Shown here one piece after another: positions 1 through 64,000 of a DNA stretch of 64,000 bases. A program made the translations under genes and the position numbers. Source of the stretch: Octopus vulgaris (Eukaryota). How positions within the stretch are numbered: position 1 is the stretch's first letter; every line of letters begins with the position of its first letter. The notes beneath the pieces are model-generated. The model did no database searches, was not told where the DNA came from, and saw nothing but the letters and a program-made list of their open reading frames with translations. The stretch lies in contig OX597828.1 in the NCBI GenBank assembly GCA_951406725.2, forward strand, positions 40,300,001-40,364,000. Reading direction: 5' to 3'.

Positions 1-923
1 ACATCATCCATCACCCAAAATGTTCATTACTTTATTTGTTTATTTCTATGCATTGGACTATTTCAAGTGTACGAAATATAATATCTATACCATATATGCT
101 GCAGCATTGGTATTTTAATTTACTTACTGAAAGGCTAATGACATTTCACTTTGCCAATACTCCAAGAGTCATATTTGACAAACCACATACATAGATCTAT
201 GCATTGCAAGCTTTCCTGGGTGTCTTTTCATTTGCCATTTTCAAATCAACCAGAACCAAGTCAATTTTATTAAGGTTTCCCCAGTGCAGCAGAGCAAACC
301 AGTTTGCTATTATTATTTTGTAATAGAAAATGTAGTGCTTATATTCTGAACAACAAAATAACAAGGAATACTTATTAAAGAGAAGATTTATCTTTCAGAA
401 TCTATCAACTTCCTTTCATAAAATAAGAGTCTATTACAAAGGGTTCTTAGATTTTCTTCAAATTTACACCATTTACTAGTATTCATGAGAGAAGTAATTC
501 CTGAAAATCTCAGCTTACTGTAACCAGTAAGATTTTATGACCATTTGAAGGTTTTAGACGATTTTCAAATTATTGAATTTCATTCATTTTTTGGGGCTCA
601 TCATTCCAAATAGGTTCAACACCATACCATGGAAAGCATGTTTCTTTAATCCCCACCATCTCTAGTCCATCAGACACCAAAGATCCGTTCTTTTAACTCA
701 GCTAATGTAGAAAAAATGCCAGCCAAAAATTGCAAAAATCCCTGTCTTAGGGGCTATTTTAAAAAAATTTAAAGTGGTGAGCATCCCATCTTCTCTAATT
801 TTATAGTAAGGTCTGAAATCTTAACAGAACACATGAATTCATTTATTCAAAAGCCTTACAAGTGAATCAGAATGAGAGATAACTGTTGACAGCAAATCAA
901 TTCCATAATCTTGAGAGAACAGT

Positions 924-1504
924 TGTAGTATTTATGTGTTTCTCATCGGCATTAGTAACATAGTCGAAATGAAATAGTTACAACTAGACGTGGTTTACCG
1001 GCACCTTAACTTCTTCTCTACAGCAACTGCTGACCTAATAGAATAATTAATTTAAATACCCAATAACGACTAGAGCATAGACTGAGCTATTAAAATAGAC
1101 AGAATATCTAATCAACAGATAATCAGCAGATAATTACATTATCTTCGTTGAAGTTAATTATTAGATTGAACGGAAGACTGTTGGTGTGGTCTGGCTCAAA
1201 CTTTTGCAGGAATATTTATATTAATTAGTAGCCTGGTGTCTTATCTGACTAAAGATATTGGTCTAGTTTATAGATTTAAATGCTAAGTTGCTGAGCAAGA
1301 AGTATATAATGTCCCACTAATTTATAGTATAACGTGAGACGAAGCAAGTAATTACAAGTGTGTCCTTCAGTTTCAGCCTTTAATTCATTCCGACATTGTT
1401 TAGCCCAAGGTCTGTCCTGACCAAGCACACACACACACACACACAACCAAACGTATTTCACTTATGACCAACCAGTTTATAATTTTTTTCTCTTTTTACT
1501 TCCA
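924..1504. mobile_element. Probable solo LTR
   Basis: Begins TG (tgtagta), ends CA (tacttcca), imperfect terminal inverted repeat, flanked by the 4-bp direct repeat CAGT (920-923 and 1505-1508); 581 bp. Confidence 0.45.
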
Positions 1505-1881
1505 CAGTATATCTAAGATCACAGTATCCTCTGTGTACATATTTTAGGTGGTAGTGTTGTTTGAGGTAGATCTGTCTGCCATTATTAGCAGGTTAAATGA
1601 ACACATAGAAGCACTCTATATTTAGGTTAGGCTATAGTAATCTATGAAGGAGGGCTATTAACTGCTCAAGAAGTAGACATTTTGTTTCCACTGCTAAGTC
1701 AGGGAGGTTTAAACCGTGACCACAGCCCTTAAGTTGCAATACTGTATCAGTCAATGGAACTATATTTAGTTATAGATGGATTTTAAATAATGAATATTGG
1801 GTTTGGGGATTTTTCTGGTGGAGAGATTAAGAAAGAAGGGAAGGAGATTTTGTTTTGGCTGGGATTGAATATATACTCCGC

Positions 1882-2055
1882 CACAGTAATGAAAGCATAA
1901 TCAGCTATAGTAATGAGCACATACTGTGGCATATTATGAGTTCATATGGAGACACAGTAATGAGCACATATTGAGTCACAGTAATGAATACATTTTGAGC
2001 AATGGTTGTGAAGACATATTGAGTCATGGCAATGAATTCAAACTGACAGTAATAA
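1882..2055. repeat. Degenerate 24-bp minisatellite (cagtaatgagcacatattgagtca)
   Basis: About 7 copies; the ORF track shows 8-aa periodicity (HSNEHILS/HSNEYILS). Confidence 0.8.
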
Positions 2056-2135
2056 AAAGAAAATATGCTATAGTAATAGAGTACAGGCATAGCTGCACAA
2101 TGTTTATGATGTGAATTTAACAAAGAATATATATA

Positions 2136-2504
2136 GGCGCAGGAGTGGCTGTGTGGTAAGTAGCTTGCTAACCAACCACATGGTTCCGGGTTCAGTCCCA
2201 CTGCATGGCATCTTGGGCAAGTGTCTTCTGCTATAGCCCCTGGATTTGGTAGACGGAAACTGAAAGAATCCTGTCGTATATATGTATATATATATATTTG
2301 TGTATGTGTGTGTGTGTGTTTGTCCCCCTAGCATTGCTTGACAACTGATGCTGGAGTGTTTACGTCCCCGTCACTTAGCGGTTCAGCAAAAGAGACCGAT
2401 ATAATAAGTACTGGGCCTACAAAGAATAAGTCCCGGGGTCAATTTGCTCGACTAAAGGCTGTGCTCCAGCATGGCCACAGTTAAATGACTGAAACAAGTA
2501 AAAG
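2136..2504 (+). mobile_element. tRNA-derived SINE, family A
   Basis: A-box-like tggctgtgtggt, B-box-like ggttcagtccc, cttgggcaagtgtctt core, internal (TA)n(TG)n, tail gactgaaacaagtaaaaga; many copies in the window. Confidence 0.9.
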
Positions 2505-2518
2505 ATATATGGTTCCAT

Positions 2519-3163
2519 CATCATCATCCTAGTCAGGTGTCGCACTACGCAATGCCGTGGTCATCACGATGTCTTGCCACCTTCTCCTGTCCTCTACCCC
2601 ATGGACAGCTGAGAATAAAGACAATCCTGTGGTTGTGATGTCTTTCAGCCAAGAAGTGGATGGTCTGCCTCTTTTAAGTCTGCTGTTCACCTTGCCAGTT
2701 ATGATCGTTTGCTTAAGACCATCTCAGCGCATGACGTGACCAAAGAACCGTAGCTTCCGCTTCATAATGTTTCGCTGAAGCGTCATCTCGCAATTGAGCT
2801 TTTCTGGCACCAAGTTATCCGTCCTTCTCTCTATCCACGACACTCTAAGGATTCTGCGGTACCACCACATTTCAAAAGCGCTCACTCTTTTCTCATCTGC
2901 CTTCAACATTGTCCACGACTTGCAGCCATATGTCGCAATAGAGAAAGCGACAGCCCGAAGTAGCCTTATCTTCAGCAGCATTGACACGCCACGACTCTTC
3001 CAGATGTTCTCCATATCTTGTCCCACTTGCCTCGCTAGCACTAACCTTCTTTGTATCTCTGGTATACTTGATCCACTGGTGTTGATTGTGGATCCCAAGT
3101 ACACAAAATCATCCACTTCCTGAATCATCTCTCCATCTACGGTGAAGTCACCTTGGTCTGTCC

Positions 3164-3165
<2 letters not shown>
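2519..3165 (-). mobile_element. 5'-truncated RTE-clade LINE (C-terminal part of ORF2)
   Basis: ORF 2724-3128 has FVYLGS, YGCKSW, FEMWWYRRILRVSW and LRFFGHVMR motifs; (ATG)n tail; 14-bp target-site duplication atatatggttccat at 2505-2518 and 3197-3210. Confidence 0.92.
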
Positions 3166-3204
<39 letters not shown>

Positions 3205-4338
3205 TTCCATTGATCCCAATATGTTGTGGTACAGTTTAAAGGCCATGGTCATTGCCCTTCCATCCTTGACCAAACAGTAAAAACAAGGAAGTAAAATGTT
3301 TTCTTACAACTTCAAAGTGATTGAGATCTTGTTAATAAAACTTGTTAGACAGAAATGACCAAACTGGAAGTTTATAGAAACCCACCAATCATCATACATC
3401 TGTTTTCCTTGCTGGAATGGGTTCGGTGGTTTGACAGAAGCTGGCAAGGCTAGGAGCCATAAGTTCCATTATTTGTTTTGGCATGGTTTCTACAGTTGGA
3501 TGCCATTTCGAACACCAACCATTTTACAGAGTGTACTGGCTGCTTTGTGTGTGTGTGGTACCATTACCAGTGCTTTTTATGTGGCATGACAATTCCTATT
3601 CCAGGGTTGTAGACATAATCTCTTGCTTGGATTAACATGATCTCCTGGCCTTTGAATGGAGTTTACAAAGTTCATTCTTTGTAGGTATTTGGGCCAGCTA
3701 TCCAATCTGAGGATAATCCCTTCCACCAGCACAGAGGCTCTGTAAAGAAAAAAAGGGTTCTGAGGGCTGCACTTCTTTCATTTGTAAACCACAATTTCTT
3801 TTATGGTTTTGTCAAGTAAAGTAGAATATCAATTAATTCTTGGATAATTATATTTCTGTGTAGGCTACTGCCAGTATGTTTCTATTAATTTAACTTTCAA
3901 TATATATATTTTGGGGTTCCCTTAAATGTATGTAACTTATCTCTTGACTAACTGAAGTTTCATATTATCCTTCATGATATATTAAGACTTATTTTATTTA
4001 AATATGAACATTTTAATGATATTGTTTGATAGAGTGCATAGCTCTGAGACCAAGGAATCATTCCAGGTCAGGCCATTACTTTTCTTCGTTGAGAGGGCAC
4101 AGTTCCAGTGACATGGGTGTATGGTTAGCAAATCTGAGGACAGAATAGGACAGATTTTTAATGAGCAAAACCAATGAGCAGGAGACCTTGAGGTAAACTA
4201 CAAATGAGATGGATAGTATCCATAATCTCAATTGGTCTCATTTGGGGAACCAGCTTTTGTTAGGACCCTCTGGAGGGCATTTCTGAGGAATCTTTCTCAT
4301 GACCATCACAGGAATAGAGGACTATTCCTCTATACAAA

Positions 4339-4578
4339 GGCGGAGAGCTGGCAGAAACATTAGCATGCTGGGTGAAATGCTTAGTGGTATTTCATCGGCT
4401 GTTACATTCTGAGTTCAAATTCCACCAAGGTCGATTTTGCCTTTCGTTCTTTCGGGGTCGATAAATTAAGTACCAGTATCATTTTATGCACTGGGGTCGA
4501 TGTAATCGACTTAATCCCTTTGTCTGTACTTGTTTGTCTCCTCTACATTTAGCCCCTTGTGGGCAATAAAGAAATAAG
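4339..4578 (+). mobile_element. tRNA-derived SINE, family B (Deu/Nin-domain-like)
   Basis: Head ggcggagagctggcagaa...gagttcaaattcc; central gcctttc..ctttcggggtcgataaattaagtacca resembling the Deu/Nin domain. Confidence 0.85.
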
Positions 4579-4871
4579 GAATAGAGGACTATGAAGACGG
4601 CTAAATGGAACATCTTAATATTGCAATGTTCTTAGGCAGGATGGTATTTAAATGGTTAAATGCGATTGTTATAATGTAGTTTCTTAGGGCAATCAGCCAT
4701 AAAAATAAAGATAAAAAAACGAACCAAAACCTAAACCTAAATTCATGAAGGGCCAAACTTATCGGGCTAGAGCTGCACAAACTAGTGAGGTCACCAAATT
4801 GGAGCATTTTGCCATGTATCAAAACCCCTCGAGCATCATCATCATCAATTCCCTGGTTTTCAGATCTTTTA

Positions 4872-5211
4872 TCCTTTACTTGTTTCAGTCATTGGATTGC
4901 AGCCAAGCTGGGGCACTGCCTTGAAAGGTTTAGTTGAACAAATTGACCCCAGTACTTATTCTGTTGGTCTCCTTTGTCAAACTATACCATGGGAATGTAA
5001 ACATACTAACACTGGTTATCAAGTGATGGTGGTGATGGGGAGGGGGAGAAATACAAACACAGACACATATATGGCAGGCTTCCACAGTTTCCACCTATCA
5101 AATTTACTCACAAAGCATTGATCAGCCCAGGGCCATAGAAGACACTTGCCTGGAACTGAACCTGAGACCATGTGGTTGCAAAATAAGCTTCTCTTAATCT
5201 TACAGTCATGC
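4872..5211 (-). mobile_element. SINE family A, diverged
   Basis: Reverse complement aligns by eye to 2136-2504. Confidence 0.8.
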
Positions 5212-5959
5212 AATAAATGACAAACAATCCCAAAACCCCAGAAACCCTCTTCTCTGTCAGCTTCAAAACTGCTGATACCAACATGGTTACAACAAAAACT
5301 AGATCTGGGGGTGATTGTAGAGATGCTAGAGCAGAGGTAAATTGTTGTTGTTTACCTCCAGCCCTGTAACTCCTGGTCAAAAGCAATCCAGTCGTGGCAG
5401 TCCAATCTGGTTTCCTATGTGCAGGGATCTCAGATGCACATTATCCAACATAATCTTTTAAGTCAGTAGGGTGTGATTTGAGGGAGGTTTGCCTACTTTC
5501 TCCAGCAGATTGAGTGATCATGTCAAAGCTCTGCTGATGTATATTTAGTGTACAAAAGGCAAGATGGAAGGGAGCCTAAGCCAAAGCCCTTTATGACTAA
5601 GAAATACAAACAATTCCTTCTAAGTAGGTAGAATAAGCATTCTTTCCAAATCCTACTACATTTTACATGGAATTTTTGCCCCACCCACTGAATGAGAAGA
5701 ATACATGGGGGAGACTATATTAAGAAGACTGAATTGAAGGAAGGAACAGCTACTGAAATTGACAGCTAATTGGTCAAAATGGCTACTAAGGATGCAAAGG
5801 TTAGGAGAACAGCTGAACCATTAAGAATATTTGCTGAAATGCAGAAAACATCTGGTGAAATAGGACATGCGTCTAGTGAATCAAGTAGTACAAGAAGGAG
5901 CCGTTCCTTATGACTAGTATAATAGTATTCCGTATAACTGATATAATAGCAGTACCAAT

Positions 5960-6180
5960 ATTGGTTTCAAATTTTGGTACAAGGCCAGCAATTTCAGGGG
6001 AGCGGGTAAGCTGATTACACTGGCCTCCAGTGATCAACAGGTACTTATTTTATCAATCCCCAAAAGGGTGAAAAGCAAAGTCACCCTAGGCAGAATTTGA
6101 ACTCAGAATGCAAAGAGGGACAAAATGCCATTTAGCATTTTGCCAAGCATGCAAACGGTATGGCTTAGCTTGCCACCTTA
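5960..6180 (-). mobile_element. SINE family B, diverged
   Basis: Reverse complement of the family B head and central domain (aatttgaactcagaa; tacttattttatc). Confidence 0.75.
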
Positions 6181-6445
6181 TTATAACAGTATCAATATCA
6201 TAACTGCTTTGAAGGCCAAGAAAATCTTTGGAAGTAACTGCTGCAGAGGCATCAAATTGTCAGACCAAGTTCTAAAAGTAGCATAAAGAATTATAACACA
6301 ACTAACGAGGAAGAAAATTAGGTTTGATGAGATTTAATTCAGGTTTGTGCCAGGACTAAGTTCTGCTTGTGCCTTCTCTCAAATGAAACAATTACAGAAG
6401 CTCTTAACAGAACACAAGCTACTTACTATGTCTAGCATTCCTTAA

Positions 6446-6661
6446 CCCTTTCATTACCAACCCGGCCGAAACCGGCTCTGTAGTACCAATGTCTTATTTC
6501 CATAAGTTTTGAATTAAAATCTTCCACCAAACCTTAGTCACAATTAATGTTCCTAACACTAGCTGAATGATAATTAAGTTATTTTCCTAAATTCTTTGTT
6601 ATATTTAAAATTGATTGAAAGAAACACAGAGCATCTCAAAATAAATACAGTAATAAAAGGG
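6446..6661. mobile_element. piggyBac-like MITE
   Basis: TTAA on both sides (6442-6445, 6662-6665); terminal inverted repeats ccctttcattac / gtaataaaaggg; second copy at 52656-52829. Confidence 0.85.
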
Positions 6662-6813
6662 TTAATCTGCAAAAGGGTGTGACACTACTAGTAAGTGGAG
6701 AATGGTGATCCTCAACCATTTTTTGTCTGCGGACCCTTTTGGTTCCTATTTTACTTGGATGGAACCCCATAGCCATTCGAAATTAAAAATATCCTATTAT
6801 ATTTTTATAATTA

Positions 6814-7899
6814 TAAGGGGGTGCTGAAAAGTTCCTGGCTTTGGGTAAAAGAAAATACAGGAGGATCAGTTAATTATGATGTTATTCAGCATATTCCCCA
6901 CTCAGAAAAACTGAAAGACTGCTGCAATGAGTGTGTGACTCTAAGCCCTGTAAAAGAACTCAGAAGGGTGGGCTTCCAACCAAGCCTTTCACGGTACCCT
7001 TAAAGCCAGGAGCAGCCTTGTGCTCCCAATACAAACCCATGCTCCTTCCATGTTGAAGATGCAATAATTGCTAATGTTAACCAATTCACATACCTTGGCG
7101 CAGTCCTCAACAACACCCTCGATCTGACAGATGGTATTCAGCACCGTCTTCGTTTTGCCTCTGTTGCATTTGATCAGCTAAGTACTCGCGTCCTTCTCAA
7201 CAAAAACATCAACATCAGAACAAGAGTGGCTGTCTACAATGCTGTCTGTGTCTCAATCCTGCTGTATGGCTGTGAGTCTTGGGTGCCCTACCAGCATCAT
7301 ATCAAAGTGCTCGAACGATTTCATATCACTTGCCTTCAACAACTCCTTGGTTTACATTGGTGGAACAAGATTCCTTGTGATGAGATATGTGGCCAAACAA
7401 ACAGCCAGCTCTTGGAGGTAATAATCGCTAACTCAGATGGATAGGGCATGTCATTCGAATGCCTTCAAATTGATTGCCCTGCCTTGTTATCTAAGGTGAA
7501 CTTACAGATTGAAGATGCTCTGTCAGGGGCCAGCGCAAGCGCTTTAAAGATCACCTGAAGGCAATACTGAAAAAGTGTCATATCCTTCCTGACAGTCTCA
7601 AATCAATGGCTGCAGATCACACAAGCTGGTGCAGCGCATACAAGACTGGCACCACCAAATTCCAAGAAGATCTTCTGCAGAGCGAAGTGGCATGCTGTGC
7701 CCTGTGGCACGTGCAGAACCCTGGAAGTCAACAGCAGCAAAGCTTTACATGCTCCATCTGTGAACATATCTGTCTCTCCAGAATCGAACTTCATAGTCAT
7801 CAGAGATCGCATAACTACAAATGATGTTTGGGAAAAATACTCATTACATTGTGATGTTCACAAAATTATGAAAACCAGGAACTTTTCAGCAACACCTCA
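6814..7899. mobile_element. Tc1/mariner-like MITE with a LINE inserted in its right terminal repeat
   Basis: TA flanks; terminal repeats ggtgctgaaaagttcctgg / ccaggaacttttcagc; intact sister copy at 32773-32953. Confidence 0.85.
7012..7870 (+). mobile_element. 5'-truncated RTE-clade LINE with a C-terminal C2H2 finger
   Basis: FTYLG, LLYGCESW, LERFHITCL, RWIGHVIRM and FTCSICEHICLSRIELHSHQRSH; target-site duplication aaagccagga (7002-7011) / aaaaccagga (7871-7880). Confidence 0.92.
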
Positions 7900-9230
7900 T
7901 AGATATTATCAGGAATTAAAAAAAAAAAATTGAATTATTTTGTGTATTACAGAAGTATAACCAATTTATTAGACATAAATTTTAATAGCAAAATCTTATA
8001 TGGACCCCCCAAAGACTATACTGACCCTGGTTGAGAACTGTGTAGAGGAATGGTTTGGTAGAGACCAGCAAGTCATACTGAAAGCTGATGTGAGCGCAGA
8101 GAGTTATCAACAAGCAAGATGGCATGGTGGTATATACCAGTCAAGTTTTTTTGGTTGGTCAGTCACCTCTGTTTATTGTGGCTCTATAAGCCAAAGGGGT
8201 GAGCTTGCAGAGTTGTTAGAACACAAGAGAAAATACCCGGTAGTAAAAGTTCTGACTCCTTACATTCTGAGTTCAAATCTCGCCAAGGAAAAATTTGCCT
8301 TCGTCAATATGGGGTTCAATAAAATAAAATAGCAGTCAAATACTGGAGTTTATGTAATTAACTAAGTCTCTCCACTCAAAACTAATGACCCTGTACCTAG
8401 GCCATTGCAAAAGGTTTAAGACTGAGGTGTTTATGTTGTGCGGGGATTCTATAAAAACTAGTAAAACCAAGAAAGAACAAAAGATTTTGTTAGAAAACAG
8501 GATTCTACTACCATCTGTTGATAGGAATTCCATACAGTGTACTCACTGTAAACTATGGAAAAGTAGATTGTAAAATGCTTGTGAATAAAGTATGATGTTG
8601 CATGGTAGCAAAATATTGGCAGAAGTGTACAAGGGCTGAGGAGAGGAAAACTGGTGTTGACGATGGTGGTCCAATCAGTTATTGAATGATCAATGAAATC
8701 TCTGAAAATTGTTGCTGTTGAACTGTATGAATCAACCAAGTGCAGATCTATGACCTTAAAACACAATTTCTTGCGCCTTTTACTTTCTGATAATTTTACG
8801 ATTGAAAAAAAAAAAAACTTCCATTATTGTTTACTTTTGCAGGTACTGATCAAAACAGAAAACTATTAAAAAGATTTGTCAGATATATTAATTAGATTAG
8901 TAACCTATCTCTGAACCTGCCATTTTTCTGTTGATAAGCTGAAAAAAATTGCATCAGAATTAATGTTTGAAATGACTGGATGGCTTAATGTTGTTAAATC
9001 TGATGGAACTATTTAAATTGTTGTTGGTTTATTTGACTAACAAATGATACATCAGCTGAGGACCAGATGGGACAAGCCAATCTGTGGTCAACATATAACT
9101 TTATGATGTTATATCTAAAATGACCAGTTAATGGTATTTATAAAGTGACCAGCCAGTAATGTTTGTATATGTGATATGTAACCAGCCAATGTTGAAACAC
9201 CTGGTATTTATTATGCTAGGATTTATATAT

Positions 9231-9590
9231 ACTCTTTACTTGTTTCAGTCATTTGACTGCAGCCATGCTGGAGCACCGCCTTTAATCGAGCAACTCGACC
9301 CCGGGACTTATTCTTTTGTAAGCCCAGTACTTATTCTATCGGTCTCTTTTGCCAAACCGCTAGTAACGGGGACATAAACACACCAGCATCGGTTGTCAAG
9401 CAATGCTAGGGGAACAAACACAGACACACAAACACACACACGCATATATATACATATATACGACGGGCTTCTTTCAGTTTCCGTCTACCAAATCCAACCA
9501 CAAGGCTTTGGTCGGCCCGAAGCTATAGTAGAAGACACTTGCCCAAGGTGCCACGCAGTGGGACTGAACCTGGAACCATGTGGTTGGTAA
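9231..9590 (-). mobile_element. SINE family A (5' end clipped)
   Basis: High similarity to 43694-44068 in reverse orientation. Confidence 0.9.
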
Positions 9591-10479
9591 ACACACACAC
9601 ACACATACAGACTCGTTTTCAATACCTCTGCCAAAGAATACGAATCCCAGAAGATGCTGAGATAAGAAGTTTTGTCCTTTCAACCGCGTTTCATTTACTC
9701 TTCTATTTCTGCGCAGATCATAAACCCCCTATTAGTTCTTTTCATTATTCTGTCTATTTCAGTACCATGTCATCATGTAAATATAGTTTTCAATAGTTTC
9801 ATCTTCCTTGTTGTTGCCTTAAGATAACCTTAGTTTACGCATTTCCTTAACTGTAACATATTCATTGATTCATACATCTATTAAAAAACGTCTTATCACA
9901 CAGTCACTTATTTCTCTAAGTTTGTCTTAGATTGTCTGACCAAAAACTCTGATTTCTGAATTCTATTTTACTATTATCAACAATTGCTGTCTCATTAAAT
10001 TATGCTACGCAGATCCCAAAAGAATTTTTCTTCCCTCGTGTTCTTGACCACTTCCCCCTCTCTCTCTTTCTAGCTCACTCTGTCTCTCTCTCTTTCAATT
10101 ACCACTCGCTTCATTAAGGCTTCCTCCACCACCCTATATAAACCAGCACACGCAGAAGATGCTCTCATCTAAACTTCCTAGTTTGCGGTGTGCCCCCCTC
10201 CACCTGTACTGGAAGTTCCTATCCATTGTCATCCTTGGTTGTCTCCCATGAACACTTCTAAAGGCTTTACGCCATCCTCACCCCTACTTAGGGTTATCTC
10301 CAATGTAAGGTAGTGATCGTGTAGTGTATGCAGGTTGAACTGAAGGCTATGAATTCTGCCAAATGCAAGCTTTCTTTTCAGGCACATGAAGCATCTGTGC
10401 CCCGTTCCAGGGTCTCACAGGCCCATAACCTCCCACACCCTCAGGGTTAGCACCTATAAAGGTGACTGGCATCTGTGTT

Positions 10480-10918
10480 AGTGGAGCACTAAGAGTACCA
10501 TATGGGTGTGATCGTTGCCAGAGCAACAAGCTGGCCTCTTTGCCAGTGGCGTGTAAAAAGCACCATTCGAGCATTACCTGCGTCGCCTTACTAGCACTTG
10601 TGCTGGTGGCACGTGGGAAAAACATTTGAACGAGGTCATTGCCAGTGCCGCTGGAGGGGCTCCTGTGTAGGTGGCACATAAAAAGCACCATTTGAGCGTG
10701 GCCTTTGCAAGTACCACCTGACTGGCCCTCGTGCCAGTGGCACGTAAAAGCACCCACTACACTCTCAGAGTGGTTGGCGTTAGGAAGGGCATCCAGCTGT
10801 AGAAACTCTGCCATATCAGATTGGAGTCTGGTGCAGCCATCAGGTTTGCCAGACCTCAGTCAAATCATCCAACCCATGCTAGCATGGAAAGCGGATGTTA
10901 AACGATGATGATGATGAT
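10480..10918 (+). mobile_element. Non-autonomous retroelement/SINE, family C, with internal ~62-bp repeats and an (ATG)n tail
   Basis: Four gtggcacgtaaaaagcacc-like units, then gagtggttggcgttaggaagggcatccag and ccatgctagcatggaaagcggatgttaaacgatgatg; tail type shared with the RTE copy at 2519. Confidence 0.8.
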
Positions 10919-10929
10919 ATATGGTGGCT

Positions 10930-13900
10930 GATGTATCCTGGAGACATATGTTGAAGTCAAAATAATGGAAAACTTTGGAAGTGATCCAAAATTTAATAAT
11001 TCAAACTGTATTGAGTTCAAACAGGCTCTTATTTCTGGTCATATTATTAAACTAAAAAAATTAATTAATAATCTGGGGGAGCTGATAATGAAATGGAAAC
11101 AAAAAAAGATATGGAATTAGCTCTAAAATCTGTTCACAGAGCAAGATTACAAAAGAGAACTAGAAAAGTCTTAAAACTTTTGGTAAATCACTATTCAGAA
11201 AGACTGAAGTGGGCAAAATACTTGATAAGCTGACAGGGAGAGAAAAGAGGAAAAAAGAAAAGGAAAAAAAGAAAGAAAAAAATGAGTCTTGAAGCATAAA
11301 AGATTCTATTGGAAACTAATTCAGGTTTGCAGTGGCACCATGAATAGAATTTGGTCAGTTTTATTTATTTGTTTATTCATTTTATTTCTTTGACATGGAA
11401 TTGTAAGAACAAAGATATTTATCATGCTAGATACCAGCATAACAATATAAGTGCAGCAACAGACCATTTCGGTTCCCATATGTCTTACTATCGTGATTTT
11501 CAACACTGAAGAATAAAATGGACCATGAAAATAAAAAGCAAACAGCGTCCGATTTTTCAGACTGTACCACAGCAAAGAATCCATTAGGAGTTGATAACAT
11601 TTCTGGTTTCCTGCAGGCTTTGAACTATTAATTCTGAACATTCTATGAATGACTGAGGGATTGAGCTCTTCCCCTGCGGAAGAAGGAAAGAAACCTGGCT
11701 ACAGTTTACCGAAATGTAGTGAGCAATTGATGCTACTACTATTGTGAAGCAGTTACAATATGTTTTGTCACAATATGTACACATATGTTGAAATAGATTA
11801 TCACATTCTTAAAAACATATCAGTGCAAGTGTCATAAAACAGCAGACAAAATGCATATATTTACAACTAATTAAATAGCTTTGCTGATAAACTAATCAGT
11901 TGGTTTTGTAGCTTTGAAACATTTGAAATTTCTAGCAAGGCAAAGTAATATAAAATAAAAATTGGTTCAGTCTTTAACAGAAGGGAAAGCTTTCGGTTGA
12001 ATTGTTCATTTCTGTAGTTTATTTTTTTTTTCACTCAGCAGGAATCAAACCAAAGTTGCACAAATAAAAATTAAATATTGAATACTTATCACTAACAATT
12101 TGCATTTTTATTTTCTAGAAAACCTAGCCATAACACATGAGCATTCGACTCATAATAAAAATTTATATTTGTCAGACATGCTACAAAAGTAGATGGTTAC
12201 TAAAATATGGTTCTAATATTTTGTGGTCCATTGTTGTAGTTTACTACAGTTTTAAAGAACCCAGAGAATATCTTGCAAACGGAAAATGCTCTAGCAGACA
12301 CCATATCGCAAATGTATTACCAGCTTTGAATCACAACAGTGGTTAACTAGCAAGAGGCAGGTGAATATTATTTTTTGTTTGGGGAACTCGCCATTTCTTA
12401 TGAACAAAAATGTAAGTACACTTTAATATTTGTGATGGAATGGTTGGAGAATGATAGCAAATAACAAGGAAAACAAAATAGATCCTCTAGAAGTAAACCA
12501 CAAATTTACACAAGAAGATATTGCATAGATAAGACGTTTTAGAGCCACAGCTACGAAAATTAAACAAAATAAAATTTTTAAAAATAAATAAGAGAAATAA
12601 TTATTACAGTTGGTCCAAACAGATTACTCAACAACGATATCCACTTAGAGTTAAGGATATCAATACTGTTTGAGATAATCCACTGTTGAATTTATGGAGT
12701 TTTAACATCGCAGTTTTAGAAAGAAATAATTGTGTGTGTGTTATGGGATGAATAAATTATAGATTCCTGAAGACAGCTGTGTTGTTTGGAATATTTTCCA
12801 TTAGGAATTGCTATTTATGTCCCTAACATAGAGTAGAGAAGTGTTTAGACAAACTATCTAAGCCTTAAATGACATTGATCTATCACATAAACAGAAAAGA
12901 TCCAATACAACCCACATTTGCTATGGCATCATGCCAGTGTAAAAATATGGTATATGGCACTCTACATGATTTGTTTTTTGTTGTTTTTTTTCAAGTCAAA
13001 GAAAATCACATAAGAGGGAGGAGGGAAATAAAAATAACTAAAATGATCATTAAAAAGAAATAAGATGGTATAAAGCAGCATTAAAAGGTAGGAAACTAAA
13101 AAATAAATAAATTTTTTTTTTTTTAGGTCGTCTTTTTAATCATTCAAACATATTTCAAAGTCACAGGTATCCCCTCCCTTCTTGGGAAGAAGTTTCAAAA
13201 ATAAAAGAAAATGTTACATCTCCAAGAAGGTGAATGTGAGTGAGAATTAGTGATGGAAACCACTTTTCGTTAATTTCTGTCTATGATGATGATATCAATG
13301 TAAGATAAGTTGGCAACAGGCTGACTATTTAATAATATTATAATTAAGAAGTGTGCAGTTAGGGCGGGGAGCTAAAAGATACACGTACTGGCAACACAAG
13401 ATAACAAGAAAGAAGTATTTCTTTGTTCCAACAAATTTCCTTACTACAAGCTTGAGATATGGACACACGACAAAGCATACACCATCTAGACTGATTTGGT
13501 TTATTGTAGTCAGTCTAGAAGCTGTAGTGCACCAACAAAGAAATAAACTGGCAATAAAAACAAAGGGAGAGCTATACATTATTTTACGTATAAAATAGTT
13601 TTTGAAACTGAAAGACTCTCATTTCCGAAGATCTTTGATATTTATAATGAACTTATCATTTTACTTTCGTTTTTATTTATTTCATTTTTTTGGAGGGGAT
13701 TTTCATGAAAAAAAAAAATGGTTTGTTCCTTTTTTTTATATATATATTTCACTTATTTTCATTTTTTTGTTTTTGTTTTTCATTAAGTGATTTTTTTTTT
13801 TTTTTCCCAATAATTTGAACCACCTGAATGTTGCATGATAATAGAAAGCGTGCAAGTAGAAGACAATGACAATTGTTAGTTGTCTCCCCCTTACATGTAA

Positions 13901-14124
13901 AGCCTCGAGAGTAGATCCAATCAGGTTGAAGACAACGGTAGTTGCTTCCCCTGAATAATCGTCGTTTACGATTTCTTTTATTATTATTATTATTATTATT
14001 AATTTTTTTTGGTTAGCGTTGGGTCTAATTGAGCTTTGAAACTAAAAATATCTTTATTTTTGTTTTAAGGTTAAAAGTAAAATGTTTCCAACAGTCTGGT
14101 ATATCTTGGAGAAGAATGCTTTTA
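10930..14124 (-). other. Probable MICAL 3'UTR and downstream region (true end unknown)
   Basis: Follows the stop codon; nearly free of SINEs; several minus-strand AATAAA (e.g. ~14053, ~13977, ~13672, ~12107, ~11361). Confidence 0.4.
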
Positions 14125-14242
14125 TCATGAAGTTGTTCCTAAGCGTGTTGGTCCTTTCGGAGGTCGTATGCAGCTGAGCGGAGACAGTTCGAAGCCCTTG
14201 GTGAGCATTATGCCTTCTAAATCTCGGTCTTCTTCTCGCTCT
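14125..14242 (-). CDS. Mical: MICAL terminal coding exon: EREEDRDLEGIMLTKGFELSPLSCIRPPKGPTRLGTTS*
   Basis: Acceptor tttttcag| in phase 2; resembles the MICAL3 end EREEDKDLEAAMLSKGF (recalled); tandem stops TGA TAA at 14127-14122. Confidence 0.92.
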
Positions 14243-16195
14243 CTGAAAAAGTCGAATGAAACATGAAATAAACAAAGAACCACAAAAGGCAATAAACATT
14301 GAAAACTCAGCAAACCTATGGTGAAAGTTTAGCTGTAACAGTGAGTTCAATATTGTAACCCCAAGATTCAATCTTTTAATATAGAACCACCATGGCACGC
14401 ACACAGAGGCTACAAATCTAAGAAAATAATATGTGTACTAGCCATGGTTACAGAAGCGTTTATTGTAAAGCTACATAGATTTGGTGAGTCCAAAAGAAAT
14501 TTGCTTCAATAATTAATTAAACTTAGAGACAGACAAAACTGAGCACTGATTGCCATTTAATTACATAGAAACTCGGCTAGCAAAGATGAGTAATACCTGT
14601 ATTTCAAAGGATCAGCCTTGGCACACTCTGTGTCACGCTGTGACACTCCCTGAGAACTACGTTAAGAGTACGCGTGTTTGTGGTGTGTTCAATTTTACGA
14701 GCAGGCCGTTCTGTTGATCGGACCAACTGGAACACTCGTCGTCGTAACCGACGGAGTGCTATTACCAAACAAAAGAACACTACATCTAGACATAATTAAA
14801 CACCTCGAGAAAATTTTATTCGACTCCCTAACGAATCTACCAACTCACAAAGAAATATTTTGAAGTCAAACTCGTTATTGCAAAGCGGTCCTGGATAAGG
14901 GAATTAACTCTGCCTTGCTAAGAATAAATAGCGTCCACGCTACTCTCCCTTGTCTCTTTCGTGATATGAACTTTTTATGTTTTTTTTTTCCAGTCGTTAC
15001 TGCGGCCACGCTGGGGCACCACCTTGAGAGGATCTAGTTGAACAAATTGACCCCCGATACGTCTTTTAAAGCCTACTATGTATTCTGTTTTATTTTTGCC
15101 GAACCGCTCAGTTAGAGAACGCAAGTCAACCAACACCGGTTGTCAAGCGGTGGTGTAGTATAAACACAGATACATACGATGGGCTTCTTTCAACCAAATT
15201 CACTTACAAGGCTTTGATTGACTCGGGGTTATAGTAGAATGTTCCATGCAGTGAGACTAAATCCGGATCTATGTATTGAGAAGAAAACCTTACGAATCAC
15301 ACCTTTTTTAATTTTTTTTTATTTTAATCCACCCCATGCACATCAGGGTGCATGGGGTAACTGATCAGAAGAACATAAGTCAAAATTATATTCTAATTAT
15401 AAACTGTTATAGCAAAAAAAAATTTTTTTCATTTTAAAAACTGGAAATATAACAAAAATATTTTACATAAAAAAATGCCTCTAAAAATCCGTTAATTTTA
15501 TATCTTAAATGTTGGATCATTGTTTTTATTTTATCACCATCAATTTAGAAAAACAAAACATTTCTTAAATGTTAGATTAATCTGAGAACATTGTGCAAAT
15601 ATATAAATTCAGAATCAACAGTAATTATAGTTGGTTAAGGTTAGAAAAGTAGAACAGTAGTTTATCAATGAGAACGATCATAAATGTTTAGTAAAAACTT
15701 TATACATGGTTATTCAACACACAAAACTTGAAGTAAAAAAATATTAGAAGAAAAGGAATGAACTGTCAGAAAGAAACAAAAGGAAGGAATCAAAACAAAG
15801 AAAATTTGAATCAATTTGTGACAAATGAAACAAGTAAAACCTAGGACTGAAAGAGCAGCAATGTTTTGTGTCCATTGACATATTTAAATCAAAAGAAATC
15901 ACGTCTTTTAAAGAATCTAGCTGCAGTTCCATAACACTGGAAATCATTAAAGTCACTTTGATTTAGAAAATCGTATGGGAATATATTTTGTGATAGAATT
16001 ATATATTTTCGCGGATGATTAATTTTTGGTTATAATAGGAGTAAAGTATAACACCTCAAAGACAATATGGAAATAGATAACAAGTGGTAGGCCTCTATAT
16101 TTTGTCACAGACTCGACAAATGAACTAGTGTATTGGCCAGTTGAATTAAGCTATTTGTTGCAATTTAATGGATTTACTCTCCTAAGATTTAGAGC

Positions 16196-16424
16196 TCAAC
16201 TCTTTAGCATTCAGTTTACTTTGTCAAATGCAATTCATATTTTTTTCACATTCCTTTAAATTAATCATGTATTATCTTACAGCTTCAAAATTTTGATGAT
16301 GTATTTGTTTATTTTGGAATGACATTATAGGATAGGTGAGAGGCTGGACCTGGTTCATTTGATAACCATCAAGCAAGTAGAATATTTGGACTGGATATTG
16401 CTGGTTTAAATACTAAAGAGTTAA
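16196..16424. mobile_element. piggyBac-like MITE, second family
   Basis: Termini aactctttagca / tactaaagagttaa; related copies at ~31690-31904 and ~34360-34578. Confidence 0.65.
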
Positions 16425-16748
16425 AGAATCGGTTGCCATTTTTAAGTACAAGTAAGAATTTTAATGAAATTTGTTAAGTTTGGCAGCTATATCAATATAC
16501 TGAGCAAGTATGCAATAATCCTATTACTAGCATTTCGTGTACTTAAATGTATTAGCAAAATAATAATTTTAAAAAAAAATCCAAGTGTACATGAATATAG
16601 AACCAACTATGTAGAAGATAATGTAACCAACTACAAAAAAATAAAAGTACTAGGTGTTAAAATAAGGTAACTGTTAGCAATTGAAGTAAATTGTATCACA
16701 GACATTTAATTAACCCAATAATTACTTGCAGTATTCACACTAATAAAA

Positions 16749-17150
16749 TCTCTCTCTCTCTATATATATATATATAAAGCTGAAGTTGTCTGTGTATGGC
16801 AGGTTTGGTAGCCTTCAACTAACACTATTTCCTCTGAGACCCTGGGCGCAAGTTGACCAAAATTGAGAGTATGATAGAAGGCTTGCTCTTCCTTCCATAG
16901 AAGAAAAGAATTCAAATCGGACCATGTTAACACCAAAAATTATTTACATAAAAAAGGTGCTTTTTTCTATGAAAATCCCTATTTTTTACGATTTTTTTAC
17001 TGCTGTGTCGCCATTTTTCAGTGTATTTCAACCAGAAAAATGTTCACTTAAAGAGAATAACAAGCTACATAATGCAAAATTTTTACTTTTCAAAAATTCC
17101 AATTGTAAAGGGTCAAAACAAACCTGAGCAACGTCGGGCGATACTGCTAA
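16749..17150 (+). mobile_element. Non-autonomous Helitron
   Basis: A|TC 5' end followed by (TA)n; subterminal GC hairpin and CTAA|T 3' end; sister copy at 59117-59519. Confidence 0.8.
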
Positions 17151-17374
17151 TCAAAGATAAACTGGAGTTATCAACACAATGAAGCAAATATTTATATCAG
17201 ATTAGCAAAATGTTCAACCAAACAATGAAATGACTAGAACTTTTAAAGGACAAGTTGGATGACAACTCACTGAGAGGACTCTTCAACCTATGGCTGTTCT
17301 TCCATTCTTTTTTTCTTCTTTTTAATCATCTTTATTGATATACATGATCTAATTAAGGTCTATCATGTCATTTA

Positions 17375-17745
17375 TCTTTTACTTGTTTCAGACATTGGAC
17401 TGTGGCCCATGCTAGAGCACTGTCTCGGAGGTTTTAGCCAAACGAATCAACACCATTACTTGTCCTTTTAAAGTCTGGTCCTTATTCTATTGGTCTCTTT
17501 TGCCAAAACCATTAAGTTATGGGGATGTAAACAAACTGACACTGGTTGCCTAGCAGTGTGGTTTGACACACACACACACAGGCATGAAGACTCAACCATA
17601 TATACATGATGGGCTTCCTCACAGTTTCTGTCAACTGAATTCACTCACAACCCATTGATCAACCTGGAAGACATTTGCCCAAGATGCCATGCAATGGGAC
17701 TGAACCTGAAGCCATGTGATTGCAAAGCAAGCTTCTTAACCACTG
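17375..17745 (-). mobile_element. SINE family A, diverged
   Basis: Tail cttttacttgtttcag and head ttgcccaag...gggactgaacc in reverse orientation. Confidence 0.8.
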
Positions 17746-18246
17746 GAATTTCTTTCAACAAACACAGAATATTACACCTTTTTGTGCATGACCCTAATTA
17801 TGGACTGGGTATAAGCTGAGTGATCTTCTTGGAAATATTCTGTTGAAATCTTTGAGGTAAGTACATTAATTACAATTCAGAAAATTTGATTTACAAATTG
17901 GAGAAAACTAAGAAAATCTATTGACTCACATTTCACATAGAAATGACACATTATATTTTTATTGCAAAATTTAAGGACTAAGTTTGTTCACAATTCACTC
18001 CTAATAATCCTTTGACTGATATTGATATGTTAACAATTAAGAAGACAAAATATATTAATAGAAAAACAATCTGATAAAGACACTAAAACAATAACAACAA
18101 TAATAATAGTAATACTAATCATTTACAAAATCTAATGAAGATAGATAATGCAACTTTATGGTCTGTTTATTTAAGTATTCAATTATTCTCCCAGGAGATG
18201 AACATTTGAATGAGAAAGAAAGTTGACTCATTTTCTAGTAAAATGT

Positions 18247-18313
18247 CTAAGATGCCATCAACAAGCAGCAGCAGAGGCAACAAGAGCAGCAATATGGAAA
18301 TAGTGGGGAAACT
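18247..18313 (-). CDS. Candidate alternative terminal exon of MICAL: (R)VSPLFPYCCSCCLCCCLLMAS*
   Basis: Branch-point-like CTTAAC (18389-18384), 99-nt AG-free pyrimidine-rich zone, acceptor cttgcag|, phase 2 matching the donor at 18465 (152-nt intron); AATAAA at 18171-18166. Confidence 0.55.
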
Positions 18314-18465
18314 CTGCAAGAAGGAGTAAAAGACAAGTATGGAAGAGCGGAGGGGAAGGAATGACAGAAAGACAAAGATAAGTGTTAAGTGAGTATATGT
18401 GTACGTATATATCGCTGTATTTTTGTGAATGGTTATTATAATGCCAGCATAGGAAGAGAGAATAC

Positions 18466-18580
18466 CTGAGTCGGTCCTCCTCAAGCATTGACACTAAGGC
18501 ATCACGTTCTTCGACAACTTCAAGCAGTTCAGCAAGAATTCGTTTCTCAGCTTCAACCTGATCTGAGGTTTTACTCTTCT
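18466..18580 (-). CDS. Mical: MICAL-family bMERB exon (115 nt, phase 1 to 2): EKSKTSDQVEAEKRILAELLEVVEERDALVSMLEEDRL(R)
   Basis: Acceptor tgattttcag|, donor cag|gtattc; matches the bMERB EKxILxExLEVVExRDxLVxxLEExRLR motif. Confidence 0.93.
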
Positions 18581-18708
18581 CTGAAAATCACGAAATAGGC
18601 AACATTCAAGCAAACAAACAAGCATGCTTTCAACAGCAGTGAAAATTCTTATAAAGCAAAATGCACAACAAAACAGTATTTTATATATATATATATATAT
18701 ATATTTTT

Positions 18709-18946
18709 ACCGGAGTAAACACATAAATGTGAAACAAGGTGGAAAAAAAGAGTACTCAAATACCAGCGGTAGAGTAATATGCTTTATTTAAAGCAGCAGA
18801 AAATTCAACAAAACCTGTTAATCTGAGTTTCCCGTTGCCGTTCATCGGACAGTTTTTGCTAGAATCTAGCAAAAACTGTCCGATGAACGGCAACGGGAAA
18901 CTCAGAGTAACAGGTTTTGTTGAATTTTCTGCTGCTTTAAATAAAG
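18709..18946. mobile_element. Penelope-like pseudo-LTR fragment with an inverted duplication (82-bp arms) and a minimal type I hammerhead motif
   Basis: Arms 18782-18863 and 18865-18946 with one mismatch; ctgt-CCGATGA-acg-gcaa-cgg-GAAA-ctc-a-gag-TA-acag followed by AATAAA; flanked by (TA)n on both sides. Confidence 0.65.
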
Positions 18947-19000
18947 TATATATATTTATATATATATATATATACACACACACAGATACATACATACATA

Positions 19001-19115
19001 AATAGGGCAGAAGTTACATAGGAGTTTAAAAGCATAATGAATTTGTTTCTAATTAAGTTTAATACAAAGGTTGAGTTATTCATTTTCTAAACTCCTGTGT
19101 AACATATGGCCTATT
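19001..19115. mobile_element. Small MITE-like imperfect inverted repeat
   Basis: aatagggcagaagttacataggagttta pairs with taaactcctgtgtaacatatggcctatt. Confidence 0.55.
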
Positions 19116-19172
19116 CTGCAGGTAAGTATGTATGTGTGTGTTTGTATTAGTGTATGTGTGTATCTGTGTGTA

Positions 19173-21338
19173 TAGCTGTCCCTTGGTTTACATGGTAGAT
19201 TGGTTCAGCAAATTTCTCTGCAAGTGGAAATCATGTAAATCGAGGGCAGGGAATCTATGCTTTTTTTAATGATATTGTTATAACAAGAAAACGAAACAGC
19301 AAAAACTTATTTATTGAAATGAGGATTAAAAGAAAATGTGATTATCATGTGGCAGTTTTCATACATGGCCTTTTGTATGAAAGGTTTATTATTTTATTGA
19401 CTGTCGTTTTCACTTAATATTAAAACTGTCATATCTTTTGTTGGTTGAAAAATCCTCATTATCAATTCTATTACCTGCTGCTTCTTCTTCCATAGTCAAT
19501 ATAGCCAACCATCTCCAAACATCTGTTATTGTAAATCATGCAATTTTTCTCTCTGTTTATTTCAGATTGGTGTAACGATATGCAGTAATTTATTTTCCTT
19601 AGAAATTTCAAACTGCACCCCAAATAGGAATCATTATATGAATCCTCATAAGGATCCATATAAAGATAATTAAATTGATCCTTATACAGGCTCATATGAT
19701 GGGTTTTTCAGATTCTTTGCCATTTGTTTTCCGTCTTTTACAATTTTTGCAGCAATCAGTGAGTTTGATTTATTAACATCATTCGCTTTTGTCATTTGGA
19801 ATTACATGAGCATGTCAACTAATTTTTCATCGTTAAATTCGTGATATACAAATCATTCAATACTTCCACATCCTACTAAAAGGATGATATTGTGTCCAAC
19901 TTTAGGTTATTCCTCTTCTTTCAGCTTCACTACTATTCAGAACTCCTCCAGGCAAAATGGTTTTGCAATATGCATTCAAGATAATTTTTCTTAATCCCAC
20001 AAATTGCAATTACCTTCCCACAGTGCAGAATATTAAACTTTTTCCCATCCACGTAGCACTGTAAGTTAGTTGTTTTCTATATCATCCAGTATTTTATATG
20101 CAAATTGTTGAACCAATTTACCTTAAATTCCAAATTATGCTCTCATCTAACAGTTGAACCAGGTTAGTCATATCAAGTGGTAAAAACAAAACTTAAACAT
20201 TAAAGAGTTTTACATTAGAGGAATGGGATTATTGATTAGTTATCCATTAGAAACAAACATGTTGAAGTCAATATTCTGGGGTTTTTTTAAAAATAAATTT
20301 CAGCTTCAGGAATTAAGTTCTGATAAAACCATTTTCAAATATTGTAATAGTTATCTATGATTTGCACACCAATGAACTGGCTGAATGTTTAGAATCTTCT
20401 TCAATTACTTTAGCAAACCATGGCAGAAATTCTCCAGCAGAATCCCCATGAGGTACATGTCCTCAGCCATACAAGCAGTTCAGGTATACCTTAACTACAA
20501 TGTAGGATAACATAACTAGCATAAGCAGAGTGGTACACATCAACAGAAATACATCCAAACCTGTATATCAGATGGTAAAACATTTTGAAAATTAAAATTT
20601 CCTTGAATGAACAAGAGGCAACGACTGCAAACAGTGAAACAAACTTTGGTTGATATTTATATGATATTGGTAGGCATGGCTGTGGTTAAGAAGCTCGCTT
20701 TGTAATCACATGATTTTGGGCTCAATCCCAGTGCAAGGCACCTTGGATGTGTTATTCTACCATAGCCCTGGGATAACCAATGCCTTGTGAGTGAATTTGG
20801 CTGATGGAAACTGTGGACGCTCATCATACATTGATATATATGTGTGTCTGTTTATGTTCACATAACTTAGCAGTTTGGCAATATGAAACTGATAGAATAA
20901 GTATCAGATTTCGAAAAAATAAATACTGGGGGTTCAAGGTAGTGCCCCAGTATGGCCACAGTCAAATGACAGGAAAAAGTCAAAAGTAAAAGATACCATT
21001 ATAAAACTTCAAATTATTTACAAAAACAAACATTAGATGAATGTTTTGGCCAAATTGTGTTTGCTTCTCTTGGATTCACTCAAGCAAAATATTTTACCAT
21101 TTGATTTACAAGTTTTGATATTTTTCTGTCGGACTTAAGCAACATGAAGACAAATTCAGAGTTCCTAATGGGAAAGAAAGAAAAAAAAGAACACTTTGCA
21201 AAGCATGGGGATGTACAGGGATCACAACAATAAAGTAATCGTGCATTTCAAATCAATAAACAATAATCAACCAAAGCCAAAAACCATGCTAACGTGAAAC
21301 CATATAAATGGAATACCATGTAAACCAAGGGACAAAGA
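19173..21338 (-). mobile_element. pogo/Tigger-family DNA transposon with a decayed DDE transposase
   Basis: Perfect 21-bp inverted repeat tgtcccttggtttacatggta (19177-19197 / 21314-21334); TA flanks; minus-strand remnants HGDSAGEFLPWFAKVIEE and VLFLPLDMTNLVQLLDESII resembling the FLPPNTTSxxQPxDQG motif. Confidence 0.85.
20672..20992 (+). mobile_element. SINE family A nested in the Tigger element
   Basis: Head aggcatggctgtggttaagaagc; tail cagtcaaatgacagga. Confidence 0.75.
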
Positions 21339-21744
21339 TATGTACGTTTGTATACACACAGAGAGATGGGGTTGGGTGGGGGGAAGGGGTGATAAAAATA
21401 AACAGCAAAACCATTCTCTTATTTTGTTCTTTTAAAAGAGAAATTGGTTTGATACAACAATAGGCAACTGGATTAGTTACTTCAATCTCTCGTGTTCTTC
21501 GGTCCGATTCAACTCACATAGTTGATAGGATTAGCAAGTACCAGTGGTATGTTGGAGTCAACTTTGATTAACCTTACCCCCTTTTTTTTAAAAAATGGAT
21601 CACAACAGTTTTGTCAATCCAAAATAACTGGAATCTTCAGCGAGGTAGGATTCCTACCCAAATAAAATACTTTTATATTGTGTTTAGAGCAATATACAAC
21701 AGTATTTGAGTTAAACATTCTTGGCAGTATCTTTTATATATATA

Positions 21745-21993
21745 TCATCATTGTTTAGCATCCGCTTTCCATGCTGGCATAGGTTGGACGGTTCAACTGG
21801 GGTCTGGGAAGCCAGAAGGCTGCACCAGGCCCAGTCTGATCTGGCAATGTTTCTACGGCTGGATGCCCTTCCTAATGCCAACCACTCCGTGAGTGTAGTG
21901 GGTGCTTTTACGTGCCAGACGAGGCTAGCAAACGGCCATGATCGGATGGTGCTTTTTATGTGTCACCGGCACGGGGGCCAGGCAAGGCTGGCA
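21745..21993 (-). mobile_element. Family C element
   Basis: Reverse complement of the 3' part of 10480-10918. Confidence 0.85.
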
Positions 21994-22003
21994 ATATATA
22001 TAT

Positions 22004-22051
<48 letters not shown>

Positions 22052-23024
22052 TGATACAGTTGAATAACGAGGTGCTATTGTTATATTGTCCCAGATCGTT
22101 ATTGACTGAGCAAACCTATGATCTAAGTAATTCCAGCCATGACCATCCCATTATTTTTTTGAGGAGTATAATTAGAACTACTCTATTTAATGTCTTTTTT
22201 TTTTTTAAGGTGGTAGGGTGAGATCTGAGGGGGATTTGGCTGTTATTTCTAGCAGGCTGAGTGACCATATCAGTAACAGATGACAGAGAGAGATGGTGGG
22301 TGATTGGAACGTAACTAGTTAGAAAGAAACAATGGAGAAAGGAGCAATAAAAGAAATAGTGAGAGTGGGAGGTGATGTGTATAGATGTAACATGTAACAA
22401 AGTTTATTTCACTGAATCATGGACAGCAACATTTCAGAGTATTTCCCTTTATAAGCAAAGGAAAGAAAATACCAAGACATACACGTTTCCAGAATTTGAG
22501 AACCAAGAAACTCGGTCTTGTTTCCTGAAGAACTTCTATGCTGTGACTTTCTCTTGATCTAGTTTCCGTATCAATTCTGGAACTCCAGCACAATAGAATT
22601 ATCTTTACATGTATTTTTAGTTTATAATTTTATATTTTTTTTAATTGGAATTTAATCAAATGCACTTTTCAGCTTGAATGCGTTTAAAATTTATATGCGT
22701 TATTTCTTTACGATCAATATAATCTAATGTCATTTAATTGATTATGACATTTTTTTTTAATTAGGTAAATAATGAAGCTATACATCATCATTTAACTCTG
22801 TTTTCTATGCTGGCATGGGTTGGAAGATATTTAACATTTTAATGAACATACTTTTACAACCACCTTCCCCACTAGCTGAATGTTCTTAAAATAAGACACA
22901 CCTAGAGAACTTCTCTTCCCATAATTCATTGCCATAACAACAAGAACAGCTTTGTAATCAACATATCTATGGGATGGAAAGGTCGGCCATTCTGTTGTAC
23001 AACAAACATTCCTTTTACCACTGG

Positions 23025-23750
23025 AGCCATGTATGGTTAGGGTATTCAGCTCAAGACCATATCATAAGTTCATGAGATCTGATACCTGGCAGCTTGCTGT
23101 GTCCTTGAGCATGACACTTTATTTCATGTTGCTCCAGTCCACTCAGCTGGCAAAAATGAGTTGTACCTGTAACTGAAAGGGTCAGCCTGAGAACTACATC
23201 AGGAGCACACATGTCTGTGGAATCCTCAGCCACTTGGATGTTGATCAGATCAACTGGAACCCCTCATCATCTTAACTGATGACACGTCAGTTGGGATGTC
23301 TTTGCTGTCGTTTACCACAGAGACAGATTAGACTAGTTGTATTTATCTGGATCTCTGTACTACAGAAGTTGTCTTTGTAGGGACAGAACAGTTTCTGTCT
23401 CATCTTGATATAGTTAAAAAAGTAAAATCTAAGGAGAAGATAATAACAATTGTTTATAATGAAGGCATGTGGCCTAGTGGTTAGGGGTGTTGGACTCACA
23501 ATTGTGAAGTCATGGTTTCAATTCTCAAACTGGGTGCATGTTGTGCTCTTGAGCAAAATGCTTCATTTCACATTGCTCCAGTTCACTCAGCTGTCAATGG
23601 GTAAACATGCAATGGAATAGCTTTCCAATCAGGAGGAATGTTGGCCTGCTGACCTAGCCAGCAGGATGGCATCATTTGAAAGCTAAAACAATGAAGTACA
23701 TTGTGACTAGTGATGTATAACATTCCTTAGTCTGCTCGATACCATGACAA
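23025..23750 (+). mobile_element. Two tRNA-derived SINEs of family D (~23025-23290 and ~23461-23750)
   Basis: tRNA-like heads (tggcctagtggttag) followed by gtgtccttgagca...tgctccagtccactcagctg; the two copies have different tails. Confidence 0.75.
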
Positions 23751-24219
23751 GGATAGACATTTTGAGGGGAGGCATGGACAGACTCATCAATGCCAATATT
23801 AAATCGACCCTGGAGGGATGAAAGGACACATTGACCATGGCAGTATTTAAATATAAAGCAAAGAACCAAAAGGGATACCATAACCACTGTTCCTTCTCAT
23901 TTCTTTTCGCACTGAGAGGATACAGAAATTTGCATTAAGTGCAAATTTTATCTTTTTTTTTTTTGTTGTTTTTGCAGAATATGTATGCAACAGAGAGAGT
24001 AACATTCTCTCAAATTTCTTTGATTAATAAAAATCAACCCAAAACCTTGTATGTGCATGTTTTTTTTTTCCCCCATCCCCAGTTATAGAACAAGAGTGGA
24101 TACACAAGTGCACAGTTGAGAGGGAACACTGACCAATCACAAAGCCTTTTTCCAATGCTCTAATGATTCTGCCCACCCAGCAGCCTTGCCAATCCACTGC
24201 CCTGCAAAGATAATAACAA

Positions 24220-24735
24220 TAACCCTTTCCATTACAGGCCTGAAATTTTTTGGTAAGGGGGGGGGGGGTCTAAGTCGATTACATTAACCCCAGTGCTCGA
24301 CTGGTACATATTTCGTTGACCCCAAAATGATGGAAGGCAAGGTCAACTTTGGCAGCATTTGAACTCAACACCTAATGACATGAAATGCCACAAAGCATTT
24401 TCTCTGATATGCTAACAATTCTTCCAGCTTGCTACCTTATAATAATAATAATGGTCTTTGCTTTAGGCAGAAGGTCAGTGATTCTTAGGGGAGGGAGGGT
24501 TTAGTCAATACCATCAACCCCAGCATTTTGACTGAAACCTTATTTTATTGACACCGAAAGAATGAAAGACAAAATTTACCTTAGCAAGATTTGAACTCAG
24601 AAATGTAAAGAGCTGTAATGAATATAGCAAAACATTTTCAATATCTATTGCAGCTCTTTATGTTCTGAATCAAATACTGCCAAGGTCAACTTTGCTTTTC
24701 ATCTCCCTGGGGTTAATATAATAAGGCTCCAGTTT
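24220..24735. mobile_element. Cluster of family B SINEs including a head-to-head fold-back
   Basis: Two minus-strand copies then a plus-strand copy; 24530-24619 is an imperfect inverted repeat of 24646-24735. Confidence 0.7.
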
Positions 24736-26009
24736 TGTGTCTAGATCAAAAATGATGATGATGGCGATAATTCTTGTTGGAATATTATCTAAGTATGACC
24801 TAATTAAAGCCAGCTAATTAAAATAGTTGTAGCATGCAGAAGACAACTAGAATTTAATATGAAACATGTAGAAAAAAACTTATATTGGAATTTCTTTTTT
24901 AAACATTGCATGCAGAAGTTTAACAGAGAAAATAAAGGAAAAAATTTATTTTTAAATAACATTAAAAAATATCACAAAATTGTTTCAAACAATTCATTAA
25001 ACATATGTTCAAACAATAATAAAATTGTTAGGGATGCAGGAAGGCACAGGACCGTCCAAAAGTTCAAATACAACCACCTAATCTGGCCTACACTATTTTG
25101 TTCCAATGCACACACACACATAAAAAAAAAAGTAAGCAACAAAATATATATATAGGATAGATGCCCAAACAAGGCAGGGGGAAATATGCCAACCAAATGC
25201 AAAATGAAGCACAGAGGGTAGGAGGAAAAAACGTGGTGGTGGTGGTGGGAGAAATGAGCACAAAGCATGCAGGTCTCAAATTTCGAGACAAACAAAACAA
25301 GGGAGTGCTTGAATGAAGGAGGATAAGAGTTTCCAGGAAGAAAAACAAAGGGTTGCAACAGAACTATTAGCAATGAACCAGTTTACCCATTAGCCACAAC
25401 AGAAAGGATAATTTATGTTATATTAAGAGAACCCAGGTAAGATAGGGAAAAGAAAAACAAGATAAAAAAAAAAAGAAAACCTAGTATAACCTCTAGCATG
25501 AACCAGTGTTTGGATCCTCACGTTCATGGTTTGAAACAGAGGATTCCTAGACAACTATATTCTTGAATGATTCTGCACATATCTCTAATAAATAGGTTAA
25601 CTGAGGCAATGTAAAATAAAACATCTTGCCTCCAAGATACAATGAAATGTTTGAAGGTGATTTGAACTTATGACCTTTGAGCAACTGGTACAATTCTTTA
25701 TCCATTTGGTAATTCTATCTTTATAGGAAAGAAATTTAGTTTTCTTTGAATGTCTCAGAAAAGTAGTTACATCTGGCTAGGTCAATTATAAATTTGTTGA
25801 ACTAAGCCCATGGCTAGTGTGTGTGGTCAAAAGCCCCAACATTCAACAGTAGTAGCACAGGGCAGTCAAATATTTTACTTAACTCATGGTACTAAGTTCA
25901 AGCCCTCATAAGGAGCATTGTCTTATGACAGAGGGGCACAGTCAGTAGCAGCCATCTTTAAATTAATTTTATCATCACCATGTTGATGTGAACCCAGTAT
26001 GAATTAATC

Positions 26010-26040
<31 letters not shown>

Positions 26041-26904
26041 ACAGATTGCTCTTACTAAAGAGCATATAAGTTCTAAAGCAGACAGAGCTGCAGGTTCAAT
26101 CTTAGGCTACAGTGAAATCTTACTTTGACAATCTGTGAGATTGTCTTTTAATGTATGCGTGGCTGTTGAAACTGTCAGCTATGAAACTTAGGTAGAACAT
26201 TCTAATGGTCAGTCATAGGTTTTTTCATTCAGTTTAAATATGTTCTTTCCAAGGTAGTGTATTCCATGTTAAATGTGCATTCACATACCATTAATGGTAC
26301 TTCAGGAATATTTTCCTTCATATGCAACCTGTATTGAAGCAACACTGAGTGTGTGGTTATAAAATGCACTGAAGGAAAATACAAAATCTATCAAGTCAGT
26401 AACTCAGATACATTCCCAACAGTAACATGAAATATATTTTCGTGTAAAGTTTCTTTAAATTTATATCAAATTCTACTCTTGTTGTCGTCTTTAAATTGAA
26501 TTTCATACTGGAAAAGTTAACTGGCAAATTTAGTTGATTGTGGTAATGGAGAATTCTTTCAAGGGAAATAACTTGTCTTCTTCCACAACAGATTCAAAGT
26601 TTGTGCTAGATTTATACGTATTTAAACTAGGCCTTTTGAATTGAAACAGTTCATCATTTTAAACTAATTCTAAAACAAAGGAAAAGAAAAAGTACTAATA
26701 AAAGACATAATTTGATTCAGTCTACCTTGTTCATTGCTTACCATGTTAATAAGTTATATGGCAAACAACTATAGCACTACGAGATAAATTGAAAACAAGA
26801 ACTGTATATATAGAGAGCAGGCTGCATCAGACAGAACTAGCCAACTGGCACAATGTTAAGAGTATTGAAACATGAAGGCAATAACAGCGGAACTTATGTC
26901 ATAC

Positions 26905-26962
26905 CCCTCTTCTGTATTCTGAGACACATTTGGGACATTTCTGTGACCACAAGTAGGGGAAA
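26905..26962 (-). CDS. Candidate alternative exon (58 nt, phase 1 to 2): (V)SPTCGHRNVPNVSQNTEE(G)
   Basis: Very strong acceptor (ttctaat...tttttgttcttttag|) after a ~90-nt U-rich tract; donor gg|gtatga; open in the MICAL frame. Confidence 0.45.
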
Positions 26963-28635
26963 CTAAAAGAACAAAAATTATTAGAAAATACAAACACACA
27001 CAAAGAACAAAACAAAACAAAAAATAAAGCAACAGAAGGCAGAAATACAAATGTGAAGGGATTCAAGTAACAAATGACTCGTGTGTGATTTTATTACATA
27101 GAAGTGTTTCCATATTATTTACTTGAGTGCTAATAGTAGCAATAGAGTGAAGAAAAGTGGTTGTGATTATTGCTCTATGGAAAGGCATAAGCATCACAAT
27201 TTTCTATTTCCTTTCTCAAAAACATTGATTTTCTAACTATGCAGGAAAAATTTCTGAAGAGGATCACAATGTTGATTGATATTATATATCTGTTACAGCC
27301 TCCACATGACTGTTTCCACAGGTCATTAGGTACACCGGTCAACTGATGCTACCAACTTCATCTCCAAGACATGGCTTGATCCCAATAGTAGTGCAAGCTA
27401 ACAAAACATTCATCAAGTATTCAACATCTCCCCCATGGCACCTATTTACAGCTAGATTTACTGTGTAGCATTTGTGACAAGGCTACACCACAAATGTAAG
27501 CTAGTGGCTCAACCAGAGCCCTTGAGGCTCAGCCACTAGGGTCTCTACATTTTAGGGTGCATCCCTTGATGTAAATTCTTCAGAAGTTTTGTGAAAAGAT
27601 GAGATTCTAAAATTATTAGAGTCTTCTGAAACATCATCAAAAAATTACAAGGATGGGGAAGAGGGCAAGAGAGAGAATAACCAGAGAGAGAGAGAGAAAA
27701 AAAAGGACTTGTTGGCAAATAGCTAAACTCTCTGGAAAAAGGCAACTTGACTGGAAGTTTATATGGGGCTGAGAAAAGAAATCCCTCTCATGCCTTAATA
27801 CCACAGTAATACATGGATATGGATAAATAATGTGTACTCACATTATCTCTTTTAACCACATGGGTAGCATAAGCTTGCAATATCTACATATGGATAGATA
27901 ATATGGGCTCACAATATCTATTTATATACCACATATGTTGATAATATGGGTTAATATTACATGAGAAAACAAAGACTCATTGTCTACTTATATTACACGG
28001 ATGTATAGTACAGGTTAATATTACCTGTATATCCTGTATGGGTAGATAATAAGAGCACACGTACAAATAATGCAAACTCCCTATTATCTACCCAAGCTAC
28101 ATGAACATAATACCGTCTGAGTTTTGTTATCTGTTGCAAACAATCACTTCTCTTTCTCTCTCTCTCAGTAATATTAACATTCATTATGAAATGCTTTCCT
28201 ATTTTATAACAAATATTTTACACAATTTACTGTTTTTACGTCTTCCAGGAACTTCCATTTTTTTAATCTTTCTTTTGAAGACGTGAATAGGAACTGAACA
28301 CCTGCCTCAAATACCCACCACACACATACAGTGGGTGTATTAAGCTTTGATATTGAACAAGAAACCAAAGTATACAAAAAGTTTTTTTTTTAATATAAAA
28401 ACCAGATGTATTCACATGTTTTATTTTAGGAATCTCTTGAAAAACCTTTTGCTGAATACTGTAGTAAAATTTACTTTAATATTTTATAGCAATTCCAGAC
28501 ATGTTTCAGAAACTCTCTCAAGCAGTTGCAAATATGAGTTCTTTCAAGAAAAAAGAAAATGACAGAAGATATATTATTAGAATATCAGAAACAACTATGT
28601 CTGAAATTATAAACAAATAATTGATTCCAACTTAC

Positions 28636-28712
28636 CATCATCTGTTGTCATTTTGTTCCTTAACTCAGTTTCAAGACGTGCCTGCCGATCTTCTAACTCT
28701 AATTCTTTAGCT
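28636..28712 (-). CDS. Mical: MICAL-family bMERB exon (77 nt, phase 2 to 1): AKELELEDRQARLETELRNKMTTDD
   Basis: Acceptor ttcttttctgcag|, donor atg|gtaagt; resembles MICAL3 ARELELEDRQSRLQQELRERM (recalled); in frame with both neighbours. Confidence 0.93.
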
Positions 28713-29679
28713 CTGCAGAAAAGAATTAGAATAGACTTAAATATGTAACTATGATATCCTATATCCACCTGAATATATCAAGAACATATGGCTACAGCTT
28801 AAGAATATAAACAAACATTTTCAGATATTCTTGGAATTAATACAATCTGAAAGCAAACATATAAGTAAAATAAAAATAAAGAGTGATGATGGCTAGAAGT
28901 ACATGCACTAAAACCACAGAATCACACATAAAACAAGAGAAAAGTGAACATTAAGAGAATCCTACACTGCATGGAAGTGAATAACTTTCAAGAACCAACT
29001 CATAGATACAGTTTATCAAACTTTTATTCAAATTTTAAAGATATATATTTATTTTTGTCTATTACAAGTGCATTATCTCCTTAAAAAGGTGCTTCAGAGA
29101 ACCCCTACCACCAACTCTTGAAACTTCTTTACTCAGAGTGTATCATCCCTTTGCAACACCAACCCTTTACTGGCAAACCACGTCTTTCTTAATACACACA
29201 AGAGACAATCAATATCTTTCTTTGATTTTTCACTTGATATCTGAATGATTGATTTGTCCTCTAAATTCACTTTGAACATCTAAAAGTCTACACTTCAATT
29301 ATTTCCATCCAACCATTGCAGACTTTGTGTGTTTAATGAGAAGAACCATCATTTAACATCTGTGTTCCATGCTATAGAAATGGGTTGGATGGTACCATAA
29401 AAGCCAGCCAAGCCGAAGCCTGCACCAGACTTCTGTGACTGTTTTGGCAGGATTTTTACAGTTGGATGCCCTTCCTAACACCAACCACTCAGCAGAGTGG
29501 ACTTAGTGCTTTTTACGTGGGACAAGCACAAGTGAGGTTATTGCATACAGTGCTCAGGTAGACTATGATTCATCAGAAAATGTTAGAAGTGGGGATCCAA
29601 AGCAGATATATAAGTCAAACAGACAAAGGAAAAACAAAAACCTGCCACCCCATCACTTATGGCAATGAGCTTTCCAACT

Positions 29680-29950
29680 GACCCAATCAAAGGAACAGCC
29701 TGCTTGTAAAACTAGCATGCAAGTGGCTGAACACTCCACAAACATGCATTCCCTTATTGCGGTTCTCAGGGAGATTCAACATGACAAGGCTGGCTCTTTT
29801 TGAAATACAGGTACAACTCATTCTTGCCAGATGAGTAGACTGAAGCAGCATGAAATAAGTGTCTTGCTCAAGGACACAAAGCACGACTAGGAACTGAACT
29901 CACAATGTTATGATTGTTAGCTGGATAGCCCCTAATCGCTAAGCCATGTT
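29680..29950 (-). mobile_element. SINE family D
   Basis: Reverse complement of 55096-55418. Confidence 0.75.
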
Positions 29951-30019
29951 CCTTTACTAATCAAATAGTAAAAGATAGCACTGAAAGCTGCAAGTATATG
30001 CACAGAACAAAAATATGGT

Positions 30020-30590
30020 AGAAAGGTGAACATTAAGAGAGTCATAAGAAGTGCATTGGCACATCAGGAGGAGTGTTAGCAAATTTTGTGGAGCATGGAA
30101 TGTTTAAGAACGGATAGCATGGTACCATAGGCTGCAGGTGGCAAGCCCGCTACACATGCAAAACTCCAGAGACTCTAACAAAACCTGTGATAAAGAGAAA
30201 TAATTGTTATATAGTTGATGTTGCATACTTCTTTGACCCACGAATAGTCAAGAAGGAGGTGAAAGGATAGATAAATACAACCCTATTAAGTACGAAATAG
30301 CTTGGCTATGGAAAATGAAGAAGGCAAAGATAGTGCCAATTATTGTTGGTTCCTTGAGGATAGTATTCGAAGGCATCAAGAGGAATATAAAGGAAATCGG
30401 AATAGAGTGCCCAGTAGAACTGTTACAAAAGGCTTGTCTCCTTGGCATGGCCAAATTATCAAGAAAGTATTAGACAGTTGAATAGAACAAACAGCAGGGT
30501 ACCGTAGGCTGCAGGCAGCAAGCCCGCTACGCATGCAAGACTCCAAAAGTTCCAACAAAACCTGGGTTAAAAAGAATAAATAATAATAAC
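30020..30590 (+). mobile_element. Two tandem 3' fragments of a restriction-like-endonuclease non-LTR retrotransposon (R4/Dong-like)
   Basis: Translation IVDVAYFFDPRIVKKEVERIDKY...LWKMKKAKIVPIIVGSL...LLQKACLLGMAKLSRKVLDS*; 3'UTR duplicated (30121-30200 and 30498-30575); (TAA)n tail. Confidence 0.75.
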
Positions 30591-30646
30591 AGTGTTGACA
30601 ACTAATGTGATGACAATGACAGCAGAATGAAGTAAAAGACACTTAC

Positions 30647-30743
30647 TGCACCATAAGTTCAGATTCATAACGAAGTAAAACGTTCTTCTCGTGTACAAGA
30701 TTGAACCATTCTTGCATGAGTTCACCCTCGTTTCGACCAGCTT
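30647..30743 (-). CDS. Mical: MICAL-family bMERB domain exon (97 nt, phase 1 to 2): (E)AGRNEGELMQEWFNLVHEKNVLLRYESELMV(Q)
   Basis: Acceptor ttcctacag| after a long pyrimidine tract; donor ca|gtaagt. Translation matches the LMQEWFxLVxEKNxxxRYESELM motif recalled for MICAL3/Mical bMERB. Phase matches the next exon. Confidence 0.93.
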
Positions 30744-30759
30744 CTGTAGGAATAAAAGG

Positions 30760-31680
30760 GAGAGACAGATATAGACATAGGGAGAGAGAGGAAGAGAGAG
30801 AGAGAGAATGTCTAAAAAAAATAGTTGAGAGAGAGAGACAGACAAAAAGACAGACCGTGAGAGAGAGATGGAGATGAAGAAATGTTTAGAGCGAGGGTGA
30901 GAGATGCATGTCAATGGTTATAAATAGATTAATAGCAACATATACATGAGGTTTATAGACCCAAGTGAAGAGCGTTCCTTCCTACAGTAATTAATGGAAC
31001 TCTAGTTAAAGGATCTTCACAGTGGACAAAAACAACAAAAGAAAATATTTTTGATTATAAATTCATTAATTAATGATTTCTTTAAAGGTGTTGCCTTAAT
31101 GAAATGGGGCTAAATATTTTGCCCACGGGATGCAATCCAAATCAGTACCTGCAATAGAATATGAACTCATGACCAATGCACCTATCAACCAGTGTGGTGG
31201 CCATCGGTTCTGTCACTTCTATAAAGTGATGATATGATAATATTCAGACACACATGTGATGATATTATTAATAAAAGATGTAGATAAAATGAGAAAAGAG
31301 AGAAAAAGATTGGAGGTGGATAGAGTTAGAGGCAAATGAAAGCAGAGAAAGAGAGAGTGAGTTATATAGATGAGAGAGAGAGATAGTGAGAGAAAGTTAC
31401 ATAGATAAGTGGAGAGAGAGAAAGTTATATGGATATGTGGAGAGAGAGATAGAAAGTGATTACACAGGTATATGAAGAGAGAGAGACAGAGAGTGAGAGA
31501 AAGAGAGAGAGAGAGAGAAAGAGACAAAGTGAGAGAGAGACAGAGAGTGAGAGAGACAGATAGATATGTGGAGAGAGAGAGTAAGTTACATTGCTAAATG
31601 GAGAGAGAGAGAGAGAGAAAGAGCAATACAGAGGGAGAAAGACACATGGGTAAGGGAGAGACAGAAGAGATGAAATGAAG
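30760..31680. repeat. Degenerate (GA)n low-complexity tracts
   Basis: Visible at 30760-30905 and 31290-31680; pyrimidine-rich on the MICAL strand just upstream of the exon at 30743. Confidence 0.85.
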
Positions 31681-31959
31681 GCGAATTCAATGCGTTTAGC
31701 ATTCACACCAATTCTATCCAGCTTAAATATTCCATCTGTTAACATTCAGAGTGGCCAGATCCAGCCTCTCACACCAAACCTTACTGTGTCATTCTAAAAA
31801 TAAAACAATCACATGATTGAAATCTTGAAGCTATGATTAATTCAAAACAGTGTGAATAAATAAGCTTTACGTTTGGCAGAACAACCCGAAAGCTAAAGGG
31901 TTTAAACAGTATGTGATGGTGTAGCAATAATTATTTATAACAATAGCAATAATTATTTA

Positions 31960-32391
31960 TGCACCAGGCTCCAGTCTTATTGCCAGATAAGACTGGAGCC
32001 TGGTGCAGCCTTCTGGCTTCCCAGATCCCCGGTCGAACCGTCCAACCCATGCTAGCATGGAGAACGGATGTTAAATGATGATGATGATGATGATGAACAC
32101 AGACTCGAGGCCACAAATTTTGGGAGTGGAGAACAGTCCAATTGCTCTGACTCCAATCAATGTACTTTATTTTGGTATTGGTATTTCATTTCATAAAGTC
32201 ATACTAGTAATTAATAGGCCAAAAACCTTTATGGACGTGCTATTATCATTATTATTAGTAGTGAGAGAGAATTAGACTTGGACATTTATTGAAAGGTGGG
32301 GAAAGAATCACCACATTTTTTTTTTTTTTTTTGCTTGCATTTTTTCATTCATTTTTTATTTGGTAAATCCTGATTCAGGTACTTTGAATTC

Positions 32392-32431
<40 letters not shown>

Positions 32432-32701
32432 TCATCATCGTTTAGCATCCGCTTTCCATGCTAGCATGGGTTGGACGGTTCAACTGGGGTCTGGGAAGCC
32501 AGAAGGCTGCACCAGGCCCAGTCTGATCTGGCAGTGTTTCTACGGCTGGATGGATGCCCTTCCTAATGCCAACCACTCCGTTAGTGTAGTGGATGCTTTT
32601 TACGTGCCACCGGCACAGGTGCCAGACGAGGCTGGCAAACGGCCATGATCGGATGGTGCTTTTTATGTGCCACCGGCACGGGGGCCCGGCGAGACTGGCA
32701 A
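31960..32701. mobile_element. Inverted pair of family C elements (31981-32096 plus; 32429-32701 minus)
   Basis: Complementary 3' ends about 330 nt apart; the first copy has a 21-bp inversion at its truncated 5' end. Confidence 0.85.
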
Positions 32702-32772
32702 ATATATATATATATTGTGTATGTGTGTGTGCGTGTGTGTGTGCACATGTACAGTCAAGACAATTAAACATA

Positions 32773-32953
32773 TGAGAAGTGGTGAAAAGTTCCTGGCTTT
32801 AAGGGTATCGAGAAAGGCCTGGTTGGAGGACCAACCTTCCAAATTCTTTAACAGAGCTTAGAAAAACTGAAGGACTGCTGGATAAAATCAGAGCTAACTG
32901 ATCCTCCTGTATTTACTTTTAGCCAAAACCAGGAACTTTTCAGCACCCCCTCA
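32773..32953. mobile_element. Tc1/mariner-like MITE
   Basis: TA flanks; terminal repeats tgaaaagttcctgg / ccaggaacttttca. Confidence 0.85.
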
Positions 32954-33123
32954 TAGAAACTAATATTTCATACAGATCTACCCTACTACTATTTTTATAA
33001 ACTATACTCTAAACAGGCAATAGATCCAAAGCCTGTCTAAGAAAGGTTCATAGGTTTAGTTATATAAAGACAGACATTATATAAATTCCTTTATGAGTTT
33101 ATTAGCTTCAGCCCACAAGCTGA

Positions 33124-33162
<39 letters not shown>

Positions 33163-33336
33163 GGTGTGTATGTGTGATGGCAGGGGCAAGGTTCTTACAA
33201 TTAAACATACTAATAACCATTCTTTATCAAAAAGAAAGAACAATGTTGAACCATTGACTTCAGTGAGAGGCCAGCAGCATGTTAACACAATTTCAACTAT
33301 TATTTGAGAAAAATCACACACTATTATATTATATTA

Positions 33337-33387
<51 letters not shown>

Positions 33388-33760
33388 TATTTATAAAAGT
33401 TTTACTAACAAGAACATTTTTATTATTATTATTATCTTTTTTTATTATGTTTAGCTTTTGCTTTGTATTTGTACAAGTTGACTCCAAGTCTCACCCAGAG
33501 ACCTTAGGAGACAACAAGTTAGAAGTTCAAGTTGGTGTTATGACTAGGGGTGCCACATTTTTGGTTTTGCACAAAGTATTGTTCTAGAGAATGTCTGTCA
33601 AAACATATGAAAATTAGAAGTTTGTTTTAAAAGTAATTTGATTATAAGATGATAGTGTGATGTTAAGAGGTGACAGTAAAAGGTGTCAGCTATTATGTAC
33701 ATCTAAAAATACTTTTGACAATATTTACAGATTAAAATGTTTTGGGGCTTACATAGACAA

Positions 33761-33796
<36 letters not shown>

Positions 33797-33804
<8 letters not shown>

Positions 33805-34150
33805 TCTGCCTTAATGAAGATGGAGGTATTGTTTTCAGTTGCGTTTGTTTGTTTGTCTATGGACAAGATATCTCAAGAACAGCTGGATGGATTTGGATGA
33901 AATGTTCAGGGACGTTTGGCCTCGTGACTGGCATGAACTGATTAAATTTTGGGACTGATTGGGCACTGGAATATTTTTGGTTTTTTTTTTTTACTTAATT
34001 TCTGAGAGCAGTCATGTTCATTTTTAGTATTCTCGTTTGTGAGAGCAGTCGAGTTTATTTCAGATATTCTCATTTTAAAAATCATCTCCGGCTAATCGTT
34101 GAGAGAACATTGATGTTGCCTTGGCAGAAGTTTGCGCTCCCTGAGCGCTA
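33797..34150 (+). mobile_element. Helentron-associated (DINE-1/HINE-like) element
   Basis: Subterminal inverted repeat acctctgcc / ggcagaagt, (GTTT)n core, 3' stem-loop gcgctc...gagcgc; inserted in (TTA)n. Confidence 0.75.
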
Positions 34151-34654
34151 TTATTATTTTCTTTCTTGTTAATAAAGCTTTCACTTTATCACTGCATCAA
34201 CATACAACTGTATTGCCATACTTATATCACCAAACCAATATATAACTGTAACACTAACCATTATACAGTCAATCCCCATTGCCAAGATGATGAATGAATA
34301 ACTACCTGCACCAAGTCATTTTTAAGCTGGAACGGTATTATTTGAAGGTAGTAAGATGTGAACCCTTTAGCATTCAGATTGCTCTTTGAAATGCAAAGTT
34401 TACGTATTTACATAATTCTGAATTAATCATGTTTATAGCCTCATGGCTTCAAGATTTCCATGATGTGATTGTTTATTTTTAAAGTGACATTGTAGGGTAG
34501 ATCTGATAGTCTGGATCTATCCAGGCTGAACATAAAACAAGTAGAATATTTTGGGGAGTTATCGCTGGTTTAAATGCTTTTTTTTTTTTTTTGCCTGCTA
34601 TTCTATCAATTCTGCCGATTCTCTACCTTATAATAATAATAATAATAATAATAA

Positions 34655-35265
34655 TGCTTCCTAGTGGAAGCACAAGGCCTCAAATTTTGGGGAAAGGATT
34701 AAGTCGATTACATCGACCCAAAAGTGCATATACTTAATTTATCGACCCCAAAGCAATGAAAGGAAAAGTCAACCTTGGCAGAATTTGAACTCAGAATGTA
34801 AAGACAGATGAAATGTTGCTAAACATTTTACCTGGTATGCTAACGATTCTGCCAGGCGAAATTCTTAGTGGTATTTCGTCCGTCTTTACGTTCTGAGTTC
34901 AAATTCCACCAAAGTCGAATCTGCATTTCATCCCTTCGGGGTCGGTAAATTAAGTACCAGTTGTGTACTAGGGTCGATCTAATCGACTGGTCCCCGCCTC
35001 CCCAAAAATTTCAGGCCTTGTGCCTGGAGTAGAAAAGAATAATTGTAATAATAACAATTCTTTCTATGAAAGGCACAAGGCTTGAAATTTTGTGGGAGGG
35101 GACTAGTCATTCATATTGACCCCAGTGTTTCACTGGTATTTAATTTATTGACCCCAAAAGGATGAAAGGCATAGCCAACCTCGGTGGAATTTGAACTCAG
35201 AATGTAAGGACGGACAAAATACCACATTTTGTCTGACGTGCTAACGATTCTGCCAGCTTGCCGCC

Positions 35266-35304
<39 letters not shown>

Positions 35305-35316
35305 GTAATAATAATA

Positions 35317-35351
<35 letters not shown>

Positions 35352-35570
35352 TTCTACAATAGGTATGAGGCCTGAAATTTTAGGGAGAGGGGCTTAATTG
35401 ATTACATTGACCCCAGGACTTGGATAGTACTTTATTTCATCAACGCTGAAAGATGAAGGGCTAAGCTGACCCCAGCTGTATTCACACTCAGAACAAAGAG
35501 AGCCAGAAGAACTGCCACTGAGCATTTTGTCTGGTGCTCAAATGGTTCCGCCACTTTCCCCACCTTTACA
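34655..35570. mobile_element. Cluster of four family B SINEs in mixed orientation around (AAT)n
   Basis: Minus ~34655-34855, plus ~34858-35045, minus ~35060-35268, minus ~35355-35570. Confidence 0.8.
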
Positions 35571-36668
35571 ATAACAACAGCTACAACAACAACAAATGGT
35601 TATAGGCAAGTTCAGTCTTCATGTGTTAATAAGTGTTTCATATCTATATTACAACAAAGAGAAGAAATACAACATAACATCGATATTTACAGAACAACAA
35701 CGTCAATATGGAACAACTAAAACAGGGGTATCTGATAAAACAAACAACAATGATGGCAACAACAGAAATGCTAACAACACAAAACAAGCGAGCAAAACAG
35801 AAATAAGGACCTCAACTGGTCGATAATCCCATCAGGACAACAACAACAAAAAAAAAAGGGGGAAGAGAGGAGGAAACCTGTTTATGTATATGAATGATTA
35901 GAATGGTATTGAGTGAAACTGATTGAGGAATTTCACTGTAACAATTCACTGGAACCAACAACAACAACAACAAGAGTTCAAAGGGTCCAGAACTGCCCAG
36001 TTATATGTACCACAACCACAATATGAGAAGAAACAAACAGAAAGATTGAGACTATTAACAAAACATATGAAGGAAGTGGGTATTGATGAGTAATTTGTGT
36101 GATTATTAATTATTTCTTTATTTACATATTTTTTTTGAAATTAAATGATTATGCAAAAAAAAAAAAAGAAAAAAGAAATTAGTAGAAAGCAGATGTTTGG
36201 AACTAGGTACAAATTGTGCAAAAGGGCTGAGGTAACCCTGTATTATTTGCAAAATTCATTTAATGTCTACAGCACAATGCTAAAGTTGTAAAAGCCAAAA
36301 TATTGAAGTCTTTTTCATAAAGATCATTAAGTTTGTTTAATGTATTACAACACACACACACAATCACTTCTCAATTTGCTGATGTATAGAGTGGATACAA
36401 AGACTAACTGAACACACACATATATATACATACACACACACACATATATACACACACACACATCTATATATACACATACATACATTAATAAAAACAGACA
36501 TATATATAAATATATTTGCAAATAGTAAGGGATTACTCCAAACATTTACTCGTTTGCTCTCAGGTGTATATATATATATATAAAAAGAATGAAAGGCAAT
36601 GCTACACCAGTTAGTAATAATCCTTATTATAATTGCTGTTGACATATATAAATATATAGAATATTTAC

Positions 36669-36689
36669 CTTACATAATCTTACACATTT
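36669..36689 (-). CDS. Candidate 21-nt microexon: (E)MCKIM* (CaaX then stop)
   Basis: ttcaaTGCactcttatattag|aaatgtgtaagattatgtaag|gtaaat; read in phase 1 as this intron requires. Confidence 0.4.
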
Positions 36690-37004
36690 CTAATATAAGA
36701 GTGCATTGAACACCAAGTCTTACCACAAAATCAACACACACACACACACACACACGTCTTTCATACGTCATTGTATGATGAACCCTGACACATCATCAGT
36801 AATGTTTGCTGGGGTTATTGGGTGTTTTTGGTGACACCCTCGCCCAAGTGACTCAGCCAAGGTGAATCAAGTCCCAACTTGTGTCCAGTTGGCATCCCCC
36901 ACTTCCAAGGTCCATACCTCCTGATCTACAGTAGCAGGCAAACCCCTGCTACTGCCATTAGCCAACTACACATTCACACACCCATATATATACATGTATA
37001 TATG

Positions 37005-37172
37005 CGGCCAGGCTGGAGCACCACCTTAAAGGGTTTTTTAGTCAAAGAAATCGACCCCAGGACTTATTCTTTGTAAGCCTTGTACTTTTACAAGGATGTA
37101 AACAAACCAACATCAGTTGTTAAGCAATGGTGGGGAACACACACACACACACACACATCTACATGTATATAA

Positions 37173-37244
<72 letters not shown>

Positions 37245-37404
37245 GACAGGCTTCTTTTAATTTCCATCTACCAAATCCACTCTCAAGGCTTTGATCAGCC
37301 TGAGGTTATAGTAGAATACACCCACCCAAGGTGCTACGCAGTGGGACTGAACCCAGAAACATGTGGTTGGGAAGCAAGCTTCTTACCAACAGCCATGCCT
37401 GCGT
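37005..37404 (-). mobile_element. SINE family A with expanded internal (CA)n(TA)n
   Basis: Head and tail motifs in reverse orientation. Confidence 0.85.
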
Positions 37405-37405
37405 C

Positions 37406-37465
<60 letters not shown>

Positions 37466-37469
37466 TACA

Positions 37470-37838
37470 TCTCTCTCTATATAAACGGAAGTTTGTCTGT
37501 GCGTGTTTCTGTGTGTCTGTTTGCTTGTACCCTCACCCTGACCACGCCTTTCAACCGATTCTGATGAAACTTGACACACACACATAGCCCAATGTCATAA
37601 CTCAAAACTAACGCAGCGAAAATTTTGAAAAGTTCCCCAGTTCTGAAAAAAATCGATAAATTCGACATGGGGTCGAGAATTAGAAACACAAACCGCAAAC
37701 TGTCTAGGGGACGCAACTCCACCTTTTTTAACTAAAAAAAAAATTTACCATCATTTTTTCCCATCTTTTTGCTATTTTTTGGCTATAACTCTCTAAAAAT
37801 GCTTTATAGTTATTTCCCTTACAAACCTGAGCAACGCT
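37470..37838 (+). mobile_element. Non-autonomous Helitron (3' end clipped)
   Basis: A|TCTCTCTCTATATAAA start; end aaacctgagcaacg shared with 16749-17150. Confidence 0.7.
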
Positions 37839-38276
37839 ATGTATATAAAAGAAAACAAAAAAATCATGAGTTACTATCCAGATGAAAAACAAAAATTAAG
37901 TCAGTTTTAACATTCTGAATATAGGGGAGCATCGAATATCATTGTTTATTGTTCTTTTTCGATGCTGGCATGGGTTGGACTGCTTGACAGGGGATGACCA
38001 ACTGGAGAGCTGTTCAGGCTCCAACTGTCTGTTCTGGTATGACCTCTTTGGCTGGATGCCCTAGGCTTCTTTCAGTTTCTATCAACTAAATTCACTGAGA
38101 AGGCTTTGTTTGACCTGGGGTAATAAGCAGAAGGCACTTGCCCAAGGTGTCATGCAGTGGGACTGAACATGGACCCACATGGTGAGGAAGCAAACTTCTT
38201 AACCGAACAGACATGCCTTATATTGTTTTTGCCTCATCACGTAATTATTTCAAGTTAATTTTTTAACACTTCCTAT

Positions 38277-38655
38277 CTCTTTTACTTGTCTCAGACATTT
38301 GACTGTGGCCATGCTGGAGCACCGCCTTTAGTCGTGCAAATTGACCCCAGGACTTATTCTTTGTAAGCCTAGTACTTATTCTATCACTCTCTTTTGCCAA
38401 ACTGCTAAGTTACGGGGATGATATACACACACCAGCATCGGTTGTCAAGGGACAAACACAGACACACAAACATATACACACACACACACACATGATGGGC
38501 TTCTTTCAGTTTCTGTCTACCAAATCCACTCACAAGGCTTTGGTCGGCCCGAGGTTATAGTAGAAGGCACTTGCCCAAGGTGCCATGCAGTGGGACCGAA
38601 CCCTGAACCATGTGGTTGGTAAGCAAGCTACTTACCACACAGCCACTCCTATGCC
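38277..38655 (-). mobile_element. SINE family A, near full length
   Basis: High similarity to 43694-44068. Confidence 0.9.
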
Positions 38656-40798
38656 TATATTAAATATGCGAATGCTAATCATAAATAATAAACCAAATTG
38701 AATCTAAATAGGCTTATCTGCCTCTCTCTCTTCTTCCATCCCTTCCAAACATGCACACACACACACACACACACACGCATGTACACGTGCATCATTTATC
38801 GCACAATAAATTATTCTGGCTGTTCCAGAACAAAATCTGATAAACTTTTAAAGAAGAAATGTTTTCATGATTCATGAATCAGTTAATTACTCGATGTGCA
38901 GAAACTGCTACTGTCATTGGACAAGATGACGTGGAACAGCATGAAACATGACCAAATAAGGTCAAAGCTTAAGCTGACTAAGATGTGAGGAAATGTCAGA
39001 GTGTCACAGTACTCTCTCTCTCTCCTTTGTGTGTGTATACACACACCTTTACTTGATTCAAGTCATTGCACTGCAGCTATGCTGGAGCACCTTCTAATAG
39101 GGTCAGTCAAACAAATTGATCGCAATACTTATTCTACGGGTCTCTTTACGGATAGTTTACTACCAGGTTACAGGGACGTAAACAAACTAACACCAGCTCT
39201 GAAGTAGTGGTGATGATGGTTGTGGGACAAACATTAACACAAAAACATAGAGACAAAACATATACACACATACATACATACCTACATACATACCTACATA
39301 CATACACACAAACACACATTTATACATGCCAAGCTTCCACACAGTTTCCATATACCACATTCACTCAGAAAGCATTGGTCAGCCTGAGACTGTTGTAGAC
39401 AACATGCCCAAGGTGCTATGCAGTGGGACTGAACCTGAAACCATGTGGTTCTTAACCACACAGCCATGCCTATGTTTAATATGAAATTTCTGTTCCTTCT
39501 AAAATGGAAACAATCAAACAATGAGAATAATTTCTTCTTAGACAGGGATAGAAAGCTTAAGATTTCTTTTAAGATGTGACATTCTTGCTTTCCCCCAAAA
39601 ATGTAAGAAATACCAACAATCATAATAGGAACAAACAATGACAACATCAACACAAATTTAAATAAATAGCCAATTTTTCAATAATACAACGTCAAATGTT
39701 GGTGGTTAAATATGATGTCCATGTTTAAGAATGCAAACAAAACCAAGGCAGGCAACTGCGTAAAGGATAAGGCAAGAATGTAGTTGTTGCTGAGACAAAG
39801 GGTGTCTTTCACAATGGTCAAAGAACGGAGACTAATGACAATGGAGATACGACAATGAAATGAAAAACAACAAAAACAACAACAACAGGGAATAAGTTCA
39901 TGAAGAAAAGGAAAATGACAAAAGAAAATGGTTAAGAAATAAATAAACTGGCAGTGACAATGATGAAACAAGGATTGAAATACTTTGCGACACAGAGTAA
40001 ATGTATGTATGTATATATATACATATATAAATATATATATATATACATACACACACACACACACACACATATATATGTATATATCCATATACTAATATGA
40101 ATATACACACACATGCATATATATATATATGCATGTGTGTACATATATATATATATATATACATATATATGGTGTTGAAGAGGTCAAAATCTGTGTCTGG
40201 CAGACAATAAAAAATATCTTACTTTGTTGTCCTTTGAGAAGGGTTGAAATCTGGTTGATTCCTCTTCCTGAAATATAAGGTAGACCACCCAATATTGCAG
40301 ACATAGGGTCTCAAATATGCATTTGAAATAATATCAAATATTAAGTGAGAACACTTTTAGCATGGTTTCTTTGAAATCCACTTTCTTAACATCTGCCCCC
40401 CCCTCCCATCACTATTACAAGAACAACCATTGCTTCTAAACAACAACAACAACAACAGCAATAACTTAATATGTTAAAGGAAATATCAAACAATAATAAT
40501 AATAAAACAAAGATGTTTCCATGAGAACAAGTTAGAAAAACAATTTCAAATTTATCGTCTTTGTAACAGTTTTTTGTTTGTTTTTACCATAAGACACATA
40601 CACACACACACACACACACTCACATTTAGAATCTTTAAACAAGGGAATTTGAGAATTTTTTTTTTAAATCAGACATTTAAAAATGTCTGTTTTAATAATA
40701 TTTAGGAAGCAAAATAAAATTTTATATATTTTCTTCAAATGAATTTAATTCTGAACTCATATAATGAAATTTAGTGTCAGACAAGATTCTTCTGCCAG

Positions 40799-40841
<43 letters not shown>

Positions 40842-40923
40842 GAGTGGGTAGAGGGAAGCATATACAATAATTCATCATAGGTTTACATGTAAGAAATTAT
40901 ATTTGGGACACACACATATACTT

Positions 40924-40991
<68 letters not shown>

Positions 40992-42948
40992 CATACATAT
41001 GCACGCACACACACACACATATGCAAAAAGAGGGAGTGAGAGAGAATGGGGAAGGAAAGAGAGGAAACAATAAATCAAATAAAGAAAACGCTATTTGGCA
41101 TGAAGTGAAATGAATATTAAAAAATACAATATATTTAATCATCTCTGTAAACTAATCAGATTAAGCAAATTTCAAGTTGTTACAATAAAAAATTAAAATT
41201 AAAATTAAATCAATTAAAAGGGAAATTTAACATCACAAACTCAATATTTTTTATCTGTAAATAACATTTGTATTGTTGAGCCATTTTGGAGCTTTGGAAG
41301 CTAACTACATGGTTAGGGCCACCAGAGAACAAAACTGCCAAATCACTGTTGCCTTTTAACCATTTTAACTATTATTTTTGTTATTTTTTGGTGTCATTTC
41401 TTTGAAACAAAGATTCTAACTGTTTTTAAGAGATAGGGTTCACAGAGAAAATATTTCACATTTTGATGTCCCTATCCAATGATAACTGTTCTTATCTCAT
41501 GTGTATGGTGTGTGAGTGTGTGTTTGTGTGTGTGGTGGGAGAGTGAGTAATGACAGCCAAATGCTGAAGTATGTTTCTTTAAAGTATTGTTTGATATTTA
41601 TTTTACTTCATGCAACCTACTAGCAGATTGTACTTTATGGACCTAGTAGCAGATTTTTCCAATTACATATCTGAGATTGTGCAAGAGAGAATCAGGGACA
41701 AATGGGTGGTTACATTTAAGGCTTCTAAGGTCAACCTAATATCTTTCCTGAAATTATCCTTATTTTGATTGATAGGACTTTTTTTAAAGCATTTCCTTGT
41801 CTGGATAGGATTTTAATTAACACCTTATTTGCAATAAGTCTTCTACATTACAACTGCTGCCAGGTTGGCAGCTAGAATCGTATGTTCAGTGTACTATTCA
41901 GAAAAATTCCTAACACTTGAAACCCTATTGTATCCCTACAAGTTCTGTGCCCGGTTTTGTCCCCAAATGTATTATTGCTCATTATTTGCATTGGTTATGG
42001 AAAATATGTTCTGTCCACTTTTTGGTAGAATGCATTATCTGGCTGATGATGAGAGCATTACATCATTCCAATCACACTATCATCAGCAAGGTGTTTTTAC
42101 CCTTATGTTTTGTACAACTATTTCTATGAAATGTGTTCCATTCCTTGGTTCATGTGTCCAAGAATTTTCCATCAGATGTAGGTTTACCTAATTTAGCAAA
42201 TCATGACTACTTCCTAAATATCTCACAGACACAATCTAAGTTTCTTGCACAAAGCTTTATTCCCCCACCCACACCAAAACAGCAGAATTTCAAAAAAAAA
42301 AACCCACAGTCCCCGACCCTCTCTCCTTTCATGGTTTTCCATGCACAAAATGACTTCAAGCTCTTTAAATTCAGGTTAGCAGTACCTTGCTTCATATTGG
42401 TGCTTTTATTTGAAAATTTTTATCAGTTCTCTTACCACCATCTCATTTTATTTATTTCTTTAGTTTCATCTTCCCTATTTTTTATTGCAACCAATTCTTT
42501 TTATCATCATCTCTTACGTATCCCAAAGTAATTGCCGACCTAACTAAAAAGAAACAATCTAACAGGAAATTTAAATCTGCCTACTGATTCAGTGTATCCT
42601 GATTATAATGGAAATAAGTACAATATATACAGAGATATATATATATGTTGTAAAGTGGGTTCCTCCCACTAGTGTGATGTGTGACTGCCGTTGTACAGTA
42701 GTTGCTGTTTTATGCTAGTAGACACAATAGTTACTAGTTATTGGATACTGTTGTATCTCTTTGTACTGGAATGGTAATACACTAACTGCTTCTGTCTCAC
42801 TATCGCTGATAGCTCCACAAGACAGTGACTACAACTGTCAACTCTTTGACTCTCAACCCTCTCTTGACGACTGACTACTGGCCTATTCATAATGGTTGGT
42901 TCCTACCACTTTTTACCAGGAGGGGGTATACAGTTTCACTATACACCA

Positions 42949-42988
<40 letters not shown>

Positions 42989-43693
42989 CCACCATGTGAT
43001 CAACCAGACTATTGTATGTTGTTACACATCACTGGTCACAATGCACTTTGCATTGTTTCAGCTTTCAAATGATGCCACCCTGCTGGCTAGGTGAGTAGGC
43101 CAACAATCCCCCTGATCAGAAGGCTATTCCACTGCAGGGTTGCCCAGTTACAGCTGAATGGACTGGAGCAATGCAAAATGAAGAGTTTTGCTCAAGAACA
43201 CAATGCATCACTCAGTTTGGGAATTGAACTGACAATGTAGCAATTATGAGTACAACAACCTAACCACTAGGCCATGCATTTTTCATATATGTCAATTCAA
43301 TTCAATTCAATTTTTATTGGCTCAAAAAGCAAAAGCAAGGCCATGTAGGGGGACAGGGAGTTATGTACAGGGAAGGTGGTCATACAAAGAGTTCAGGCCA
43401 TTTCTGGTCAAGAGAGACTTTGAACCATGTATGTATACATAGTTATGTAACCAACATAAAATGATAGGTTAATTCACACTACACTTCCAACTTTTCATCT
43501 CACCATCTTTCAAACCAGCCACTAAGTAATTCATACCTCACACTATCTCTCTTACACTCATCTCTCTTACACTCGTCTCTCTTTTGGCCTTCGTCCCTCA
43601 CAACTAACACACTTTACTCTCTACATTTTCATTCACTCCCTCAATATACTGTTTTATTATAATGGAGCTATGCAGGATATATCAGGATATATA

Positions 43694-44068
43694 GGCGCAG
43701 GAGTGGCTGTGTGGTAAGTAGCTTGTCTACCAACCATATGGTTCCAGGTTCAGTCCCACTGCATGGCACCTTGGGCAAGTGTCTTCTACTATAGCCTCGG
43801 GCCGACCAAAGCCTTGTGAGTGGATTTGGTAGACGGAAACTGAAAGAAGCCCATCGTATATATGTATGTATATATATATATATATGCGTGTGTGTGTTTG
43901 TGTGTCTCTGTTTGTCCCCGTTACTTAGCGGTTCGGCAAAAGAGACCGATAGAATAAGTACTGGGCTTACAAAAGAATAAGTCCCGGAGTCGAGTTGCTC
44001 GATTAAAGGCGGTGCTCCAGCATGGCCACAGTCAAATGACTGAAACAAGTAAAAGAGTAAAGAGAGAG
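43694..44068 (+). mobile_element. SINE family A, near full length
   Basis: Intact tRNA-like head and tail. Confidence 0.9.
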
Positions 44069-44649
44069 TCATCCTTTTACATCTGTTTTCCATGCTAGCA
44101 TGGGTTGGACAATTCGACTGGATCTGATGAGCCACAGGGCTGCCTCATGCTCCAGGTCAGCTTTGGCATCGTTTCAATGGCTGGATGCACTTCCTAAACT
44201 GCAACCACATTACAGCATGAATTGGAGACCCTTTTGTGTCACTGGCATTAGTGGAGTTGCCTCCACCACATACACATACACTCACACACACAGTGGAAAT
44301 TCTTTATTAAGTTAAATTTATTGAAAGACTTATATTTCTATAGATTTATGTTATCAGTAAATATACTTGAAGATGAACTACGTTGTTCAAAGAACACGTG
44401 TGACCAGTTTAGACACTCAGGAGTAGATATTACTATATTTATAATTAATATTTTAATGAATTCCTCAGTACATAACATTTATTATTGATTTTAGAATTTT
44501 TCAGTGAGATAGACTTTAATATTTTTATGGTTTAGTGAAAAGAAAGGGTAGCACCCATATTTTGTATGAACTCTGAAACTGGTGAGAGGAAAATAGAAAG
44601 TGAAAAACCTGATCCAAATCTAACAGCTTAGACTCTGTTACAAACACTT

Positions 44650-45238
44650 AAGGGATAAGTGGAGGTACTCAGGGGATAGATAGATGGAGGTACTCAAACG
44701 GTAGGTGGAGGTACTCAAGAGATTGATGGAGGCACTCAAAGGGTAAGCAGAGACACTCAAAGGATAAGTGGAGGTACTCAAGGGATAGATGCAGGTACTC
44801 AAACAGTAGGTGGAAGTACTCAAGGGATTGATGGAGGCACTCAAAGGCTAAGCGGAGGCACTAAAAGGATAAGTGGAGGTGCTCAAGAGATCGACGGAAG
44901 CCCTCAAACGGTAAGTAGAGGTGCTCAAAGGATTGATGGAGGCCCTCAAAGGGTAAGTGGAGGTGCTCAAGGGATCGATGGAGGTGCTCAAGGGATCGAT
45001 GGAGGCCCTCAAAGGGTAAGTGGAGGTGCTCAAGGGATCGATGGAGGCCCTCAAAGGGTAAGTGGAGGTGCTCAAGGGATCGATGGAGGCCCTCAAAGGG
45101 TAAGTGGAGGTGCTCAAGGGATTGATGGAGGCCCTCAAAGGGTAAGTGGAGGTGCTCAAGGGATTGATAGAGGCCCTCAAAGGGTAAGTGGAGGTGCTCA
45201 AAGGATTGATGGAGGCCCTCAAAGGGTAAGTGGAGGTA
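44650..45238. repeat. Minisatellite with a 42-bp higher-order unit of two 21-bp monomers
   Basis: aaagggtaagtggaggtgctc + aagggatcgatggaggccctc; homogeneous at 44940-45238, degenerate to the left. Confidence 0.95.
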
Positions 45239-46977
45239 TAAAACCAGATGTTAGATCAAGTCTATTTTGAAGGTGTATGGCCAAGTGGTTAGAGCATTTG
45301 GTTCGCCATCAAACTGCTGTGGGTTCATTTCCTGGGCCAATTGGCACATTGCATTGTCAAGTCAAGGCACTTCATTTCATGATGCTCCATCTGCTCAGCT
45401 GAGTGCTGGTGCTGCTGAATGCAACACAGAGTCACAAACTAGAAAAGTTGAGAGAATATCTATGTCTACTCATGACTACAAAGGCACCTAGAGCAATTAG
45501 CAAAAGCATCATTCATGCTACTAAGTCATATCAATTATTAATTCATGGGTGACAGCTCGCTCATCATTTTAGATTAGATCTACAAACCAAAGTACATGAA
45601 TCTTAAGTATAACAGACCATGGTGTTTTTGTCATAACTGATGCCTAATTTAAACACAGACAGTGGATTGAGAGGGTGCAAAAGCAAGAAGCAAGTACAAA
45701 GCTGAACTCCACGACTCTAGCACAACTAGAAAATGTGGGTCTAAGTCCTCTCTAACATTCAGTGATATTTTTTTTCTTTTCAATTTATATTCTGTCCATC
45801 TAATAAACAAAAAAAAAATTCATCTTAGAAGGCTTAAAAATTAAAATATAAACAAGGGATAAAGAAAATAAATCCTAAAAAATAAAAGCTACAGATATGT
45901 CTTACTAATAAGGGTATACATGTGGAATGTAAAAGAAAAAAAACAGGTGATTTTACTGTGAGGTTGCAGTTGCTGGGTTAATGTCTACAATGCCAAGAAT
46001 TCATACCATGCCATACAGCACACATCCTTTTAACTAGCACCACAAGACTGGTTTAATAATAAATGTAGAGTAAATTGAATTTAGGCTAAAAATGATGAGA
46101 ATAGGCAAAACTGTTTTTAAGATCTAAAGCTAAAAAGTGTTAACACTAATCTACTAATCAATATTTAGAGCTATTATAATGACTATATGGAATAAGATTT
46201 AAGCTATGGTGCTGCACTCTCCAACATTCGATAATGGTGTGGTTTGGGTAAATATCTGCCCAACAAATATTTGACACCAGAGCAGTTAAGAATAGAAAGA
46301 ATAAACATCACCACCTCAAAACATTGGCCTAAACTTCACAGGTGCCCTTATCCAGCCGTACACTTATGTAGCAGTAAAACAGTTGAGTGCATGAAGTATA
46401 GAGGGATATAAAGTGATTCAGTGAAGATATATTAGGGTGATAATTGACAATGGTTTTCCTTTATCATTACCAATAGCTGTGTGATGAAGAACTGATTCAA
46501 AATCCTGCTACGATTTGGGCATGGGTCTTCTTATATAACTTTGCATTAACCCAAGCCATGTGAGTGAAATTTTGGAAGTGGAAATTGTGCAGAAGCCCAT
46601 TGAATGGACAAAACCTGCTCTAGACTTAATATATCATCCAAAAGAAAACCATCTATTTAAGCTCTGGGTAGTTTTGGAGGAGCCTACACTGTTGAAAACA
46701 TTTCAACCAGGTCCCTAGTTTGCAGATAACTCAAGTTCATTAGGTCTTTTTCTCCCTTTCCCCACCAATCTATAAACCACTAACCCTTAAAAAAGTTTAT
46801 GGGCACTACTCTTCCCTCTTCTGAGTCATTAAAAAAAGTTGAGAACATAGATTTATTTAAGATATACAACACAAGTAGTCTTAATGATACTTCATTTCTC
46901 ATAAAACCCATCAGATTTTCTCATTTGGAAATTCAGGTATCCCTTGTTAATTCTTACTACTGTGATTTTATTATAGA

Positions 46978-47010
<33 letters not shown>

Positions 47011-47950
47011 ACACACACACATACACACACACACTATCAGCTATAGCTATTTGTAGTTATTTCTATGATCTACTAGTCTAATCTGTTCAATAAAGTACCA
47101 ACTAGTTTTATTGGTTTATATAATGTCAGCTACATTAATCTCTATTTCTCCATCTATAATCTAACTTACACCAAAAGATGATATAAATAAAAGTCATGCT
47201 ATAAGATTAGTATACAACATACAATTGGTATTTGTTGTTACTTCTCTACACAAGTATGTCATCTCTTTTCACTCCATTAAAACTATAGTTCATTGATTAT
47301 CTCAGAAGATACAATTAAAATAAACAGAACCATTCATTAAGTATCTGTATGTATTTATTGCTTTACTAATTGTAACCAGCAGTATTTATTAACAGGAGAT
47401 TAGTTCTCTTGACTTCAAGAGGAATACTAAATGAGATTTTTGCATCTTTCATGCCTTAACAGGTTGTAGACTTACATATATTCTATAATGCTTTCAATCC
47501 TTTAAAAGTATATAAATGGAATAATCTACTCATATAATAAGCAGAATCTCCATCTTTCTCTCTGTTTGTCCATCCCTTTGACATGTGCAGCAAATGCAAA
47601 ATAACTGCCATGTTATTTGGCTATTTCCATATTTCATAGAAATCTGATAGGATGCTTATTTCACTAAGTTATGATAATTCCACTTTATCAATATTTTGTA
47701 CAGACACAAAATGGTTGTTTAGTTAACCAGCGACAAAGAAATGTACATAGTTTAACTGCCCGTGTATAAATTTTGTGTGTGTAAGAGCATATACATATGT
47801 ACATACATATATATTAATCAAAGTGTACAGCATTATATATTCATTACGGCCAAATCTTATCAATTGGTTTTGCACAAGGGGCTCAACAAAATGTTAGCAG
47901 CCTGCTTATATAACCCTGTGATTTTCAGAGTTAGTTGGCAATATATATAT

Positions 47951-48011
<61 letters not shown>

Positions 48012-49739
48012 AACACATACATGCATTGCATATAAACTGTTTATTAAATAATAAAGATGAACCTGCATTTTATCCAATTAATCTGTTTCAATACAAGTTT
48101 GCTACAGGTAATTAATTTCAAGGCTGAATATTTATCATACACTGGTATGATACACTGGTATCATACCAGTATGCCATAAATAGCAGCAGCATCAGAAGAA
48201 ATAATAACATCTACTTGTTTATACAGGCAGTCTGCACATCGAGACTACAAGGTAGAAAGTAGGCTGAAGATTTGATATATCTTATATATCTCACCTCATA
48301 AAATTACTAAGTGGAAACAATGTTCAATGCCTTTCACTAAGTAAGGATGGACTGGGAGAAGTTTAGGTGAAACTTTCAATACCTAGTTTTAAAAGATACT
48401 TGGCTCTTTGGTTTCTAGGTACAACATATTTTCCAAAGAGCTCTCAAATTTTAGTTACTGTGAATTCCTTTCCCAGGAATCTTTCCAAATCATTCTGAAT
48501 ACATTAATTTTCTTTATACATGCACATAATTAAATGTCATTCATATTGTTACTTAAACATGTGTAAGGTGCAGATGTGCATCAGTGTGCAACAGAAAGTG
48601 CTAGATAGTGTAGAAAATATATATATATAAAGGGAAACTGAATTTTAAAAATGTTAATAAATCAAATATACATGCTGATGTGTGTAGAATATGTGAAATA
48701 TAAACATCCAGAGGTGGGTAGTTTTTACAAAAGTAAATTAAACAAGAGACAGACACAGTAAAGATATGTAGAGATTATCACACATAGTCAAGGTATTGTT
48801 GGAATAGAGAAGGGTTTTGGTAGATAACAATATAGACAAGACAAGTAATAGGTAGGACAACTCTATGCAGAATAGCTAAAGATAGGGTATAGGGTACAAA
48901 CAATCATGATGGGTATGAATAGGATAGGTAGGGGATACAGTATGGGACAAGGTACAAGGATAAAGCAAATGAGTGTAAATAGGGAGTATATTATCCAAGC
49001 GGATATATCGAGCTTGGGTGGGGAGAGACGAAAAGAGAGAGATTACAAAACAGATTAAATGCAGTCAAAGTAAATTGAGAAATAATTATTTTAAGAATAA
49101 CATTAAATTTTAGATTAAAAGTTATTCAGTTAAAAATTCAAATTTAAGGAAGAAAAAGAAAAACAAGACAAACAAAAAACACAAGAGACGTATACTTCAA
49201 GTATTTCAGCTAATGTCTAAAGAACAGTATGAAATCTTTGTTACAAATCAAACATGCTTCAATTTACATGTCAAACATATAAATCATGGTCATTTAATGC
49301 TGAAACAGAACTCATTACTGAAAAAAGGTTACCATAGTTATTATTACAAATTCTATCAAAGAATTCCAATATGGATATTCAAACCCATTACACCTCCTCT
49401 AAGTTCAATACACTTAAGACCACCTCTAAGTTCACCACACAAAACTTCCTATTTTAAAGTATACATATTTAAAGTAAACCTCCTGTCAAAAGTTTGCATA
49501 AGAACCTTTTGTTTAGTTGTTTCAAACATAAAATTGATAAACCAGTAATGTTGATATTATAATAAACCACTCCAAATTTTCACTATTTTCGAAATTAATT
49601 GAGACACACAAGATACTTTGTTACTTGTATAACAAGTGTTAAAAAGCTAGTTCTTCTACTGTTGCTATTTTATACATTAACTCCCAATATTGAGTACCAT
49701 CTCCTTACATTTGTATAATCAAGGGCATACATAAGCATA

Positions 49740-49927
49740 CAGTAATCCCTCACCATATCGCATTTTATTATTTAAGCTTACATCGATTCCTCTGTGGTGC
49801 TGCTTTGCATTTATAATATGATATATACATTAAAGAAAAAATATACAGTACTCTTTCTACTTCATGGATTTTCACCTATCACAGAGGGTTTTGAAATGTA
49901 ACACCCGCGATAGTTGAGGGATTGCTA
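49740..49927. mobile_element. Tigger-like MITE
   Basis: TA flanks; terminal repeats cagtaatccctca / tgagggattgcta. Confidence 0.75.
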
Positions 49928-52655
49928 TATATATATATATATATATATAATACTTTAGGTTTATAGTAAAAGAGTTTTTGAACTATATAACTCAAAACAA
50001 GTTATATTTTATACTTCACTTAGTTTTGTGTTTCCTGAAATTAAATGTGAAGATTTGGTAGAGGACAAATGCCACCATCATCATTTGAGGGTTGCCATTC
50101 TTTATTTGTTCTTCATAATTATCTCCAGAGCTGACAATCCTGCATAGATGCACCTGAATATCTGGTCATGACATCTAAATACATGGGCTAAGCTCTCTAA
50201 TAGACGATTGATGACACCAGGTCATCTTCTGCTCTAAGGCCATGCCCAGGATTTTGTACTTTATGTTGCCTCACTCTTAGTGAGATGAATGATAAAGTGT
50301 ACACTATAGGGTCAGTATAGAAAGAAGATGAAGACAACTTTAGCTGTGTCTAAAATGTGCTAAGAGCAATGTCTAAAAAAAAAACTATACCAGAGCTACT
50401 TGATATATGTCCTCTTATAAACAAGGGCTGTAACACAGAAACTAAAATCCAGTAAAGGAGCCTCTACATTGTAGCTTGATTTGCTAAAAATATCAGTCAA
50501 ATTTTCCTCATTACACACTACTATCTTTAGAAATAGACTTATTTGTTAATGTAATCCCAGATTACAAGATGGGATGGTCATAGCTGGAATGCCTTCAATC
50601 ATAAGTATAAACCATTCAGGTTTGACATGGAGCTAAATGTAAAAGACTAATGAGACAAAAATATTAAAAAGGACTTACATTATAGAAAACTTAATTTGAC
50701 AGATGTTCGTTATTTCTGATTGCAGAATCAATTTTTTTATAATTTTCTTCTCCTTAATCTTAATAATTTTTTATTTAAAAGGATAAAAATCAATTTCACA
50801 CACACACACAAAAAAAAAAAAAATTATGTAAGAAATAAAAATAAAATAAATAGAATATTAAAAAAAAATATTAAGCATGTGTGTAATTACATATCAGTAA
50901 TTGTAAGATGGGGGATTTAGTCAAGATATAATTAATCTAGTATGTTAATTACAACTTGTAAAATAGGTGTTAAAAGATTGATCAATTGTTCCTAAGAAAA
51001 GACAGCATAAGAAAATTTTGCAAATTATCTGTAGTAATAATAATAATAATAATAATGAAAGGTGTGTCCAATAAAGATATTCATGCTTGAATGTGTGTCA
51101 TAACAACAGAAGCATAGAGTGATTGGTGCTCATTTTCTTTTTTGAGTGTTGAGTTTATTTGTTGCTATATAGCAAGAATATTTTCTGCAAGTTAAATAAT
51201 GGTAAAGCTGTGCTGTAGCAACAAGCATCACTAGGAAAGTAAAACATCAGTGGGCAGATTAGTGGTTCTACATGGATTGAATATCTAAGTGAGAGCCAGT
51301 TTTGGTAAAGTTAGTACCGATAGTTTATGATAATTTCAACCTGTGCAGAAATACTGGTAGACACAGAGAAAAGATAAAAAGACAACTTGCTAATTAATCA
51401 TACTAAATTAATGGCTTAGACAATCAAGGATAATCACCAGGGTTTGAGGAGACCGATAATGGTCTCTGTTATCATGAACCAATTCAGAAAAAATATTATA
51501 CAAATCAGGCCATGTTGGTGTATGATAAGAAAGAGAGAGGGTCAGGTAATATCTCTTTTTCCTTACATTTTCTTTTTCTTTCAGGAAGAATATTGCCACA
51601 GATGTTAGGCTTTTCTTTTTTTTATTTCACCCTCACCATACACCAACACCATACACCAACATAAAGTTTTCTAGAAGAGGATGTATTTCTCAATATATTC
51701 AATAACATAGATAAAACAGTCAGTATTTCAACACATTGACAGGGTAGATTTATACAGTAATCAATAGGGATAGATTTGCTCAGTTTAGATTTAGATTTAC
51801 TAAGGAGGTTTCAACTGGAGGGTAAGATTGCTTTCCAAGAAATCAGCTACATACTAAATAGTGTGAACAGATTTCATTATGAAAAATAAATAAAAAAGAA
51901 ATGCCAGCAATGTGATTGGATAACATGCAATATTCTAGAGATGACAGGGAGTTGGAAATGTAATAAAGAAATATCTAGAGAAATGAAGAAAAGTTCTTAA
52001 GTGACTTTTGAGAATATTTACTTTTATTTATTTATCTGTTACCATCCCTAGAAATCTCGCAAATATCAGGATTGGTCAAGTCTATTACTTGATAAGTTCT
52101 TTGGAAAACTGCTTGTATTTTGAAGAGAAATGACTAAGCTCACAGGTAACTAATCAAGAAATGCTTATAAAATAGTCCCAACAAAAAAGAAAAAAAAACC
52201 TATAGCTTAAAGCATTTCAATCTTAAACAGATATTTGTTAGAAATATTCATTAAAACATCTTTGGCAAATCTTAAAACAGACTAGTGTGTAATATGTGAA
52301 TTATTATTTATCACAGAATCCATTTCAAATAGTAAATTCTTTACTTGTCTAAGAGAAATAATCTACAAAACATTAAGAATTACAGAAAAACTCTAAAATA
52401 TAATTTTTTAAAAGTTATAGCGACAGGTATAGCTAATTCTTAGATCAATAGCTTCATACACCTGACACATCACAGCATACACCAACAGAAATCTGCCAAT
52501 CACACACCATTCTTATTTAGACATCAGCATGGAAAAAAAATTCTGGGTAAAAGTCACACTTCTAATTCCTTCCAGGTCACTTGATACCTTACCAATTTAA
52601 CAGCAGGTATTTCGATAAGCATTCAGGACACCCATCTAAACCTTTCTCAAATTAA

Positions 52656-52829
52656 CCCTTTTGATACCAATCCACCTGAAAATGTCTTTGGTTCTATGAT
52701 ACAAATCTGTTTTAAAATGATCTACATTAAAACCTTCCGCCGAAATTCCATGCTAATTTATGATCCAAACAACTTGCTTAATAAAATCAATACATAATGC
52801 ATTTCAACAGAAATATGGTAACAAAAGGG
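52656..52829. mobile_element. piggyBac-like MITE
   Basis: TTAA|cccttttgatacc...ggtaacaaaaggg|TTAA; homologous to 6446-6661. Confidence 0.85.
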
Positions 52830-54803
52830 TTAAGGCTATTATTCTTTACAGCTTCAACATTCACAACTGTCTTGCCTCCCTATTACCCCACTCCCAAATT
52901 AACTCCCACTCTCTCTATAGGAATCTTTGTTACTAAGTTAAAGGAATGGCCAGCATCTATTGATCTATTTACCTTATATTCTACTTTTATCCAGTGATGG
53001 AAGCATTCTATAATGCTTCTTCCTTCCTACATCACTTTGAAACACACTTTCTCTTCCTAACTGACCAACAATATAAGTTCTATTGAAGACTGGTCTGTTG
53101 AAGACTGCCCTTTTCACATTGTACATCTCAGTGGGAATTACCGTTATCGCTGCTGTTAACCTACTTCATCTCTGATTGAGCAGACCAGTGACATGTAGAT
53201 AGTCATTTCAAAACCCAGGCACAGTACACAGAGCTACTGTTCCCAATATACCTGTCTCTCGAACAACCATACAAGTCCATATTGTTTACTTTAACAAGCA
53301 GTAGTTTATCATGTGAGATCTGGTGTGTTTGTCAGGGAATTCAGTATTTATTTCATAGTCTATTCAAATTTTATACACCAAAGTTCTGATAGTGGCCACA
53401 ACAGAGGTATACCATATTTTCTGGCCAAAAAGTTGAACTTTTCAGACCAAAATTTACGACTAAAAAAGGTAGGTTGATTTATATACCAAGACAAACAGTG
53501 GAAGACCAAAACTTCCATATGAAACACAGACGGATTTTGGAAAGATAGTGACAATGTTTGAATGTTTATATTACATGTTTGTGCTATATGCTATGTTGAC
53601 TTGCATGCCGGAAAAAAAGGTACACAGTGTTCAGAATTAAAGTGTGATGGCTGTTGTTGTTGTAGTTGTTCTGCACTTATGTCTGGTACTGTACAGTATC
53701 CTGGCACAATATATGGAATTACTAAGATAACCGATGCTGCTGCTGCTGTTTTGGGGCACATGCTTTTTAGGGATTTATTTTGATAGAGAGTTTTCAGATG
53801 GTGTTATGACTGTGTTTGTGCCTGTTTGAAGGTAATTGGGAGACTGTAGATATAGTGGCATGGATTGTGAGGGTCAGAGTGTGTCACGGCAACAAACTGA
53901 ACCATCACATGTCCAAGAGGTCCATCATGCAAAGAAGTTTTGTTTCGTTATGTATGTAGATGGTGATGACAACGATGACGTGCAGGTAACCAACTTCTCC
54001 ACGGTAAACCACAAAAGTGTACATCATCACCAGCTTACTACCAACACATGATGACAATGATGACAGTGGCGGTGGCGACAATGACAACGACAATGTGTAC
54101 AGTCAGCCTGTGATGGTGAGTTCTTTGTAGTTTGTTGTGGAGAAACTGAGGGCTGAGGCAAGACTAACATACTCAAAGTCAGATCAGCTATATTGTGTAC
54201 TGTGTAGTAGTGTCTCCTCGTGTTGACCAATTTTGTTCCAATGTGTTTTCTAGATATGCTTAACTTATTTATTATATGACTATATTTTGATTTTCTTTTA
54301 TGTAGCTAATAAGAAGGGAGACAGTGGACCTGGGAAGTACAACCTTTATTCTCTACACAACTGTATGACAAGCTAAATTTCCTTCAAACAACAGTCTACC
54401 ATCTTAAAAAGAAAGGGTACATTTTTATGTGAAAGCAAAGATTTTGACCCAAAGATTAGTAAAGCCTTAAGTATTTTTCCTGACATGAAATTGTTCTACA
54501 AAGCTCTATTTTTTTTTATAGGGTTTTCCAAGCAAGATGTTCCATTGATCAGTTCAACTGGAACCTTATTGTCATAACTGACAGAGTACCAGTTTTACCT
54601 TTTTTTAAACCAAAAATCAAATGCATACTCCACTGCATGTCCCTTCCATTCAATCCTTTTTTTATCTAATGATTTCTACTCTCATTACGAGACTAATTTC
54701 AGATGCTTGAATTAGAAGTTTCTTGAGTAGTTACTAAATCACAATATGTACAGACCATTACAGTAACAAGGTACAGAGACTAATATTTTCCTTTCCAATA
54801 TTT

Positions 54804-55013
54804 ATTTCTTTACTACCCACAAGGGGCTAAACACAGAGAGAATAAACAAGGACAGACAAAGGAATTAAGTCGATTACATCGACCCCAGTGCGTAACTGGT
54901 ACTTAATTTATCGACCCCGAAAGGATGAAAGGCAAGGTCGACCTCGGCAGAATTTGAACTCGGAACGTAACGACAGACGAAATACGGTTACGCATTTCAC
55001 CTGGTGTGCTAAC
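54804..55013 (-). mobile_element. SINE family B
   Basis: Reverse complement of 4339-4578. Confidence 0.85.
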
Positions 55014-55095
55014 AACCAATTTATTTTGTTCCTGAGGAGGTCTGATAAAGCTCAAACATATTTGAAGTTATCAACACACTTAACCAAAGATCATG

Positions 55096-55418
55096 AAGGC
55101 ATGTGGCTTAGTGTTTAGGGTACTTGTTTCACAATAATAAGGTCGTGAGTTTTGATACCTGGTGGCACACTGTGTCCTTAAGCAAGACACTTCATTTCAC
55201 ATTGCTTCAGTTCACTCAGCGAGCAAATATGAGTAGTTCCTGTATTTCAAAGGGCCGGCCTTGTCACATTCTGTGTCCCACTGAATCTCCCTGATAACTA
55301 CATTAAGAGAACATGTGTCTGTAGAGTGCTCAGCTACTTGCGCATTAATTTTCCAAGCAAGATGTTCCATTGATTGGTTCAACTGGAACCTTATTGTCAT
55401 AACTGACAGAGTACCAGT
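55096..55418 (+). mobile_element. SINE family D, near full length
   Basis: tRNA-like head gaaggcatgtggcttagtg; central gtgtccttaagcaagacacttc. Confidence 0.8.
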
Positions 55419-58314
55419 TTTGCCCTTTTTTAAACCAAAAATCAAATGCATACTCCACTGCATGTCCCTTCCATTCAATCCTTTTTTATCTAATGATTTC
55501 TACTCTCATTACAAGACTAATTTTAGTTGATTATGAATTCAAGGGAGATTCCTACATCAAACATGGTCAGCCTGAGTTTAACTACATGTTGTAAACTGCG
55601 TTTCCTCTCTCTCCTCCCTTTCACTCCTACTTCTCTTGCTCAACTCTCCTCCTGAAATATTCCCCTGCCGTACATAAGCTCATTCTCTCCATCAAATCAA
55701 CATTTCCTGTACAAATTCATGGTGTGTGACATGTTACATGTTGAAGAGATCACATAACAACATGAAATGAAGTGTTTTGCTCAAGAACACAATGCACTGC
55801 CCAATAACGGAATTGAAACCACAATCTAGCAATGTGTATGTGTGTGTGTGTGTGTGCTGAGCATTTTACTTCCAGTGCAGGAATCACCAATTTACAACGA
55901 ACACATATGTATTCATAATTCCCTATTTCTATATTTGAAAATTATCATTGTTTTGAAAATGAAGGGGGATAAAGATTTCCATGAAAAATTATCTACATTT
56001 AATTTAATTGCAGCAATAAAATATTCTAACATATTTTCTAATTTGTTTTGTGAATAAAGTTCTACAAATGTTATTTTCTATTTTTTTTTACTTAATTTAA
56101 TTCACTGCAGTATCATTACACATTTATCATCTAAAACTGATGTGATTCATGAAAGAAAAAACATAAAACTATATATATATAGCTGATGTTTTTTTGTGTA
56201 TGTGTGTGTGTGTGTGTGTGTGTGAGTGAGTGAGAGTGAGAGAGAGTGTAATCTAACAATCAAATCCCATGATGCACGATATTTTTTTTGCCTGAACATC
56301 CAATTTTCATAAGTTCCATTACACTCATATATTTGATGTTGGCAATGTTTAGTACACTGTATCATTGTTGAGTAAGGTTCTTTTTTTTTTTCTTTTTTAA
56401 CCAGTTATAGCAGATTTTGACTATCATAGTGCACAGAGGATGGCACATTGGTGTGGCTTCTCATTGCCTTTTCCATGATGAAGAAAAGACAAGCAGGCTC
56501 TTGTGATATTCTTGTTGTTCATAAGGGATCATATTATATATATTTATAACTATAATTATTTAAAGCCCAAAACTAGCTAAATATATTAGCAGTTTAAAAT
56601 TTAAACAGAAGTCTGGCAGGAACAATATTCTCTTTCCATAATTTCTTTAAAAAAGAAAAAATTGATTTCATATTTTTATATTAAATGTGTTTCACAAGGA
56701 AAACTAAGGAAATGAATTTCATTTTGATAATTATTTTTTTGACTTTTTATCTTTTAATTTCAAAATTCAATATTTTACAGCCATTTTGGTTCTGCATGTT
56801 CTCAAAAAAATGTTTCTGGGTCGGATTTATGATTAGCTGCATTTGAATTTTCTTTGATGTAGCTAAATATGAGGGAGATGGTGGATTGAGAAGTAGTGAA
56901 GCTAGGGGTTGGGGGTGAGGGATTGGTCCACCCCAGGCAATGCTTTTATGGTGGGGAGTGGCATTTTGGGTCTGCTGTATAAGTCTGTATAGGCTGTTTG
57001 CAGAGAGAGGAATGCCTTCCAAACACAAGGGCTACTCCTGGTGGCACATACCCTAGAAATGCCACTGGAATTAGTTTGGTACTATTCTTACTATTAGGCA
57101 TCCAATTAGCAGATCTGCTAGAACATTGGCTCAATATCTTGCAGTATTGATCTCTTTACATTCTGAGTTCAACTTTGCTTTCCATCCTTTCAGGGTTGAT
57201 AAATAAAGTACCACTCAAGTACCAAGGTTGATTCTCTATCTCTCTCCCTCAGTATTGGCTCTAAAGTGCTAAGTGCTGCAAGCAAGTCATTAATAATGAC
57301 CACTCCCAGTATTCCCAGTGTCCTGTCCCTTCCCTCAAGAATTGGAGAAGGGTTGTTCAACTAGAAGCTAGCAATTTCTCAACAAGTTCACTTAAAAAGG
57401 CACTGAAAGGAAAATGGCAGGTGCAGACAGACCATTGTGTTCTAAAGCACAGAATGCTTAATAAAAAGAAAAAGAAAAAAACCTTTTACTTTCTACATAA
57501 TTGCACAAAATGCTAGATCTAGAAGCCAAATCCATTCCACCCACCAAACAAAACCATTCCTTCTTAAAAAGGAAGGATGCATCTTCTGCGCAAACCAAGT
57601 TTGGCTCTTGACAGCAGGCCTGTCAGATTTTAATTTTGCCCAACATAAGAATTATTTGGCAAAGACCTAGTTTCTTAGGGGCTCCACATGTTCACCTTTG
57701 TTATTGTTATGTCCATTTTTTTGCATGCTTGTATGGATTGGATGATACATTTTAAGGCAGTATTATTCTTAGAGCTGGATGCCCTCCCTCACATCAAGTC
57801 TTTGTTTTCATGTAACACATTTGCTGAACCATTGAGCTGCTGGAAATACTGTTTATATGGGACATAAACAAATATAACCACTGACTGAGCAATCTCAATG
57901 GAAAGACACACACAAATAACAAGATTCCATACAGTTTCCTTAAAAAAAAAGACTGTTCAGTAGAAAACAACTGTCCAAGACTGTCCATGCAGTGGGATTG
58001 AACCAGTAACCAAAATGAATTTCTTAACCATACATCTATGTCTGTACCTTTCCCTGTTTGAATATTTACCAATTAAGGAACTTTTGCTTTAGTTTGATGC
58101 CACTTCTGCCATGGAACCACCAAACTCTCATATAACAGCCATATCAATAAGGTTAGTATTATTTCCATTTCACTTCTCAGAGATCTTGACTTTACTTGCT
58201 CCACTTAATTCTGTAAGAACAGACAACAACTTGTTGTCAAACACCTCACAGGGCCTCTTACCACAATACTTAACACCCAAGAACCAAGCTCAAAACCCTC
58301 TTATATCATCATCA

Positions 58315-58347
<33 letters not shown>

Positions 58348-59116
58348 GTAGTAGTAGTAGTAGTAGTAGTTATAAGCAAAGCAACAACACTACTTATTCT
58401 TCTTTCCTCTCCCTCAGATGAATGATAAGGGCTTGAAACCTCAGATTCTTCAATTACTATGGCAACTGAACTTATCAAACTCTATGGACCCTTCTCTAGA
58501 CCATTTGTTTCGGACACAGACACACTGCAAAATTCCTTTGGAATTCTGGATTCTACCGAATATTGTAATGCTCTTCTCTTACATCATACTTTCAAAAACA
58601 AATTATTAAACCATATTTCAAAGCAAATGAAAAGACAAGCAAAAATTAAATTAATAATTCAAAATGAAATAAGCATTAATGTATTTCATGAGGAGAGACA
58701 GAGCGTGCACACACACACACACGTGCGCACACATACACACGCACATTGTGAAGGTATTGTTTTAGTGATTTTTATTTCATTTATTATGATCATTTACTCT
58801 TTTACTTGTTTCAGTCATTTGACTGTGGCCATGCTGGAGCACCGCCTTTATCCAAGTTTCTTTATTAATATTTACATTTACTCAATATTTCAACCAGTTG
58901 CATCCCCAGGTCATCAGGTATCTTATTCCTGGATATTAACAATGTCTTTGCAGATGAAAAATTATATAAAAAATTTACATCTACACAACACTTTGATTAA
59001 TTTGATGTTCAATAGTCATCAGGTGTATTATTCTGAGGTACCTATGTAGCAGCAGATTAGATCAAAGGGAAATAATACTCTTACCTGCTAAACCCATTGA
59101 TTAAATATAACATATA

Positions 59117-59519
59117 CTAGCAGTATCGCCCGGCATTGCTCGGGTTTGTTTTGACCCTTTAGAATTGGAATTTTTGAAAAGTAAAAATTTTGCATTATGT
59201 AGCTTGTTATTCTCTTTAAGTGAACATTTTTCTGGTTGAAATACACTAGAAAATGGTGACACAGCAGTCAAAAAATTGTAAAAGAATAGGGATTTTCATA
59301 GAAAAAAGCACCTTTTTGATGTAAATAATTTTTGGTGTTTACATGGTCTAATTTGAATTTTTTTCTTATACGGAAGGAAGAGCAAGCCTTTTTCTATCTT
59401 ACTCTCAATTTTGGGCAACTTGCACCGCAGGGTCTCGGAGGAGATAGTGTTAGTTGAAGGCTACCAAACCTGCCACACACACACACACAGACAACTTCAG
59501 TTTTATATATATAGAGAGA
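59117..59519 (-). mobile_element. Non-autonomous Helitron, complete
   Basis: On the minus strand: A|TC start, cccgagcaatgccggg hairpin, CTAG|T end. Confidence 0.85.
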
Positions 59520-59749
59520 TTTAAATAGTTCAACACGTAATGAAAATATTGCTATTGTTGTTTATTCACACACACATACACACACACATGCGCACGTATT
59601 TTAATGTAGATCTAATGCTGAGCTTTATAACATTTATCAAAACACTTGTTTTCTTTTTCATGGCTGAATATACTTTGGCCCTGGTCAGTAACTGACCAGG
59701 GCTAAATTATATTCTGGGAGAAAAGGAAACCACGTGTTGACCCTATCAT

Positions 59750-59945
59750 CATTATCATCATCATCATCATCATTTAACATCTGTTTTCCATACTGGTATG
59801 GGTTGGATGGTTTCACAGGAGCTGGTAAAGCCAGGGACTGCATCAAGCTCCAACTGTCTGTTGTGGCATGGTTTCTATGGCTCATTGACCTTCCTAATGC
59901 CAACCACTTTGCAGAGTGTGTTGGGTGTTTTTAACATGGCACAAG
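59750..59945 (-). mobile_element. Family C element, diverged
   Basis: (CAT)n tail and ccttcctaatgccaaccact motif. Confidence 0.75.
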
Positions 59946-60289
59946 AATGTTCCTTTGATATTTATTATGGTTTGACTTTGTGATGTTTAATATGGAGTGT
60001 GAGTGGTTTTGTCCACATTGATAGAAATGATTTTAAGATCTCCGTACATGGAAAACAGTGTGTGTGAAGTGGGGTATGATGTGTGGTGTCTTGGTTGGGT
60101 GTGGATGACAGCTGTGTGTGGGAAATTAAAGAAGAAATGAAAGGTGTATTATCAGCACAAGATTTTTTTGTTGTTGTTAGAGGGACAGGAAATAGGTAAT
60201 CAGTGTATTAAAAGAAGAGTATAAGAGACAGTTGATAGAGTTTGGAGGTCAGAAAAAGTGTCTTCAGCATAATCTTTATTTCATCACTT

Positions 60290-60621
60290 AATCAGGAAGG
60301 AGAGCATTGCTCAAGACTTTTTGAAAGGGGTAAGGTATTTTCAAGCCAGTGTTCCAAATGCTTACAACAAAGTAGACCCCACTAAAAGCCTCCAAGAACC
60401 AGGTAAATGGTGTTAATTTGGGAGACAAATTGAGTCTACTGCCCAGTTTAGTTTGAAGGAAACTTTCATTCAAGTACATCAGAGACAGATGGAGCATAGG
60501 GCAGACAACTTAGCTTGACATTTCTATCAACAGAAAACTTTTCTTATGTCAAGCACAAAAATATTGCTTTCATCAAAGTTCTCAAGAGTGAGAGACCCCC
60601 TAGACATGTTAGTGTGTGTGC

Positions 60622-60656
<35 letters not shown>

Positions 60657-60900
60657 GTTCAAGGATGTGATTGTTTAAGAATGTTTCTATAACCTTTGAG
60701 ATGTTGAATGTGAGAGTGATTGGTAGATGTCTACCTGGGACACACTGTAGCAAGTTTCCTCATCGTAGAGAGGGAAGGGTTGAAGAATTTGGTGAGAACA
60801 GAAACTATCTTGCAGGTATTATATCTAATGATAGTGTGAGCAATTCTCTCAGGGCCAATTGTCTTGTAGGGTTGAAGTTGAAGAGGCAAATATGTTTATA
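60290..60900 (-). mobile_element. Decayed CR1/L2/Jockey-type reverse transcriptase remnant
   Basis: HLPITLTFNISKVIETFLNNHILELL resembles the NYRPISLTSxxSKxxExxI RT motif; interrupted by a microsatellite. Confidence 0.5.
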
Positions 60901-61765
60901 ATACCATGTAGAAATCTACAGTTTTTGTTTCTAAATAAAGCTGGATCTCATGAACCATCTTTAATTTATCCAACATATTTTGTATATTTATGTATATTAG
61001 TTAATATATATATACATATGTTAGAGAATAACCCCTGAACTTTAACTACATTTATTACCTAACTTAGATAATGACCAACCGAAGTGAAGAATGTATGTGC
61101 TTCTCAACAACAACAACAATAGGAGCCATGAAGGGAACTTCTAAAGGGTTACTCACACTGCTAGAAATAGCAGCCAAATCTTTCTTAAATTACCTTCACC
61201 CCTATCTTGAAATCAGAGGGTCGCATTGAATAATGTAATCCTGGATACATAATACCACAAAAAGGACAGGGTGGTCATGGTTGGACTGCCTTTGATCAGA
61301 GGTCTGCTCAATCAAGATTGATCTGAGGTTAAATAGCAACAATAATTCAACCTAAGTTGAGTCAAGAAGTCAGTTTTCTTCTCAACAGAGATACACACAC
61401 ACACACACACACACTTTCTGCCAAGAACTTTTAGTCATTATTCTCTTATTGTTCATGTCGTTATACATTTAATAAATATTCCTGATTAATTTTTTTCCTA
61501 TAATGTTGATAGTTCTTGGCTCAATAAAGATTAGTTAAAATATTTTTTATATATTTACCATATTGTTGTTAGCATTCCTGAAGAGTATTCTAGAAAAAGT
61601 CCTTATTGATGTTACCGAGATGAATGGCTTGACTAGGATAGAGAGATAATGGGGGAAGGCAGTGCAGAAGAAGTTGAGTAAGTAAGCAAAATGACAGCAC
61701 AACCTTCGCAACCATTACAGGGCAGAATTATGAAGTGAAAAGTAAAAGAGAAAGCAACACTTCAC

Positions 61766-61816
61766 CTTGCAGTGGAGTAAAGGCACATGCCAGACATATA
61801 TTGATGATTCCATACT
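61766..61816 (-). CDS. Candidate 51-nt frame-preserving cassette exon: (E)YGIINICLACAFTPLQ
   Basis: Acceptor ttttctatgctgtgtattttccag|, donor aag|gtgaag; symmetric phase 1-1; no stop. Confidence 0.4.
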
Positions 61817-63576
61817 CTGGAAAATACACAGCATAGAAAAGCTATCAAGAAAAACTACTCTCACACTCACACACACACGCATACATACATACATACAAAC
61901 ACTCAGTCACTCACATACACACCCAAGCAAACGTGCATGTGGATATACAGACAGATACGCAGAAAAGTCGCTGGTATTTGTTCAACTAGTTGGTGCCATG
62001 AAATTAAAAGGAAGCAAATTAATTGATCTCCAGAACCAAACATTAGCTGAAATGCAGAACAGAGAGAGAATCGGCAAGTGTGGTTAAATAAGTTGAACTG
62101 AGAAGCTTCTGGAAGCACCAAATCCTTTCTCACTGCAAGAAGGTAACATTTGTCTTTATCACTGGTCTCTTAAATTATTAGTATTGTGCAAAACATACTT
62201 TCTTTATGGAGGCAGCAGCAAATGCCAAATAATCTCAAGCTTCTAGACATCCAGCCAAGTCACCAAGATGTTTTCACCATCTTAAGACATCATTGTCAAT
62301 ACTTGTTTTGTTTTCCTCAATGCTCTCTCTCTCTTTCTCTCTCACCATCATCACCACCACCACCACCACCACTTTCTCCATCTCCCTCAAGGTCACACAT
62401 TGTTGATACTTTAAACTTTTTCCTGTCTGGAACTATCTTTTGTATTTGACATACCAGCTATGACAGACAGCTGAACAATCAAACTGACCCAGAGCCAGGA
62501 TTGACAAAAACAGCTGCTATTCCGCTTGTCACTCTCATTGAAAATATTTTATAACAAAGGATAGCAACACAGAATAACAGTAGTAATTATATAAGCTGCT
62601 GGTAGATATGGACTTGAAAGAGCTATATATAAAATTTGTGAGTTATTTAAAATAATAAAAATACAATTAATTATAGATATACATAGAATAATTATTACTG
62701 GAGGATAAAACATTTTCTTTTTCAAGAAAACAGAACTGGTGATAGAAGTAGGGTAGACAAGTATAAAATGAGAGGAAACAAGGAATAAAATCATACTGGA
62801 GAAACAAATAAATAATGCAGTTAAATATAATATGGAGTAGCAAAGAGGAATTGAGTAATAGACATATTCGTCGGGAGGCAAGTCTATGATTGGGTTATGA
62901 TTCTTGCATTTAGGCACTTCTTTTGTTTTGCTAATGTTCTTGGAAACTGTACAAACATCACATAATATTGTTTCCCCTCCTTTCTATATCCAGAGCCCAG
63001 TCCTGGTTGTTTTGTGGCTTGTCCCCCTCAACAACCCTGAGAGCTATTCCAGCAGAGTGCAAGCTTCTGATAGGGCCTCCTAAGCAGGACAGAGGTCAGA
63101 CCAATATGGACTGCCTCTTCCCAGAAATAAAAATGGGTTTGTGAAAGGCCAGCACCCCAACCTAGACAAAAAAAAAAAAAGAAAAAAAGAAAAAGCCAAG
63201 CTACAAAAGCATCAAAGACAATTCAGAACCAATGAGATCTAGGAGAGAAGGGAACTTCTCTCAAGGAAGCTGCAAGTCCAACACCCCAGAGTTGAGAAGA
63301 GGAGAGAAAAGTTGTCAATGGCTTATGCTGCATAGGGAGCAAAAGGCTAACAGTTAAGGACCTTTATATCTATATAGCGATGCATTAAATATTCATAAAT
63401 TCCATCCAAGAATTACTGTTATTATTACTATATCCTACATTATATTGGTACAGCTCGGTGCAACCCCAAAAAACTGGTTCACCAGTCAGCATCATTGGAC
63501 TGTGGTCAGTATAACTGAATAGGAGCTTTATTTGCATATTCAAAACATTTCTCATGAACAAATTTAGAAAGAAGGG

Positions 63577-63652
63577 CTAGTTCGACGAGTCGTGTTCTGT
63601 CCTTACCTTCGAAACACGCATGGAGTCGAACTAGGGACAGCTGATGAAGGGG
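63577..63652 (+). ncRNA. Hammerhead-ribozyme-like motif with non-circularly permuted strand order, in a probable Penelope-like element end (~63500-63870)
   Basis: Core pieces GUU (63594-63596), GAAA (63611-63614) and CUGAUGA (63641-63647); stem III cgtg/cacg; stem I ctgtcctta/tagggacag; stem II cttc/gggg (weak). Confidence 0.5.
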
Positions 63653-64000
63653 AATTTTCCTTGTATTGTTTGTTTTTTCGTTGTTAAAAAAGTCCATTTC
63701 CATGTTTGTTTTTACGTTTTCGTTTCTCGTTGAGTTCTACGTCTATTTGTGGTGTCCTGTACTCACATATATATATTTATATATGCATGTATATATACAT
63801 GTAGATGTAGGTACGTACATATATGTATGTATGCATATATTTTATTTATTAATTTTTATATATATATATATCAACAAGTTTCCCTGCTCACACAAGAAAT
63901 CAGTTTTCCAAAGATTTAGCAAAGGAAAGCAGAGATTACCATCATTGTTATTTTATCAAGTTTTTCTAGACTGGTATGGATTAGTTAAAGATTACTTGTG

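Follow-up and report, generated by a model that had tools for sequence, protein, structure and literature searches.

MICAL proteins are thought to reach membranes, and to be switched on, through Rab GTPases and plexins that bind the C-terminal domain. Elsewhere, membrane attachment is governed by splicing: in KRAS4A/4B and CDC42, alternative last exons switch the prenyl or palmitoyl anchor, and both exons are expressed, conserved and biochemically demonstrated. Proteins of the cysteine-string and SNAP-25 type carry palmitoylated cysteine clusters.

Closer relatives share the bMERB domain. In human MICAL1, according to two studies, helix 1 binds the oxidase domain, helices 1 and 2 form the inhibitory contact, and helix 3 is the Rab-triggered switch, whose deletion impairs the high-affinity Rab site (PMC11315924, PMC5026484). 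Mammalian MICAL3 includes a 51-nt, 17-residue exon adjoining the coiled coil, regulated by RBPMS, RBFOX2, MBNL and QK and proposed to modulate autoinhibition (PMC12721327); other Mical3 exons are described as PTBP2-regulated (PMC3896118). The portions available of these two reports do not discuss cysteines or lipidation of the MICAL3 exons. Finally, in EHBP1 and EHBP1L1 a constitutive CaaX box, whose prenylation has been demonstrated, comes after the bMERB domain (PMC5026484), a precedent for a lipid anchor directly after the domain.

The window, the whole 64,000-nt stretch of Octopus vulgaris DNA analysed here, covers the 3' end of a MICAL gene of Octopus, which lies on the minus strand. The gene is a MICAL monooxygenase: a profile search places PF25413, the N-terminal flavoprotein monooxygenase domain, upstream on the same strand in the same gene, and the C-terminal bMERB domain is present as PF12130 exons that also match 5szg (E=1.8e-37). 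Through the window, 30 exons account for a MICAL protein of 2609 residues. Four of them are referred to below:

30647..30743, minus strand: constitutive bMERB exon encoding the first half of helix 2 (entered in phase 1, left in phase 2)
28636..28712, minus strand: constitutive bMERB exon encoding the second half of helix 2 (entered in phase 2, left in phase 1)
18466..18580, minus strand: bMERB exon encoding helix 3, the helix-3 exon (entered in phase 1, left in phase 2; its donor is weak, at 3.9)
14125..14242, minus strand: canonical last coding exon (read in frame by 11 of the 19 Octopus isoforms and by all 10 cuttlefish-type C-termini)

Isoform counts refer to the 19 Octopus isoforms seen, all from public (predicted) gene models; the main Octopus cluster is represented by 15 of its 32 members, the other 17 being unlisted. 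The isoform sequences match AG/GT-bounded segments of the window letter for letter.

According to these models, the Octopus MICAL tail contains four optional exons, placed at two joints of the Rab-binding bMERB domain:

61766..61816, minus strand: exon A, an in-frame cassette of 51 nt within the loop that joins helices 1 and 2 (picked out in an earlier note on this DNA)
40223..40267, minus strand: exon B, an in-frame cassette of 45 nt, also within that loop (absent from that note)
26905..26962, minus strand: exon C, 58-nt cassette with the phases of the helix-3 exon (absent from that note)
22417..22576, minus strand: exon D, phase 2 after exon C (picked out in that note)

The earlier note had proposed that the bMERB introns harbour many phase-compatible alternative exons encoding lipidation or membrane-targeting ends. 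Alternative splicing of the region is borne out by the gene models, and two of its seven picks, 61816 and 22576, are annotated exons. The 61816 pick is, however, an internal cassette and not a C-terminal end. As exon A it encodes INICLACAF, which contains a CxxC; it occurs in 10 of the 19 isoforms, never without exon B, and is present in both O. sinensis and O. bimaculoides, whose copies differ at 1 of 18 positions. It is single copy, with splice scores of 9.5 (acceptor) and 5.0 (donor). Exon B is found in 14 isoforms and is unchanged between the two species; a counterpart (10 of 16 positions identical) appears in 4 of 10 cuttlefish-type C-termini, Logan records included. These cassettes add 15 or 32 residues to the modelled helix 1-2 loop, at a site that on the MICAL3 bMERB chain 5szg lies between residues 44 and 49.

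The other two exons replace or frameshift helix 3 in the gene models. Exon C (8 of 19 isoforms; no differences in 20 positions between the two species) either swaps for the helix-3 exon in frame, as in one isoform, or leads into exon D. The latter occurs in seven isoforms, in two forms: a long one (two isoforms) that ends in KCCCP-stop, with an AATAAA at 22408, and a short one (five isoforms; donor at 22483, 94 nt) that frameshifts the helix-3 exon. KCCCP is terminal only in O. sinensis X2 (1 of 19 isoforms). Its position is not kept across species: O. bimaculoides lacks the stop, and the model continues for 30 residues beyond. Exon D differs at 6 of 52 residues between the species, and so diverges faster than a large low-complexity exon of the gene (50 of 1189; p=0.02). 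Exons A, C and D are absent from all 10 cuttlefish-type sequences and from the 4 O. vulgaris models, and may therefore be young or leaky. A search that excludes simple repeats found no second copy of exon A, exon D or the 18313 segment considered below, as a repeat origin would leave.

The optional exons invite comparison with MICAL3, which in database sequences also has optional in-frame inserts at the bMERB junction used by exons A and B. One vertebrate cassette has 17 residues, as does exon A, and from its length and stated position we infer that it is the 51-nt exon described in PMC12721327. Another carries a cysteine cluster in the same loop as exon A; a basic-plus-cysteine cassette occurs at the exon A junction in 12 of 96 vertebrate-type sequences. 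The cassettes of MICAL3 show no significant sequence match to exon A or B (exon A against a python cassette, p=0.066), and the order differs: the cysteine cassette leads in Octopus but is the last one in vertebrates. Independent origins are likely. Bivalve models also carry cassettes, in the helix 2-3 loop.

These observations suggest that the optional exons probably tune Rab control of MICAL rather than switch lipid anchors. By analogy with the human MICAL1 structures, forms lacking helix 3 would still have helices 1 and 2 clamped on the oxidase but no high-affinity Rab site; they would thus be Rab-insensitive and remain shut, not freed. The release from autoinhibition proposed in the earlier note is not supported, since the annotated truncating forms retain helices 1 and 2, the inhibitory contact of MICAL1 (PMC11315924, PMC5026484), and lose helix 3. 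On the same analogy, the A and B inserts would alter either the clamp or the second Rab site; a palmitoyl or redox site may also come with the CxxC that exon A encodes. Several points stand against the tuning reading: the exon evidence consists entirely of predicted gene models; the functional steps are carried over by analogy from human MICAL1 and MICAL3; and hydrophobic tails occur at the 18313 junction in other phyla, which argues that membrane anchoring may have a larger part than the tuning reading gives it.

Such splicing would matter in cells. Splice forms without helix 3 would be deaf to Rabs, and forms with a lipid or transmembrane anchor of their own would localise without them; either change would alter how actin disassembly is aimed. 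Public gene models already include the octopus exons (an anchored isoform is a candidate), and since vertebrate MICAL3 offers a parallel in this loop, the cysteine-cassette idea could be put to a direct test in mammalian cells. Overall, the locus offers a small number of real splice choices, which likely tune Rab control, in place of a lipid switchboard with many settings, along with one testable lead, 18313.

A quite different account, possible though doubtful, is that C, D and perhaps A are leaky, lineage-specific exonisations or expression-dampening exons without protein function, and that only B has been selected. The combination of C and short D does frameshift, giving a wrong-frame peptide end; D diverges fast and its stop is unshared; A, C and D are missing from cuttlefish-type sequences. 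The first intron, moreover, contains nine stop-free, phase-1, cassette-like segments with passable splice sites, of which two are annotated. Yet C is identical and A nearly so in the two species, and C with short D appears in 5 of the 7 O. bimaculoides sequences seen. A stop lying within 50 nt of the last junction escapes the usual decay rule, and the shifted stop, 28 nt before that junction, would do so.

Tuning of Rab control leaves room for a fifth choice, a candidate that is less likely than not to be real, in the intron after the helix-3 exon. Three possible products were considered:

18247..18313, minus strand: candidate alternative last exon, a 21-residue hydrophobic tail with 7 cysteines (YCCSCCLCCCLLMAS; picked out in the earlier note)
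18258..18465, minus strand: candidate open read-through from the helix-3 exon into the intron, 68 residues (best 19-residue hydropathy 1.73, mild)
18179..18313, minus strand: candidate phase-0 reading from the 18313 acceptor, 44 residues that include a leucine-rich segment (hydropathy 2.66)

The corresponding value for the phase-2 tail is 1.87; these are hydropathy windows only, not topology predictions. Tail-anchored membrane proteins, for comparison, have a single hydrophobic stretch of about 19-22 residues near the C-terminus. The phase-0 frame can be entered only from exons C and short D when splicing leaves out the helix-3 exon; a different donor that could open this frame was rejected (score -3.6 or -0.6). 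Tentatively, splicing to 18313 would leave bMERB largely intact and combine Rab binding with a membrane anchor, much as alternative last exons change the anchor of KRAS4A/4B and CDC42; the octopus case comprises gene models and a candidate exon only. Among those models the canonical last exon is present, long D occurs in 2 of 19 isoforms, and 18313 in none. The candidate peptide resembles the cysteine-string and SNAP-25 type in its dense cysteine run flanked by hydrophobic residues, a resemblance only; unlike theirs, the run arises in a low-complexity CTG/TTG tract. To judge from sequence context, exon A, exon D and 18313 all contain candidate S-palmitoylation sites of the cysteine-cluster kind, in which cysteines adjoin hydrophobic or basic residues.

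Could this intron encode a true anchor switch? It is somewhat unlikely that it yields an alternative membrane-anchor end, by splicing to the 18313 cysteine string or by read-through, that is the counterpart of hydrophobic tails in other animals and acts with exon A to give Rab-independent attachment. Several local signals speak for it: the 18313 acceptor (12.9) is the strongest of the 218 in its intron and outscores the canonical acceptor (9.8), it is in the right phase, a weak donor precedes it, the segment is single copy, and an AATAAA at 18171 follows the stop by 76 nt, in a region where that hexamer occurs 1.5 times per kb. Two frames stay open over the first 150 nt of the intron (a 152-nt stretch), unlike in the gene's 27 other introns. 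The cysteines, however, come from a degenerate CTG/TTG run that is hydrophobic in all three frames, and a strong acceptor followed by five cysteines in 12 residues arose in 2 of 332 control trials, about 0.24 expected among 40. The tail is absent from all 19 Octopus isoforms, the 10 cuttlefish-type sequences, and the bivalve and abalone isoforms listed. None of the best 120 of 175 matches to cephalopod short transcript fragments with other tails carries a candidate tail, and a 41-residue protein query, itself short, found no match.

At the junction that 18313 would use, MICAL models from arthropods (insects and crustaceans) and from one deuterostome finish with a transmembrane-like tail. The hydrophobic-tailed isoform models are those of Athalia rosae (X1), Diabrotica virgifera (X7), Timema, Notodromas, Cyprideis, Amphibalanus and the P0208 cluster. 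Athalia rosae and P0208 have both canonical and hydrophobic-tail isoforms. A hydrophobic segment (hydropathy at least 2.0) is present in 7 of 15 representatives with a non-canonical tail of 19 or more residues after helix 3, versus 1 of 10 that leave the family earlier (p=0.088). In the arthropod and P0208 proteins the canonical last exon is replaced (in Cyprideis, preceded), and the tails, rich in Leu, Val, Ile and Phe (hydropathy 2.2-2.7), follow a spacer; the octopus phase-2 tail is short and cysteine-driven, cannot be aligned to those of other phyla, and resembles none of nine hydrophobic tails (p 0.15-0.96). Apparent homology of the phase-0 frame to two insect tails (p 0.003 and 0.019; 36 comparisons) was discarded, since a hydrophobic block of any kind is broken up by shuffling. 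Among the arthropod tails, several come from ab initio models and may reflect intron read-through as an artefact.

Metagenomes, scanned with the helix-3 exon, gave three loci, two of which stop within about 60 nt of it. In the third (L020, bivalve-like) the corresponding intron contains a hydrophobic frame whose phase the exon does not give, and the match of its intron DNA to the octopus intron was at shuffle level (reached by 54 of 300 shuffles). An ESM Atlas search returned only bMERB clusters, below 0.9. More broadly, and unlikely on present evidence, animal MICALs may share an overlooked, splicing-controlled membrane anchor, repeatedly evolved at the same joints: a post-helix-3 hydrophobic tail (arthropods, a deuterostome, a palmitoylated 18313 string) and a helix 1-2 cysteine cassette (MICAL3, exon A), each parking the oxidase on membranes without Rab. 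Literature searches returned neither parallel.

The full switchboard of palmitoyl, prenyl, PDZ and transmembrane ends is very improbable: its seven peptides all lie in usable phases and two are annotated, but the phase null is flat, and four picks have weak acceptors and occur in none of the 323 proteins collected. The peptides are all present on the minus strand, each coordinate being the first base after an AG. The picks at 61816, 39831, 36689 and 35992 need phase 1 and sit in a phase-1 intron; 18313 needs phase 2 and sits in a phase-2 intron. The remaining two, 22576 and 25092 (whose hydrophobic tail occurs in phase 2), need phase 2, available only after exon C (26962-26905); their dismissal as wrong-phase picks was dropped, since exon C supplies it.

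For the null, lipidation, PDZ or hydrophobic ends were counted per acceptor at four acceptor cut-offs. Motif-bearing pseudo-exons in the permitted, +1 and +2 phases numbered 321, 334 and 329 of 2523, and 103, 97 and 107 of 753; stricter cut-offs gave 29, 29 and 27 of 213, and 7, 6 and 5 of 40. The idea of many targeting ends thus founders on equal frequency in the non-permitted phases, the outcome that its author had named as refuting, and as a set the seven picks do not exceed chance. Prenyl ends fare no better. KCCCP, the sole supported end with Cys at position -4 (1 of 160 proteins), is not a standard CaaX box, CCCP being non-aliphatic with Pro at the end; MCKIM is without exon support. Unlike EHBP1, then, octopus MICAL has no supported exon ending in a standard CaaX.

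Among 3168 intronic AGs, acceptor strength places 18313 5th, 61816 31st and 22576 188th, followed by 36689 (631st), 39831 (734th), 35992 (1749th) and 25092 (2423rd). These last four, absent from the 19 Octopus isoforms, were rejected:

24972..25092, minus strand: hydrophobic tail, attributed to chance (acceptor -6.5; in no collected protein)
35946..35992, minus strand: NSCCCCCWFQ, in a TGT/TTG microsatellite (acceptor -3.4)
36670..36689, minus strand: MCKIM (acceptor 1.7; CaaX-like ends 2, 4 and 3 of 753 across the three phases)
39818..39831, minus strand: VSVL (acceptor 1.1; PDZ-like ends 23, 21 and 25 of 753 across the three phases)

Their acceptors fall below 27 of the gene's 28 true acceptors (leave-one-out scores of at least 4.0), and all four look like intron noise. 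Three of them would truncate bMERB after helix 1.

The window occupies G000:C15:40300001-40364000. A profile search places PF12130 (bMERB) matches on minus-strand exons within the window and just past its edge, and matches to the MICAL monooxygenase family PF25413 farther upstream on the same strand. Octopus MICAL3-like proteins were retrieved at 98-100% identity with the large upstream exon as query, and one O. vulgaris protein can be placed on this locus as 30 exons with every residue matching. The bMERB-region introns have, in order, phases 1, 2, 1, and 2. Four optional exons (A to D) occur in gene models of 19 Octopus isoforms, comprising 4/4 of one cluster and 15/32 of the other.

Exons of the bMERB region; isoform counts are from gene models
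73895-73718, minus strand: bMERB exon, outside the window
61816-61766, minus strand: exon A, 10/19 Octopus isoforms
40267-40223, minus strand: exon B, 14/19 Octopus isoforms
30743-30647, minus strand: bMERB exon
28712-28636, minus strand: bMERB exon
26962-26905, minus strand: exon C, 8/19 Octopus isoforms
from 22576, minus strand: exon D, 7/19 Octopus isoforms
18580-18466, minus strand: bMERB exon encoding helix 3
from 14242, minus strand: last exon

Two further bMERB genes lie in this genome (G000:C30:6832307-6834496, plus strand; G000:C7:3036881-3043227, minus strand), along with a weak match (G000:C17:23716623-23716796).

An earlier note had proposed that splicing could swap Rab recruitment for palmitoyl, prenyl or transmembrane ends and relieve autoinhibition. 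That observation is partly confirmed, and its interpretation is mostly not supported: our verdict is that the Octopus MICAL tail has fewer, though genuine, splice choices, plus one anchor candidate with cross-phylum parallels. All seven peptides on which the proposal drew are present, each coordinate being the first base after an AG. Two begin exons in gene models: 61816 (A, an in-frame insert) and 22576 (D). The other five (18313, 25092, 35992, 36689, and 39831) occur in none of the models checked. Gene models of this kind usually rest on RNA-seq.

Exons A and B are both in-frame inserts, and A is never seen without B in the 19 isoforms. Exon C shares phases with the helix-3 exon, for which it substitutes in one model; otherwise it leads into D. 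In O. sinensis X2, long D terminates in KCCCP-stop, and AATAAA follows 9 nt further on in the window; an O. bimaculoides model reads past KCCCP for 30 more residues. Short D (94 nt) shifts the frame of the helix-3 exon, giving a stop 28 nt ahead of the last junction. O. sinensis and O. bimaculoides differ at 1/18 positions in A, 0/16 in B, 0/20 in C, and 6/52 in D (large exon, 50/1189). Among ten cuttlefish-type C-termini, B occurs in four and A, C, and D in none. One of the 19 models, protein P0021 (O. sinensis X7), skips the helix-3 exon, joining 28636 to 14242; the resulting frameshift in the last exon gives KTEI, a class I PDZ-type end. Optional inserts also occupy the helix 2-3 loop, the joint of octopus C and D, in bivalve and other mollusc-type MICAL models (proteins P0061, P0321, P0322, P0162, P0165, P0153; none, one or two in Mytilus).

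The claim of many phase-compatible targeting ends fails against the null proposed with it. An acceptor matrix built from the gene's 28 acceptors (leave-one-out scores 0.7-14.3, at least 4.0 in 27/28) was applied to all 3168 AGs of four introns. Pseudo-exons were counted as motif-bearing if they had a Cys cluster, Cys at -4, CaaX, PDZ or hydrophobic segment, terminal or carried. At scores of at least 1 these numbered 103 of 753 in the permitted phase and 97 and 107 in the two wrong ones; the corresponding counts were 29, 29, and 27 of 213 at 5 or above and 7, 6, and 5 of 40 at 9 or above. Control rates were the same or higher in upstream introns and somewhat lower on the antisense strand. The count treats the third intron as phase 1 throughout, yet other phases become available in its lower part through exons C and D; this makes a phase argument weaker still. 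The individual acceptors score 12.9 (18313), 9.5 (61816), 5.3 (22576), 1.7 (36689), 1.1 (39831), -3.4 (35992), and -6.5 (25092). Markers for 18313, 25092, 35992, and 36689 occur in 0/323 stored proteins, and the 39831 end is absent among the C-termini listed. Three segments of 36-42 nt on the minus strand of the first bMERB intron (50991, 46820, 35264), stop-free in phase 1 and absent from the annotation, have fair acceptor and donor scores; they are possibly further microexons, possibly chance.

The anchor candidate, 18313, ranks first of 218 acceptors in its intron, ahead of the canonical one (9.8). The donor 152 nt before it is weak (3.9); the candidate is in phase and single copy, with AATAAA 76 nt past its stop. 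The short intron ahead has two frames open right across, true of 1/28 introns. Counting against the candidate, a score of at least 9 plus five Cys in 12 residues arose in 2/332 control trials, which gives an expectation of about 0.24 in 40. The tract is also low-complexity, reads hydrophobic in every frame, and lacks annotation as an end in gene models; its actual use as an acceptor is rather doubtful.

Hydrophobic tails after helix 3 occur in MICAL models from other phyla. Among 150 representatives (the best of 1904 matches), 27 leave the family profile just past helix 3; 15 of these continue for at least 19 residues, and 7/15 contain a segment of hydropathy at least 2.0, versus 1/10 earlier leavers (p=0.088; 12 and 11 short tails excluded). 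Named sources within the count are Timema, Diabrotica X7, Notodromas, and Amphibalanus; Athalia X1 and Cyprideis lie beyond it. Protein P0208, which has such a tail too, is a RefSeq X2 model, presumably sea urchin. Several of these records are ab initio models, and canonical isoforms exist as well in Athalia and in the P0208 cluster. No such tail occurs among the abalone, bivalve, and starfish isoforms listed (starfish, 8/8 canonical), and the octopus phase-2 tail aligns with none from other phyla. In a bivalve-like metagenome contig (L020:721-822), the intron after the helix-3 exon frames a clear hydrophobic segment in phase 0, whereas the exon ends in phase 2. Scallop- and mussel-type tails end in FPLSC, with a conserved terminal cysteine (P0005-P0007, P0039, P0041, P0042, P0061).

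Vertebrate MICAL3, like Octopus, carries optional inserts at the equivalent bMERB junction, that of exons A and B. Among 96 matching sequences (a redundant set), 63 have no cassette, 19 a 17-residue type, 12 a basic-plus-cysteine type with CxxC, and two another. An eight-residue match between exon A and the vertebrate cassette falls short of significance (p=0.066 and 0.22); CxxC occurs in 1/18 pseudo-cassettes, namely exon A itself.

Exons A and B map between residues 44 and 49 of MICAL3 chain 5szg, read as the helix 1-2 loop. According to two papers, helix 1 contacts the oxidase domain, helices 1-2 pack against CH and LIM, and helix 3 stays disordered before the binding of the first Rab, which opens the enzyme (PMC11315924); deletion of helix 3 impairs high-affinity site 2, and the CaaX boxes of EHBP1 are prenylated (PMC5026484). 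With inhibitory contacts in helix 1(-2) and helix 3 as the Rab-responsive part, forms with C or D would stay closed and not respond to Rab, contrary to the proposed relief of autoinhibition. A/B inserts may adjust the clamp or site 1. A similar kind of role has been proposed for a regulated 51-nt Mical3 exon adjacent to the coiled coil (PMC12721327), cortex Mical3 exons are under developmental regulation (PMC3896118), and MICALs have numerous splice forms (PMC9982024). Term searches of the available text of two reviews (PMC9982024, PMC3221843) gave no match for palmitoylation or prenylation. Searches covering literature listings and the openings of abstracts turned up no paper on isoforms of octopus MICAL, a palmitoylated MICAL cassette or membrane-anchored MICAL; a MICAL3 cysteine exon could already be within splicing or palmitoyl-proteome tables.

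The first bMERB intron contains a 42-nt minisatellite (44644-45238) that leaves frames open on both strands, and its 196-residue plus-strand reading matches PF21300 below cut-off. Similar translated stretches at 1905-2327, 9410-9796, 37173-37484, and 43668-44144 suggest that a single short interspersed repeat is present several times. Frames at 2724-3248 (minus strand) and 7004-7824 (plus strand) had no match in a Pfam search; by eye, we take them to resemble C-terminal remnants of LINE reverse transcriptase.
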